Counted from the first letter of the stretch, positions 1-64,000 are shown. The stretch: DNA of 64,000 nt from an uncultured bacterium (GCA_963777505.1 CAVZQN010000007.1:128001-192000), one strand, 5' to 3'. Numbers and translations are program-made. The notes: generated by a model from the sequence alone, not told the origin.

Positions 1-1
1 T

Positions 2-385
2 CAAAATGGATGGTATGCGCGGGGTGCATCTACAGTTTCCGGTTGGGACCAATTCACTGCAGATTTACCAAATATCGATCTGGTTACCAACCGTCAACGA
101 AGCATTCAAAACTTCAACCGCGCCCGCGGAATTACAGCCCATATTGCCGGATTCGGGAATTTAAGCCAGAACGAACAGGATCGAATTACTGGACAACTCG
201 CGCGGCTGAACAATTATTCGCCAGCCCAATTGAACCGCGACTTTGGGAAACCGAGTGAGGACTATTCGGGACCAACAACTCTGGCGGGATATGATGAATG
301 GCTCAGGGGATTGGACGCAAATAATCGAATAGCAGTTAATACCTGGACTCGAATTTACGAAAGACAATCTGGCAATCAACAATAA
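2..385 (+). CDS. 3' end of a hypothetical protein running in from the window edge
   Basis: Frame +2 is open from base 2 (QNGWYARGAS...YERQSGNQQ) to TAA at 383-385, converging on the next gene; not in the ORF track because it has no start in the window. Confidence 0.65.
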   Translation, partial: QNGWYARGASTVSGWDQFTADLPNIDLVTNRQRSIQNFNRARGITAHIAGFGNLSQNEQDRITGQLARLNNYSPAQLNRDFGKPSEDYSGPTTLAGYDEWLRGLDANNRIAVNTWTRIYERQSGNQQ

Positions 386-395
386 TCCGATTGCG

Positions 396-1928
396 TTAAA
401 AGATTCCATATTTCGCGAGCTTTACATAAAAAGTGCTGCGGGGAATTCCAAGCATTTCAGCGGCTTTTCTTTTATTGCCATTGGAAAATTCCAATGCTCG
501 CAAGATCGCCTTCTTTTCTGAGACATCGAGACTCAAGTCATCCTGAGGTGATGCCTGCTGTGGTGCTGCTTTGTATTCTTCTTCCAAAATAAAAGCGCGG
601 CGAAGCTCGTTTTCCAACTCTCGAACATTACCAGGCCAATCATGTTCAAGAAAACCTTGCATGATGGTTTTTGGTATTTCTACAACGGAGCGGTTGAGTT
701 CATTAGAAATCTTGTGAGTGAAAAAATCTACAAGAAGCGGGATATCTTCACGCCTTTCTCTTAACGGAGGAAGATGAATCGTAATGACATTTAATCTGTA
801 ATAAAGATCCTGCCTGAATTTTCCTTGTTTCATATCTTCGCCAAGGTTTGAATTTGTTGCAGCGATGATCCGCACATCTACTTGCACTTCTTCTTTACCA
901 CCAACAGGACGGATCTTTTTATCCTCCAAAACTCGCAGAAATTTCCTCTGCATATCCTGACTCATTTCGCCAACTTCATCCAGAAAAAGCGTACCTTGAT
1001 GCGCAAGCTCAAAAAGCCCAATCTTATTTTCCACTGCACCGGTAAATGCGCCCTTCTTATAACCAAATAATTCACTTTCTAGAAGAGTGTCGTTGAACGC
1101 CGAACAGTTGATTGAAACCATCGGCTGTTCAGTACGACGGCCATTATAATGAATGTACCGTGCTACCAGCTCTTTACCTGTTCCGCTTTCTCCCAAAATC
1201 AAAACGGTTGCATCCGTTTTTACTACCTTTTCCAACAAGCTATATACCTGAAGCATCGATTTTGATTTTCCAATGATGTTACCAAGGCCATATACCTTAC
1301 CCAGCTCACGTTGTGTTTCGGCAAGAAGATCTTTCATGCCTATTAAATTTCGCTCCTGAGTTTCCACCTTCTTTTCCAGTTTGGCATTCAAATGTTCAAT
1401 CTCTTTCCTCTGCCTGTTAATTTCTTCAAACAACTGTGCATTCTCAATGGATATTGAAATGTGCGAGACCAATGCTTCCATGAGCTGCAAATGTTCTTCG
1501 CGAAGTCCCGACGAAACTGAAGAAGAATCCAAGTAAAGAACGCCAATGATTCGTGTTTTCGATTCATTCATTGGGCGGCAATTCCAGATTGGCATGCATA
1601 GTGCAGCTTTTAATCCGTATGTGCGAACGCTTTCCGCTGCAAGGAAAGCTGGTTCTTTGCTCAGATCCGAAATAAGGAGAGGGGTCCTTCCATCAATGAC
1701 ATTTTGGATAATCGATCGTGATCCTTGGAATTCGGCCACTTCTAAATTGTTGTTTCGATTATCTCTTGCACACTGTATAGTGAGTTTTCCATTCTGGTCG
1801 GCAATCAGTAAATAAGCGCGTTCTGCTCCCGTTAGTGAAAGGCTAGCGTCCAAAACTTGAGGGAGCAATGCATGTATCTCCAACTGCGAGTTCAGAACAG
1901 CCAGCACGTGCGCGAAATCCGGAATCAT
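396..1928 (-). CDS. GAF-domain sigma54-dependent Fis-family activator (bacterial enhancer-binding protein)
   Basis: N-terminal GAF; Walker A GESGTGKELVAR; GAFTGA loop; Walker B FLDEVG; WPGNVRELEN; C-terminal Fis HTH (KAAEMLGIPRSTFY). Confidence 0.95.
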   Translation of the reverse strand: MIPDFAHVLAVLNSQLEIHALLPQVLDASLSLTGAERAYLLIADQNGKLTIQCARDNRNNNLEVAEFQGSRSIIQNVIDGRTPLLISDLSKEPAFLAAESVRTYGLKAALCMPIWNCRPMNESKTRIIGVLYLDSSSVSSGLREEHLQLMEALVSHISISIENAQLFEEINRQRKEIEHLNAKLEKKVETQERNLIGMKDLLAETQRELGKVYGLGNIIGKSKSMLQVYSLLEKVVKTDATVLILGESGTGKELVARYIHYNGRRTEQPMVSINCSAFNDTLLESELFGYKKGAFTGAVENKIGLFELAHQGTLFLDEVGEMSQDMQRKFLRVLEDKKIRPVGGKEEVQVDVRIIAATNSNLGEDMKQGKFRQDLYYRLNVITIHLPPLRERREDIPLLVDFFTHKISNELNRSVVEIPKTIMQGFLEHDWPGNVRELENELRRAFILEEEYKAAPQQASPQDDLSLDVSEKKAILRALEFSNGNKRKAAEMLGIPRSTFYVKLAKYGIF

Positions 1929-1983
1929 ATTCCTATTCTACCCTGTAAAGTTTTATCAGATGAGCTCAGTGCGGCATGAAGTT

Positions 1984-2149
1984 CAAGATTTCCATCTTTA
2001 TTCCAATCGCCAGTAATAATGATATTGGTGTACTACAGGTTAGGAAGATTTGGGAAGCTTGAAAGTCGATTTCGCAATCGCTGGCTTGAGAGAAGGATGG
2101 GAGAGATAACGAAAAATGTAAAAGCTAGAAGGAATACGCCTGCCCGCAT
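1984..2149 (-). pseudogene. Degenerate 5' fragment of an FG-GAP repeat gene (paralogue of 33432..36086)
   Basis: Nucleotide similarity to 35921..~36130, including start codon and upstream region; encodes IITGDWNKDGNLE; broken frame. Confidence 0.75.
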
Positions 2150-2281
2150 GAATCCCGAACCCATTGTACATCAGATAGAAACAGTTGGAAGATTTTAGCT
2201 ATAAAGCCGCACGGAGGACCGCCGGTTCAAATGCTCGCCAGTAATAGGATCAGAGTAAAGTTTGATCCTTTTGGGGTGGAC

Positions 2282-2350
2282 GACAATAGCTGGATTTATC
2301 TAGCCCAACAAGCCGATGAAGGTGACATCTGGCTTGCCACATTGAAATGA
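2282..2350 (+). pseudogene. Possible relic C-terminus of a TolB-like beta-propeller protein
   Basis: DNSWIYLAQQADEGDIWLATLK-stop resembles the 'GDIW' terminal blade of TolB-like propellers; no start. Confidence 0.3.
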
Positions 2351-2499
2351 TCATTGTACCGATTGCCCGTGAGAACTCCTGTACAATTTGAATTAGAAAC
2401 CCTCACCTTCTTCCTAGATAAATAAGTTCATACCTGAAACAAATTCCCGAGACCGCAATCACATTCTTCACCATTTGTTGATATTATGAACGCAAGAAG

Positions 2500-2749
2500 A
2501 TGCAGCCTGCCTTAGAAAAGGAACGATATCAGATTCTGGATGTGACGAGAGGGTTCGCTTTACTTGGAATCGTTGTCGCAAACATGGTACTGCACTCGCT
2601 TTACTTATAAAAAAAATCGCACAATTCTTATTTATTGCGTCCAGATTCCACTAAGCCGAATATGGCTGAAATATTTTGAATTCGGACCACTGGAATGGGT
2701 CTGGCGAAGCCTTAGCTATGGAAAATGGTTTAGGTTGAGGACTAACTAG
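2500..2749 (+). pseudogene. Internally deleted DUF418 (YeiB-like) membrane protein
   Basis: N-terminal ERYQILDVTRGFALLGIVVANM joined almost directly to the C-terminal WLKYFEFGPLEWVWRSLSYG signature. Confidence 0.75.
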
Positions 2750-2874
2750 AGCGGTTCACAATTTGTAACGCAGGAATCTTGCCGGCAAAGCTTTCTTCGT
2801 GAACTTCAAGTTTGAGTTCTGGAACAATGTCTGATGTAAATTCGTATGGAATGAAACAAGCAGGAGGACTGCCC

Positions 2875-3753
2875 ATGAGCCTCGAATTGACAATCGAGAA
2901 TCTCTCGAAAACCTACCCAAACGGTGTTCAAGCATTAAAAGACGTCACGTTGAAGATTCCAACTGGAATGTTCGGATTGCTCGGCCCAAATGGAGCCGGA
3001 AAGTCGACTTTGATGCGCACAATTTCTACGCTGCAAGAGCCGGATCAAGGCTCGATCCGATTCAACGGCATCGATGTACTCAAAGATAAGGATGCCGTCC
3101 GCAGAGTACTTGGATACTTGCCGCAGGAATTTGGAGTCTATCCGAAAGTTTCTCCTGAAGTCATGTTGAATCATTTTGCTGTTCTTAAAGGTATTACCGA
3201 TTCCAAACAACGAAAAGCGGTTGTAGACGCTTTGCTTCATCAGACAAATTTATGGGATGTACGAAAAGAAAAACTCGGTAACTTTTCCGGCGGGATGAAA
3301 CAGCGGTTCGGAATTGCGCAAGCTCTGCTTGGAAATCCGAAATTGATAATTGTTGATGAACCAACTGCAGGACTCGATCCTGCAGAACGGATACGCTTTC
3401 ACAATTTACTTAGCGAAATTGGCGAAAACATTGTTGTTATCTTATCCACTCACATTGTGGAAGACGTCAGCGATCTTTGTAGTCATATGGCTGTAATCTC
3501 CGGCGGCAAAGTGCTTCTCTACGGAGAACCGGAAAAAACAATTAACAGCTTGCGCGGCAAGGTGTGGAAAAAAATCATTCCCCGCACAGACCTGACGAAT
3601 TATGAATCTCAACTTCATGTTATCTCTACTCATCTTGTTGCAGGAAAGACCGTGATTCATGTTGTCAGCGAAACTCAACCTGATGCATCGTTCATAGAAG
3701 TATCACCGGATCTTGAAGACGTTTATTTTTCAACATTGAAGAAAATCGCATGA
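2875..3753 (+). CDS. ABC transporter ATP-binding protein
   Basis: GPNGAGKST, FSGGMKQR, IIVDEPT, STH; RBS GGAGG upstream of ATG 2875. Confidence 0.95.
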   Translation: MSLELTIENLSKTYPNGVQALKDVTLKIPTGMFGLLGPNGAGKSTLMRTISTLQEPDQGSIRFNGIDVLKDKDAVRRVLGYLPQEFGVYPKVSPEVMLNHFAVLKGITDSKQRKAVVDALLHQTNLWDVRKEKLGNFSGGMKQRFGIAQALLGNPKLIIVDEPTAGLDPAERIRFHNLLSEIGENIVVILSTHIVEDVSDLCSHMAVISGGKVLLYGEPEKTINSLRGKVWKKIIPRTDLTNYESQLHVISTHLVAGKTVIHVVSETQPDASFIEVSPDLEDVYFSTLKKIA

Positions 3754-3781
3754 TTGCGCTTTGCGCCTTTGCGGTGAAATC

Positions 3782-6700
3782 ATGACAATGTTTTGGGAAA
3801 TCCTATTTTTTGAAATCCGTTATCAGCTGAAGCAGCCCATTTTCTATATCGGATGTGCCCTGTTTTTTCTAATGACTTTCGGCGCTGTTACAACCGATAC
3901 AATTTCCATTGGCGGAGGGATTGGAAGTCTAAATCGGAACGCGCCTTACGTCATCATGCAAATCCTGGCAGTGATGAGTGTTTTGGGAGTCTTTACAGCA
4001 ACGGCCATTGTTGCGAATTCCACATACAAAGATATTGAACACAATATGCAATCGGTATTTTTCTCAATGCCGATCACGAAAGGCAGCTATTTATTTGGAC
4101 GCTTCTGGGGGGCAAGTATTGCTTCTATTTTGATTTTTGCTGGAGTGGTCCTCGGCTTCATTCTTGGAAGCTGGATGCCATGGCTGGAACCGGATCGCAT
4201 CGGGCCATTTACAGCTGCACCGTATTTGTATTCCATGCTGATGCTGGTGATTCCAAATCTTCTCATCGCTGGCGTCCTATTCTTCTCTCTTGCAGCGTTG
4301 ACTCGCAGCATGCTTTACACATACGCCGGACTAGTCGGCTTCTTCGTTGCGTATGCTGTCTCCACGATTCTTACGCAGGATATCCAGAATGAAACGTTAG
4401 CCTCATTGCTCGATCCATTTGGGCTTGCGGCATTTTCGATTGCAACCCGTTACTGGACTGTATTCGAAAAGAATTCAATGATTGGCCCGACTGATGGACT
4501 ACTTCTTTATAACCGGCTGCTCTGGCTCGGCATTGCTGCAATCGTACTGTTACTTGCCTACAAAAGATTCCGGTTTACTTCAGCGTCAGGGAAAGTCAAA
4601 AAGAAAAAGTTGGACGTTGAGCTTCCTGAAGTGATTCAACCTGCAATTCGCACTATCGAAACGGCACAAGATTTTTCACTCGCTGCCTCCATCCGTCAAT
4701 ACTTTCAGCAAACAAAATTGGAATTCACAAGCATTCTGAAAAGCATTCCGTTTCTTGTCATTCTTGCACTCGGTGTATTCAATTCGATTGGCGGTACATC
4801 CATGGAAGATCTTTTTGGAACACCGGTGTACCCTGTCACCCATTTATTGCTAAATGTAATTGCTGGCAACTTTTTACTTTTTGCATTTCTGATCCTCACT
4901 CTGTATAGCGGCGAACTCACGTGGAAGGAACGGTCTTTGAATCTCGCAGGAGTGATAGATGCATTACCCGTACGTGATTGGGTCCCATGGGCCTCAAAAC
5001 TTTCAGCACTTGTCCTGGTGCTGATCACGTTGCTCTTTGCTGCAATGCTAACAATGATCGGAGCTCAAATCTATGTAGGATATTTCAATTTCGAAATTGG
5101 CCTCTACTTAAAAGGACTTCTTCTAGTTATTGGAATTCCGTTTATCTTGATTGGTGTTCTGGCTTATTTTTTCCAGACATTTGTGAACCACAAATTTATC
5201 GGTTTCTTGTTGATGATGCTTTTTTTCATCAGCAGTTTTGCATTTCGCGGTTTGCATTTGGAGCACAATCTCTATCAGTACGCAAACACACCCGATGCGC
5301 CTTATTCCGACATGAATGGGTATGGCCATTTTGTGAAACCGCTATTCTGGTTCACTTTATACTGGACTTTTGCAGCTCTCATTTTGACTGCATTGATTCA
5401 TCTGTTTCGCGTAAGAGGCTCTGAAACTTCGTTCCGGCTCAGGATGCGTATCGCCGCGCAGCGATTGAAATTCGGGACAAAACTTGCACTGACTATCGGC
5501 ATTGCAGGAATGCTGCTAACCGGAGCTTACATCTTCTACAACACCAATGTTCTGAACCAATACATTACAGAAGATAGGATTGAAGATCGCCAGGCAGAAT
5601 ATGAAAAGAAATTTAAGAAATACGAAAGCATTCCGCTGCCACGAATCACGAGTGTTCAAGCAAATGTGGATATTTATCCTGAAAAACGCGCCGCAAAAAT
5701 CCGCGGATCGTATCAGCTGGAGAATAAGCGTCAAGAAAACATAGATCGGATCCATGTCAGCATCAACAGAGACGTGAAGATTGAAAAAATTGAATTGCCA
5801 GGAGCGAAGCTGGAATCAGCAGACCGCTAAACACGGCTACTATATTTATCATCTTGCATCACCCATGAAGCCAGGCGACACATTGCCGCTTAATTATGAT
5901 CTCTCTGTTGAAAATCATGGATTTCCAAACAACCGGTCCAATACAAAATTTGTTTACAATGGAACATTTTTTAACAGTAATGAGTACTTCCCGCATCTAG
6001 GTTATTACCGGGAATTTCAGTTGGCGGATCCAAGCAAAAGGAGGAAGTACGGATTGCCTCCGGTAGAACGGCTGCCAAAAATCGATGATGAAAGTGCACG
6101 GCGTGATAATGCACTTTCCCGGGAATCGGACTGGCTTCAATTTGAAACAGTGGTCAGTACGAGTCCGGATCAAATCGCGATCGCTCCCGGGTATTTGCAG
6201 AAAGAATGGAATCAAAATGGACGAAGATATTTTCACTATAAGATGGATTCACCGATTCTCGCATTCTGGTCTTACTTATCGGGACGATATGCAGTAAAGC
6301 GCGATCGTTGGAATGATGTGGCCATCGAAATTTACTACGATCCTGCGCATCCTTACAATGTGGACCGGATGATCGCTGCATCGAAAAAATCGCTCGATTA
6401 TTTCACTCAAAATTTCGGACCCTATCAGCACAAACAGGTACGCATTATTGAATTTCCACGGTACGAACGCTTTGCGCAATCTTTCCCAAATACAATCCCT
6501 TTTTCGGAGAGTATCGGATTCATCGCTCGAATCAGTAAACCCGAAGACATCGATTATGTTTCGTATGTGACGGCGCACGAAATCGCGCATCAATGGTGGG
6601 CCCATCAGGTGATCGGAGCCAATCAGCAAGGCTCAACGATGCTGGTGGAATCAATGTCGCAATATTCAGCACTGATGGTGATGGAAAAAGAGTTTGGAGC

Positions 6701-7352
6701 AGACCAGATGAAAAAGTTCCTCAAGTACGAACTCGATCGCTACTTATCCGGACGCGGCGCCGAACTTGTCGAAGAACAGCCATTAATGCTTGTGGAGGAT
6801 CAGTCTTACATCCATTACAGTAAAGGAAGCCTTACTTTCTATGCCTTACGTGATTGGATTGGAGAAAAAAAGCTGAATGAAGCTCTCGCACTATATATAA
6901 AGGATAAGAAATTTCAGCAGCCGCCTTACACCAACAGCCGTGAGCTGCTTTCCTACATTGCCAAGGTGGTTCCGCAGGATAAGCAGGCAATCCTCACTGA
7001 TCTGTTTGAAACAATCACGATTTACGATCTGAAGACTACGAATGTTGAATCCAAACGTCGCACCGATGGGAAGTATGATGTGACGTTCGACGTAGAGGCC
7101 AAGAAGTTTCGTGCGGATGGTAAAGGTAAAGAGACGGAAACAACACTCAGTGATTGGATCGATGTCGGGGTGCTTGGCAAGAAAGAAAAAAATGGCGCAG
7201 ATCGAATCCTGGCTTTGGAAAAGAAACAAATTCGATCCGGCAAAATGAAGTTTGAATTTGTTGTGGATGAGCAACCTGAAAAAGCCGGCATCGACCCGCT
7301 CAACAAAATGATCGACCGCAACCCGGATGACAACACGAAATCCGCTTCATAA
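3782..7352 (+). CDS. ABC-2-type permease fused to M1-family aminopeptidase (frameshift near 5820)
   Basis: Two multi-TM ABC-2 halves in 3761..5830; overlapping ORF 5781..7352 has AQSFP and HEIAHQWW...E zinc motif. Confidence 0.88.
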
Positions 7353-7389
7353 GCGAAACGGAACCTCCGCGGCTCTGCGGTTCCTAGAT

Positions 7390-8964
7390 TTAGCCTTCGG
7401 TTATATGACCGACTGCCGGCGGCAAAGTTGCAGGTTTAGCATTCTGTTTTGCTTGGCGGAATGCAGTAATACCTTCGCGTAAGATTTTTAGAATGCTACC
7501 TCGGTATGAAAACACGAGCTTAATCCATTGACTCCGTGTCATTTGAGGGAAATAGATTCCTCTAAAAATTAATCGCGTAAATAGAAGAGCCGCCCTTTCT
7601 GAGAACGGTCGATTACCGATTTTTTCCAGTGCGCCTGCTACAGCTTCAGGATCATACGAACGGCTCCATGCTTCGTGAACTTCCTTTTCGGCTTGTTCAA
7701 TCGTGATCGATTTCGGAGTGTATGCCATTCGGAAGGGTCGAAAATCCAGCCAATGCTTAGGCCGCGTCAGACGTCCTTCTTCAAGCAAACGATCATAAAG
7801 CGGAGTCGCGGGATATGGAGTCAGCAAGCCATAAACAGGAAGCCCCGGCGGCCATGTATTGATGACATCAGTTGTTCGTTTCGCAACACCGGGCTCATCT
7901 CGATCCATGCCGAAAATAAATGAAGTGATCGCATAAATACCGCGATCTGCGAGGCGTTGCAGAATCGCAGCATATTCTGTGGGTTTATTGAAACCCTTGT
8001 GCACTTCTTTAAGGTTTTCTGCATCGATCGATTCGAGTCCAATAAAGATCCAGCGGCCGCCGCTTTCCTGAATCAAATTAAGCAGCTCTTCATCGCGCAA
8101 CAAGTTGATACTGATTTGAGCTACCCAGGGCACAACGGCTTGGCGACGGATAATTTCCCGCAGCAGCGATTTTGTTCGTTTTACGTTGATCGCGAAATTA
8201 TCATCAATGAAAAAAATCGCAATTTTGCCGTTCTCACGCTCCGCACGCTCTTTGATAAGAAGTACTTCATCAACGACGCTTTCATTTGTTCTAAACCGAA
8301 TGGAGTCACCAAAAAAACCTGTAACCGTGCAGAAGTCACATCCATATGGACATCCTCTGCCTGACTCCATCGGAACCACACACAATCGTTCCCACTTCAT
8401 TCCGATCCGATTCAGAACATAACGTGCCCACGGAGGTAATTTTGCAATCAAGTCAAATTGGGTTAGATCGATCTTATCCCAGCCAATCAGTGGATAATCT
8501 TGGAGTGTAGGTTTGATTTCTTTGCCGGAAGAATCGACAGGGGTATAGACTTCGCGCAACTCCCCTTTTGCTGCATCTTCAACGATGAGCGGCCATGTCG
8601 CATCCGCTTCACCAAGAGCGACTGCATCGACATGACGCGGACTCCCATCACGACCCAATGGTTCATCTGGGACCTCGGTAACATGAGGTCCGCCCATGAC
8701 TACCAATGCACCAGCCGAACGCGCGGCGTCAGCCATCTTGTAGGCACGTGCAGCCATTCGAGTCATAGCACCGATGCCAACTAATTGAATTTCATGATTG
8801 CGGATATATTCCTGAAGTTGGACTTCAGTTAATGGCTGTGCATTCCCGTCGATTAGATAAACTTTGTGCCCTGCCGGTGTCAGTGATTGAAGTACAAACA
8901 TCCATAGATGCGGCATGAAGTTCCGGGTCACACCGTTGTCTGGGCAGTATAAAAGAATATTCAT
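7390..8964 (-). CDS. B12-binding radical SAM protein
   Basis: N-terminal B12-binding-like (VMGGPH...GEA), CPYGCDFC, FIDDNF, FIGLES. Confidence 0.9.
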   Translation of the reverse strand: MNILLYCPDNGVTRNFMPHLWMFVLQSLTPAGHKVYLIDGNAQPLTEVQLQEYIRNHEIQLVGIGAMTRMAARAYKMADAARSAGALVVMGGPHVTEVPDEPLGRDGSPRHVDAVALGEADATWPLIVEDAAKGELREVYTPVDSSGKEIKPTLQDYPLIGWDKIDLTQFDLIAKLPPWARYVLNRIGMKWERLCVVPMESGRGCPYGCDFCTVTGFFGDSIRFRTNESVVDEVLLIKERAERENGKIAIFFIDDNFAINVKRTKSLLREIIRRQAVVPWVAQISINLLRDEELLNLIQESGGRWIFIGLESIDAENLKEVHKGFNKPTEYAAILQRLADRGIYAITSFIFGMDRDEPGVAKRTTDVINTWPPGLPVYGLLTPYPATPLYDRLLEEGRLTRPKHWLDFRPFRMAYTPKSITIEQAEKEVHEAWSRSYDPEAVAGALEKIGNRPFSERAALLFTRLIFRGIYFPQMTRSQWIKLVFSYRGSILKILREGITAFRQAKQNAKPATLPPAVGHITEG

Positions 8965-8995
8965 CGCCGATGATTGTACTGCGGTTAGCCTTGGA

Positions 8996-10202
8996 CTACA
9001 AGCCTGTTTGCCCGGACAATCCATTCAACTGCGCCAATTTTTCATCATCAGGCGCTTGTATGAAAGCAGAATCTTGAAGTAAAGACATTAGCGCAGAAAA
9101 GTTATGATCGTTCTCTTTCCAGTTACCTTTCATACTTGCGTTCATAGCACTTTCATGCGCTATACTAATCGCTCGTGCTCTTACCTCTGGGCTCATGTCT
9201 TTCGTGTCATCCATCAGAGTCTTCCATCATTAGAGGTGTGTCTGTACCAGGGTTTGCTCTGACAATCTCCAAAAATTGATCTTGTTGTTTCGGTGTTAGT
9301 TTCCCAAAATTGGGATCAGTTACCAGCTCCGTAACGGCGTTAGTGCCATTTCCAGCGTCCAATCCACCGTTTGCGGGTTTGTAGAACATCGTGTTCAGAG
9401 CCGCTCGTTTCGTCTCTTCAGGTAACTTTTTGAAATTCTCATTCTTCTCAAGGATTGCAGCATGAAGGACGAGATCTTTCGTAAGATTGAGGAACTGTGT
9501 GCTTGACGCTCCCTGCATGAGCCCAGCGATGGCAGAAGATTGCGCGTCGGGCGACAGGAGATATGCAAATTTTGCGTCCCTTACCAGTTCGACCAAATTC
9601 TTCTGTCCGGCAGAATCCTTTTCAAGAGCAGCAAAGGCGGAAGTGACTTCCCTCTTTATTTGAGGATCCAACGCCTGATATTCTCTGCTGCGTTCCAGCT
9701 CCATACGCTGCATCGTAGTCCCATCCCAAATTCCGCTCTCTGTTAGAGATGTTGCCTTTTGGAAATCCTTAACTGCCTGCTCTGTTTCCGTGCTGAAAAC
9801 GCCTGTGGTTTGAATTTCAGCCATATTGTTATCACGCCGCCATGCGTTGAGCTCTTTCTGCAGCTGCTCTACCTGGGGACCTTTCGAGTTGAGCTTCAAT
9901 GCGTTTGCTTCGGCAACATCTGGAGGTGCGGCGGCTACAGGCGGCGGTGTTTGCTGAATGGGTGCCGGTTGATTCGTCTGTATCACTGGCGCATCTAATT
10001 TATTGCGAAGCGAAAACTCAATGGCAATGTTCGACAGTCTCCTCTCACCCATTAATGACGACGCATATTCAGTAGAATGTGCCTGTACAAGCGGCTCTAA
10101 TACGGGAGTTTGTTTTACTTTCGCTTCCTCTGGTTGTTGCGGCGTGACTGCCGATGTTACTCCTTGGATTGATCCATTAACATTTTGTCCTATTTTGAAC
10201 AT
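8996..10202 (-). CDS. Peptidoglycan-binding-domain protein with helical repeats, putative secreted substrate (frameshift near 9210)
   Basis: RBS GGAGG; LKLNSKGPQVEQLQKEL...GVFSTETEQAVKDFQ PG_binding_1 pattern; L..DP.F.KL repeats shared with 15153..17072; no signal peptide. Confidence 0.75.
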
Positions 10203-10220
10203 TGTTATCCTCCATATTCA

Positions 10221-10251
10221 GTAACGCACCGAGTTTGGATGAAATCCGACA
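10221..10251 (-). promoter_or_regulatory. ECF-type promoter motif TGTCGG-N16-GTGCGTTAC
   Basis: Same motif and spacing at 11009..11039 and 28575..28605, each followed by ATATGGAG. Confidence 0.65.
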
Positions 10252-10375
10252 CTCTATTTTTTTCGAAGGAATAAATTGAGGAAGAATCGCGCCGCCGAGG
10301 AAGCGAGTTCTATGCTAAAATTCGCTTCAATACTTAAGATCGACGTTCAAATATCCACGTTTTGAAGTTTGCGAA

Positions 10376-10963
10376 ATGAATGAAACCGCAGATTCCAATT
10401 CTCAAGCAGCCCACATTACAAAACTTTTAATTGGATATGGAAAAGGTGACCATTCTGCGCTTGATGAAATGTTGCCTCTTGTCTACGAAGAGCTGAAGCG
10501 ATTGGCTGGCCATTATTTAAGGAAGGAGCGTCCTGATCATACTTTACAAACAACAGCGCTTGTTCATGAAGCTTATATGCGGCTTGTGAAACAAGAAAAT
10601 GTTGATTGGAAGAATCGTGCGCAATTTCTTGGCATTGCTGCAGAAATGATGCGGCGAATTCTTGTAAATCATGCCAGGGATCGAGCTGTCGCCAAGCGTG
10701 GAGGCGGCGCCAAACGTGTTTCATTGAGCCTGGTTGTCGATGCAGGAAAACAAGTAGACATTGATCTGGTCGTTCTTGACGATGCACTCAAGAAACTTGC
10801 CGAACTGGATCCACGAAAAAGTCGCGTTGTAGAGATGAAATTTTTCGGAGGCATGACAACTGAAGAAACTGCGGAAATATTGCAGGTGTCAGTTAAGACA
10901 ATTGAACGCGACTGGACAGCCGCACGAGCCTGGCTCTATCGCGCTGTCGTTGGTGAGCATTAA
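10376..10963 (+). CDS. ECF sigma factor, TIGR02999-type (kinase-associated)
   Basis: LVYEELKRLA, HTLQTTALVHEAYMRL, MRRILVNHAR, TIERDWTAARAWL; upstream of a Ser/Thr kinase. Confidence 0.93.
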   Translation: MNETADSNSQAAHITKLLIGYGKGDHSALDEMLPLVYEELKRLAGHYLRKERPDHTLQTTALVHEAYMRLVKQENVDWKNRAQFLGIAAEMMRRILVNHARDRAVAKRGGGAKRVSLSLVVDAGKQVDIDLVVLDDALKKLAELDPRKSRVVEMKFFGGMTTEETAEILQVSVKTIERDWTAARAWLYRAVVGEH

Positions 10964-11008
10964 CACGAAGATACCCTTAGCCTAATATTCCATAAATCCT
11001 TCACCGAA

Positions 11009-11039
11009 TGTCGGGATTCAACCCAAATCCGTGCGCTCT
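11009..11039 (+). promoter_or_regulatory. ECF-type promoter motif upstream of the kinase
   Basis: TGTCGG-GATTCAACCCAAATCC-GTGCGCTCT (16-nt spacer). Confidence 0.65.
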
Positions 11040-11124
11040 ATATATGGAGAATCAACCAAAAGTCTTTCGGAGATATAATCCTGGAGACAAGAAAGAAACC
11101 CATTAGTGGAATTGAACATTCCTC

Positions 11125-14100
11125 ATGTCAGTAGAACGATTCGAGAAAGCCACTGAATTGCTTTGTGCCGCGACTCGAAATTGATTCCGAACAACGTTCC
11201 GGCTTCCTAAAACAGGCCTGTAGCGGTGATGAAGCACTACTGTCGGAAGTCGAGTCGCTATTAGCTGCACACTTTAAAGCTGGACAATTCATCCAAACAC
11301 CTCCTGTTCAAAATGCAATCGATCTGCTTTCTGATCATGAAGAAAGACTATCCACCGGCGAACAAATTGGCGCGTATAAGATTGTTAGAGAAATCGGGCG
11401 CGGTGGGATGGGAGCGGTTTATCTTGCGGAACGATCTGATGAGCAATACAAAAAGTATGTAGCCATCAAATTGTTAAAGCGCGGAATGGATACCGATGAT
11501 TTGCTTCGACATTTCCGCAGAGAACGCCAAATCCTTGCTACCTTCGACCATCCAAACATCGCTCGTTTACATGATGGCGGCAGCACAAAAACAGGCCTCC
11601 CCTACTTCGTCATGGAATATGTTGAAGGCAAGCCGATTGATGATTATTGTGATGAACACGAACTGAATATCACTCAACGTCTGGAACTCTTTCAGCAAGT
11701 TTGCGCCGCCGTTTCGTATGCACATCGGAATCTTGTTGTACATCGTGACATCAAGCCATCCAATATTCTGGTAACAAACGAAGGGATTCCAAAACTTCTG
11801 GATTTTGGAATTGCAAAAATTTTGCAGACGGAAGAACCAGGATTGACTGCAACCGGCATTCGCTTGATGACTCCAGAATTCGCAAGTCCTGAACAAGCAC
11901 AAGGGCTTCCCGTTACCACATCCAGCGATGTTTATTCACTTGGCGTCGTTCTATTTGAACTTTTGACAGGACGTTCGCCATACCTCTTTACAAATCGGAC
12001 ACCGTTAGAAGTTGCACGCGTCATTACTACATCGAACCCACAGTTGCCCAGTGCAATGATTACAGTGAAAGCAAACGCCGGATCTTCGAAATCTTTCAAA
12101 TTTCCCGAAGGAAGCCTCGATCGCTTGCGCCGTAGACTCGAAGGCGATCTCGACAACATTGTGTTGATGGCATTGCGAAAAGAAGCAGCGCGACGATATC
12201 AATCGGTTGAACAATTTTCCGAAGATATCCGCAGACATCTTGAAGGACTTCCGGTTGTTGCACGGAAAGATACTTTCTCATATCGTGCCTCAAAGTTTGT
12301 GCAACGCAATAAAGTTGCAGTTGCCGCCTTCGTATTTGCAATTCTTGCTATTGTCATATCCGCAACTGTCGCTGGCATCATTCAATGGCGCGCGAATCAG
12401 CAAGCGAAATTTTTGCAGGAATTTGGAGCAGAAGCTGCACGTATTGAAGGAATCATGCGTTATGCGTATCTGATGCCTTTGCACGATACTTCGCAGGAAC
12501 GGGAAATTGTTATGAAACGGATTCGAGCCATCACTGCGCGCATGGCTGAATTAGGTAGTAACGCACAAGGGCCAGGCCATTATGCGATTGGAAGAGGATT
12601 CATGGCCTTGCAACAGTATGAAGATGCACGAAAACATTTTGCACAAGCCCTGAATGATCATGAATATAGAACGTCTGAAGTTGCTTACTCATATGGCTTA
12701 ACTTTAGCGATGCTCTATCAGACTGAACTCCAATCAGCTGCCCGCATCGGAAGCAAAGAACAGAGAGAAATGCGGATGAAAGAAATTCAGAAAGATTACA
12801 AAGATCCAGCGCTATCTTTCATTCGTGAAGGAAGACGTTCGGAAGAATATTCAGAGTATGCCGAGGCAGTTGTTGAGTTTCTTGATGAGCGTTATGAGAA
12901 AGCGATTGAAAAATCAGAAAAAGCCTTGCAACAAATTCCATGGTTATATGAATCAAAAAGGTTGGAAGGAGAGGCGTATCGCAGTATTGGAAGGCAATTA
13001 TTTTTTAAAGGAAATCATTCGCAAGCGCTGGATTCGTTCGCGAAAGCGGGTAATGCATTTGAACTCAGCACTCGAATAGGAGCCAGCGATTCCATGGGTT
13101 ACGTAGGGTTTTGCACCTTGAAGTCGAGCATTGTTCGCGTGCAGATTCGAACAGGTGTGCAAGCAGATACTAATTACAGAATAGGGACGGAATCATGCCA
13201 GAAAGCGTTGATGGCTGACCCGAAAAACGCTGCGGCGTACCTTGCACTTTCTAATATCCATACATCCTGGGCAGAAAATTACACAAATCGCCAAATGGCA
13301 TATAGACGCCCTGTTCTTGAACTGGCGGTTCAAGCCGCTCAAAAAGCTATCTTGTTGAAGCCCCAAAGTTCAGAAATGCATAAGGGAATGGGAATGGCTT
13401 ATTCCAACTTAGCCTATGAGGACATCCTGGACACCGTTGATCCAAGCAAGGCAGTTACTGCCGGTATCGAAAGTTTTGAAAAAGCGACAAAAATCAATCC
13501 AAACGATGTGGATTCACACTTATGGCGCGCTACCTTACTGTGGTACTTAGCTGAATATTTGAGAGAAACCGGTGCAGATCCGCGGGAAGCCTTAGATGAT
13601 GCAAATCCCTCTTTGCAAACCGCTATTCGGTTAAACCCAAACTATTTTAGTGCTTACCATTGTAAAGGAAACATTCATAACGTCAGGGGCCTTTATGAAA
13701 TGGATGTTGGCCTGGACCCAACTGATTCATTGGACTCTGCTCTGGAAATGCTGAAAAAAGCTATAAAAATAAATCCGGGTTATTTCAACGCGTATATTTC
13801 GCTTGGATTTGCAGCTGTAAGTAAAGGAGAATACCTGTCTTTGGTCGGACACAATCCTAATGACACTTTAAATCTAGCAGAGGAAACTTTTCAGAATGCC
13901 ATGCAAATCAATCCCAATTTTCATGAATTATTCAGAGGATTGGCGCAGTCAAATTGGAAAAGAGCAGAATTCTGTGTGGAGCATAAGACAGATCCGACTT
14001 TGTATTTGAAACAGGCGCGATCTTTCATTCAGAAAGCCTTCGAAGCAGATAAGAGTAGCAGAGTCATATATTCGCTTTGGGGAGAGATCGAATTGATTGC

Positions 14101-14527
14101 CGCACGGTGGAAAATGTTACAGCAGAGCAATCCTGAGACCGAACTTCAAAGAGCAATCGAATGGGAAAATCGAGGCCTAAACATAGGTCCTACCCCTAAA
14201 TTCTTTGATGCCTGGTATTCACAGGCAAGAGTGTATCACCGGTGGGCAGAATGGAATCTTGTAAATAAGCGCAATGCGGATCGAGAACTAAGGCTTGGCT
14301 TAGACATGGTATCCAGTGCCCTTAAAATCAAACCACGTTCTGCTGAAATGATTGCAACACGTGGAATCTTTTTTCTTTTTCAAGCGCGTTCAGCGAGCAA
14401 CGTCTCTCAACGCAAAGCATTCGCTGACAAAGCACAAATGACTATCCAAGAGGCGCTCAAATTAAATGCAAATTTAACCCGCTTATACACACCTTACCTC
14501 AAAGAAGCTGAAAGTTTAGTTCAATAA
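11125..14527 (+). CDS. Membrane Ser/Thr protein kinase with C-terminal TPRs (frameshift near 11172)
   Basis: Likely start MSVERFEKATEL at 11125; GRGGMGAVY, VAIK, HRDIKPSN, DFGIAK; TM segment; many TPR-like repeats. Confidence 0.92.
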
Positions 14528-14562
14528 ATGACGTTGATCCATTGACTTCAGATATCTCTGGA

Positions 14563-15156
14563 CTAAAGATTCGCTTTTTCAACAGTGATCTTGCTGTCCT
14601 TGGCGCGGGTAGCCTTCACGAAATAAACGACGAACTCTTCCGGTTCGAGAAGATAGAAGCTGACAACTTTGTTGCCTGCATCATCACTTAATTTCGGCGG
14701 CATGAATTCCTTTTCAGCTTTCTTGATCAAATCCATCGCACCAATGTTCCGTTTTGAATCGGTCAGCACCATTCCCGCGCCTAGATCTTTATGAAAACGG
14801 GTAATGATTTCTGCCCACCATGCAGCCGGCGCATCCGCACCACAAGCGTCTAGAATTCTGGATACGGCACCATTATCCGAAACGCTCAATATTGTGTCAC
14901 CGGATAACAATGCGTAATTGAGTTGATACGAAAGTGGCCGAACATTATGTCCGGCTGTATAAAACGAACAGGAACCGTGTCGAAGATTTTCGACTTCATC
15001 AACTCGAACCTCATCAACCTTCCAGGCATGTTCATCGTGCACTTTGTTTGCGATTTTTAGACGAATGCTATCATCCATTTTGTTATCCTCCAGATTTGCC
15101 GTGCCGAAACTTAAAGCAACGACCACCGCAAATAAGGTTATTTGCATCAGATTCAA
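14563..15156 (-). CDS. Exported hypothetical protein, candidate immunity partner of 15153..17072
   Basis: N-terminal signal-peptide-like stretch (MQITLFAVVVALSFGTA); ATGA overlap with the upstream gene. Confidence 0.7.
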   Translation of the reverse strand: MNLMQITLFAVVVALSFGTANLEDNKMDDSIRLKIANKVHDEHAWKVDEVRVDEVENLRHGSCSFYTAGHNVRPLSYQLNYALLSGDTILSVSDNGAVSRILDACGADAPAAWWAEIITRFHKDLGAGMVLTDSKRNIGAMDLIKKAEKEFMPPKLSDDAGNKVVSFYLLEPEEFVVYFVKATRAKDSKITVEKANL

Positions 15157-17072
15157 TGGTTATCAAGATTTCCGCTAGGCAGTGGAGCCGGATCATTAGG
15201 CTTAGCCCATGTTGATGGATCCTCTGCAATCACAGTGTTCCAGTTACTTGCATCTACTTTTTTACCGCTCATCTTGCTTAATAAGTCGTAAAATTTAGCT
15301 GCCTCTGCCGGGTCCTTCAACGCTTCCTTAGCGTATTTACCGTAAAAACTGCTGGGATCAAGCTGCCATGAAATACGTTGCTTCATCGCTTCTTCGTTTG
15401 TTGGCACTCGACCATAGCGCGCCTGGAATCCAACATGCCACGCACGATATTCCGCTTCGAAATATTTATATGTCTTTGCAACTTCATCCTTATTCAGAAT
15501 ATGGCTAACTTCATGCGGCATCGTAGAAAGAACCATATGCTGCGTCTTCACGTTTTCAACCATCTTGTTGTTATCGGCTGCAATAAATCCTTTATTCAGC
15601 GAAATAGTCTTCGTGTCATGATCACCTTCACCATGGGTGTTGTCGGTGTAGCTCTTCCATTGAAGTTTAAAGTCGGATTTTGGATCGAGCAACTTGTTGA
15701 GTGTGTTATCAACAATTTTACGATCTCCCGCATCATATGAAGAAAGATAGCCCACCATTTTCAGCGATCGCTGTTTATCACCAAGATCCTGTCCGGTGAA
15801 CCATTCCTTTTGCAGCATCCGTTGCGTGTTGGCAACTGCACGCGCATCCGGATAATTCTTCACCTGACTGAGCACAGCAGTCTTTTCTTCGGGCTTGAGT
15901 GCTTCAAACTTCGGATCAGCAAGGAGATTTTTTACGTTTTCTGAATACTTCGGATCAGCTTTAGCCCCTGCCAGTCCTTCAGTAACTAATGCTTTATTTG
16001 CATCGGTTAATTTTGTAAAGCCAGGTGAACCGATCAGATTTAAAGTGTTATCCACTTTCTCAGTCGTAGTTGGTGGATTCTTCGCAATCGTATCAACCAC
16101 TGAATCTTTGACTTTATCGTTTGAATTTCGGAAAGCCGGACTCCCAGCCATTTTTCCGAGACCTTCCGCAAGCTGTGCATCATCCGGACGCGTCTTCAAC
16201 GCACCCATCATTTTGTTCTGCGTGTCATTCGAAAGCTGCTCAAAACCTTTGGATGTTGCGAGCTTTGTCAGATTGTCGATTTTTCCCGGATCACCGGCAT
16301 ACCCTTTCACCTGGTTCAGTACTTCTGTTTTTGTTGCATCGTTTAGCTTCTGAAATGTTGCATCATTGGCGAGAGTACTTAATTGCGATGTGAACTTCGC
16401 GTCATCCGGACGCGCTTTCTGCATGTCCAGCATTTGTTGCTGATGAGCGGTGGAAAGATTGGATAATCCTGGACTTGTAGCGAAATTACGGAGGTTTTCT
16501 ACTTTCGTTTTATCCTGATCATATTCAGTCATCAGCTTGCGCGTCTGATCTTTGATTCCGGGATCAACTTTTTTGAAATTCGGATCGTTTTCCAAAAGGA
16601 CGCGGTTCTGTGTTGCGACCCCTGCATCACCGTCTTTCTTCAACCCATTTGCTTTCTGGAATTCTTCGACCGCTTTCTCCGTTTTTGGCCCGAAATATCC
16701 ATCTTCTTTAACCGGGTCCTTGCCGTTTTCGGTGCGCCACTGATTTACTTGCTTTTGGAGTTCCTCGACTTCCGGTTTAGGCTCTTTCTGATTATCATTG
16801 CGTTTTAATACTTCATCCGTAGGAAGTTTCGGAGCTTCAGCCTCTTTATTGAAGCCAACGAACTGGGCTGCACGCGCCATTCCTGATAAAGCAAACTCGC
16901 TAAACTTGCTAGTTTGCCCTTTCTGATCAGTCGGAATAGACGGTGCAGGGCTGTCGGCTGGTGTCGGAGTGCTTGTTTTTGTTTCGGCCGGCTTCGTTGT
17001 GTCTACACTGCTTGCCGCATCGGTTTGTGGAGACTGAGGCGGCGGTGCGCCACTTCCAATTTTGTCAACCAT
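15153..17072 (-). CDS. PG-binding domain + ~37-aa helical repeats + HExxH metallopeptidase-like C-terminus; putative secreted effector
   Basis: EVEELQKQVN...DGYFGPKTEKAVEEFQKANGLKKDG; about 8 repeats; PHEVSH...EAEYRAW; no signal peptide. Confidence 0.8.
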   Translation of the reverse strand: MVDKIGSGAPPPQSPQTDAASSVDTTKPAETKTSTPTPADSPAPSIPTDQKGQTSKFSEFALSGMARAAQFVGFNKEAEAPKLPTDEVLKRNDNQKEPKPEVEELQKQVNQWRTENGKDPVKEDGYFGPKTEKAVEEFQKANGLKKDGDAGVATQNRVLLENDPNFKKVDPGIKDQTRKLMTEYDQDKTKVENLRNFATSPGLSNLSTAHQQQMLDMQKARPDDAKFTSQLSTLANDATFQKLNDATKTEVLNQVKGYAGDPGKIDNLTKLATSKGFEQLSNDTQNKMMGALKTRPDDAQLAEGLGKMAGSPAFRNSNDKVKDSVVDTIAKNPPTTTEKVDNTLNLIGSPGFTKLTDANKALVTEGLAGAKADPKYSENVKNLLADPKFEALKPEEKTAVLSQVKNYPDARAVANTQRMLQKEWFTGQDLGDKQRSLKMVGYLSSYDAGDRKIVDNTLNKLLDPKSDFKLQWKSYTDNTHGEGDHDTKTISLNKGFIAADNNKMVENVKTQHMVLSTMPHEVSHILNKDEVAKTYKYFEAEYRAWHVGFQARYGRVPTNEEAMKQRISWQLDPSSFYGKYAKEALKDPAEAAKFYDLLSKMSGKKVDASNWNTVIAEDPSTWAKPNDPAPLPSGNLDNH

Positions 17073-17124
17073 GATGATACTCCAAGGGGTTAATTAATTA
17101 ATTTTAACATACGCCCAATTAGGA

Positions 17125-17151
17125 TTATCGGACGTGAACGGTGAAAGTTGT
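17125..17151 (-). promoter_or_regulatory. Sigma28-like promoter (ACAA-N15-TCCGATAA)
   Basis: Resembles TAAA-N15-GCCGATAA; about 50 nt upstream of ATG 17072. Confidence 0.4.
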
Positions 17152-17234
17152 GCCATCGGAGCACGGATGTCTCGAGCCAAAATTAATTTTGAGATTGATA
17201 AGTATTCCTAGCGGCTTGTAGCACCAGCTAGATA

Positions 17235-17843
17235 TCAATCATCGTTTGGAATTGCACCAAACTCTTTTAAGCGAATTTTTGCAGCAGCGCGGCTAACTCC
17301 GAAACGTTCCGTAACTTCGTTGAGTAATTTCTCCGTTTCGGATGGAGCGCTGGCATACTCCTGCATCAGCTCTGCAGGCATCAGAAGTTCGGCTGCAAAT
17401 TGATTCGCGCGCACTTCAGTGTAATCCACCGCGTTTGTCTTTTGGATCTCACCCGGAAAATCACGGCATGCAAACGAGACCTGATGTTTTTTTCGAAAGT
17501 CCCAATAATGGCCAAGCTCATGTGCTTTCGTAAAACGGCAAAAGCCTGCATTGCCATTCTTTTCAGTAAAGATCAAACCATGTCCATTCTTAAAAAAAAT
17601 GAAACCTGCCAGCGCTTCATCTGTATCGTCTGACCAATCATATTCAATCCCAATCTTGTTCAGGTAGGCAGAAACTCGACCGAATGTTAATTCTTCGAAT
17701 TCAATTAATGAGATCGGATACAACAATTGAATAATGTCATCAAGTGGACGCGGAAATACATCGACAAATTCTGGAGCAAGGCGCGCGAGGTCATACAGCA
17801 ATTCATCGACACGTCTTTGAGCGATACGGTGTTTGCGTTCCAT
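17235..17843 (-). CDS. ImmA/IrrE-family metallo-endopeptidase
   Basis: RFTKAHELGH and EVRANQFAAELLMP; FGVSRAAAKIRL. Confidence 0.88.
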   Translation of the reverse strand: MERKHRIAQRRVDELLYDLARLAPEFVDVFPRPLDDIIQLLYPISLIEFEELTFGRVSAYLNKIGIEYDWSDDTDEALAGFIFFKNGHGLIFTEKNGNAGFCRFTKAHELGHYWDFRKKHQVSFACRDFPGEIQKTNAVDYTEVRANQFAAELLMPAELMQEYASAPSETEKLLNEVTERFGVSRAAAKIRLKEFGAIPNDD

Positions 17844-17844
17844 T

Positions 17845-18315
17845 TTATTTCTGTGGTTTCTTACGAGCTGCTTTCCGGATAACCGTTTCTCCAGATGACA
17901 TCGAATGCAGCACGATTGCGCGCTTCAATATAGTAAAGAGCGGACGCAGACTGAATTGCGGATGCTCTTTCACGAACTCGGTACAAAATTCAAATAACGT
18001 CTTGTCCTTGACTGGCTCTAGACTCCCCTGCAGCACTCTTACATCACGAACACTAACACCCAGTTCTTTTGCCGCGTCATGATCTGATTTTTGTTCAGCA
18101 CTCATAATAAAGCTCAAATGATATCCTGCAGTTCCTGGAATTCCGGAGGCAAGCTTAGAAAGATTCAGTGTACCTTTACGAATATTGTAATCATGAATAG
18201 CGATCAGTGTTTCTTCAGATGGAATATCTTTCGCATTCTCTTTGAGCAATCGGCTAAATCCTGATTCTGTTTCAAGAAAATGTTTCTTTGAGGATCGCTT
18301 TTTTTCAGGACTCAT
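17845..18315 (-). CDS. Hypothetical protein, possible degenerate HTH/anti-sigma
   Basis: Coupled between the sigma factor and ImmA; DHDAAKELGVSVRDV is HTH-like; C-terminal RKAARKK. Confidence 0.6.
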   Translation of the reverse strand: MSPEKKRSSKKHFLETESGFSRLLKENAKDIPSEETLIAIHDYNIRKGTLNLSKLASGIPGTAGYHLSFIMSAEQKSDHDAAKELGVSVRDVRVLQGSLEPVKDKTLFEFCTEFVKEHPQFSLRPLFTILKRAIVLHSMSSGETVIRKAARKKPQK

Positions 18316-18845
18316 CGAATAGATCCTCCGGCTTCAATTGAAGTTCTTTTGCGATCCGGACGACTTCCGTTTTCAGCGTACGCTGAAGGTATTGCACCCG
18401 CATGACTTTTATCTCCAGTATTTCGGATATTTCTTTTGCTGAATATCCTTGCGATGTGAGCTCAAAAATGGTCCGCATTGGAGGCGGGCCTCTTTCCGCC
18501 AGATAACGCCAGCAGCAGTTTTTCTCGATTTTGTGCTTGAGGCGTTTCGATTCCAGACTTCCCTTCGATGCTCACATCTTCTGCATCTATATGGATATAC
18601 GATTTCCGCTGCTTCCTTTTGCGAAGTTCATCATGGGCTCGAAAGGAAGCCTTGCGTACCATCCATGAAATCAAAGGGACGCCTCGTGAAGGATCGAATT
18701 TTGCTCCACCCTGGGAAAGTTCTTCTAACAAAGCCTGACTCGCAATTTCTTGCGCATCTGCCTGATTGAATCCGTACTTGTGCATTATGTACGAAACCAT
18801 GACGCCATAGGATTCATACAATTTGCCAATGTCCTCGTCCATCAT
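18305..18845 (-). CDS. ECF/sigma70-like RNA polymerase sigma factor (frameshift near 18480)
   Basis: Region-2-like DAQEIASQALL...FDPSRG..ISW; second frame gives region-4 HTH GYSAKEISEILEIKV and stops at 18305. Confidence 0.72.
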
Positions 18846-18930
18846 CCAGTAGAGATTATATTTCACCACCGATTAGTTCGGATGTATTTTTTCTAATGAA
18901 TGAGCCTCTTAGTAACTTAGGAGGATCGAA

Positions 18931-19758
18931 GTGAAAAGATATTCTCGGATAGGAGTGCTACTGTTCGTTGCTACATTTGTTCTTTTAGCCGCTAATTTCG
19001 TTTATGCAGATAAGGAAGACCGTCTTTACGATTTTACGGACAATTACTACAAGATCAATGGAATCGACCCCGCCAAAATTCAAGGCCGGCGAAATGGAAT
19101 TGATGGTTTATCTGTTTTTGATACGCCTTTTTTCGCTTTTCAACGAAATGTGCGCGCCATTTTTACGCTTCCCGCATACAAACACAATGGTGATTTGGAA
19201 TACTGGTCGGTAATGGGCGATGTTTTCGTTGATGGTTTCACAAACAACGCAGCCGGACGCAAAGCAAAACAAATTGCGGACCGTGCAATCCTTTATGTTT
19301 TTCCAACCCGTGATGGTGACCCTATAGGACTCGGCAATAATAGACAGGCCGATATTATGGATATGCGTAATGGGTACTTCAGCGGAAACCCATTGGGACT
19401 TTGGCTCCATGTGTGGATTCGTTATACGGATAAAGCATTCAATACTTCCAAAGGTCGAAAAATGCTTGACGATCTCGCAAAAAATAATGGGCTGGCTCTT
19501 GATGGAACTCCCATTATCAGAACCTTAAGCGAACTCGAGAATTTGCTTCAAAATGGATTTGCAGCAAAACGTTTCCGGAATCCAAATGGGTCAGAAGGAC
19601 CAATGTATGGTATTTGTCCGGTTATTGAAGATCCGACAGATGGCGGCATCGCACCAGATGCATTTCTAATAACTGTACGGAAAGCAGATGGTACTCCGCT
19701 TGAGCGTGAGTTTGTGGTGAATTTCGATAGCCTGCAAAAAACCGGCGATTGGGATTAG
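18931..19758 (+). CDS. Secreted hypothetical protein
   Basis: RBS AGGAGG, GTG start, Sec signal peptide (VLLFVATFVLLAANFVYA), 275 aa. Confidence 0.8.
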   Translation: MKRYSRIGVLLFVATFVLLAANFVYADKEDRLYDFTDNYYKINGIDPAKIQGRRNGIDGLSVFDTPFFAFQRNVRAIFTLPAYKHNGDLEYWSVMGDVFVDGFTNNAAGRKAKQIADRAILYVFPTRDGDPIGLGNNRQADIMDMRNGYFSGNPLGLWLHVWIRYTDKAFNTSKGRKMLDDLAKNNGLALDGTPIIRTLSELENLLQNGFAAKRFRNPNGSEGPMYGICPVIEDPTDGGIAPDAFLITVRKADGTPLEREFVVNFDSLQKTGDWD

Positions 19759-19909
19759 TTCTCGCTTAGTAATACGTCGCTTGTCATGGGGTTGAAAAAT
19801 CTCAAGACAAGCGATGCCTCTTGCCCCCGCATGAACAATGCATCTGAAGCCTGGCCATATCCAACTCTTCCCTTTTCTTATTCTTGACAGTTCATAATAT
19901 ATTGTTGAT

Positions 19910-20462
19910 ATGCAGATCAAGCGTCTGGAGCCAAGCTCCATTCAACAAAAGTCAACAACAGAAAACACAGAAACGAACTCTTCATCCTCAGTCAATTTGA
20001 ACTCCGGAGTTGGCAACATAAAAGATGGTTTTGAACCACTAAAAGTAGATGAAGGATCAACGAGACCCTTAAAGCTCAATTTTGTAAAACAGCAAATGAC
20101 TGCTTATATGAGTTCGAAAATAGCCACAAAGCGCAAACGATCCGATGTTTGCTGTCATGGACGAGTACTTAAAAATGAATGACAATGAAATTGGTTCGGC
20201 TCACGGCTCACGTGATATTTTTCAAACAGTAGATACCGACGCAACGTCTGAGCTTACACTTGGCCAAACCTCCCGCCTGAATCGAGGAAACGCAAGAAAC
20301 CACGTTGATACGCAAGGCAAACCATTAAACGAACTAAAACAATCCGCAAGCGACATCAAAGAAACGCTACTTCAGAATGCCGGCCTTGATGAAGACAAAA
20401 AGAACGTAATGAACCGTTATGAAAGAATTTCTTTGTGGATCAGAGCCCGAGAAGACGATTAG
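19910..20462 (+). CDS. Hypothetical putative secreted substrate (frameshift near 20150)
   Basis: MQIK start, GVGNIKDGFE motif and EDKK segment shared with 49172..49690. Confidence 0.6.
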
Positions 20463-20545
20463 ACAGAGAGAAAAGATAGTGTGGTTGGAAACTACTAATC
20501 ACCGGGTTTAGGAAAGCGCCGTAACTCCGTGGTAACTTTATCTTG

Positions 20546-23526
20546 ATGCAAAAGGCGACAATCCTTTTGATTCACTTCTTGCTCTACTGCAGTTCTACCT
20601 TTGCCCTGGATCCGAACAAAGCCATTACTCAATATGTACGCGATTCCTGGCAAGTCGAAAATGGTCTTCCACAAAACTCCGCCATGTGCATTTTACAAAC
20701 ACGCGATGGTTATCTCTGGATTGGAACAGAAGAAGGGCTCGCGCGTTTTGATGGCGTCCGCTTTAAGGTGTTCGACAAATCAAACACTAAAGAAATCGAA
20801 GAAAATTGGATGAATGGTCTCGCGCAAGACCGCAATGGAACACTCTGGATTGGGACTGATGGTGGTGGGTTGCTGCGCTACAAAGCGGGCAAGTTTGAAC
20901 GTTTTATGCCTAAAGAAATTCATCCAAGGGTTTGGCCAATTTATGAAGATCGCAAAGGAACTTTGTGGGTTGGCACTCTTGGAGGCGGACTCTTCCAGGT
21001 TAAAAACGAAAAGATTCTCCGCAAATACAAAGTCAACGATGGACTCTCCAGCAATGCAATCTGGTCAATTCTGGAAGATAAGAAAGGAAACCTTTGGATT
21101 GGAACAGCGAAAGGTCTAGATCTTTTGAAAAATGGAAAGTTTGTTCAGTATGCACCGATTGAACGAGTCGCTGCACTCAATGAAGACCGCGAAGGAAATT
21201 TATGGGTTGGGAGTGGCAATGGCGGGCTCTGGCGTTTTCGTGATGGCAAATCGGTGATGTTCTCAACAAAGGATGGATTAATTAACAACATCATTGGCAG
21301 CATTTTAGAAGATCGCGCCGGAAACGTTTGGATTGGTACAAACGGAGGCGGCTTGAGCCGGTGGAAAGATGGTTTATTCGAATCGTTTCAACTCACAACC
21401 GGCGATCAGAATTTTGCACTTCATGAAGATCGAGAAGGAAGCCTCTGGATTGGATTAGTTCCAGGAGGTTTGCACCGGCTGGCGGATGGCGCTTTTGTGA
21501 GTTTCGGAATCGAAGAAGGACTTCCGGATGATCATGTTTTTTCTGTTCATGAAGGTAAACAAGAAGGCGTTTGGATTGGAACAAGTGGCGGTGTAGCGCA
21601 GAAACAAAAAGACGGCAGCTGGATCAAATATTCCAAGTTGAATGGTCTTTCCAGCAATTCGATTAGTGCCGTGTTCGAAGATACTGAAGGATTTCTGTGG
21701 GTAGGCACTTATGATTCGGGATTGAACCGCTGCAAGAATGGAAAATGCATTCAGTTCACAAGACAATCCAGTTCGAGTGTGGAACCTGAGAATCCGATCT
21801 GGTCTCTTCAAGAGGATCGAGATGGAGGAATGTGGATTGGTACAAATGGAGCGGGAGTTTCTTCGCTCAAGAATGGAAAATTTACTGACTATTCTACTTC
21901 GCAAGGACTTTCCGATATTGATGTGCACGCAATCGTTCAAGATGATGATGGCAGTCTTTGGTTTGGAACAGAAGGTGGCGGGCTGAATCATCTGAGCAAT
22001 GGTAAATTTCGCGTTTACACGAGTCGTGATGGACTTTCAAATGATCGGATTCTCAGCCTTTATAAAGATGCTGAAGGAAATTTGTGGATAGGCACGCGCG
22101 AGGGCTTGAATCGTCATTACAAAGGGAAATTTACTCAGTACAGAAAAAAAGACGGCCTGTTTGACGATCTTATTCATGGGGTTCGTGAAGACGATCAAGG
22201 AAACTTATGGATGACCTGCAATCGTGGTGTTTTCAGGGTTAGCAAAAAAGAGTTAAACGATTTCGCATTGGGAAACATCACTTCTATACGTTCTATTGTT
22301 TATGGAAAACCGGATGGCTTAAGAACATCCGAGTGTATCGGAGCAAATCAGCCGGGACTTTGGAAATCGCATGATGGCAAGTTGTGGGTTCCAACGATCC
22401 GCGGAGTCGGCGTTGTTGATCCTTCTCAACTGATGGCTAATAAAGTTAAACCTCCTGTTTATATTGAAGACATTTTGATTGATGATGTTCCGTTCATTAG
22501 GACAAAAGGCTCAGGCAATTGAATTTTCGCCAGGAAAGAAGAAATTTGAATTTCGTTACACCTCTCTCAGTTTATTAATTCCGCAAAGAGTAAAATTTCG
22601 CTACAAGCTGGTGGGTTTTGATCAAGATTGGGTAGAAGCCGGCACAAGGCGAGTCGCCTATTACACTGGACTCACTCCGGGTCACTATCGTTTCAGTGTG
22701 ATAGCCAGCAATAACGATGGACTTTGGAATGAGACTGGCGATTCACTTGGTTTTTATTTAAAGCCATATTTTTATCAGACCTTCTGGTTTTACTTATTGT
22801 GCGCCATCGGTCTTTCTTTGGTAGCGGCTGCGATCTACCGTTTCCGGATCAAGAAAATCAAAGCGGAATTCGATGCAGTGCTGGCTGAACGTACACGGAT
22901 TGCGCGAGAAATTCATGATACTCTCGCGCAGGGTTTATCTGGAATTGTTTTGCAGCTTGATGCTGCACAAGAAGTCAAAAGTCAGAAAGAATCCAATTAT
23001 CATTTTTCAAAAGCCCAGGATCTTGCAAGAAGCAGTTTGAAAGAAGCCCGTCGAACAATCTGGGCATTGCGACCACAAGAGCTGGAATCATCTGGATTAC
23101 CAACTGCAATTTCGGAAACTGCAAAAAGAATCATTGCTGATAGCGATCTGCAATTTCAAATGAATGTGATCGGAGAACCGCGCAAACTTTCACCGCAAGT
23201 AGAGGAACAACTTCTTCGCATTTCACAAGAAGCCATCACAAACGTTATGAAGCATGCCCGCGCAAAAGCTCTTTGGGTCGGAAGTGAAGTATGAATCAAA
23301 CAAGATCGAGTTGTTGGTGCGGGATGATGGTGTCGGATTCAATCCGGATACCGCTTCGACAGATGGGCATTTTGGATTGACTGGCATCAAAGAACGCGTG
23401 CATCAAATCAAAGGAGCACTCCGCATTCAGAGTCAACCGGAAACAGGAACCGAACTACTTCGTTTCTGTGTCTTTGTAGGGGCGGGTAAAAATACGTACT
23501 ACTCCAAATGTATAATACCGCGTTGA
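20546..23526 (+). CDS. Sensor histidine kinase with beta-propeller (Reg_prop) and Y_Y_Y domains, HisKA_3 (frameshifts ~22510, ~23280, ~23460)
   Basis: Repeated EDxxGxLWIGT blades; YKLVGFDQDW...YTGLTPGHY; ERTRIAREIHDTLAQ; VRDDGVGF, GHFGLTGIKER. Confidence 0.9.
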
Positions 23527-24122
23527 AGCGCAGCCGTTGCAGCTTGAGTTCGATCGCTGACACCGAGCTTGATCAAGACATTGCTAACGTATCCTTTTAT
23601 TGTTCCTTCGGTTGTATGAAGTTGAGCAGCAATTTCCTTATTGGATAGACCATTCACAATTAGTTTCAGGACATCCGATTCGCGAGTGGTCAGATCAGAA
23701 GATGGAATGCGAGCAGCCAAACGTTCAGCAATTTCCGATGGAATTTTTCGCTCTCCCGCATGAACAGCACGGATCGTTTCTAATAAAACTTTTGTCGGTG
23801 ATTCTTTTTGGAGATAGGCACGAGCGCCGCCATGAAGCGCACGATAAATATCTTCCTCACCATGAAACGATGTCATGACAATGATTCGCGCGTCGCGAAA
23901 CGTTTTGCGAATCTCCCCTATCGCATCCTGTCCACTCATTTTTGGCATCACCAAATCCAACAACAAAACATCCGGCCTGTTCAATCGGTAAGCTTCAACC
24001 GCTTCCACTCCATTTTCCGCCGCCGCAACGACAAGCATGTCCGGTTGTGCATTGATGATCGCGATCAATCCTTCACGCACAACCGGATGATCATCGGCTA
24101 CAACTATTCGAATTGGTTCCAT
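23499..24122 (-). CDS. NarL/LuxR-family response regulator
   Basis: ADDHPVVREGL, DLVMP, LTTRESDVL...GLSNKEIA...KLGVSDRTQA. Confidence 0.95.
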   Translation of the reverse strand: MEPIRIVVADDHPVVREGLIAIINAQPDMLVVAAAENGVEAVEAYRLNRPDVLLLDLVMPKMSGQDAIGEIRKTFRDARIIVMTSFHGEEDIYRALHGGARAYLQKESPTKVLLETIRAVHAGERKIPSEIAERLAARIPSSDLTTRESDVLKLIVNGLSNKEIAAQLHTTEGTIKGYVSNVLIKLGVSDRTQAATAALQRGIIHLE

Positions 24123-24362
24123 CGGTCCTTGTCCTCAGTTTATTTAGGATAGGCCCCTAAAAGCGATTCCCTGAGTAGCTATGGTTAGCTATTTTTACCT
24201 AACTTTCGTCTATCTTTGACGTGCTTGCCTTGAACGCTTCTTCAGGTAATACTTGGAAAGAAGACAAATCCTTTTTCAAACGATTTTTACTCTGTGGAGT
24301 AAAAATACTCGTAAACAACCAACCAGAACAAACAGGTAAAGACAATTCTTATCAGGAGGAAC

Positions 24363-24827
24363 ATGCCTACAAAGAAAATCGCGACCTGGGTCTGGATCGT
24401 GGTGTGCACAATCTTTATTGCCGCTCCGGTACTGGCTGCGGATCAGTCGGATCTTGCGGGCCGCGCCGCAACATGGGAGAAAGAGTACAACGCAAATAAC
24501 CTGGATGCTGTTGCGGCAATGTACGCGGCAGATGGCTGTCGTATGCCACCAAACCAGGAAACCGCCCGGAATTCAGAAGGAATCCTGGCACAGCTTAAGG
24601 CCGGTAAAGAACAAGGCGTAACGAAGGTCAAAATTACTGTGACTTCTAGCGAAACCATGGGCGAGATGGGATGGGGCACAGGCACATACGAAATCATAGG
24701 CGCTGATGGTACGAAAGTAGACAGCGGCAAGTGGATGAATGTGTCGAAGAATGTAAAAGGAACCTGGAAAATGCAGTGCGATATCTGGAATTCTAACATG
24801 CCTCTTCCGACCAGCCCGAAAAAATAG
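24363..24827 (+). CDS. Exported NTF2/SnoaL-like (DUF4440-type) protein
   Basis: Signal peptide; YNANNLDAVAAMYAADG...DSGKWMNVSK...WKMQCDIWN. Confidence 0.8.
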   Translation: MPTKKIATWVWIVVCTIFIAAPVLAADQSDLAGRAATWEKEYNANNLDAVAAMYAADGCRMPPNQETARNSEGILAQLKAGKEQGVTKVKITVTSSETMGEMGWGTGTYEIIGADGTKVDSGKWMNVSKNVKGTWKMQCDIWNSNMPLPTSPKK

Positions 24828-24840
24828 CATTTCATCTTTG

Positions 24841-24919
24841 CACCCATGAAGCTTTTACGCCTCATGGGTGTGTCCCCTATGCCCCCGGCATCATAGGTTT
24901 TTCCCGCAGCAGCCGGGGG
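24841..24919. terminator. Two inverted repeats between convergent genes
   Basis: CACCCATGA/TCATGGGTG and CCCCCGGC/GCCGGGGG stems. Confidence 0.45.
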
Positions 24920-24960
24920 GTGAATCAATTCTCAAGAATCTTCGGCCCGCCACTTATCTG

Positions 24961-25977
24961 CTAATCGCCGACTTGAACCAGGGTGTATCCAATGTCATTT
25001 TTGTTTGCGATGTCTTCCGGAAAGGATTCCAAAAATCGATTCCAGTCCTCTTTGTGGATCGTCTGACATCCCGCGCTGCCGGTTTCGCTGTTATACCCGG
25101 TATGGATCAGAATCGTTTTTCCTGATTTTTTATCATCGTGACCATCGTTGAAAAAGCCATCGCCATTCAGATCGCGCTCAACAGGAACGTCTTCTGTGGG
25201 TCTCAAAGCCGGCTCTTGTTTCGTTCCATCTTTTGTTTCCACGTCACGTGTGCTCACTTCATACTTGTAAAATCCAGGCAGGAGACGTCCGCCATCCCTG
25301 TTTCCATCCTTGTTTACATCCTGCGAAGATGTTTCTGTAAATTTGCGGGCAGGATCCACAGTTGCTTTTTTGAATTCTTCGACCCTTTTTGTTCCGTCTT
25401 TTTCCTGCCATAAAACGGCGAGCGTATCATCATACACACCTTTGGAATTCAACGTTTTCGGGTCAAGTTTGCCTGCGTCGATTGCTGTCGGATTACGGAT
25501 CCCTACGATATTACGGGCTCCCGCTTCTGAATTAAATGTACCACCGCCAAGCTCAGTTAGGTTTTTGTAGTGATCAAACTTCTGGCTTTCCGTCATCTTT
25601 GTCGTGTCAACTTTGGCGACGTCCTGTGCACTTGAAGGCGGCGCGGGCAGTTCACATTCTCCGGTGGAAACTTCCTTTGAAGCCGTTCCTTTCGACCCCG
25701 GATGCTGAGGAATGCCTTCATATATATTGTCGCGAAATGATTTTCCGGTCTCTAAGGCGCGATTGAGAGAATCTTTCATCATCTCCGCTCCCATTTCCAT
25801 ATACCCTTTTTGTTCAGTAGCAGGAGCCGAAGCATTCGCCGGCTGTCCCGTTACTTCGCTGGATGATGTCGATGGGGTCTCGCACGTCTCCGCTGACACT
25901 TGTGTGTTCTCTGGAGTTGACGTTTGTGAAACAGTATCTGTTCTTGCAAAAGAACTTTTTGATGTCTGAGGTATCAT
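24961..25977 (-). CDS. Putative secreted substrate with L,D-transpeptidase (YkuD)-like C-terminal domain
   Basis: S/T-rich N-terminus; C-terminal ILIHTGYNSETGSAGCQTI (Hx(9)SxGC); no signal peptide. Confidence 0.7.
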   Translation of the reverse strand: MIPQTSKSSFARTDTVSQTSTPENTQVSAETCETPSTSSSEVTGQPANASAPATEQKGYMEMGAEMMKDSLNRALETGKSFRDNIYEGIPQHPGSKGTASKEVSTGECELPAPPSSAQDVAKVDTTKMTESQKFDHYKNLTELGGGTFNSEAGARNIVGIRNPTAIDAGKLDPKTLNSKGVYDDTLAVLWQEKDGTKRVEEFKKATVDPARKFTETSSQDVNKDGNRDGGRLLPGFYKYEVSTRDVETKDGTKQEPALRPTEDVPVERDLNGDGFFNDGHDDKKSGKTILIHTGYNSETGSAGCQTIHKEDWNRFLESFPEDIANKNDIGYTLVQVGD

Positions 25978-26193
25978 GTAGCACTTCTCCAAACTAATTT
26001 CGATTAGACAGATCAGGCTTAACAAGCCACAATCCCGTCCATTTATTAGTGCGGAAAAATCAAGCGCATGGGATCATCTCCATTTTCAACCGTGGTGGGC
26101 AATTCTCAAATTCATCGTGGCTATACCGGCCGTTCATTCGGTCTATCGATTGTTCACGATACGAAGATTTCTGCGTACGGAAAAAGCAGCCCA

Positions 26194-26219
26194 CGTTCAC
26201 TCCCTTTTCCACCCGTCTT
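26194..26219 (+). promoter_or_regulatory. Bipartite motif CGTTCACT-N12-CGTCTT
   Basis: Recurs upstream of 52007, 56426 and 57370. Confidence 0.6.
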
Positions 26220-26273
26220 TATTAACGATTGCAGTTGCGCGGTGATATTTTCGCGCATCTTGGAGGAGATAAC

Positions 26274-27689
26274 ATGGGCGATCTAAAAGTATCTGGAAAT
26301 GTTGTACATCAAGGAGCACCGAAAACTGTTGATGAGCAAGTGCTCGATATTACCGAAAGCCGGACAATGCCGCCAGGCAAGAAATTAGATGAATTGGAAA
26401 ACACCTTTAAAAATTTACCCGATGGTGAGAAGAAGGAACTTTACGATCGTTTGAAAACGAAAAATAGACAGGATCCTGTATCCCGTTCATTTCATTACCG
26501 GTTCGCCCATTCAGGAAGCCCGGGGAAACTTTCGGAAGTGGATCGTCTCCTCAATGCGTTAAAGCCAGATCATGCGAAAGTGCCGGACAATCCAGCTGCA
26601 AAAAGCGGTCAACCTCCGAAATCTCCAACGAAGGGTCCATCCCCTAACCCGATCAGCGACAAAACTGCAAGAGCAATCCTGATTGATTTTAAACCGCAAG
26701 CTCAGGAAGCAAAGACCGACTTTGGACCTGAAATTCAGGTCATGTCTAAAGACATCCTTAAAACTCCAGCCGAAAAAGTTCAATACGCCCGCGAACGTTT
26801 AGAAAAAGCGAGCAAAGATGATTTGAGAAAAATTATTACCGAATCACAAAATTGGCCCGAAGACAGCAGACAAATAGTATCTGAAGCAATGGCTGGATCT
26901 ACAAAAGTAATGGGACGTCTCGCAAAAGAATTTACTCCGGTCGAGGCAGAAAAAATTATTGAGCGAGCGAAGTATGATTCCAAAAATGTAGAACCTGATG
27001 CTGTAGCGAAAAATGCAAAAGGTCTTCGGGCGTGGATGGACAATGCTGATCCTGTCGCATTGAATGTTCTTATGAGTAAAAGTTCTATATTGCATTCTGA
27101 GATTGCGGAGCAGGTCAAGGCAAACGATCTTGGAGTGTTTCAAAAATTACCTCCGAGAAACAAAGGCGACATCATTCAATTTGGCGTTATGACGGGATCG
27201 GATATGACGAATGGTCTGCGTTCGATGAGACCCTCTGAAAAGAATTCCACAATGGAACGGCTTCAACAAATGAATTTGACGGATAAATTTGTGAAAGCGA
27301 GCGGAGCGAACATCGATCAGCGCCTCCTGGATGGTATCGATATCGATAAAAAAACAAACTTATTTACTTCAGGTGCCAAGCAAGGCATTGATATGAGCCG
27401 CGGATTTCATGGAATGGATGCGTCAGATAAGAATGCTGTCTTTGATGCACTTCAAGCAAATAATGACACTCAAGTATTTCAGTCCTTTGTTAGAACAACG
27501 GCTCCTAAATTAGACGGTGGATTCTTAAAAGGTCTCAATTCTGAGAATGTTGAATCTTTGCGCAAGACATTACTTTTCCTTGGAGACGCAGCGAAGTTGA
27601 AGAACCAGACCGATCTCGCCATTCTTTACCAAGGTAAGGCGAATTATCTTGAAAACTGGGCTCAAGAAAACTTCAGGCGCCAGAAGTAA
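26274..27689 (+). CDS. Hypothetical helical protein, no signal peptide
   Basis: GGAGGAG RBS then ATG 26274 (MGDLKVSG); P-rich linker; internal helical repeats (MTNGLRSM/MSRGFHGM). Confidence 0.75.
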   Translation: MGDLKVSGNVVHQGAPKTVDEQVLDITESRTMPPGKKLDELENTFKNLPDGEKKELYDRLKTKNRQDPVSRSFHYRFAHSGSPGKLSEVDRLLNALKPDHAKVPDNPAAKSGQPPKSPTKGPSPNPISDKTARAILIDFKPQAQEAKTDFGPEIQVMSKDILKTPAEKVQYARERLEKASKDDLRKIITESQNWPEDSRQIVSEAMAGSTKVMGRLAKEFTPVEAEKIIERAKYDSKNVEPDAVAKNAKGLRAWMDNADPVALNVLMSKSSILHSEIAEQVKANDLGVFQKLPPRNKGDIIQFGVMTGSDMTNGLRSMRPSEKNSTMERLQQMNLTDKFVKASGANIDQRLLDGIDIDKKTNLFTSGAKQGIDMSRGFHGMDASDKNAVFDALQANNDTQVFQSFVRTTAPKLDGGFLKGLNSENVESLRKTLLFLGDAAKLKNQTDLAILYQGKANYLENWAQENFRRQK

Positions 27690-27707
27690 TGTTTTTTTGG
27701 ATTCTCG

Positions 27708-28556
27708 CTATTCGTCAATGTTCTTATGAATGATCGGATTAAACGGAATTGCAGCTGGGGCGCTCTCCATCTGAGTCAGATCTTGATTGGATAAACCCTC
27801 TTGCCAAGCTTGTTCGGCAACAATTGCATCTGTAGTCGTCATCGGATCACGAGTCTGAGAAGGCTGAGCTTCTTTCGCTTGCCGCTCCTTTTCTTTCGCA
27901 ATCTGCTCAGAGACGGAATTCATTTCGCTTTGTACTTCTTCCAGCTGTGAATTCAATGACTCGATATTGGTGTCTATTTCTCCGATCTTTCGCTCCAGAT
28001 CAGTCTTGATCTTTTGCAACTTTTGCTTGTATAGAATTTCTAGGCCTACAACACCAGGAATGATGGGCAGGTCAGCAATCATCCCAACAATTCCTATTGG
28101 TTCCAGTAGTTTACGTAGTTCATCAGTAATCGGTAGATTTGAGTTGATCATCTCCATTACTGAGGCAAGGGCTTTTTGAGCTTTTAACTTCTCGCCTTCT
28201 GCAACCTCGATTTGTGATTGAAGGTCTGCGCTTCTTTCATTTAGAGCATTCAAACGGTCCATTAATTGAGGTAAACGATTATCGAGTTGACCTACACTCG
28301 GCTCATAAGAACTAAACAGAGAGGAAGCTTCCACGGTAATATCTCGAGTTTGAGAAGGCTGGATTAAAGATGCACTCTGGGCTTGCTCCTCGAGATAATA
28401 GAAATTCTCAGGAGCAGCCTCAAACTGATCTGCGGTTTTCGCAATACCAAAATTCGGAATTAGTGGAGTCTGAATTTGGACTGGACTTTCAGTTTGCGGA
28501 TTTTGATTCACATCGACTATTACAGAATTTGGCATCCTTCTACTGATGAAACTCAT
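27708..28556 (-). CDS. Coiled-coil protein with central hydrophobic segment, translocator/pore-former-like
   Basis: GGAGGAG RBS; GIAKTADQFE motif; heptad coils flanking PIGIVGMIADLPIIPGVVGLEILY. Confidence 0.7.
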   Translation of the reverse strand: MSFISRRMPNSVIVDVNQNPQTESPVQIQTPLIPNFGIAKTADQFEAAPENFYYLEEQAQSASLIQPSQTRDITVEASSLFSSYEPSVGQLDNRLPQLMDRLNALNERSADLQSQIEVAEGEKLKAQKALASVMEMINSNLPITDELRKLLEPIGIVGMIADLPIIPGVVGLEILYKQKLQKIKTDLERKIGEIDTNIESLNSQLEEVQSEMNSVSEQIAKEKERQAKEAQPSQTRDPMTTTDAIVAEQAWQEGLSNQDLTQMESAPAAIPFNPIIHKNIDE

Positions 28557-28574
28557 TTGTTCTCCTCCATATTG

Positions 28575-28605
28575 GTAACGCACAGATTTGCGTTAAACTC
28601 CCCAA
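28575..28605 (-). promoter_or_regulatory. ECF-type promoter motif TTGGGG-N16-GTGCGTTAC
   Basis: Third copy of the motif at 10221 and 11009. Confidence 0.6.
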
Positions 28606-29027
28606 AAATTCATGTGCATTTGAATGGTGGCTACGGCACCGGTATAGCGCTGTAAGAAACCTGACCGAGGTCATTCATCGATGGGTTGAATCCGATGAAG
28701 ACAAATCCCTTTGCATCTTCGGCAATAGTCGTCAGGGTTCCATCTAACAGATAAGAATAGTTCGGATCAGATGCTGGCTCTGGAAAAGAACCAGATTCAC
28801 TCAGGCAAAATGGAATTTGAATTTGTGGTAACTGAGCCACCCGAAAAAGCCGCATCGATCCCCTCAACAAATGATCGACAGTAATTAGTAGCCTTCCTGA
28901 AAAATCTCAGATCCACAAACTTTTTACGTTAAAGTCATTGACATGGGTTTTAACATGGTTTAATCTTCTTATTCTTCTTTCCGGTAACGGAACACCCCGA
29001 TCCTTGTAATCGCAACCCATAAGTAAC

Positions 29028-29459
29028 ATGAAGCTTTCTATTTTCTTTATCGTTCTGATATCCGCTCAGTTTTGCGTGGAGGCATCAGAGAAGGTTCAGA
29101 ACGGTTTGCTGGATCAAGAATTCACTATGAAGATTGGCCAGCAAGTTGAATTCAAGCAGGACAAGCAGGAGAAGCTTCAGATTAAATTTACTTCCGTTCT
29201 TGAGGATTCCCGATGCCCAAAAGGCGAACAATGCATTACACAAGGGAATGCCAGGATTGAGCTGGAACTGGTGAAGGACGAAAAAGAATCTGCGTCCGTT
29301 CCGCTCAACACAGTTTCGGACTCTTCTGAAGCTGAATATCACGGCTTTACAATCCATCTAATTTCTCTCAATCCTTATCCCGTGATGAATCGAAGTATCC
29401 GTGCAGAAGATTACGAAGCAGTACTGGAAGTGACGCTTACAAAGAATCGGCAACAATGA
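29028..29459 (+). CDS. Exported hypothetical protein with DSRCP..C motif
   Basis: Signal peptide; VLEDSRCPKGEQCITQGNA. Confidence 0.75.
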   Translation: MKLSIFFIVLISAQFCVEASEKVQNGLLDQEFTMKIGQQVEFKQDKQEKLQIKFTSVLEDSRCPKGEQCITQGNARIELELVKDEKESASVPLNTVSDSSEAEYHGFTIHLISLNPYPVMNRSIRAEDYEAVLEVTLTKNRQQ

Positions 29460-29521
29460 CGAATCTCGTGCTGTGATTCAGGTTACAGCACATTTCTAAG
29501 TAATCCCTTCAAGGAGGGTGC

Positions 29522-32345
29522 ATGAGAAAGTTGTTTTTGATTGCTACGATTCTATTCGTAGCCTTCCAGTTTACTTTTTTCGCTCACGCGGGCGACAAAA
29601 AGTCAAAAAACCAAAAAGCGCTTGATCCCGTCGGCATAAAACAGCTTAAGGAAGAGAGTCCAGCTAAAACCAAAGTCTACGTTTCAGATGCTACGGGCGC
29701 AGTGCGTTTTATCGGATTTGGTGCAGGCGGCGCGAAAGCGCTGGATAAAGCGGCTTCTGCGCAAGATCGATCTCTTTCATTCTTGCAGAAACACGGCAGT
29801 GTTTTTGGATTAAAGAATGCCATGACCGAATTGAAAATCATTGATGAAAGAAGTGATTTTCAAGGCGGAAAACATTTATCCTATGCGCAGCAGTATTTTG
29901 GAGTCCCTGTTTTTGCCGGAGTTCTCAAAACTCACTTCGATGCTGCCGGACAGCTTCGCGCGATTAACGGCACCGTCATTCCGGAAATTAATGTGAATCA
30001 CAATCCCACCAGAAAATCGGATGATGCTGCAGCTTCCGCTCTTGCAAGAATCATTGATCAGAAAGGAAAGGACGAATCGATTTCTGTTGCGGGAACACGG
30101 TTAATGGTTTTTCGTTCAGGGCTTCTACAAGGCGTACCAGGCCAGAATCATCTGGTATGGGAAGTTGAAGTTAGTAACGGAGCAGACGTCCGTGAGTTCG
30201 TTTACATCGACGCGCATACAGGCAAATTTGTAGATCAAATTACCGGTATCGTGGACTCAATGTTTCGTCGTGCATACGATGCGCTCGGTCAAACAGCACC
30301 TGGTCCAAATTATCCGGCCAGTCCCTACTGGGTAGAAGGTAATCCATTTCCGACAGCTTCAACCGAAGCCAACAACATGATTCTTGCCTCTGGCGAAGCA
30401 TATGGATTCTTCTCAACTGCATTTGGCCGCGATTCGTTTGATGGCGTAGGCGGAATCATGGATTCCATTTTCAATCGAGGCAATGCATGCCCAAATGCTT
30501 CCTGGAATGGACAGTTCATTTCATTTTGCCCGGGCACCACTTCCGATGATGTAACAGTACATGAATGGGGCCATGCTTATACGCAATACACGCATGACTT
30601 GATTTACCAATGGCAATCGGGTGCGCTGAATGAATCGTATTCCGATATTTGGGGTGAAACTGTCGATATTATGAACGGACGTCAGACTGACACCCCTGGC
30701 ACTCGTTGCTGCGAATAGCTGCAGTACATCCACAGCATTGCCACCCTCGGTTACAGTTAATTCTCCTCCAGCAATCGCAGGGCAAAAACAAGCAGGCAGC
30801 GCTGCTTTCGGTCCACAGAGCTTCAACCTTACGAATGACATTGTTCTTGCAAATGACGGCGTGGCGGCACCGAGCACAAGCGACGGATGTTGCGCTGCTC
30901 CCTCTTTTGTCTGTGCTCCTAATTCGTGGGCTAACGCCGCAGCAATAGCAGGCAAGATTGCACTTGTTGATCGCGGAACTTGCGGCTTTGAAATAAAGGC
31001 AAGAAACGCCCAGGCAAATGGTGCAGTTGGCGTAATCGTTGCGAACAATACGGCGGGTATCATCAACATGGCTGGCGACGCGTTACCCGATCCCACAATC
31101 CCGTCACTATCAATCCTCCAAACTGATGGTAATGCAATCAAGGGTCAGCTCGCTATCCCTACCACGGTGAACGCAACATTAGCGCGTGGTGGAACAGGCT
31201 CAGATAACACTGTGCGCTGGTTGATGGGTGAAGATGCCACAGCCTTCGGCAGAGCGATCCGCGATATGTGGAATCCAACCTGTTATGGCAATCCCGGAAA
31301 AGTAACCGATACCCAATATTTCTGCGGAACGGGCGATAACGGTGGAGTACATCTGAACTCGGGTGTGCCAAATCATGCATATGCGTTGATTGTCGATGGC
31401 GGTACCTATAACGGCCAAACAATTACTGCGTTAGGGTTTACAAAAGCAGCGCATATTTATTTCCGCGCAATGGCGGTTTACCAGGGTCCGGCAAGTAATT
31501 TCGCAGATCACGAAGTTTCTATCCTTCAATCTGCTGAAGATCTAGTTGGAATGAATCTTCCCGATCTTGCTACGGGTTTGCCTTCAGGCCAAATCATTAG
31601 CACTGCTGATGTCACTGAAGTTGAACAAGCAATGCAAGCAGTTGAAATGAGCACATCGCCTACACAGTGCAACTTCCAGCCGATTCTGGCAAAGAACCCA
31701 CCCGCACTCTGTGCGCCTGGTGACAAGTTGAAAGTACGTTTCAAAGACACTTTCGAAGATGTTGTTTTGTCCAACTCGCTCTGGAGTGTTAGTCATGAAG
31801 CGGTAACACCTGCTGACTTCACAGATCGTGATTGGGTGATTGTCACCGAGCTTCCGGATAATCGTGCAGGAAAAGGCTTCTTTGGAGTCAATCCGAACAT
31901 CGGAACTTGTGGTCCTGGAGGAGATGAATCCGGCGTTCTTCACCTGACGAGTCCTCAGATTACCATACCATCCTCTGCATCGGCTCCAAGGATTTCCTTT
32001 GATCATTGGATCGCAACTGAAATTGGATGGGACGGTGGGAATGTAAAGGTCAGTGTAAACAATGGACCATGGCAGACTGTTCAATCAGCCGCCTTCATCT
32101 ACAATCCCTACAACCTCGTGTTAAACCCTGCTCCAGGGAACACCAACCCGCTCGCGGGACAACCCGCATTTTCTGGAACCGATCAAGGTTCGGTTAGCGG
32201 GTCCTGGGGACGTTCCATCATTAACCTTACTGGGTACGCTGGTCCAAATGATAAGATCAGAGTACGTTTAGATATTGGAAATGATGGATGTACCGGGATA
32301 TTCGGTTGGTACATTGACGACTTCCAGGTCTATACCTGCAAGTAA
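29522..32345 (+). CDS. Thermolysin-like M4 metalloprotease with PA-domain insertion (frameshift near 30715)
   Basis: Signal peptide, FTP/PepSY propeptide, CPNASWNG, HEWGH, GALNESYSD, PA domain (IALVDRGTC), DNGGVHLNSG. Confidence 0.9.
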
Positions 32346-32358
32346 TTTGGAATTACAC

Positions 32359-32388
32359 AAAGGGCGTCCCACCGGACGCCCTTTTTTT
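32359..32388 (+). terminator. Rho-independent terminator
   Basis: AAAGGGCGTCC-CACC-GGACGCCC-TTTTTTT. Confidence 0.85.
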
Positions 32389-32428
32389 CTGCTATGTATA
32401 AAGGATAGTAGGCACTCCTGTTTTCGAA

Positions 32429-32800
32429 TTAACTAGAAAAGAAATGCCAGATCTCGGACCACCATGACTTGGATTGCGGATCCTGTTGCGGATTCTTTTG
32501 ATTCTCCATTTTTGAGGATATATCCTGCATCATCTGCTCTGCTCGAGATGCTTCTCCCATCATGTCTTGCGCTTGTTGAACATCAGTTCTTTCTGCCAAG
32601 TCAGCATCCATATCTTTCTTCAATTCATCGATGAATGTTGTCCCTTGTTCAATGGGCCCTAATTGTTGCTTTATCTTTTCAGAAGAATACGATACCCCTC
32701 CGATACCAAACTGTGTTTTTGTTTTAGGTTGGCCGCCCAGAATTTCATCAGATGCCTGTGGCTGAACAATCTGCGTTCCCGTTCTTATTCCTTTAATCAT
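32429..32800 (-). CDS. Small putative secreted substrate
   Basis: GGAGG RBS, MIKGIR start; GIGGVSYSSE motif variant; helix similar to the C-terminus of 37464..38033. Confidence 0.65.
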   Translation of the reverse strand: MIKGIRTGTQIVQPQASDEILGGQPKTKTQFGIGGVSYSSEKIKQQLGPIEQGTTFIDELKKDMDADLAERTDVQQAQDMMGEASRAEQMMQDISSKMENQKNPQQDPQSKSWWSEIWHFFSS

Positions 32801-32826
32801 TTGTTGCTGCCTCCGACTCCTGAACA

Positions 32827-32844
32827 AAGCAAGGCGCATACCAA
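32827..32844 (-). promoter_or_regulatory. Sigma54 (-24/-12) promoter
   Basis: TTGGTATGCGCCTTGCTT, GG-N10-GC. Confidence 0.75.
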
Positions 32845-32887
32845 TCCTCATCACGAGAAGCAGAAAGGAATTGAACAGAGGAACGCC

Positions 32888-32922
32888 TTTGCCAAAAAGC
32901 AAAAGATTTGCCGTTTCGCAAA
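32888..32922. promoter_or_regulatory. Tandem palindromic UAS (TTTGCC-N4-NGCAAA x2)
   Basis: TTTGCC-AAAA-AGCAAA and TTTGCC-GTTT-CGCAAA; same arrangement at 53534..53567. Confidence 0.65.
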
Positions 32923-33372
32923 TTAAGAGTTCCCGCTGCCGGCAAGAATTCGCACAATTTTAACCGGACCATTTGGGACTTGCCGCTGATTGTAGAAAAC
33001 AAACAATTGATTCGACTGCTGAGATGACATAAATGCTGTAACACCGGCAGCTGAACTTAGCTGCGAATTGTCTTGCGCGGCAAAAGCAAGGATTGCTTCC
33101 TCAGCTTTCACCAGAAGGTCATAACCTTTGCCTCTTGCGATGAATTGAACGGAATCATCTGCCTGACCATAGTTCGGCTCAAAGGTAAGTGGAAGTGTGG
33201 AAAAAGATTCTGCAATTTTGTTTTGATCATCGATTGCAGGCAAGGAAATCTGAGGAGCAACATCAATTGAAGTTGTCCGGCTGTTCGCAATTGGCTGACT
33301 GAAAATTCCCGCCGGAATTTGCAGCTGCAAAATTAAGATAACAACGAAGAATTTGAATTTGATGTGCATCAT
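32923..33372 (-). pseudogene. Truncated N-terminal fragment of an SBBP-type beta-propeller protein
   Basis: Signal peptide and LPLTFEPNYGQADDSVQFIARG match the N-terminus of 57596..59674 (FEKNIGQ..VKYFARG), then similarity ends. Confidence 0.6.
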
Positions 33373-33431
33373 TCCTCCCACCTTCTCTGATGTTGCAGAT
33401 CAAAATTCTATCAGAAAAACGGGATTCTGAT

Positions 33432-36086
33432 TTAGCGGATGCAGACGCTTTCGAAACTGCCGGTTGTACCCTTCACCTGGTAACCTGCCGAACCGGTTGG
33501 AGCTACAGTTGGAATCAAATTAGCTACATTTGCGCCATCAACATTCAATTGAATAGTGCTGCCATCGTAGGTCAGGGTGACATGATAGGAAACATTTGGC
33601 AGGATTGTCAGCGCAGCTTTTGTCTTTGCAACGATTCTTCCATTCACGCGCTGTCTTAGAATCCATTTGTCATTTTCTTCTTTCATTAAAAGTTCGATCG
33701 TATTTTGTTTATCGAGATACCATCCAAGCAGCCAAATTTTGTTTCGGAATCCGCCGGCAGTCTGCATAAATGTATCGATCGTGCAGTTTGTACCACAACC
33801 AATAAAACCGGTTGCGATTACCGACGCTTTCTTTTGCGATGACGATCCAATCATCGCGTCACCGGCTTCAGTGAAACTGGGTTTCAGAATCGTCCACTTT
33901 GATGTATCAACAATTCCATCATCAAATGGATCTTCAAACATGCAAGGCGGGGTTGCTGTACAAAGATTCAATAACACGGATACATTATTTGCGTCTGAAT
34001 TAGCTGTGATCAAATCAAGTTTTCCATCATGATTCAGATCGGCTGTGAATCCGGACCGGGGCCGTTTCGCCGTTGGGAAAGCGACAGCAGAACCAAAAGT
34101 GCCATTTCCATTTCCGGGTAAGATCCAAATGTTGTCCAGCGTATATTGAATTGAAGCTAAATCTACAATTCCATCTGAAGTCCAATCACCTGCAACTAGT
34201 GAATAAGGTTCTGGGCCCACAGGCTTATGCGTTACGCCTCCAAATGTTCCGTTTCCATTTCCTAACCGGACGGAAATATTGCCGGAGACACGATTCGAAG
34301 TCGCCAGATCGAGATTTCCATCCTGATTGAAATCGCCCGTTACTACCGTGTAAGGAGCATTGCCCATCGAATAGTTTGTTGCTGCACTAAAAGTTCCATT
34401 TCCATTTCCAAGGAATACAGAAACGTTATGGCTGGAAAAATTTGAAGCGACGAGATCAAGGTTTCCATCTCTATTCCAATCGGCAGTAATTACTGACATC
34501 GTTCCAGAACCTGCAGGCAAAAATGTTGGTCCAGTAAAATTTCCATTGCCATTGCCTAGATGAATTGCAACATTTTGGGATTGTGAATTCGCGACAGCTA
34601 CATCGAGATTTGAATCTTCATTCCAATCTCCTGCAACGATCGAATACGAGCCACTTCCTGTAGCGAAATGAATTGCAGGGTCAAATGTTCCGTTGCCATT
34701 GCCGCGCAGTAAAGAGAAATTGCTTGAAGAATTATTAGCCACAACCAAATCCAAATCTCCATCCTCATTGAAGTCAGCGGAAGCAACTGAAACGGGCAAG
34801 GAACCGGCGGTATATGGAGTATGCGATCCGAAACTTCCTGACCCGTCTCCGATCAACACAGAAATTCCGGCAACGTTGGCGGTTGCAAGATCCAGGTCTC
34901 CATCTTCGTTCCAGTCACCAGCGGTAACAAAGAACGGAAAATTGTTCGTTGGAAAATTAGTATGGCTGCGAAAGCCGCCACTGCCATTACCCGAAAAAAC
35001 GGAAACATCATTCCCATCCACATTGCCAGTTGCTAGATCGGCATTGCCATCTTCATTGAAATCTCCCGCAACAATCGAATACGGACCGCTTCCTCCGGAA
35101 AGTTGCAAATCGACCGAAAAGGCGCCGTTACCATTCCCCTTTAAAACTGAAACACGATTGTTGAATCGATGTGCTGTTGCAAGATCCGGTTTGCCATCTT
35201 CATTCCAGTCTCCGGAAACTACAGCATAGGTATTTGCACCAACACTGTAATTGACTGCTGCATCAAATGTACCGTTACCGTTTCCCAACAAAATCGAAAC
35301 ATTGTTCGATGCAAGATTGGCAACCGCGAGATCCAGATTGCTATCAAGATTCCAATCTCCAGTAATCACCGATAGCGGATCACTCCCTGTTGTATAAGAA
35401 ACTGGAAGGCCGAAACTTCCAGCTCCATCTCCAAGCAGAAGCGAGACATTACCTGACGAACGGTTTACGGTAACAATGTCAAGGTTGCCATCTTCGTTCC
35501 AATCGCCAGATGTTACGGATGTTGGACGCATTCCCGTTGCAAAATTGAATGGACCGGTGAAGCTGCCGTTTCCGGAACCAAGCAAGAGAGAAACATTGTT
35601 CGAATTATTGTTTGCAACAACCAGATCCAAATTGCCGTCTTCATTCCAATCGCCGGATTTTACAAATTGAGGACTGTCACCAACTGAAAAATTATTCGGA
35701 GCAGCAAAGTCTCCTGTTCCATCACCTAATAAAACAGCAACGTTATCAGTTGAGCTCAGTGTTGCAACAAGATCAAGATTTCCATCCTCATTCCAATCAC
35801 CTTTTTCCAGTGAGTAGATTAGATTTGCGTTTAGTTCACCTGAAGGAGGATCAAAAGTACCGTTACCGTTGCCAAATAATACGGAGATGCCTGGTGCAAG
35901 AAAATTTGACGTTGCAATATCAAGATTTCCATCTTTATTCCAGTCGCCGGTAATAATAGCGGTTGGTGTATTACCTGTAGGAAAGATTTGTGAAGCTTGA
36001 AAATCAATTTCGCAGCCATTGGTTTGAGCGAAAGACGGAGAGATAGCGAAAAGTGTTAACGCTAAAAGAAATGCCCCCGTCCGCAT
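33432..36086 (-). CDS. Secreted FG-GAP/VCBS repeat protein with C-terminal beta-sandwich domain
   Basis: Signal peptide; about 14 repeats of GDWNEDGNLDL...VSVLLGNGNGTF. Confidence 0.92.
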   Translation of the reverse strand: MRTGAFLLALTLFAISPSFAQTNGCEIDFQASQIFPTGNTPTAIITGDWNKDGNLDIATSNFLAPGISVLFGNGNGTFDPPSGELNANLIYSLEKGDWNEDGNLDLVATLSSTDNVAVLLGDGTGDFAAPNNFSVGDSPQFVKSGDWNEDGNLDLVVANNNSNNVSLLLGSGNGSFTGPFNFATGMRPTSVTSGDWNEDGNLDIVTVNRSSGNVSLLLGDGAGSFGLPVSYTTGSDPLSVITGDWNLDSNLDLAVANLASNNVSILLGNGNGTFDAAVNYSVGANTYAVVSGDWNEDGKPDLATAHRFNNRVSVLKGNGNGAFSVDLQLSGGSGPYSIVAGDFNEDGNADLATGNVDGNDVSVFSGNGSGGFRSHTNFPTNNFPFFVTAGDWNEDGDLDLATANVAGISVLIGDGSGSFGSHTPYTAGSLPVSVASADFNEDGDLDLVVANNSSSNFSLLRGNGNGTFDPAIHFATGSGSYSIVAGDWNEDSNLDVAVANSQSQNVAIHLGNGNGNFTGPTFLPAGSGTMSVITADWNRDGNLDLVASNFSSHNVSVFLGNGNGTFSAATNYSMGNAPYTVVTGDFNQDGNLDLATSNRVSGNISVRLGNGNGTFGGVTHKPVGPEPYSLVAGDWTSDGIVDLASIQYTLDNIWILPGNGNGTFGSAVAFPTAKRPRSGFTADLNHDGKLDLITANSDANNVSVLLNLCTATPPCMFEDPFDDGIVDTSKWTILKPSFTEAGDAMIGSSSQKKASVIATGFIGCGTNCTIDTFMQTAGGFRNKIWLLGWYLDKQNTIELLMKEENDKWILRQRVNGRIVAKTKAALTILPNVSYHVTLTYDGSTIQLNVDGANVANLIPTVAPTGSAGYQVKGTTGSFESVCIR

Positions 36087-36121
36087 GAGTCCCCGAACTA
36101 TTGTATATCAGATGGATTCCA

Positions 36122-36210
36122 TTGGTAACTTTGTTGCCAACCCTCAACAACTGAGTTGACGTTTCGGTAGTGACTGCTCGTCGATGAAACGTTGGCATGT
36201 CGATTGCCAA
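36122..36210. promoter_or_regulatory. Two TTGGYA-N7-TGCCAA palindromes 70 bp apart
   Basis: 36122..36140 and 36192..36210; both also fit GG-N10-GC on the + strand. Confidence 0.45.
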
Positions 36211-36331
36211 GGCCGAATGTCTTATCGCTTATGATTTTTTATCAACCATACGCCGTTGTTGCGAAGTGTTATCAACTAAATTGCCAGAGTATCTTGTTTT
36301 CGCTCGTGAGCGACTTGGCATCTCCTTTACT

Positions 36332-37387
36332 TTAGTAACGCTTCCCTTCCCATTTAGGAGTACACAAAAGAAACGGTCGATCAAGATCATAGTTGATACA
36401 CGCCGGCTCTGAAGTCTCTTCCGGAATTTCATCCCATAGATTCTTACAGGAGAGTGCATTCGCCATCGCTTTCGCTATGCTAGTCTTTGCACGAAGATCG
36501 AGATAGAGGAATTGTCCAGCAGGATTGATCTCCAGGAAAACAAATTCTCCATCAGGTTTTCGTCTTAGATCAAATGCTCCATAACGCAGGCCTAATTGGT
36601 TCATGAACTTTCTAAGAGCCGATAAAAGAGAATCAGGAATTATATCTACCCGGCATTGGGTTTCGGGGTCCATGCTCACATCCAGCGGATAGCGGGAATT
36701 CATCGTATCAAACGTTACAGCCTGAACGAATTCATCAATGAGAACTATTCGATAATCTTCGCCGCCAGGAATGAATTCCTGGAATACAACTGGGCAGACT
36801 GCAACATGATCCAGCTTCGCTATCAGTTCATCAGTAATCTCTTGAGTCGGACGCCAAATCTGATCGGTACCAAACAGGGCTTTGAATACAACTCGCTCAT
36901 GATTCCGTATGAAGTTTGCAGCCTCATGAGGTGAGGATGTGACGAGTGTTTCTGGAATAGACATTCTACATTCGCGAGCAACATGCAGCTGAAAAATCTT
37001 TCTTGTGGCAAGAAGGTTCGATTGAAAATAGTTGTACCATCGAATTTTCTGGGACAGAATGGCCATTAGGCCTGCCCAAAAATGGGAGTGTTCCTCAATC
37101 AGGAATTCAGCAACTTCTTTGTTGAGATGATCATTGACTGGAAATGTTGTTGGTCTCCACCACCAGACTGCCTCCACTCGATCAAGATAAAACTTTTCTC
37201 CGTTTTGGTTATGGATGACAACACAGGGCGAATCCGAAAATTGAACTGACGCACAACATTGTCCTGAAAACAGAGAAAAGTCACAAATCAATGCACGCGT
37301 ATTGCGTGTGAGGTGTGGCAGTACCGCTTGTACATGAGGATCGTTTGCCGCTGAAAATATCAACAGATTGGGATGATGTACGGACAT
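36332..37387 (-). CDS. ATP-grasp ligase, RimK/MvdC-D (graspetide maturase)-like
   Basis: VWWWRP, KIFQLHVA, IPETLVT, VFKAL, CPVVFQEFI, YGAFD, FLEINPAGQFL. Confidence 0.85.
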   Translation of the reverse strand: MSVHHPNLLIFSAANDPHVQAVLPHLTRNTRALICDFSLFSGQCCASVQFSDSPCVVIHNQNGEKFYLDRVEAVWWWRPTTFPVNDHLNKEVAEFLIEEHSHFWAGLMAILSQKIRWYNYFQSNLLATRKIFQLHVARECRMSIPETLVTSSPHEAANFIRNHERVVFKALFGTDQIWRPTQEITDELIAKLDHVAVCPVVFQEFIPGGEDYRIVLIDEFVQAVTFDTMNSRYPLDVSMDPETQCRVDIIPDSLLSALRKFMNQLGLRYGAFDLRRKPDGEFVFLEINPAGQFLYLDLRAKTSIAKAMANALSCKNLWDEIPEETSEPACINYDLDRPFLLCTPKWEGKRY

Positions 37388-37463
37388 ACTACAGCTAAAT
37401 GCTCGCGAATATAATATACTGCATAGCGAAATGAATAAGATACTCCATTAGGAGGAGTTCGTA

Positions 37464-38033
37464 ATGGCATCGGATGGAATAACAAAACTGATCAAGGTCA
37501 CACAACAGAAGTCGACAAACGCGAATGAAGAAGCCTTAGAAGGGGCGGCAAACCAGCGATCTAATATAGATAAGCAAAAATCGCTAAGAGATGTACAGAA
37601 AACCCTCGATTCTTTTACGCAAGACTCCTCGATGTCGCGAGCTGATACCAAGGCAACTGCGAAACCCGGTGCGAATTTGAATTCAGGCGCCATTGCCTCA
37701 GAAGCTTCCGTTTCTAAGCCCGCAAGCTATCTCACAAGATTTTCGAAATCGGGCTTTGAGAAGTCCAGTCTGTTTTCAGCAGCCGGGTTAGCAAAAAATC
37801 TAGTCGATGTTCGCTCCAGCCCCACACATTACGCCAGCGGACTCAATGCCTTTGTGAAAGCACTCAGGGAAAGGTTTGAGGAATCAACCAAGGACCTTGA
37901 AGGAAAGGATAAACTGGGAAATTTTGAGATTAATAACTTGCTGAGCGTTTTCAATCAAGCGGAAACTCTGGCAGCTAGCACGAAAAAGAAGACCGATGAT
38001 CAAAACGGTTCTGTAGCCGGGAAGATAGGATGA
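37464..38033 (+). CDS. Putative T3SS needle/filament (SctF/EspA-like) C-terminal helix protein with N-terminal extension
   Basis: AGGAGG RBS; C-terminal INNLLSVFNQAETLAASTKKKTDDQNGSVAGKIG; ATGA-coupled to a TPR gene. Confidence 0.6.
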   Translation: MASDGITKLIKVTQQKSTNANEEALEGAANQRSNIDKQKSLRDVQKTLDSFTQDSSMSRADTKATAKPGANLNSGAIASEASVSKPASYLTRFSKSGFEKSSLFSAAGLAKNLVDVRSSPTHYASGLNAFVKALRERFEESTKDLEGKDKLGNFEINNLLSVFNQAETLAASTKKKTDDQNGSVAGKIG

Positions 38034-38473
38034 CCGAAAAAAACCAACGACAGGAAAAAAACCAGAGCGGTGAACAAGTATCTTCCGAAGCGCTTGCATC
38101 GGCCCTTCATTTTGCTCTACTTCATGAAGAGAACGGCCAGTACGATACTGCTGTAGCCGCTTTCAAATCCCTTCTATTGATGGATCCGTTAAATCCTTAT
38201 TTTCACGCGATGCTCGGCTCGATCTATCAAAGGCAAGGGGATTATGAAAGCGCCATCCAACAATACACGGAAGCACTAAAAATATTTCCATCTGATATAG
38301 ACTCGCTTACCAATCTCGGTGAGATACTGCTGAAGATAGCACAACCCCAAAGAGCTATACAGTGTTTAAAACAAGCAGTGGAGATAGATACAGAGGGGAA
38401 TCATCCCTCCGCGAATCGTGCCCGACTTATGTTGTCCCGTTTACTAGAAACAGTCGATCCAACTTCCAAGTAA
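38030..38473 (+). CDS. TPR protein, T3SS chaperone (SycD/YscG)-like
   Basis: Three TPRs in 147 aa (AVAAFKSLLLMDPLNPYFHAMLGSIY...); acidic; coupled to the upstream gene. Confidence 0.7.
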   Translation: MTEKNQRQEKNQSGEQVSSEALASALHFALLHEENGQYDTAVAAFKSLLLMDPLNPYFHAMLGSIYQRQGDYESAIQQYTEALKIFPSDIDSLTNLGEILLKIAQPQRAIQCLKQAVEIDTEGNHPSANRARLMLSRLLETVDPTSK

Positions 38474-38672
38474 ACCGAAATCGGAACACAATGTCCTGTG
38501 CTTCCGGACGAAAAAAGAAATACCCACGAAGAAGAACTTGACAAGGAGATACTCATTCGTCGCAATTACGCTTAATCCAGTTTCAAAATCATACTTTAGT
38601 GACGATGACTGATTAATAGAGAGCGCTTTCTGCCACTCACTTTTTGCCGGGAGCAAAAGATTTAGTCCAGGC

Positions 38673-39419
38673 TCAGGAAAGGTTCAAGCGTGTTAAAAGG
38701 GGAAAGTGGTCCGAAGCCTGGTTAGCAGGATGCTGATCAACGATGGTGCATTCGGTAAGACGATCGATAAATCTTTCGGGCAAGAAAACGTAATCAAAAC
38801 GGAGATGCGGGTCTCTTGTTGGAAATGTATAGCCTTCGACATCACTATGCAATTTCCGGAAGCCGTCTGCGTAGCCATTCTTTTGAATCAGTTTTACAGT
38901 CTCTCGCTGAACGTCGCGGCCACTTAACCATACAAGGGTGCGTATCCAGTATGGCATTTTTGCAGTTGGCAATAATTCATCAGGCGCAATCGAATTAAAG
39001 TCGCCTGTTAAAACGTGGAATCCTTCTTGATGTTTCTGAATTCCATTCAGCAACGCTTGAATTTCTACCACACGACGCCTTTCACCCCATTTAGAAAACA
39101 TTGCCCTGAGATGAACTCCAAAAATACGTACGTTCGTTCCTGAGGGTTCAAGCTCTAAGAAGCTGTGCCTGGATCCTTTTGGATGATGCCATTCATGATG
39201 TGCAATTTCGATCCGGCTGCAGAAAGCATTGGAATGATTCCGCCTTGAAGCCCAGAATGGCATCTCGCCTAATTTTGAAATTCGCTCAACGGCTGCCGGA
39301 TCGATCGCTTCTTGAAATAAAACAATATCGGGAGCGGCTGTGCGAATCACTTCAGCCAATAAAGATTCCCTGCCTCTGCCACCGTAACGGATGTTATAAC
39401 TGAGAAGAGTCAAGATCAC
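38673..39419 (-). CDS. Endonuclease/exonuclease/phosphatase family protein
   Basis: SYNI, LFQE, VHL, GDFN, RFDY, ASDHFP. Confidence 0.92.
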   Translation of the reverse strand: MILTLLSYNIRYGGRGRESLLAEVIRTAAPDIVLFQEAIDPAAVERISKLGEMPFWASRRNHSNAFCSRIEIAHHEWHHPKGSRHSFLELEPSGTNVRIFGVHLRAMFSKWGERRRVVEIQALLNGIQKHQEGFHVLTGDFNSIAPDELLPTAKMPYWIRTLVWLSGRDVQRETVKLIQKNGYADGFRKLHSDVEGYTFPTRDPHLRFDYVFLPERFIDRLTECTIVDQHPANQASDHFPLLTRLNLS

Positions 39420-39895
39420 GAAGTTTCGCCCGATTTAATGAGTGTGAAATAGGGCTGGTCGAACAAAACGTCGCGGAGAAATAAAATGAAGTTGGCAGTC
39501 GCTTGAAAATTAACAGGACGACCAATCATTTTTTGTAATTCTTCACGGAGTCCTTTTAGATCGGAAGCAACATCGGGATCCTTATCACATAACGGCTTCG
39601 TGTGAAGTTTCGGAATATAAAAAGCATCTTCATGCCATTTCGCGATTACTTCATCTCCGATCAGCGTAACATCCAGATCGCTTGTGCCTTCACCATCGGC
39701 ATCAAATTCTTTTTGATCTTCAAAGCGTTCGTTTGTGACAACGCTTCCGCGCAAGGCCACACCTGTACTTGGCGGCAGCCCTGCCTGCAGCTTTTCACAA
39801 AATGTTTTCAATAACTCTTCGTCGCCTTTAAATCCGAGTCTGATGATTCTTTTGCGAATTTCCTGCTCTGTCATGTCATCTGTGTCTTTTGCCAT
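39416..39895 (-). CDS. Nucleotidyltransferase-like (Pol beta fold) hypothetical protein
   Basis: LRGSVVT...SDLDVTL; 4-nt overlap with the EEP gene. Confidence 0.6.
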   Translation of the reverse strand: MAKDTDDMTEQEIRKRIIRLGFKGDEELLKTFCEKLQAGLPPSTGVALRGSVVTNERFEDQKEFDADGEGTSDLDVTLIGDEVIAKWHEDAFYIPKLHTKPLCDKDPDVASDLKGLREELQKMIGRPVNFQATANFILFLRDVLFDQPYFTLIKSGETS

Positions 39896-40208
39896 GCCTA
39901 ATAAGATAGGTATGGCGTAGAGGTAAAACTACTTTATATTCACAGGATCCAATCGATTGATTTCCAACCTTTCGATCATGAGTTCCTCCTGTCACCCAGA
40001 TACGCAGGGGTCAGGCACAAATGGCTCACACCCGGTTGAGCATGGTGATGCGAATGATTAAAGGCCGATTCAAACGAAGTTGTTATTGAGGGCTTTACAG
40101 CTCGCGGAGAGGCAAAAGGAATGAAAGAATAAGAAGAAATTTAGACGACAAAACGAAAGTTAGTTTCACTGAAGGCCAAATGATAAAATGTATGTTGTAA
40201 CAACTTAC

Positions 40209-40424
40209 ATGTCCGTTATTCAAATGAACAAGCGCGTGAACGCCAACACCTCCAGGATTCGTCCTGATCCGGTAATAGAACTCTACAAAAAAGACATCGA
40301 CCGTACCCTTCTACGTGAAAACTTGAAGCTTACTGTGCAGCAACGTTTTGAAAACTTGATGGCTCTTCAGCGGTTTGCTGCGGAACTTCAAAGCGCCGGC
40401 CACAGGCTTCGACATCCACGATGA
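40209..40424 (+). CDS. Small protein, putative antitoxin partner
   Basis: IDRTLLRENLKLTVQQRF; ATGA overlap with the downstream NTase; start uncertain. Confidence 0.65.
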   Translation: MSVIQMNKRVNANTSRIRPDPVIELYKKDIDRTLLRENLKLTVQQRFENLMALQRFAAELQSAGHRLRHPR

Positions 40425-40900
40425 CAGAATTTGATAAGCTCATTACGCTTCTGGTGAGTTCAGGAGTGCGGTTTATCGTTATAGGTGGAGCAGCAGCAAC
40501 GGCTCATGGATCCGCTCGGCTTACTGAAGATTTAGACATTGTCTACCAAAGAACGAAAGAGAACATCTCAGCTCTTGTCAAAACAATCGCGCCATATCAG
40601 CCCTATTTGCGCGGTGCTCCGCCTGGGCTGCCATTTCTTTGGGATGAAGAAACTATTTCGAACGGACTCAATTTTACGCTGATTACAACGCTTGGTGCAT
40701 TAGATCTTTTGGGTCATGTCACTGGTGGGGGTACATACGAAGATTTGCTGAAAGATTCGGTTAGCCTGGAACTGTTTGGAATTGAGTGCAAGGTTCTTGG
40801 ATTAAGACGGTTGATTGAGGTCAAAAGAGCAGCAGGACGTGTTCGAGATCTTGAAGTGGTGGCCGAACTTGAAGCGCTGTCAGACGAAACAGAATCTTGA
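40421..40900 (+). CDS. Nucleotidyltransferase (AbiEii/MNT-like), putative TA component
   Basis: IGGAAATAHGSARLTEDLDI...KRAAGRVRD. Confidence 0.75.
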   Translation: MTEFDKLITLLVSSGVRFIVIGGAAATAHGSARLTEDLDIVYQRTKENISALVKTIAPYQPYLRGAPPGLPFLWDEETISNGLNFTLITTLGALDLLGHVTGGGTYEDLLKDSVSLELFGIECKVLGLRRLIEVKRAAGRVRDLEVVAELEALSDETES

Positions 40901-41028
40901 TTTACAAGTCAAGTCTCGAACTAGTACTCGCGGATTTCATTTCTGCTTCATCAAAACACCAACACATATTATTCGATCCAAGCCGTAACGAATGGCTCCC
41001 AGAAACGTTATAGTAATTGAAAAATGTT

Positions 41029-41466
41029 ATGAGCGAAAAAACTGCAAATCAAAACGGATCAAAAATCGTTATCCTTTCTCCCGGTGAAGGGCGTTCGTAT
41101 CCGATGGGACGGATCAGCAGTGTGTTTAAGGCAGATGGAGAAGAAACTGGAAAGAAGTATTCAGTTTCTGAGTGGTGGCTTGAACCTCACACGAAAGGAC
41201 CAGGAGCGCACAGTCATGATGAAGACGATCTCTTTTACGTACTTGAAGGAACGATGAGTGTGCTTGTTGATGGCCGCTGGATTCATGCTTCAAAAGGTTC
41301 GTTCATATTAATACCTGGTGGAGTTGAACATGATTTTGAGAACAGAAGCGGTCAGCGCTCTGGCATTTTAAATTTCTCGGTACCAGGCAATTTTGAATCG
41401 GAGATGCCAGCCATTTCCAAATGGTTCTTAGAGATCCTCCCGAAAGAGCCGGTAACTAATTCATAA
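41029..41466 (+). CDS. Cupin domain protein
   Basis: [14 protein letters not shown]...IPGGVEHDF. Confidence 0.88.
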
Positions 41467-41542
41467 GTTTTTGCACAGTGTCTCTGCTCGAGGCAATTTA
41501 CAATCCTGCTGTACAATACAAACCAATGGTAAGGGTTCACTG

Positions 41543-42423
41543 GTGATCGGGGAAACTGTTTCACATTATCGCATTCTAAATAAGCTTGGTGGCGGCGGTA
41601 TGGGCGTGGTGTATGAGGCAGAGGATCTGAACCTCAAACGTCATGTCGCACTGAAATTCCTTCCTGAGGATTTAGTTGCAACTCCGGAAGCATTGGAACG
41701 ATTCCGGCGTGAAGCTCAATCAGCATCTGCTCTGAACCATTCGAATATCTGCACAATCCACGAAATCGGCGAACACGAAGGACGTCCTTTCATTGCCATG
41801 GAAATGATGAAAGGAAAAACGTTGAAGCATGTCATCGATGGAATGCCGCTGGAAATCGATCAACTACTGGAACTGGCTACTCCAATTGCGGACGCGCTTG
41901 ATGCAGCTCATGCCGAACACATCATTCATCGCGATATTAAGCCGGCCAACATTTTCGTGACTGAACGCGGGTAGCAAAACTACTCGACTTTGGTCTAGCC
42001 AAACAGACCAGCTGACTGAAATCAGATACGGAGATGCCCACTGCCAGCACACCGCAACAACTCACAAAAAGCGGATCGACTATGGGAACAGTTGCTTATA
42101 TGTCGCCCGAACAAGCACGCGGAAAAGATCTCGATGCACGCACCGATCTTTTCTCATTTGGAGTTGTGCTCTACGAAATGGCAACTGGCGCACTTCCCTT
42201 TGAAGGTAAATCATCCGGAGAAACTCTGGAAGCAATCTTTACAAAAGAACCCGTTGCACCGGTTCGATTGAATTCGAAAGTGCCTGCCGATCTGGAACGG
42301 ATCATCGCTAAAGCGATGGAAAAGGATCGCAATTTGCGATATCAAAGTGCGGCAGATATGCGTACCGATTTGCAGCGATTAAGGCGCGATACATCTATGC
42401 ACTACCGTGCGAGCAGGTCTTAG
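41543..42423 (+). pseudogene. Ser/Thr kinase domain only, frameshifted and C-terminally truncated
   Basis: [28 protein letters not shown], shifted [16 protein letters not shown]; stops right after the kinase domain. Confidence 0.75.
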
Positions 42424-42713
42424 ACCCCGCCCCTACAGTCTAGCGTAAATTAATCGGAATCTGCTATTGTTGTAGTACTACTGGCAGCATCATTCTTCCT
42501 CCTCAGCGCGAACAACGAGACGGTGGCCTTTCCGAAATGAGAGGCGTTCCCCTGCTACGCAGCTTGCACAGTGAACCGCGCTGGATAGCTTTCCTGATTA
42601 AAATGAAACTGCCAGTCGATTTATCAGCGAACGCCTGCGCTTGAATCAGCGCGGGGTGAGCTCCCAAACCATGATTGGGATCATATATATTTATCGCTAA
42701 CTGAGCCATCAGC

Positions 42714-43223
42714 TTAAGCTGACTTCTTCAGTCCCACATTCGACGGAATAAGAACAGAATTATCCTTTTCATTCAACCATGCGATTCCGATCTTATTAAA
42801 CCTGTATTCAATTGATTCTGAATCGATCACATTCGCCAGCCATTCCGCTGGCACTTTGGCCTCTGCAGCTATTTCACCAAGGAGTCGAACATTTCCTGCG
42901 TTTTTTTCATTAGCAAATTTTCTCAATGTAACGCAAACTGTTTTAAGCCGTGCAATGAATTCGGTTTCTTTCTTTAACGCACCATTGAGGTGGAGTCCTT
43001 TAAGCCAACCACTCGGGCTTAAAAAAAACATTTCCACTTCTTTTTCGCCGGTGTGGCGAAGAAACTGTTTTTGAAACAATGCATACCAGGTTGACGGTAG
43101 ATAACCCGGATAATTTCCTTGATCGAGCTTTACAGCTTTGGCTCGCGCATCTTCATGAATGTCGGATGCAATTTTACGAAGGAGTTCTTTCTCCTTTTTA
43201 GCCTTATCAATTTTTGAAAGCAT
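42714..43223 (-). CDS. Hypothetical protein
   Basis: 169-aa ORF with AAAGGAG RBS, preceded by an AT-rich region. Confidence 0.55.
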   Translation of the reverse strand: MLSKIDKAKKEKELLRKIASDIHEDARAKAVKLDQGNYPGYLPSTWYALFQKQFLRHTGEKEVEMFFLSPSGWLKGLHLNGALKKETEFIARLKTVCVTLRKFANEKNAGNVRLLGEIAAEAKVPAEWLANVIDSESIEYRFNKIGIAWLNEKDNSVLIPSNVGLKKSA

Positions 43224-43628
43224 ACTTCTCTATCTCCTTTGTTTCTTCGTAATCCATCTATAGATCACGAACTCTATTTGAAAGTTGAAGACGTAGTACT
43301 TAGCAGGGTCCGGGAGGGATTGTGGAAAATCCGCTTGGAGCTTCTTCAGCGATTCTTGAGTCTACGATTAATCCTTCAATGAATGCGGCTTAAAGACACT
43401 TAAGCTTTTACCAAGTATAAGTTAGTTCAAATAATAACCTAAAATCATAAGAACTAAAATAGAGCTAAAATATTAGAAGAGTTTCCTTAGATAACTTCTA
43501 TAAAAACTACGCGATCAATGAATAGTCCCCAGCGTAATTGTCAGTTTGTTTTAAAATGTGAACAATAACGTTTGACGTTAATATTGGTGTAGTGCTCTTC
43601 GTAACCTTCGTGAATGGTTCGCCTCATT

Positions 43629-44770
43629 TCAGGCTTTTATTTGCTTTTTCCAGCACCGGGTGATATTCCTTTTTCAGCCAGCGATTCAATTTCAAGGCAT
43701 ACTCCAGTGAAGTCTTACTTTTGGCGATCAAATCTGGATCGTATGTCTTTATTTGTTTGCTCTTCTGCCTTCAAAAGATAAAACGTTCCTTCCAGCGCGT
43801 AGGCTTCGGCCGATGTGGAATCAAGGTCGAGATTTTTTTGACGATTTGCAATCCTGTGGAAATCGGTTCACTTGCAGATCGTTTTTGGGAGTGAAGCCAT
43901 TCAGCTTCCCTTCGCAGCATATCTGCATATAGCTGATAGACGGTCGGTTCTTCTTTATTCAACTCGATGGCTTTTTGAAAATTTTTTCGGCCGGTTTGAA
44001 ACAGGGTGCTCGGAGATTGCCCTAATTTTATGTTCCAGCGCGCGGCAAGAGTTTCATCACGTCCTAGAAATCCGAACGGCTCATAATTAGACGGATCTAT
44101 TTCAATCGATTTCTGATAAGAATTGCGCGATTGTTCAAGTAAAGATGTCGGATCATTTCCTTTTTGAAACTCGTAATTTGCCATCTGATAAAAAATACTG
44201 CCGAATCCAGTTGGAACGTACGAATTGTTCATTAGCTCTGCACATTTCTTCAAAGTATCAAGACATTGTGCATATGAGTTAGTGGGACTTCTTCAGAGTT
44301 ACCCTTATCTTCAAGTTCACTCGCTCTTGATTGATAAAGATCTCCCTCCAGTTTTTTCGCATCGTAAGACCAACCGGCTTGCTTTGTAAGCTTCAATGGC
44401 ATTTTTTAGCGCATCACTGTATCGCTTCTAAGCTAAAATCCAATGAGACCTTCCGCATACGCAGGCGAATCAATGCTCGTTTTCGACATCTTCAGATATG
44501 CAACCGCCGGATCACGAAGCTCTTCTCTAGATTTTTCACAAATTGCTCATCACGAAGCCACTTGTTCTTTAATGGATGCTGCTTCGGCTAATTCACGTTG
44601 ATAACGGATTCCATACAGCTTCCCAAGAGTGTAGATTGTTGACGGTTCACGATAATTGGATTGCCACGCAATTTCCAGATTTTGAAATGCTTTATCGTAG
44701 TCACCGATAGCGAAATATCCCAACCCCAGCGCATTATGTCCCGGACCATATGCCCAACTACCAGCTTCCG
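43629..44770 (-). pseudogene. Relic of kinase-TPR paralogue (C-terminal part only)
   Basis: AYGPGHNALGLGYFAIGDYDKA...YREPST matches AHGPGYDALGIGYLALRDYGKA...YREPST of 59831..63205; multiple frameshifts; no kinase domain. Confidence 0.75.
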
Positions 44771-44902
44771 TCGTTCAGATTTTCAATTTTGGAAAGACAC
44801 TTCTTGGCTACAGCTGATTCCAATCTAATGTGCGTGTTGGATTGGAGCTGAATAAACGTTGCTAACGGTAGGGAGTAAAGGAGCGAGAGGAGACCATAAC
44901 GC

Positions 44903-44931
44903 TTGACGTTATTAACGGGGAGCGTTAATAT
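44903..44931 (+). promoter_or_regulatory. Sigma70-like promoter with overlapping palindromic operator (higBA)
   Basis: TTGACG-N17-TAATAT containing TATTAACG-N5-CGTTAATA. Confidence 0.7.
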
Positions 44932-44940
44932 AGGTTTTGT

Positions 44941-45221
44941 GTGATCAAGACCTTTAAGGGCGATGATACCGAAAAGATTTTTAATAGGATTCTTGTTCGC
45001 AGATTTTCACGTGAGGTGCAGCGGAGTGCCCGTCGAAAACTTTTACTTCTGGACGCTGCAGAAAAGTTATCCGATTTAAGCATACCTCCGGGAAACCGTT
45101 TAGAGGCATTGAAAGGAAATCGAAAAGGTCAATATAGCATCAGAATAAATGATCAATGGCGGATTTGTTTTAGTTGATTGGATCTGATGCCGAAGAAGTT
45201 GAAATAACGGATTACCACTAG
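44941..45221 (+). CDS. higB: HigB/RelE-family toxin (plasmid maintenance killer type), frameshift near 45175
   Basis: PPGNRLEALKGNRKGQYSIRINDQWRICF; shifted frame ends VEITDYH. Confidence 0.85.
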
Positions 45222-45231
45222 GAGAAGCGTT

Positions 45232-45525
45232 ATGGCAAAAAAATGATCCCCATTCATCCTGGGGAAATTTTGCAACTAGAATTCTTGCTACCAATGAAAA
45301 TCACACAATACCGCCTTGCTACTGATATCGGCGTGCCTCCTAGACGCATCGATGAGATCGTACACGCAAAACGATCCATTTCCGCAGACACAGCGCTTCG
45401 ATTATCTAGATACTTTTGGTACATCAGAAAGATTTTGGTTGAATCTTCAAGCACGATACGATCTTGATAAAGAAAAAGATCGAATCGAAAAAGTGCTCGC
45501 ACGCATACAACCAATTTCAGCCTGA
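45232..45525 (+). CDS. higA: HigA-family antitoxin (frameshifts near 45240 and 45418)
   Basis: PIHPGEIL...SISADTALRLSRYF-GTSERFWLNLQARYDL. Confidence 0.85.
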
Positions 45526-45566
45526 CATGCTTCCAAAGTAGCGATGAGAATACACAGCACACAATT

Positions 45567-45593
45567 AAAAGGGCCCGATTCAACATCGGGCCC
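45567..45593 (-). terminator. Rho-independent terminator
   Basis: GGGCCCGAT-N5-ATCGGGCCC with TTTT on the minus strand, just after the M4 gene. Confidence 0.7.
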
Positions 45594-45617
45594 CTAATAT
45601 CAGAAAGTAAATTTGTT

Positions 45618-48600
45618 TTAATCATCGGTTTGGATCGTACCTTGAGCTTCAGCATCCACAAGTGTTGCGTTCACTGCGTCGCTCAGTACCACTGAAAAGG
45701 TTTCGTCCTGTTCCGATTTGTTATCACCTTTGATGTTAACCGTTATTTCACCTTCCGTAGCTCCAGCCGGGATAACGAGAGTGCCGCCATTATTCTTTTT
45801 ATAATCCTGGCCTGGTTTTGCTGTGCCCTTTACTATCTCGAAGTTGACTGACACAGTTGCTATCGTTGGTGTTGTAAGCGTGACAATAAAGGTTGCCGGA
45901 GTAGTTCCAGAATCACCTTCAGCAATTTCCACATCGCTGATTGAAATTTCTGGAAGGTTTGGCTGACAACTGAAGACGTTTACATTGTCCACGTACCAAC
46001 CGGTGGCTCCAGTTCCACAATCCGTTCCGAAATCCCAACGCAAGCGGATCGAGTCTCCGGGTTGTGCAAAGTTTCCGAGATTTACGTGTGTACGTCCCCA
46101 TGATCCTTGACTGGCTGAGCCGGGATCAGTGCCGCTCCAGGCTGGCAGTCCTGCTAATGGGTTAGTACTTCCAAGCAAGAACACAATGTAGTTGTTGAAA
46201 GTAAATTCTGATGGCGGAATTTGCTGGAATGGTCCGCCATTTACACTAATCAACAAGATTCCTCCATCGACTGCTGGTTCAGTGGCAATCCAATGGTCGA
46301 ATGTTGCCATAGCAAAGTCGGATGTCGCAGGAAGAATGATCTCAGGACTTGTTAAATTCAAAACTCCAGTTTCATCATCATCTGGCACGCAGTTACCGCT
46401 ATTCGGATCAGGTGAGAAGAAGGCGGATCCGGCACGTCCATCTGGAAGTGAACTGACCCATGTCCAATCGCGAGGTGTGAAGCTAGGTGAAGTTGCAGTG
46501 CGGCCGATGATCCATGATGAGCCAGGATCAGTTTTCAAAGTCGAACAACTGGATGTCTTCTACAACTCCGCTTGTAACTTCGGCATCGCAAAGATCTGGT
46601 AGTCCAGGATTCAGGAGTGGACCAAAATTACAGAATGCTGGTAGTGTCCGCAGTTCAACAGCTTCGATTGCATTGGTTACTTCAGCACAGTCGGCCGGAG
46701 TGATGACTTCGCCAGAATCTCCGCCGGTCAGAGCATTAAGTGGCTGCCCTGTGAGATCTGCGCATGATGCTTCCAACGCATCCGCATGATCAATGAAATC
46801 ACTGTCATCTACGTGATAAACCGTAGCAGCGCGGAAGTGGATATGAACTGCCTTCGTAAGACCGATTGGTGTAACAGTTTCTCCATTAAACGTTCCACCA
46901 TCGATAAGCAAGCGAAAGCGTGGTTTGGTATTCCGGAATTTATGTGTACACCACCGTTATCCGTTGCGTTACAGATGTAGTACGCTGTGTCGGTGACTTT
47001 TCCAGGATTGGAATAGCATGTTGGATTCCACATATCGCGTAGTGCGCCACCCGAAGTAATTTCTTCACCCATCAACCAGCGATACGATTGATCGGCGCCT
47101 TCTTCCGCAAGTAGAGTTACATTCACAACATCTGTTTGGAGAGCTGTTCGTATGGCATTTCCATCAGCTTGTTGAATTCCAAGTGATGGAATTGTCACTT
47201 TCTCTGCTCCGGCTGCAGTACCCATTGGCGGAAGTCCATTGGCCGCATTGTTTGCGATGATCACTCCAACAGCGCCAGCAGCCTGTGCATTGAGTACTTT
47301 CTGAACAAACGTACAGGTACCACGGTTCACAATCGCAATCTTTCCGCTAACGGCTGCAGCGTTTGTTAGTGCTGAGCAACCGTCCAATGTGCTTGGTCCC
47401 GCTGCATCAGCAGGATCAAGCGCGGCTACTACGTCATTCGTAATACCCGTCGATGTTAATGGCGGACCAAAAGAAGCAGATTGAGCGAATTTATCTCCAG
47501 CGATCCCTGCAGGCGAATTCACTTTTACCTGACCTACCGGAGGAGAGAGAACTGGAACATGCTGCTGTAGTGCGCGGTCCACCAGGAGCATGCATACGCC
47601 ACGGTTATTAATAAAATCAATCGTCTCACCCCAAATGTCAGAGTAAGACTCATTCAAAGCACCGGATTGCCATTGATAGATCAGATTGTTTGCATACTGA
47701 GTGTAAGCGTGCCCCCATTCGTGAGCGGTTACATCATCCGTTGTATAACCAGGGCAGAATGAAATGAACGAACCATTCCATGATGCATTCGGACAGCCAT
47801 ATCCACGGTTGAAGATTGCATCCATGATTCCATCTTCACCATCGTATGAAAGATATCCAAACGCATTTTTGAACATGTTATATGTTTCTTCGGAAGCGAT
47901 AATCATGTTGTTTGCTTCCTCTTGCCTGGTTGGAAATCGATCCCCTTCTACCCAATACGGACGGTTCGGATAACTATTGGGAACAACTGGTAAACCTTTG
48001 CCGTTGTAGGCGCGTCGAAACAGGTCATCGTGTACACCAGTAATTCTGTCGATAACTTTTCCTGTATGCGCGTTCACATAAACGAAGTCGCGGATCCCCG
48101 CGCCATCCGTAACTTCGATCTCCCATGCTAAATGGTTGGCACCTGGAACGCCTTTCACCAGGCCTTCCCGAAAAACGTAGAGAGTTTTCTTTCCAATTCT
48201 GAGATTATTTGAATTCCCGCGATCAGAGATTACGAAATTCCGAGCAACCTCTGCGGCACGTCCGCTCTCCCATGTCGGTGTTGGTTTCACAGATATACCA
48301 GGGATTGCAGTTCCAACTACTGCCTTCAGTTGATTCGAAGCGTCAAAATGGGTTTTGATGGTACCGGCAAATACGGGGACGCCTCCATGAAATTGTTTCC
48401 ATGTTAAATGCGTTTCGCCGAGTTGGTCGATGACTTCGGAATGAAATCGAAGCTCATTTGCATCACTCACTCCAAGCGCAGCACCAAAGTTACGGAAAAA
48501 CAATAAGGATTGCTCCTGCTTGTCTTGTTTCGTTGGGGCCTGTGTGATGACCAGCCTGGCACTTGCTTCGGGTTGCAGCCGGATAAATCGAGCAGCACCC

Positions 48601-48762
48601 GTTGACTTTGTGCTTCGAAACCACCAACATCCCACCAGCCGAATCCTGAAGCCGCTTCAATGCAGCATCGCGAGCATCGTTGCTATCAGTCTGCGCCGAC
48701 AAAGTTGGCGTGATTAAGCACGCGCATACAATTACGGCGAACATCGCCTTCCTGAGTTTCAT
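45618..48762 (-). CDS. Thermolysin-like M4 protease with PA domain and C-terminal Calx-beta (several frameshifts)
   Basis: Signal peptide MKLRKAMFAVIV; HEWGH, GALNESYSD, IAIVNRGTC, DNGGVHINSG; Calx-beta (EGDSG...DETFSVVLS); paralogue of 29522..32345. Confidence 0.88.
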
Positions 48763-49107
48763 TTACAACCTCCTGTTCAGGGTTTGAGAGATACTTCAGC
48801 CATCAGTAGTTTTACGCAAAAACTACTTGACTGATTTTTAGAAAAGAGAGACTGCGAGCATCGGATATATGGGTGGATTTTTTAAAACCTGGGGGTGGTC
48901 AAATTATAGCATCAAAAAACTGAAAGATTGCAAGGCCGAACGAAACTCAGCGCAACTAGATTTTATTAAGACTGTCCCGCGCTAAGAAATGACAATGTTA
49001 AATCTTGTGAATTGAACCGAGGCAACTTAAATCGCAGTATGAGCAACTTCCGTTCTTTTTTCGCATTCTGGTGATGCATGACATCGACGTGAACAAAATT
49101 GTTTCCT

Positions 49108-49124
49108 TTGGCAATGAACTTGCT
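49108..49124 (+). promoter_or_regulatory. Sigma54 (-24/-12) promoter
   Basis: TTGGCAATGAACTTGCT, GG-N10-GC, about 50 nt upstream of ATG 49172. Confidence 0.7.
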
Positions 49125-49171
49125 CTCTTGAGTTGGGAGAACGTAGCACATGTCTACGCACAGGAGGAAAA

Positions 49172-49690
49172 ATGCAGATCAAAAAATCAAACGGAATTAG
49201 TGTTTCTCAAACTATTGAGACTCACAATTCCACGATTGAAAAAAAACCGGGCGTAAGTGTAGGTATAAGTTCGATTCCAGATTCTTTTGAATCGGCTTCC
49301 AGTAAGTCCTCTAACGGAAAAACAAATTCAACATCGTCTGCACATCAGCGATTTGAAGTTTCACAGCAACCAAACCTGAAGGACACCCTTTTTAATGCGT
49401 TTCGTCAGTCGATTAGCGAAACGAATGAAGACAAAAAGGATTATCTGGAAAAATTGCAAGAACAGAATCAAACGGCGAACGAACTTAGCGAATATTTGGA
49501 AGAACTCACCAATCAATCACAGGATTTGCAGAATAAGGAAAATTCAAAAGGCTCAGAGCATTCAGAGCCAAAACCTATAGCCGCTACAAATCAAAATGCG
49601 GACCTCTTAGAAGCAGTTGCAAGAAGAAATAGTGAATCTAATGACCTTGGCAGCATTAGAAAGACTTCCAAAAAGGAAGAACGACATTAG
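49172..49690 (+). CDS. Putative secreted substrate with coiled-coil EDKK segment
   Basis: AGGAGG RBS; MQIKK; GISSIPDSFE; FRQSISETNEDKKDYLEKL. Confidence 0.7.
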   Translation: MQIKKSNGISVSQTIETHNSTIEKKPGVSVGISSIPDSFESASSKSSNGKTNSTSSAHQRFEVSQQPNLKDTLFNAFRQSISETNEDKKDYLEKLQEQNQTANELSEYLEELTNQSQDLQNKENSKGSEHSEPKPIAATNQNADLLEAVARRNSESNDLGSIRKTSKKEERH

Positions 49691-50047
49691 ACAAATATTT
49701 TTCTTTGGGCATATTCGCTTCCGTATATCCAAAATGTAAACACAACGCGCGCGAGAGGTCGCAACATTGAAACGGTTGTAGTTTAGAAGTGACAGTTGTT
49801 TTGCGCGCAATTTTGTTGAACTTTTGTCATCAAATACTGTGCGGCCATTATTAATGTAAGTCCCTAACCTGCTCTTTATCAAAACTTCTGCTGGATGAAA
49901 AAGATGAGGAGCGAAGTGCAGAAATGAAACTCGCAAATGTAGCAGCTAAGAGAACAATTAATGCACAGCAAAATAGGTTAATGGATCCATTGGACTGACC
50001 GCTAATAATTGCACCGTCATTAGAGCCGATGGAAATTTAGCGTTGCA

Positions 50048-50075
50048 GCAAGGGCGATCACAACGTCGCCCTTGC
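50048..50075. terminator. Stem-loop between convergent genes
   Basis: GCAAGGGCGA-N8-TCGCCCTTGC. Confidence 0.55.
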
Positions 50076-50132
50076 CAGTCTCCGGAACTTCAAGGGGCTT
50101 AACGGAAAAACGCTAAGCCACGAATAACCTTA

Positions 50133-52007
50133 TTAAACGCCACCAGGAATTTTGGGGTGCAAATCTACATGAGTGTAAGAACTTTGAAGCGCAGATAAAA
50201 GATCGTGACCGTCGCTACCTGGCGCTGCTTCCCGCAGTTCCTGAAAGAGTTCCTCCATGACTTTATCCGCGCGCAAACCCGGATATTCTTTCAACAAATA
50301 TTTCACGGCTTCATCTTTGGTCATATCTTTCAACGCATCCTTCGCTTTTCCATGAACACCTGCAACGATTTTGGAAATCGTTTCCGCGCCTTCGATTCCA
50401 AGCATCTTTTTAGGAATGCCCCCTCCCGGCAGTAAGCTGAATCCAAGATCCATCATCCACTTTAATCCGGCTTCATTCGCAGCCTTGCGATCTTTCGCAC
50501 TCTTAACCGCAGTCTGCATTCCATTGTTAACAAAGCCCATGGTTTCGCCCATGATGTGCGTGAGTTGAGTCCGTTCCATTCCGTATTTCGCAGAGAAAGC
50601 TTGTTTTGACATTTTTGAATCGTTGATGTCGGCCATCCAACCGTTCATTTTTCCTGCAAGAAATTTACTCGTCTCATCACGATACTGGCCTGTAGGTTCA
50701 GAAAACAGAGCATGCTGGAAAAACCCTTCCAGTTTCGGCTGAATTGCCGACCTGTGTGGGTTGTTGCTTTCGTCATCAAATACCGCCTTATTTTGTGCAA
50801 GTCCAGATTTCCAAATCTTATCGAAATCATCCTGGAAAATTCCGGATAAGGCATCTTTCATGTCCGTGCTTTTAGACCAGATTGGGATCCGTTTAGCGTC
50901 AGAGTACACGTCTGCTGCTGATTGGAACATGTTTAACCGAAGGTCTTCCAACTCTTTAACATTAATCGGGAGTGACCGATCACGCGAACCTCCGTGACTT
51001 GCTATGTAGGTAGTATTGACAAGATTAGCGACACCTGTGGGCTGTTGAGTGGCCTCGGCCTTTCTTCCTTCATACGTGGAAGAGGCTTCATAAACGGACT
51101 GAGGTTGATAAGAAGTCGCATCTTTAACAAATGAGTCAAGCTTGTTTTCCTTACTCAGCTTGCTCATGAATTTCAGTTGATCTTCGATGGTAGTTTTCCC
51201 CATCAATTCCGCAGCTGATGTAGCATAAGCCGCTTTCGCTGTAGCATTCCACTGATAGGCTTGATAAAGCTGCATATTGTTTTCAGCAAACGACTTCTTC
51301 AAGTTTTCTGCTTGAGGAAGATTCGAAATGGACGTAGAAAGTTTTGCTAGAGTATCCACTCCCTGAGCGTTTGCAGCATGCACTATGCCCTGGACGTCCG
51401 ATGATGTGAGATCGCCAGATTTATGCAGCGTATGAATAGCATCTCGCACACCTCCTGTATATTTATCAACATCCGCTTTTGAGTTATTGGGACGGCTGAT
51501 GTACAGGAAATTGTGAGATCGTGCGATTAGTTCTTTGCTCTTGTCGCCGCCAATTGCTCCGAAAAATTCCTTCAGATATTTCGGATCATCTTTGTGTTTG
51601 GAAACTAATTCATGAAACTGCAGCGACGCATGAGCCGGGTCGGTATTTTCATATTTCATTACATGAGCTGCAGCTTCGATTGGTTTATCAAAGTTTCTAA
51701 CAACGACATTTTTCAGATCCATTCCGGGTCCGTCAAAGACCGCGGCTTGTGGTTTCGCTCCGGCCGGTAGGGCGTTATTCAAGTTTTGCTGAACCAGTTG
51801 TCCTGATATCTGAAGCTGACTTTTTGTTTCGGTTCCTTGCTGTTTCAAGGCTGTTGAAGTTTTTGCGGTTACTGCAGGGTCGTCCGCAGGTTTCGACGGC
51901 GGTGGTGGGGTTGTGATTGGTTGTTTATCCTGGGTTGCCCCGACATTGCCAGAATCCGTTCGGGTTATAGGTTTTGTTGTTGGATCGCCTATTGGTCCGC
52001 CACCCAT
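50133..52007 (-). CDS. Large hypothetical putative secreted substrate
   Basis: AGGAGG RBS; P/T-rich N-terminus with KSQLQISGQLVQQNLNNAL motif; helical body. Confidence 0.75.
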   Translation of the reverse strand: MGGGPIGDPTTKPITRTDSGNVGATQDKQPITTPPPPSKPADDPAVTAKTSTALKQQGTETKSQLQISGQLVQQNLNNALPAGAKPQAAVFDGPGMDLKNVVVRNFDKPIEAAAHVMKYENTDPAHASLQFHELVSKHKDDPKYLKEFFGAIGGDKSKELIARSHNFLYISRPNNSKADVDKYTGGVRDAIHTLHKSGDLTSSDVQGIVHAANAQGVDTLAKLSTSISNLPQAENLKKSFAENNMQLYQAYQWNATAKAAYATSAAELMGKTTIEDQLKFMSKLSKENKLDSFVKDATSYQPQSVYEASSTYEGRKAEATQQPTGVANLVNTTYIASHGGSRDRSLPINVKELEDLRLNMFQSAADVYSDAKRIPIWSKSTDMKDALSGIFQDDFDKIWKSGLAQNKAVFDDESNNPHRSAIQPKLEGFFQHALFSEPTGQYRDETSKFLAGKMNGWMADINDSKMSKQAFSAKYGMERTQLTHIMGETMGFVNNGMQTAVKSAKDRKAANEAGLKWMMDLGFSLLPGGGIPKKMLGIEGAETISKIVAGVHGKAKDALKDMTKDEAVKYLLKEYPGLRADKVMEELFQELREAAPGSDGHDLLSALQSSYTHVDLHPKIPGGV

Positions 52008-52047
52008 TTTTTTGTCCTCCTGTTACATATTTGTTTACTCTTTAAGG

Positions 52048-52074
52048 AAGACGATCCAACTCACCTAGTGAACG
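52048..52074 (-). promoter_or_regulatory. Bipartite motif CGTTCACT-N13-CGTCTT
   Basis: Recurs at 26194, 56461 and 57405. Confidence 0.6.
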
Positions 52075-52174
52075 GAGAACAAAGACACAAAGAACAAATA
52101 TTACTTAGATCTTATAAATCCTTTGTGACCTTTATTCTTTGTGGTGATTTCAATTCTTTCGCACGCAACATCTC

Positions 52175-53435
52175 CTACTTCTCATCATCAACGATCACTT
52201 TTGAATCATCGCTGTTATAGACAACATCGTTGCCATCTGTTTCCACTGTGATTGGAGCCACGCTATTTTCCTCACTGCGCACCCAGTAATCCTGTCCGGT
52301 ATAAGAATCTCTCATCCAATAACCGCCAGTGTCCGATCCATCATGATTTTCTTTAACGTAAACATGATCGTAGCCTTCTCCTGGATTGATTGTTGTTCCT
52401 TCTCCGGATGTCTGATTGATCCGATCGTTTCCGCCGCCTGTTGCGATTTTGCTGTAATCTCCGCTATTTTCAACCCAATCATTTCCATCGCCGGTCTGAA
52501 TAGTGGAACCACGGCCTTTATTGTCAACGTAATCATCGCCGTCACCGGTAGAAATGGCTGCTCCGATTGGTCCCTCGACTAACACTGAATCATTTCCTGC
52601 TCCCGTATCAACGCGGTTGGCGTAACCGGAGTAAGTGTCAATTCCTCCATTCGTAAAGCGCTCACTGCTCAGGCGAACCCAATCAGCTCCGTCTCCGGTT
52701 TGTATTTCGTTATTGTCTCCGGTTATTTCTACAATATCGTTTCCATCGCCTGTGTTAATTTGATTATTGTCTCCATTCGAGTTGACCGTGTCGTTTCCCG
52801 CACCTGTATCGATCGAAGTAAGCGAGCTCTGATTATTTACTACATCATTTCCATCACCGGTCTGAAGCTTAGTACCGACCAAATAATTCATGTTATGGAT
52901 GTTCACAGTATCGTTTCCTGCGCCAGTATTGATTGTCAGTGACTGATATTGTCTGACTGTCCCGGACCATGCTTCCTTTCCATTTACATTCACATGAACT
53001 CTTCCATCGGAACTCTGTTGGATATCAACGAGATCATCACCATCACCTGTGAACAGGGTCCTGGGCAACAGAGCTCCATTCCATGGATCTCTACCAGTAA
53101 GTGGTTTTCGCTGATCGTATTCAGGTTTGTTATTGATTTGCTGATCTGCCTGACTCTCCGTTAAGGGCGCTTTCAGATCAACTTGTGCGATGTTTTGAAG
53201 CGATTCAGGATTCGATTTCATAGATTCGTTGTTAGCTAGCTGTTGAGTCAACTGTGAGCGCATAGCCATTGTTGAAAACATAGCTTCACTTCGAATCGAT
53301 GAATTTGCGGCCGAAACTGGTTTTGTCTGCGGTGGCGCAATCTGCTCCTGCACATTTTGCTGCTGAGTTTCCTCAGTCTCCGTTTATTTCCGGCGTTGTA
53401 ATCCGTGGTGCTGAATTGATTCCGACCTTAAACAT
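52175..53435 (-). CDS. RTX-like Ca-binding repeat protein with secretion-type N-terminus (frameshift near 53385)
   Basis: True start MFKVGINS at 53435 after AGGAGG; about 10 TGxGxD repeats; RSEAMFSTMAMRSQL motif. Confidence 0.78.
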
Positions 53436-53462
53436 TTTTCCCTCCTGATGCTTTCAGCACTA

Positions 53463-53480
53463 AAGCAACGCTTATGCCAA
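53463..53480 (-). promoter_or_regulatory. Sigma54 (-24/-12) promoter
   Basis: TTGGCATAAGCGTTGCTT, GG-N10-GC. Confidence 0.8.
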
Positions 53481-53533
53481 GGGCATTGTGCGGGGATCTC
53501 GAGGATACGATCAGATCAGAATGCGTTTTGTTT

Positions 53534-53567
53534 TTTGCGAATCGGCAAAAATTTGCCGTTTGGCAAA
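53534..53567. promoter_or_regulatory. Tandem palindromic UAS
   Basis: TTTGCG-AATC-GGCAAA and TTTGCC-GTTT-GGCAAA. Confidence 0.65.
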
Positions 53568-53634
53568 TTCTTGCTTTTACACCCGCTTTTTGAGGGCCAG
53601 TTTTTACTGCGAGCTCTAATTCAGTAGCAGGAAC

Positions 53635-53667
53635 GAGCGCGGGCTTAGGTTTTGTAAGCCCGCGCTC
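53635..53667 (-). terminator. Stem-loop terminator after the S1 protease
   Basis: GAGCGCGGGCTTA-N7-TAAGCCCGCGCTC. Confidence 0.7.
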
Positions 53668-53675
53668 TAAAAAGA

Positions 53676-55136
53676 TCAAGGATTGAGAAACGGTTGAACG
53701 GATGAAAAGTAAAACGCTAACGCGCCATCTACGGTAGCGTTGTCTTCACCCGGCCCGCTGGAGCATGCATCGTTTGGGTTACTTCCGCATGTACCGCTGA
53801 GTTGTCCTACGATCTGCGTTGAGCTGTTGACGATCGGAGAACCGCTGCTTCCACCGTCGATGGCACCAAGCGTATCCCGGCTGTAGATTCGCTGTCCGCG
53901 GGGCCAGCCTGAACAAGTAGACGCACTGGTATCTACATCGTGTTCTGAATAAACCTGCGGACCAAAATTCGGGTTACTGACCCGAAAGAGATCGGTTCCA
54001 TTGCTGTTCGCTACCGGAGCTGTGGTCCATGCCAAAAAAACGGAACCACCAGGTGGATTAGAATTCAGATGAAGCAGCGAGAAGTCTCCTTTTTTCCCTG
54101 TCGCGGAGACAGTCGCACCCTGCGTTTGAAATGACCATCCACCATTCGTTGGACAAGTCCCTTCACAGGACGAAGTAGCGAATCGCCAGTAGAAGTTGAC
54201 GTTCCTGGCATTGTTGTTTTTGCTAACGCAATGATTCGCTGTGAGGAAAAAGTTATTCTGCGATGGATTGTTGTCACTGATAAGCCCACCTGTGCAAGTG
54301 TAGAGGAATGCGCCCTGTGGCCACTCCATTTTTGCAACTGCCAGTGACAGCGTGTCGGCGATACCGCCGTAGCAAGTCGCATCCTCAACGCAGTTTATAT
54401 TGTCACATGGCCAGTTCGCCAGGGGTGCATTCGGTACGAGTTTGAAAATCTCTTGCGATCCACCTGCGTATCTACGCGTAATCAAACCTGCTTGCCGAAC
54501 CCGAAACGAAACTTTACTCAAGTTCGACTTTGCTGCCGCAGATGAAATGTGCAGTTGCAGGATCGCTTCCGAACCGAAAATAGTGGCGGTCCAGAATTCA
54601 CCTGTACGATTGGGACCCTTTCCGGTATAAGGACCATAAGCCTGACCATCCTTACTGTACAGGTAAACTTTTGTGTCGGCAGGAAGCGACATGTTTTCCA
54701 CATGCAGTCTGATCGCACCTGCGTTATCCGCATTGAAAACTGCTGCCCATACGAGACCACCGTCACGCGTTGTTGTGCGAGCGATACTTTTACCGCGAAC
54801 TTCAATGCGTGGATTGATTGCCTTCACCATTCCAATTTTCAGTGGAACTGTCGATTTCGACTTTTCAATCGAGGCCGCTTCTTCCGCTGTAAACGGAACT
54901 CGAACAGCCATTGCATTGGAAGGCAAATCACCAAGTAGTTTGCCTGTTAACTCTGCTTGTGCTGCCTTTTGCTGCTCGACAGTCAAACCTCCCGACACAA
55001 GCCGCATCGGTGAGGAAACATGCGACGCTGAATCCGCAGAGTCGGCAGCAAGCACCGAGCCTGCACCTAAGACCAACAAGACGAAAGCCATTACCGTTAC
55101 GATCGATTCCAGAGAGAGAAATCGGTCAGTATTCAC
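53676..55136 (-). CDS. Secreted trypsin-like (S1, lysyl-endopeptidase-like) serine protease
   Basis: Signal peptide, propeptide, CTGGL, TANHC, GDFSLL, GSSGSP. Confidence 0.9.
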   Translation of the reverse strand: MNTDRFLSLESIVTVMAFVLLVLGAGSVLAADSADSASHVSSPMRLVSGGLTVEQQKAAQAELTGKLLGDLPSNAMAVRVPFTAEEAASIEKSKSTVPLKIGMVKAINPRIEVRGKSIARTTTRDGGLVWAAVFNADNAGAIRLHVENMSLPADTKVYLYSKDGQAYGPYTGKGPNRTGEFWTATIFGSEAILQLHISSAAAKSNLSKVSFRVRQAGLITRRYAGGSQEIFKLVPNAPLANWPCDNINCVEDATCYGGIADTLSLAVAKMEWPQGAFLYTCTGGLISDNNPSQNNFFLTANHCVSKNNNARNVNFYWRFATSSCEGTCPTNGGWSFQTQGATVSATGKKGDFSLLHLNSNPPGGSVFLAWTTAPVANSNGTDLFRVSNPNFGPQVYSEHDVDTSASTCSGWPRGQRIYSRDTLGAIDGGSSGSPIVNSSTQIVGQLSGTCGSNPNDACSSGPGEDNATVDGALAFYFSSVQPFLNP

Positions 55137-55154
55137 GACCCACCTCCGTTCTAT

Positions 55155-55610
55155 TTATTTAACCGCAGAAAAACATTTGGATAAAGAACATATTCCAATA
55201 TATATAAGGAAGCTTTCTGCGCCTTCCTCCCCACAAAGCCACAAAGTTATCTTTTCTCTGAGGAAGGCAGTAAAACGCGGATCCTTTCTAATGTTACGCA
55301 AAAGCGGATCTCCTTTCATTTCGGATAATCCACCATCACGTTGGACGTATGCGCGTTCCAACCATTCGAATGCTTTATCTGTCTCACCGCGGTAGGAATA
55401 TACACTAACAACTTGATACGCTGAATCACCTTGGTATTTTTGGATCAGTTCTGCTAATGCGGCATCCGATTCTTTTTCTTTCCCAAATCGTGATATGCGG
55501 ATGCGAGGCCCGTCAATCGAAAAGCCATATCTGGTTCACGCTGCATTTCATCCAATGCAGCTTGAGGTTTCGACTGCGCCAGGTACACGCAGCCAAGTAT
55601 GTAATGATCG
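55155..55610 (-). pseudogene. Relic C-terminal TPR tail of a kinase/TolB-TPR-type protein
   Basis: HYILGCVYLAQ...AYQVVSVYSYRGETDKAFEWLERAYVQRDGGL..MKGDPLL; no start, frameshift. Confidence 0.65.
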
Positions 55611-55730
55611 AAAGTATTATTTGAAATACGCGAGAAAATGTCGACGCAGATCGGCAGAAAAAATGATTATTTTTGGGGGACAAAGAAAGGTTATGAGTTA
55701 CCGATAGATATTCAACGGGGGGAGCAACTT

Positions 55731-56426
55731 TTACTTACGCGGTTTGATCATTTTCTCCATTTCAGCACTTATGTTTTCAATATCCATCGTTGCTTGAGTC
55801 ACTTGATTTTGAGTGTTAGCGGGACGCGTAGAGGTTTTACTTAATTCCAATCTATCCTTAGCCTGCTTCAGTTGGACCCCTTGCCTATTTCGCGTGAGGC
55901 TCGCGGATTCTGCATCGAGTTGATCTGCTTGTGCGCGGCTTTTATTATCATCCGGACCGCTATTCGCTCGAAGGTATTCCGCCCGCTTCTGAAAACTTGC
56001 ACGAACGATATTTAGCGCGGGCCATCCGCCTTTAGTTCTTGCATCGCTTATAGCTTTCTTCAATCCTTCCGGCTCTTCACCTGTGGCAACATAACGTTGT
56101 AGTTGCTCATTCGTAATCCCATACATCTTGAGAGCCTTCTGTAGAGCAGCGCCGTCGGATTTTGGTGTTTGATTCGTAGCACGAGTTGTCCCTGTAGAAA
56201 TCTTTTTGTTTGTCTGGTTGAGCAATTGCGATTGAAGTTGATTCGCCGTTATTCCTGCTTCAGCTTTACGTAAATTGGCGGCTTCAGGTTGAAGCTTTGG
56301 CGACGCGGCTTCCTGCTGAGAATTACCTACAGGATTTTTTTGGATCTTGTCTTCTGCTGATTGCGTATCGGATCCAGCCGAATCCGGAATCCGTACTAAA
56401 CCGCGAATTGATAGATCATTGCTCAT
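55731..56426 (-). CDS. Hypothetical putative secreted substrate
   Basis: GGAGG RBS; MSNDLSIRG; KAEAGITANQLQSQL motif. Confidence 0.7.
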   Translation of the reverse strand: MSNDLSIRGLVRIPDSAGSDTQSAEDKIQKNPVGNSQQEAASPKLQPEAANLRKAEAGITANQLQSQLLNQTNKKISTGTTRATNQTPKSDGAALQKALKMYGITNEQLQRYVATGEEPEGLKKAISDARTKGGWPALNIVRASFQKRAEYLRANSGPDDNKSRAQADQLDAESASLTRNRQGVQLKQAKDRLELSKTSTRPANTQNQVTQATMDIENISAEMEKMIKPRK

Positions 56427-56516
56427 GAGCGACCTCCACAATGAACTTCCCTTGTTAACAAAGACGTGCGGCGTAGCTAGTGGACGAAGACGGCTTTTTT
56501 AAAATCATTTACTTCG
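56403..56516. repeat. 114-bp direct repeat, copy 1 (promoter motif, RBS and first 8 codons)
   Basis: 6 mismatches vs 57347..57460; contains CGTCCACT-N12-CGTCTT at 56461..56486. Confidence 0.9.
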
Positions 56517-56639
56517 GGGACGCGACCGAAATGCGAAACCATTAATCGAATTTCATCCCCGATGGCAAAATCCGACACACATCCTATACAGCCTGACTTA
56601 TAGCCGGATTAGGAATCAACTTTCTCTGAATGGTAGTAT

Positions 56640-56939
56640 TTATCTGCTCCCCAAACGCTCCTTCTTTTTCCTAACTGGCACCAAGGAAAGTTTTTTTAGA
56701 TCGACACGCGAAAATGTATTCTTTTCAAGCAAATTGGAATCAACCTTTAAAACTTTCATTTCCCCTTTCGACGCAGTTGAGAACGATCGGGCGTGATTTC
56801 GCGCCTCCTGTTCGATCTCTGATTCTTGAAATATTGGTGCACCAGGCATTGAAATCACATGATGGATATGAAGAATTTTTCCCGTCTTTTTTTCATAAAC
56901 GATAAAGGACTTATCCGTTTTTAGGATTTGTGGTGTCAT
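56640..56939 (-). CDS. Small basic hypothetical protein
   Basis: Starts 2 nt after the upstream stop; TGKILHIHHV. Confidence 0.6.
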   Translation of the reverse strand: MTPQILKTDKSFIVYEKKTGKILHIHHVISMPGAPIFQESEIEQEARNHARSFSTASKGEMKVLKVDSNLLEKNTFSRVDLKKLSLVPVRKKKERLGSR

Positions 56940-56941
56940 AT

Positions 56942-57259
56942 TTACTCCCACCAAAACATATTCGCAAATCCTTCGAGTGATTGACTGCCTCCAGTTGCTA
57001 CACCAAAGGTCACGCTTAACATGGTTTCAGAAAATACGGTATTGGGCCAATTTGTCCATCCACCAAAATCTTTTGTTATTGTTTGTCCGTCTTTCTTGAA
57101 TTTGAACGAAACAATTCCAACTTTGTGAGTACCACCTCCGCGGACATAATTTAGACCTGTTTGAGCCATGACATTTGCCGGAGGAAAATTCACTGTAAGT
57201 GAACTGATGTTCGAACCTTCAGACCAAAGAATTTTCGTTGCAGCACCAATGAGGGCCAT
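56942..57259 (-). CDS. Small beta-rich hypothetical protein
   Basis: AGGAGGT RBS, 105 aa. Confidence 0.65.
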   Translation of the reverse strand: MALIGAATKILWSEGSNISSLTVNFPPANVMAQTGLNYVRGGGTHKVGIVSFKFKKDGQTITKDFGGWTNWPNTVFSETMLSVTFGVATGGSQSLEGFANMFWWE

Positions 57260-57346
57260 AAATACACCTCCTGATTCTTGCTTCTACAGGTATCTTACTC
57301 CACTGTCATTCTGCGTTGCACCACGTGACCAGGTAGTTATCGATTA

Positions 57347-57460
57347 GCGAATTGATAGATCATTGCTCATGAGCGACCTCCACAATGAACTTCCCTTGTT
57401 AACAAAGACGTGCGACGTAACTAGTGGACGATGACGACTTTTTTAGAATAATTTACTTCG
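57347..57460. repeat. 114-bp direct repeat, copy 2
   Basis: Encodes MSNDLSIR followed by TAA (57370..57344, minus strand). Confidence 0.9.
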
Positions 57461-57595
57461 CGGCCGCGTGAGTTGCGAGAGGATCCGAATCCTTGTGAGT
57501 TGGCGGGATAAGGCAAACAAGATTTGTGGCGGGTGCGTTCTTCTGTAACGAGGATGCCTCCATCCGCATTTGAGCCAAACAAATTCGCATTAACA

Positions 57596-59674
57596 CTACG
57601 GCGTGATCTTAATTACATATCCGTCGGTAGTTCCGGTAACTCTGCGTTTCGGAGCACCAGGTGTCGTTGGGAAATTTTTCGTTAACGTACTTCCCACTAC
57701 GAAAATATTTCCAGCATTATCAACAGCAACACCTGAAGCAAGGTCTGTTAACGGCCCTCCTAAATACGAATAAAACGTCGGTTGAAAAGTGCCGGGGGCA
57801 AGTGAAAATACAAAAACTTCCCATCCGCCTTTATGCTGGGTTTGTATTGGATTCACCAGCGGCAAATTTTTAATTAGAGTATCCCCCGTCATGTACAGTG
57901 TTCCATTCGGACTTGTCACAACATCAGTGATAATAAACGCACCCGGCCCCGTCCCACCGAAAGTCGTGGTACTTTGCCGGTTTAGATCTTGGTCAAAGAG
58001 TGTGAGGGATGCGTTTTCAAAACATGGTGTATTCGGCGCCGGCCGCGGACAAATTGTAATTAAACCAACGGACGGTGCCGCATTGATGACATTTGAATTT
58101 TCAGGTATTAACGCAGCAGTGTTAGCTAACCACATAGCGAATCCAAATTTAAAAACTTGCGGATCCTGGGTGAAAATCGCGTGCCCGAATATAATTTTGA
58201 ACGGGTTAAAATCATCCTCCAAAATACCCGGTTGACTGACAATGGCTGGTGCACTCTTTGGTTTCAGCTGAAGAATATACGGCCCTTCGTTATTATCCGG
58301 ACTGAGAGCCATCACATATAGATCGCCACGTTGAGTGTTTAAAGCGACAGATGTAATTTGATCGTTTCCATTCCGGCCCACGTATGAAGAGAACACCGTT
58401 TGAAACTGAATGGAATGAACGATTGTTAGAAAACCATCCTGAAATCCTCCGCCAAATTGGTTTTGCGTAGCTTTTTTGCGCGGAAAATTCCGGGAATCTG
58501 TGTTACCGAAAAGATAAAGTCCATTTGTCATCTTGGAACCTTTACCCAATTGGACTCCGGTTACAGCATCTCTGCCGCTTCCGCCAATAAAACTCGATCG
58601 CATGATCGTGCCATTTGCCGCGAGCTTTACAATAAAACCATCGGCACTTCCTCCGTAGTTTGGCTGAAATGCTCCTGCGATTGGAAAATCACGTGATGAT
58701 GTGCTTCCACCAACAAAACAAATTCCTGCAGGATTGACCGCAATCGAGGCTGCACTTTCACCAGAATTGCCAACTAAAAATGTTGTCCAGAGTAATGCAC
58801 CTGCCGGACTGAACTTGTGTACGAATCCATCGCCGTTTCCAGGAATCCGCGTATTCGCTTCCGTGTATCCAACGACATAAAAATTGCCTTTCGTATCCAC
58901 CGCAACATCGATTGCAATATCAAATGTGTTGCCACCCAACAACGTTCCAAATCCAATTTTAGGATCGATGATCAGCGTCTTGTTGCGATCATAGGAACCG
59001 AGTTCAAATTCTATTTTGTGGTCCGCTGCAATTTTATATTGCGATGCTATCTCTGATCGGCCTTTGCATTCCTGCCATTCATAAGAATCACATTGATACG
59101 CGACAGCCGCCATCATCGTAAATTGATTCGTCCCAATGGAAATCTTTAAATCACCTGAATCATCAATTGAAATTTGATCGGCACCTTTCAGGTTCAGAAG
59201 AATCTGTGATGGATCTGATCCAGGAGCAACTACAAAATCAAATTCTATGAGCCCCTCATTTTCGTAAAATAACCAATCAATGCCAGCATAAATACTTTTA
59301 TAGATTGAGGATTCAAATGCAGGTACATCCGTCATCCAGTTCGATGGATCGTTCCCGCTGTAATAGTTGATCCTTGATTTTGTAGATCCAACGTGTTTCA
59401 CGATGGGATTGGATTGAGAACCCTCAAGTGAGATTCCAAGTTCTGATTGGCTTCCATCTTCATTGCGAAAGATGAACTGCGCCTGATGCGCAGATAACAA
59501 AGTTTTATAGGCAGATCCGCGAGCAAAGTACTTTACAGACGGAGGCTCCTGTCCAATGTTTTTTTCAAACAGGATCGGTGTACGCATCTGCTGGATTTGC
59601 GATGCAAAAACGAAATTTGTAAGACATACAAACACAAATAGACACAACACGAACGCTGGTTTCTTGTGGTACAT
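57596..59674 (-). CDS. Secreted SBBP beta-propeller repeat protein
   Basis: Signal peptide; FEKNIGQ; IYAGIDW..Y, EFDFVVAPGSDP; repeats of AVD..GN.YVVG.T.S.NFP. Confidence 0.85.
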   Translation of the reverse strand: MYHKKPAFVLCLFVFVCLTNFVFASQIQQMRTPILFEKNIGQEPPSVKYFARGSAYKTLLSAHQAQFIFRNEDGSQSELGISLEGSQSNPIVKHVGSTKSRINYYSGNDPSNWMTDVPAFESSIYKSIYAGIDWLFYENEGLIEFDFVVAPGSDPSQILLNLKGADQISIDDSGDLKISIGTNQFTMMAAVAYQCDSYEWQECKGRSEIASQYKIAADHKIEFELGSYDRNKTLIIDPKIGFGTLLGGNTFDIAIDVAVDTKGNFYVVGYTEANTRIPGNGDGFVHKFSPAGALLWTTFLVGNSGESAASIAVNPAGICFVGGSTSSRDFPIAGAFQPNYGGSADGFIVKLAANGTIMRSSFIGGSGRDAVTGVQLGKGSKMTNGLYLFGNTDSRNFPRKKATQNQFGGGFQDGFLTIVHSIQFQTVFSSYVGRNGNDQITSVALNTQRGDLYVMALSPDNNEGPYILQLKPKSAPAIVSQPGILEDDFNPFKIIFGHAIFTQDPQVFKFGFAMWLANTAALIPENSNVINAAPSVGLITICPRPAPNTPCFENASLTLFDQDLNRQSTTTFGGTGPGAFIITDVVTSPNGTLYMTGDTLIKNLPLVNPIQTQHKGGWEVFVFSLAPGTFQPTFYSYLGGPLTDLASGVAVDNAGNIFVVGSTLTKNFPTTPGAPKRRVTGTTDGYVIKITP

Positions 59675-59830
59675 GGACTACACTCCCTCACTCTCTTTGG
59701 TAACTAGATTATCATACTCTCAGCTTCTTCCCACGATGTATCATTTAAAATAGGGATTGAAAACTCTTCGTTAGATGTCTGATTAAGAGTTTCATTGCCT
59801 GCTACGACTCACAGGGTACATAATAACTTC

Positions 59831-62800
59831 ATGGAACGCAGCAAATCGGGTGATCACCCTTCAGAACCTGCTGAATCCAACAGCAATTTAGATGACGGTG
59901 AATCCTTTCAAGTTGAAGACTTGCCGACGCAAAGTGGAAGGATCGATACCTTCCAGCCTCATCAGGATGCAACAAAACCGTCACACTTCGGCCGATATGA
60001 AATAAAGAAAAGAATTGGAGCCGGAGGAATGGGTGAGGTTTATCTTGCATACGACACCGTATTGAAAAGATTGGTAGCACTAAAACTCCTTTACGGAAAC
60101 AATCCCGTCTTAGTCCGAAGATTCCTTCAAGAAGCGAGAACACAAGCGAAAGTAGAACATGAATCCATTTGCAGGGTCTATGAAGCCAGTGAAGAAAATG
60201 GTCGGAATTTCATTGCTATGCAATTCATCAACGGAAGGACTTTCACGAATGTTCTGGCGGAGATGAACTTGGATCAAAAGTTACTCGTAATCAGACAGGT
60301 GGCTGATGCGCTTCATGCCGCTCACGTAATCGGATTAGTTCACCGGGATGTAAAACCCGCCAACATCATGGTGGAGAAAAAAGAAGAAGAGGTTTGGAAG
60401 CCATATGTACTTGATTTCGGTCTGGCCCGCGAAAATGACGAACCTAGAATGACTTTGAGCGGTGTCGTAATGGGTACTCCATATTATATGGCTCCCGAGC
60501 AAGCTACCGAAGGTACCCCTCAGCTGGATGGCCGCACCGATGTTTACTCCTTAGGTGCAACTCTATATGAGGCTCTCAGTGGGAAAACTGTTTTTGAGGG
60601 CAGCACTGCAATAGAAATTTTGAAGAAGGTAGCAAACGATAATCCCGTTCCTTTGCATGTCCTTAATCCTAGTATTCCGTTCGAAGTAGAAACCATTGTA
60701 ATGAAATGTTTGGAGAAAGAGCCGGACAGACGATATCAAACTGCTGAAGCACTTTCCGAAGATTTGCGACGTTATATGAATCACGAGCCTATTCATGCGC
60801 GACCTTCGACATGGTCGTACCGTTTGAGCAAGAAAGCCAAAAAACACAAATCGATTGTTGCGATTGTTAGTATCGCGGTACTGGTAACGGTGGCATTATC
60901 AGGTTTACTATTTTGGACGCAATGGAAAGCTCGGCGTCAAGCGCATTATGCAGCAAAGTTCGGCAATGAGGCACGGTTCATTGAAACAACCGTTCACAGT
61001 ATCTTCAGTGCCCCGTTGCATAATGTTCGGCCCCCGCTAGAACAACTTCGGGCGCGCATCGTTCGTATGGAGAAAGAAATACAAAATGAAGGAGCGTTGG
61101 CGCACGGACCGGGATACGACGCACTGGGAATTGGTTATCTTGCGCTGAGAGATTATGGAAAAGCGAAAGAATGTTTGGACAAGGCTTGGAAGTCAGGATA
61201 CCGTGAGCCTTCTACTGCATTTGCTTTGGGAAAGGTATATGGATTCCATTATCAGAAAGCTTTAATTCAAGCATCGCGCCTTCCGGGAAAAACGCTACAG
61301 GATCGAGCTAAGAAAGAAGCTGAAACACTATACGCAAAAACGGCCACCACGTATTTGAATCTAGCCCAAGGGCATGTTGAATCTCCTAATTATGTAGAAG
61401 GACTGATTGCACTCTATAACAAACGTTATTCTGAAGCGTTAGAGAAGGCTGCCCTTGCTTCTGTACAAGTCAGCTGGCCTTATGAGGCAAAAAAACTTCA
61501 AGGGGATGTTCAGATGGCTCTCGCAGCGGAACAAGTCCAGCAAGAAAATTTTGGCGGAGCCGTTCACAGCATCCGTCAAGCTGGAAAGTCCTATGCTGAG
61601 GCAATAGAGTTTGCACGAAGTTCAGAGGAAGCCTACCTGGCTTATGCCGACCATTGGCTTGCCTTACTAAAAATTCAAACACACGCTGGTGGATCCGTTG
61701 ATACGTATTTCAAGGACGCCCTCCAAAGTTGTGAGCGCGCACTTATAACAGATCCCGATGGCGGTGGCGGATATCTTTGCAAATCCAATGCTTATTTTGA
61801 ATACGGCCGTTATCAACAGGACAGGGCTTCATCATCAGCAAGCGAGACTTTGCTGAATTCCGCACGGATGGCAGAGATAGCAGCTTCAAAGCGGCCTAAT
61901 GTAGAAGCAATTTCGAAAGCCGGAACTGCTTATTTCCGAATCGCAGAGCATCAACTTGCAACCGGTATCGATCCGCAGCCAGCTTTGAAAAATTCAATCA
62001 CCAGTTCGGAACGCGCATTACAATTGGATCCTCAATATAACGAAGCATATTACAATCTCGCGGCTGCATACTTCTTTCAAGGCGATTACGAATTGAATCA
62101 TGGACAGAATCCGATGGCTTCTCTGCAAAAAGTGATCGAAATTTTTAACTCGAAACTGGAAGGAGGAGCCCCAACTGAATATGACCGGAATAATATTGGG
62201 CTCGCTCATCTTGATATCGGTATCTACCACCTTTGGCGTGGTGAAGATCCACGTCCACATCTTCAGAAAGCGATTGAACAGTATCGTAAAGCGCTGGAGG
62301 TTAATCCCAAAGCTGTTGCTGTCAGTATGAATCTAGGCCTTGCCTATTTTTTCTTAGCGGCATATGAAATCGAACATGGTTTGGACCCTACTCCGAATTT
62401 AAAGGAAGCCTATCGTGCTTACGACCTACCCACCGCGAACCAGGACAGTCCTCACGCTCACACCAACAAGGCATCCGTTTTACTGCTAGAAGCCGAATAT
62501 AAAATCCTTTTGAAACAAAATCCGGACATCAACCTAAAGAATGCATGGGAACAAACAGAGCTGGCTCTCAAAAATAATCCACAGCTGCCTTATGCTTTAG
62601 TTAATTCCGGCTATGCGTATGTTCTTCGTGGCCAATATGAACTGATGATGAAAAAGGATGCCATGTCTTCTATACAGGAAGCGCGCAAGATTCTTAAGCA
62701 AGCAATCGGGCTGGATCCTACATTTTCTGAGAGTCATAGTCTTTTAGCTGAGACAGAGCTGTTACAAGTCAGACAATTCATTTTACAGAACAAATCACCA

Positions 62801-63205
62801 GCTACTTATCTTGTTGCAGCGAAAGAATCAGCCGGAAAAGCGATTGAGCTCAACCCATTGCAAAGCGTTGGTTTTCGGATTCGCGCAGAGGTGGATTGTT
62901 GGGAAAGTGACTGGTTGATCCGGAACAACAAACCGGCCGCAAATACAATCGCCTCAGGATTGCAATGGATCGAAAAAGGCAAAAAGCAAAACCCTAAAGA
63001 TGCAGAAATGATTGCACTGGAAGGTGTCTTTCACCTACTTACCTCAAAGCAGGCGATAAACAATGAGAAGGCACAAGAAGATGTTGAGAAAGCACTGAAT
63101 TGCTTTCAGCGTGCTTTTCAGTTGAACCCTCTCATTCAGCAACATTACGAGCCTCAATACCTCGAAGCGTTAAACTCAAAGGCTACCAACCCAATCGAAT
63201 CCTAG
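59831..63205 (+). CDS. Membrane Ser/Thr protein kinase with C-terminal TPRs
   Basis: GAGGMGEVY, VALK, HRDVKPAN, DFGLAR, GTPYYMAPEQ; TM segment; TPRs; paralogue of 11125..14527. Confidence 0.93.
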   Translation: MERSKSGDHPSEPAESNSNLDDGESFQVEDLPTQSGRIDTFQPHQDATKPSHFGRYEIKKRIGAGGMGEVYLAYDTVLKRLVALKLLYGNNPVLVRRFLQEARTQAKVEHESICRVYEASEENGRNFIAMQFINGRTFTNVLAEMNLDQKLLVIRQVADALHAAHVIGLVHRDVKPANIMVEKKEEEVWKPYVLDFGLARENDEPRMTLSGVVMGTPYYMAPEQATEGTPQLDGRTDVYSLGATLYEALSGKTVFEGSTAIEILKKVANDNPVPLHVLNPSIPFEVETIVMKCLEKEPDRRYQTAEALSEDLRRYMNHEPIHARPSTWSYRLSKKAKKHKSIVAIVSIAVLVTVALSGLLFWTQWKARRQAHYAAKFGNEARFIETTVHSIFSAPLHNVRPPLEQLRARIVRMEKEIQNEGALAHGPGYDALGIGYLALRDYGKAKECLDKAWKSGYREPSTAFALGKVYGFHYQKALIQASRLPGKTLQDRAKKEAETLYAKTATTYLNLAQGHVESPNYVEGLIALYNKRYSEALEKAALASVQVSWPYEAKKLQGDVQMALAAEQVQQENFGGAVHSIRQAGKSYAEAIEFARSSEEAYLAYADHWLALLKIQTHAGGSVDTYFKDALQSCERALITDPDGGGGYLCKSNAYFEYGRYQQDRASSSASETLLNSARMAEIAASKRPNVEAISKAGTAYFRIAEHQLATGIDPQPALKNSITSSERALQLDPQYNEAYYNLAAAYFFQGDYELNHGQNPMASLQKVIEIFNSKLEGGAPTEYDRNNIGLAHLDIGIYHLWRGEDPRPHLQKAIEQYRKALEVNPKAVAVSMNLGLAYFFLAAYEIEHGLDPTPNLKEAYRAYDLPTANQDSPHAHTNKASVLLLEAEYKILLKQNPDINLKNAWEQTELALKNNPQLPYALVNSGYAYVLRGQYELMMKKDAMSSIQEARKILKQAIGLDPTFSESHSLLAETELLQVRQFILQNKSPATYLVAAKESAGKAIELNPLQSVGFRIRAEVDCWESDWLIRNNKPAANTIASGLQWIEKGKKQNPKDAEMIALEGVFHLLTSKQAINNEKAQEDVEKALNCFQRAFQLNPLIQQHYEPQYLEALNSKATNPIES

Positions 63206-63373
63206 AGCAGCTATTTTTTTGTAGCATTTTTGTTCAAACGCGGCTTATTCTTCCCCTTCTCGAGAATAAAAAATCTTACAAAATCCGCTTTTTTAATACT
63301 TAGTCAGTCGTTCCGCATTTTTGCTAAAGACGTGATCGCCGTTTTGCGACCCTCCATTGAACATTTATGCTCG

Positions 63374-63401
63374 GAAACTTCAACAGAATTAGTTCCGATA
63401 A
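63374..63401 (+). promoter_or_regulatory. Possible sigma28-like promoter (TCCGATAA -10 box)
   Basis: AAACTT...TCCGATAA resembles the element upstream of 17072; spacing differs by 1 nt. Confidence 0.3.
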
Positions 63402-63475
63402 CTATCGCGATGAATGAAACGGTTCCGGTGCAAAGCAGCGGAACGAAACTTAAACAACCAATGGAGGATGTCAAA

Positions 63476-64000
63476 ATGAACGTAAGAATATCAACTTCAC
63501 TAACAAAACTTTTCACTGAACTACAGGAGTCCAGTGTGACCCCTGAAGTTTCGAAACCACAACTTAGCAATGTTCAAGAGGCTGCTGCAGCTGTAAGTCG
63601 AGTATCAACCGGCTTGGAATTTATTCAACAGCATGGCTTCGACTTTACCAGCACCGTTCAAAAAGCGTTGATGGAACGCTTGTCGATAGGTTTTGATAAA
63701 ACAGCGACGAAATTTCCGAGCACTGAGTCGCCTCTTTTTGTAAAAGGTAACGGTGATACGAACTCTGTAGATGGGAGTGATATAAACCAGCAAGGCTTGC
63801 GAAACTGCTGGCTGATGGCTCCGCTTGCCGCAATGGCGGAGAAGGATCCGGAAGCCATTAAACGGATGATCAAAGATAATGGTAACGGCACGTATACCGT
63901 AACATTTAAAGAAAAAATAATGACGAATCCTCCTGTTTATGTTGACAAACCGGTCACTGTTACGGCTGATTTTCCTGGTGGAAAAGCAGGTAACGGACAT
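63476..64000 (+). CDS. Calpain-like (C2) cysteine protease domain protein, partial (runs off the window)
   Basis: GGAGG RBS, ATG 63476, open to the end; DINQQGLRNCWLMAPLAAMA...IKDNGNGTYTVTF; missing from the ORF track. Confidence 0.75.
   Translation, partial: MNVRISTSLTKLFTELQESSVTPEVSKPQLSNVQEAAAAVSRVSTGLEFIQQHGFDFTSTVQKALMERLSIGFDKTATKFPSTESPLFVKGNGDTNSVDGSDINQQGLRNCWLMAPLAAMAEKDPEAIKRMIKDNGNGTYTVTFKEKIMTNPPVYVDKPVTVTADFPGGKAGNGH

Follow-up and report, generated by a model that had tools for sequence, protein, structure and literature searches.

An N-terminal leader on unrelated proteins of an Acidobacteriota family resembles an address tag for protein export

Introduction

Secretion substrates can usually not be recognised from their sequence. 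In the effector-prediction literature, substrates of type III secretion systems (T3SS) have an unstructured N-terminus that is rich in Ser, Thr, Asn and Pro, poor in Leu and devoid of a Sec signal, and both the chlamydial Inc proteins and the hydrophobic translocators of T3SS combine an N-terminal non-Sec leader with a central hydrophobic hairpin.

A short motif has been defined for the effectors of Shigella and Salmonella that depend on class IB chaperones, termed conserved chaperone-binding domain (CCBD), whose consensus reads (LMIF)xxx(IV)xx(IV)x(N) (Costa et al. 2012, PMC3280449). In that paper, the CCBD is common to many otherwise unrelated substrates, can be used for pattern searches, and is found downstream of the secretion signal, at residues 25-45 in the unstructured N-terminus; the beta-strand motif bound by class IA and IB chaperones is given there as psi-X2-4-psi-X1-2-psi (PMC3280449). 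Here we describe a leader of about 45 residues that is real, positional and, by prediction, disordered, lacks a Sec signal, is joined to unrelated bodies and is confined to one family of Acidobacteriota.

Results

Leader genes in the window

The window, which is the whole stretch of 64,000 nucleotides that was analysed, contains three leader genes (Table 1). An earlier note had listed five proteins here with an N-terminal G[IV]xx[IVT]xDxFE motif, two of them as variants. All five peptides exist and lie near the N-terminus as claimed, starting at residues 33, 37, 31, 32 and 39 from the named ATGs, but only the genes at 19910, 28556 and 49172 are members. For GIGGVSYSSE the alignment with the leader HMM stops at 'FGIG', and its host has an N-terminus similar in style in which D-x-F-E is missing; for AVSRVSTGLE the motif is not aligned, and its host, searched as the full protein of 329 aa, matches Peptidase_C2 (E=1.5e-20). 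The gene at 19910 is frameshifted, as the 208-aa orthologue from a relative of the same genus (G001) aligns by tblastn in two frames across 19910-20462. That at 49172 has a near-identical copy on contig C13, and the putative promoter in front of it lies 63 nt upstream of its ATG. The TPR protein matches TIGR02552 with E=2.1e-19 over profile positions 8-134 of 136, its 69.6 bits being below the cut-off of 104.8, and family searches with the 189-aa protein encoded before it gave no match.

Table 1. Leader genes, proposed variants and other features of the window
Feature	Position	Strand	Evidence or remark
Leader gene, 5' part, MQIKR..., 90 codons	19910..20182	+	leader HMM E=5e-15
Motif GVGNIKDGFE, residues 33-42	20006..20035	+	regex
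3' part of the 19910 gene, other frame	20145..20462	+	tblastn
Leader gene, 282 aa, MSFISRR...	27708..28556	-	leader HMM E=1e-15
Motif GIAKTADQFE, residues 37-46	28419..28448	-	regex
GIGGVSYSSE protein, 123 aa, MIKGIR...	32429..32800	-	3.6 bits vs leader HMM
Peptide GIGGVSYSSE, from residue 32	32678..32707	-	
Polar protein, 189 aa	37464..38033	+	ATGA overlap with next ORF, translationally coupled to TPR gene
TPR protein, 147 aa	38030..38473	+	best NCBIfam match is SycD/LcrH type III chaperone family
Sigma-54-type promoter TGGCAA-N5-TTGCT	49109..49124	+	1 mismatch to TGGCAC-N5-TTGCW
Leader gene, 172 aa, MQIKK...	49172..49690	+	leader HMM E=6e-16
Motif GISSIPDSFE, residues 31-40	49262..49291	+	regex
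AVSRVSTGLE protein, calpain-type (Peptidase_C2)	63476..64000, runs past window end	+	-0.3 bits vs leader HMM
Peptide AVSRVSTGLE, from residue 39	63590..63619	+	

A motif at a fixed distance from the N-terminus

A six-frame regex search of the 5.23 Mb genome with the strict pattern G[IV]xx[IVT]xDxFE gave eight matches, all of them 29-37 residues past an ATG. The middle [IVT] of the earlier note's pattern is no family feature: among 15 carriers this position is occupied five times by I, four times by T and six times by S, D, P, A or H. The relaxed pattern G[IV]xxxxDxFE matched 15 times in six frames, once in a 23-codon frame and 14 times in the N-terminal part of ORFs, where 13 matches lie 29-40 residues past an ATG. 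The genome-wide scan with positional statistics that had been proposed bears the motif out: in a crude set of 5024 predicted proteins, with 1.61 M residues in total, all 12 matches fall within the first 80 residues, as compared to a mean of 0.5 (maximum 3) in 200 residue shuffles, which over the entire proteome contain 2.09 matches on average (maximum 7).

A profile of the leader recovers 17 strong carriers in this genome, and in 15 of these the motif starts at residues 29-40, while the bodies that follow are very different. GGAG or GAGG stands 5-12 nt upstream of the ATG in 14 of the 17 carriers, all starting with M (manual count). The leader is bipartite, consisting of M-x-I-[KR]-[KR], some 25 polar residues, and G-[IV]-[AGS]-x3-D-x-F-E as its closing part. 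An alignment of 16 leaders (mean identity 30%) has invariant D and F, with G conserved to at least 90%; a second alignment, of 26 leaders taken from four genomes, has an invariant D, with at least 90% for both G and F. Besides G, D and F, the conserved core has an acidic residue; no Ser or Thr of the leader is conserved in these alignments. Residues 3-30 have a fraction of S/T/N/Q/P of 0.50 (background 0.24) and of Leu of 0.02 (background 0.12). Hydropathy windows show no Sec/Tat-type hydrophobic h-region in the first 30-40 residues, and the maximal 12-residue Kyte-Doolittle hydropathy averages 0.35 for carriers versus 1.48 over all ORFs.

Comparison with chaperone-binding motifs

Like the CCBD as described by Costa et al. 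(2012, PMC3280449), the leader motif is shared by unrelated putative substrates, lies in a disordered N-terminus and can be searched for by pattern, and its usual start falls within the region of about 25-45 given there. The CCBD consensus, however, is found in none of the 17 carriers, and in one if D is allowed for N, against a background of 33 of 4272 ORFs (first 60 residues). The CCBD is a hydrophobic beta-strand pattern, whereas the leader motif conserves G, D, F and an acidic residue, outside that consensus. As putative candidates for the class IB (Spa15/InvB-type) chaperone that CCBD substrates call for, this genome has two CesT-family matches. With the beta-strand motif of the same paper (PMC3280449), the leader has in common an N-terminal disordered site, and [IV]xx[IV] occurs at it in 5 of 17 carriers; its second hydrophobic position, however, is unconserved, and its invariant residues are polar or aromatic without a hydrophobic triplet. 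The likeness to the beta-motif of class I chaperones that the earlier note had seen in an [IV]xx[IV]x[DN] core is thus superficial, this core being present at the motif in 5 of 17.

Bodies and predicted structure of the carriers

The leader is joined to at least five unrelated C-terminal bodies, which contain no Pfam family above cut-off and no eukaryote-like domain. Carriers are small proteins with coiled coils, glycine zippers or hydrophobic hairpins. In the AlphaFold2 model of the 282-aa carrier, residues 1-90 are disordered (pLDDT below 50), a helical hairpin built around a hydrophobic, Gly/Pro-rich loop follows at residues 91-230 (pLDDT 85-98), and the tail is again disordered. A Foldseek search of this model against the PDB gave no match at E<=0.001, the sub-threshold matches being generic helical hairpins alone, including EspA, YscO, IpaB, colicin and Tc toxin helices, and the ESM Atlas search gave no usable match. 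In composition and in predicted disorder the leader agrees with the N-terminus of type III substrates. The subfamily of about 280 aa further resembles Inc proteins and hydrophobic translocators: its N-terminal leader is non-Sec, long helices flank its central hydrophobic hairpin, and in genus g3 it adjoins a class II-type TPR chaperone operon. It differs in having no sequence match or significant fold match to any of these.

The carrier at C4:1251799-1252935 has a stretch 'FGDGxxGKxPPxGN' and a weak match to the baseplate protein TIGR02243 (E=7.8e-4). A link to contractile injection was rejected, as sheath, tube and VipB genes were not found in the genome. The earlier note had suggested two substrate classes because no protein clearly has both this motif and a 'motif A'; an HMM meant to capture motif A, built from three proteins with an 'AEHxIxGQARxAQ' helix, found no members beyond its seeds.

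Distribution of the leader and of type III genes

The family member studied here has 19 leader genes, versus 6, 4, 2, 1, 0 and 0 in six other genomes of the family, and the profile finds no carrier in six genomes of the two sister families. Among 1.84 billion proteins 31 cluster representatives match the profile and no more, the match beginning at residues 1-10 in 30 of these. Searches with a single leader protein in metagenome_contigs, and with a smaller leader alignment (A5) in metagenome_contigs and genome_contigs, returned no relatives. The leader genes are spread over seven contigs; neither Pfam searches of 101 neighbouring ORFs nor an all-against-all BLAST of 162 neighbours revealed a recurrent neighbour, a secretion operon close by, or any small chaperone or secretion gene in common.

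The earlier note's reading is partly supported: the idea that a common N-terminal motif marks a class of export substrates stands, but a T3SS core was not found in the same assembly: FHIPEP, Bac_export_2 and SctJ gave no matches, nor did tblastn with every ORF of the Sct cluster of G001 reveal a T3SS core gene. Type III substrates need a T3SS export apparatus in the genome, which this assembly does not contain. It should be noted that the assembly is 95.9% complete and in 14 contigs, and that its lack of a T3SS therefore does not prove absence from the organism itself. The genome with the most leader genes is hence one with no T3SS core gene, an observation that speaks against a T3SS reading.

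The view that the lineage as such has no T3SS was overturned, since five of the six other family genomes carry a non-flagellar T3SS (FHIPEP). In G001 the Sct cluster contains SctR, SctN and SctL above NCBIfam cut-offs, together with SctV, U, T, S, J and Q and three LcrH/SycD-like chaperones, and none of the 46 ORFs scanned is a flagellar rod, hook or filament gene. No SctC-type secretin above cut-off was found in the five T3SS-bearing relatives, so delivery across the outer membrane is unproven even there. In this lack of a secretin gene the Sct clusters of the relatives resemble the Myxococcales-type T3SS (Abby and Rocha 2012, PMC3459982). By the account of that paper, the Myxococcales-type system has neither a needle-size ORF nor LcrH-like chaperones, unlike the Acidobacteriota cluster, which has both. 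Among the 12 other genomes in the class, 10 have SctJ-like genes, and over all 13 genomes of the class T3SS and leader do not covary, six being T3SS-positive without a leader and one with a weak match.

Chaperones and other export routes

A search for a CesT-type chaperone elsewhere in the genome, as the earlier note had suggested, yielded two Pfam CesT-family matches above the gathering cut-off (33.8 and 23.9 bits vs 22) at C3:354248-354987, one of which is fused to a kinase. They belong to a family-specific module (C3:354 kb) in which a Ser/Thr kinase with a CesT/YbjN domain is accompanied by a free CesT/YbjN paralogue and by an ABC exporter with an FHA domain, with a sigma-54 activator gene upstream. 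Of the six other genomes in the family, five have a relative of the free CesT/YbjN protein, which was found in none of 34 genomes outside the family. A predicted complex of two copies of this protein with the leader had scores of 0.01 and 0.02 where the mark is 0.32, which weighs neither for nor against binding. Sigma-54 promoters precede 5 of 21 leader genes versus 66 of 5024 ORFs overall, and an upstream k-mer scan of the leader genes found nothing besides these sites.

The genome has three LcrH/SycD-like TPR genes, including the one in the window. In another family genome (G005) a leader gene is divergent from a two-gene operon for a protein of about 200 aa and an LcrH-like chaperone, and in a further one (G003) a homologue of the former adjoins a leader gene. 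The C39 peptidase for double-glycine leaders (PF03412) gave no match in the genome, with 7 of 14 control genomes positive. VirB4, VipB, Phage_sheath_1 and Phage_T4_gp19 likewise gave none, the gp19 search being uninformative because it was positive in no control genome.

Discussion

So what does the leader do? It has the appearance of an address tag for export, and the route is probably the type III system of close relatives. Taken as a whole, the explanation that we tentatively prefer, at somewhat below even confidence, is that of a lineage-specific, portable bipartite export leader with a docking motif, using a T3SS-type route deduced from these relatives. Residues 1 to about 28, with M-x-I-K/R-K/R and the Ser/Thr/Asn/Gln/Pro-rich, Leu-poor stretch, would then be a type-III-style secretion signal, and G-[IV]-[AGS]-x3-D-x-F-E at residues 29-45 would dock one shared bacterial factor. 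This factor could be a multi-cargo chaperone or a component of the sorting platform, which would mark the proteins as substrates, analogous to the CCBD of class IB effectors with a different sequence. Judged by the look of their bodies, the carriers may be translocator-like or membrane-acting substrates. Leader-directed export, the non-flagellar T3SS route and the identity of the receptor are all steps that we infer.

Alternatively, the leader may direct export or targeting by a route other than a T3SS, either the C3:354 kb module or unrecognised machinery, which is possible, if rather doubtful. The assembly without a T3SS nevertheless has 17 strong carriers, mostly as intact ORFs; leader and free CesT/YbjN relatives were both found in this family alone, whereas T3SS is class-wide; and a sigma-54 activator gene before the module is matched by the sigma-54 promoters of leader genes. 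However, such a distribution is expected of any family-specific trait, one genome has the module and no detectable leader (G004) and another the module and a weak match alone (G002), and no leader gene lies near the module. The characterised relative among FHA-ABC exporters of this type is not known as an exporter of proteins, and the genome searches found no C39 peptidase, VirB4, VipB, phage sheath or gp19 tube, which stand for other known routes with N-terminal non-Sec signals. An unlikely, more specific form is an export signal that is independent of a T3SS core, because the genome with the largest leader repertoire has none, with the CesT/YbjN pair, for example, handing substrates to the FHA-ABC exporter under kinase and sigma-54 control.

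It is equally unlikely that the leader is a cytoplasmic, paralogous interaction or regulatory region, such as a site used by Ser/Thr kinases and FHA proteins for docking or phosphorylation, or a degradation tag. The genome is rich in both groups of proteins, several of which adjoin leader genes, the leader is Ser/Thr-rich and disordered, and the assembly has no export apparatus for it. Yet a strictly kept spacing from residue 1, together with a co-conserved M-x-I-K/R start, is typical of a signal read from the N-terminus, conservation is limited to G, D, F and an acidic residue rather than any Thr or Ser, and hydrophobic hairpins and glycine zippers without a Sec signal fit membrane insertion after export.

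D-x-F-type ligands of eukaryotic adaptor proteins are known, and the invariant D-x-F with its acidic residue in a disordered region could act after delivery as a short linear motif with a target-cell protein as its partner, being N-terminal by common descent. This we consider improbable, as a motif acting in the target has no need of the fixed distance from residue 1 that is kept on very different bodies, and Pfam detects no eukaryote-like domain in the carriers. Finally, chance or an annotation artefact can practically be dismissed: from composition alone, a motif this short is expected about twice in the proteome, but all 12 matches fall in the first 80 residues, where no shuffle exceeds three, and the leader is found again by the profile in three further genomes and 31 independent cluster representatives.

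With the leader, proteins that may be secreted or injected can be listed directly, about 17 here and 31 cluster representatives worldwide, from an uncultured soil lineage of Acidobacteriota whose type III system is unstudied; a full-text search found no paper on T3SS effectors of this phylum. It raises the question of whether a chaperone or sorting platform takes hold of its cargo by D-x-F-E, and whether this free-living soil group turns a secretin-less T3SS on protists or on other bacteria. Export independent of a T3SS, if true, would be a new pathway with a readable address tag, and the finding would be weightier still. In the Sct cluster of G001, the ORF at what is presumably the YscH position likewise begins with MKIKG.

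Anatomy and distribution of the leader

The five peptides listed in the earlier note all proved to lie where it had placed them, allowing for the offset between quoted gene starts and motif; counted from the ATG starts used there, their first residues are 33, 37, 31, 32 and 39. A six-frame regular-expression scan of the whole 5.23 Mb genome for the strict motif, G[IV]xx[IVT]xDxFE, gave eight matches, every one of them 29-37 residues after an ATG, and the relaxed form, G[IV]xxxxDxFE, gave 15, of which one falls in a 23-codon frame and the other 14 lie towards the N-terminus of an ORF. All 12 matches in a crude proteome of 5024 ORFs lie inside the first 80 residues, where 200 residue shuffles gave a mean of 0.5 (maximum 3; 2.09 anywhere, maximum 7).

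Alignment of the N-termini shows how the motif closes a bipartite leader of about 45 residues, which starts with M-x-I-[KRN]-[KR], continues with some 25 residues rich in Ser, Thr, Asn, Gln, Pro and Glu, and ends with G-[IV]-[AGS]-x-x-x-D-x-F-E. In a wider alignment of 26 sequences from four genomes the D of the motif is invariant and its G and F are conserved at 90% or more; the middle [IVT] that the earlier note had included corresponds to an unconserved position among the proteins bearing the leader (carriers). Their start codons are credible, since GGAG or GAGG stands just upstream in 14 of the 17 M-starting carriers. Residues 3-30 contain 50% S/T/N/Q/P and 2% Leu, versus 24% and 12% in all ORFs, and the leader lacks a Sec-type hydrophobic core. 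For the 282-aa carrier in the window, an AlphaFold2 prediction made with ten aligned relatives leaves residues 1-90 disordered; they are followed by a helical hairpin, predicted with confidence, about a hydrophobic loop rich in Gly and Pro.

When every six-frame ORF of the genome was searched with an HMM in two rounds, 17 carriers emerged at E<=2.3e-9, one of them a near-duplicate on contig C13, along with two weak ones. Three of the five proteins that had been grouped by the motif are members, but the two 'variants', with scores of 3.6 and -0.3 bits, fall outside. The carriers, 90-556 aa long, gave no Pfam family and comprise at least five mutually unrelated body types: a helical hairpin (280 aa), a glycine zipper (107-166 aa), a 'MMEYQKIMNKEARED' type, a type with an 'FGDGxxGKxPPxGN' stretch, and singletons. 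Several have an acidic tail at the C-terminus.

Applied to the 13 genomes of the class, a profile made from four of them found 19 leader genes in the present genome, six in G001 of the same genus, four in G003, two in G005, one weak match in G002, and none in G004, G006 or the six genomes of the sister families f2 and f3. A narrower profile (A1) found none among 34 genomes outside the family. Among 1.84 billion cluster representatives there were only 31 matches at E<=0.001, 30 of which begin at residues 1-10.

In a LysM-domain protein encoded directly next to a leader gene, GIMSMPDSFE stands at residue 73, behind the LysM domain; this is the sole case with the motif more than about 45 residues from the N-terminus. 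One leader subfamily has the stretch 'NTGExxFGDGxxGKxPPxGN', whose match to TIGR02243, a putative baseplate assembly protein, is weak (E=7.8e-4); the genome yielded no contractile-system genes.

Coordinates of the features (window positions, the window being C7:128001-192000, unless a contig or locus is named; contigs are those of the genome under study except where G001 is given)
Feature	Position	Strand	Remark
Leader genes in the window	19910; 28556; 49172
'Variants'	32800; 63476
LysM-domain protein	C4:1012009-1012464		L007:8010-8465
NTGE-type leader subfamily	C4:1251799-1252935; L034:1471-2229; L025		first is L008:8803-9936
Small glycine-zipper leader proteins	C4:1012596-1013096; C5:63114-63437		'NANEEALEGAANQR' near C-terminus
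189-aa protein and TPR gene	37464-38473	+	translationally coupled
TPR gene	38030-38473	+	LcrH/SycD-like
Chaperones recovered by tblastn	C5:6134-6658; C7:117679-118158		46%; 37% identity
Free CesT/YbjN-like protein	C3:354586-355047
Sct cluster of G001	G001:C3:86-110 kb		L042-L043
Sigma-54 site	49109-49124	+
Sigma-54 site	53464-53479	-
bEBP genes	396-1928; C7:192.5-194.4 kb; C5:8319-9977		GAF or FHA sensor domains
Second set	9207-10202; 15153-17072; 24961-26025	-	polar non-Sec N-termini
Second set	26229-27689	+	polar non-Sec N-termini
Second set	50133-52007; 52175-53479; 55731-56441	-	polar non-Sec N-termini
Split genes	19910-20462; 20543-23294; 29522-32345; 41471-42423; 45618-48635; 52175-53479
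Region with near-identical copies on C12 and C13	C7:174-181 kb		window about 46000-53500
Calpain-type protease	63476-64000, on to C7:192450	+	329 aa

Secretion machinery, chaperones and promoters

Searches of the assembly found no FHIPEP, Bac_export_2, SctJ, VipB, phage sheath, C39 peptidase or VirB4, and no gp19 tube, for which the control was also silent; three ordinary secretins are present. Likewise, tblastn with every ORF of the 80-kb region around the Sct cluster of G001 found no T3SS core genes here, but the same search recovered two chaperones. The window's TPR gene has TIGR02552 as its best match, full length and below cut-off. A search for CesT/class I chaperones elsewhere in the genome, as the earlier note had envisaged, gave two CesT-family matches above the Pfam cut-off, one fused to a Ser/Thr kinase and one free; a relative of the latter was found in five of the family's six other genomes, and 34 genomes from outside it gave none. 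The 189-aa protein encoded ahead of the TPR gene has 'NANEEALEGAANQR' within its N-terminus, a motif that recurs near the C-terminus of the small glycine-zipper leader proteins.

FHIPEP occurs once each (E about 1e-230) in five of the six other family genomes, and of the 12 further genomes of the class, 10 have SctJ-like genes. In G001, FHIPEP sits in a compact cluster with SctR, SctN and SctL above NCBIfam cut-offs, SctV, U, T, S, J and Q, SctO-like and FliO-like genes, a FliA-like sigma factor, a needle-size ORF and three LcrH/SycD-like chaperones; a scan of 46 ORFs found no gene for a flagellar rod, hook or filament. The cluster holds no secretin gene, and no SctC-type secretin was found above cut-off in five family genomes. 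Its SctQ is fused to an N-terminal FHA domain, and a single in-frame TGA interrupts its SctJ.

G005 has a leader gene in divergent orientation to an adjacent operon, which encodes a 199-aa protein together with an LcrH-like chaperone (TIGR02552, E=2.6e-16), and in G003 a homologous 220-aa gene (43% identity) adjoins the orthologous leader gene; because both genomes belong to one genus, this synteny counts as one observation. Sigma-54-type promoters (at most one mismatch) stand 49-63 nt before the ATG in 5 of 21 leader-type genes versus 66 of 5024 ORFs overall, the 66 including several other genes with similar polar N-termini; in relatives, 2 of 11 leader genes have such a promoter.

Discussion

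The leader is a lineage-specific N-terminal marker by which putative secretion substrates of an Acidobacteriota lineage are defined by sequence, with a layout like that of the CCBD, the chaperone-binding domain conserved in class IB chaperone-dependent type III effectors, and a different sequence. We did not find it described in the literature covered for type III secretion and its effectors in Acidobacteriota, which consisted of general papers on T3SS evolution (including PMC3459982) and microbiome studies on unrelated matters. The earlier note saw in the core a resemblance to the beta-motif bound by class I T3SS chaperones. Compared with the CCBD as published in PMC3280449, which lies at residues 25-45 of its substrates, the motif agrees in position. 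The agreement does not extend to sequence: no carrier of 17 fits the strict consensus and one does if D is allowed for N, and five have [IV]xx[IV]x[DN] as a core at the motif. The leader motif is thus CCBD-like in layout but does not belong to that motif family.

Five readings were weighed, and their ranking follows from the points for and against, together with the state of the assembly. Tentatively, we favour a T3SS-type export leader, on account of its position, composition and disorder, its portability as seen on unrelated bodies, the translocator-like character of the bodies, the T3SS in close relatives, the chaperone genes kept in this genome and the synteny in genus g3 (G003 and G005). 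Against this, the assembly of the genome richest in leader genes contains no T3SS genes, and the class, in its 13 genomes, shows no co-variation of T3SS and leader. Because the assembly is probably a metagenome bin, a T3SS island could be missing from it; on priors, true loss in this organism is at least as likely. Rather less probable than T3SS-type export is that the leader serves another export route. It is unlikely that the shared N-terminus is a cytoplasmic interaction region, and more doubtful still that the motif acts in the target. Chance is a negligible explanation.

Further observations on the window

Contigs C12 and C13 are near-duplicates of part of C7 (87-98% protein identity), reflecting either segmental duplication or co-assembled strain variants. 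Several genes of the assembly are split by frameshifts. In the window many genes are broken into adjacent ORFs: a leader gene and the genes for a histidine kinase, two M4 peptidases, a Ser/Thr kinase and a Ca-repeat protein, of which the Ca-repeat gene has a copy on C12/C13 that reads through the break. Such splits may be true pseudogenes or indel errors of the assembly.

A second protein set in the window has polar, non-Sec N-termini (MFKIG.., MVDKIG.., MFKVG..), followed by a disordered stretch rich in Pro, Thr and Gln and by an amphipathic helix, e.g. 'SEFALSGMARAAQF'. Among the bodies are PG_binding_1, an HExxH region and Ca-binding repeats, and the genome has about 20 more N-termini of this kind. 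The set is probably the 'motif A' class of the earlier note. Near-consensus sigma-54 promoters precede genes of this type as well as several leader genes, and bEBP genes lie near those promoters. Finally, a calpain-type (Peptidase_C2) cysteine protease, of a family uncommon in bacteria, carries a polar N-terminal extension.
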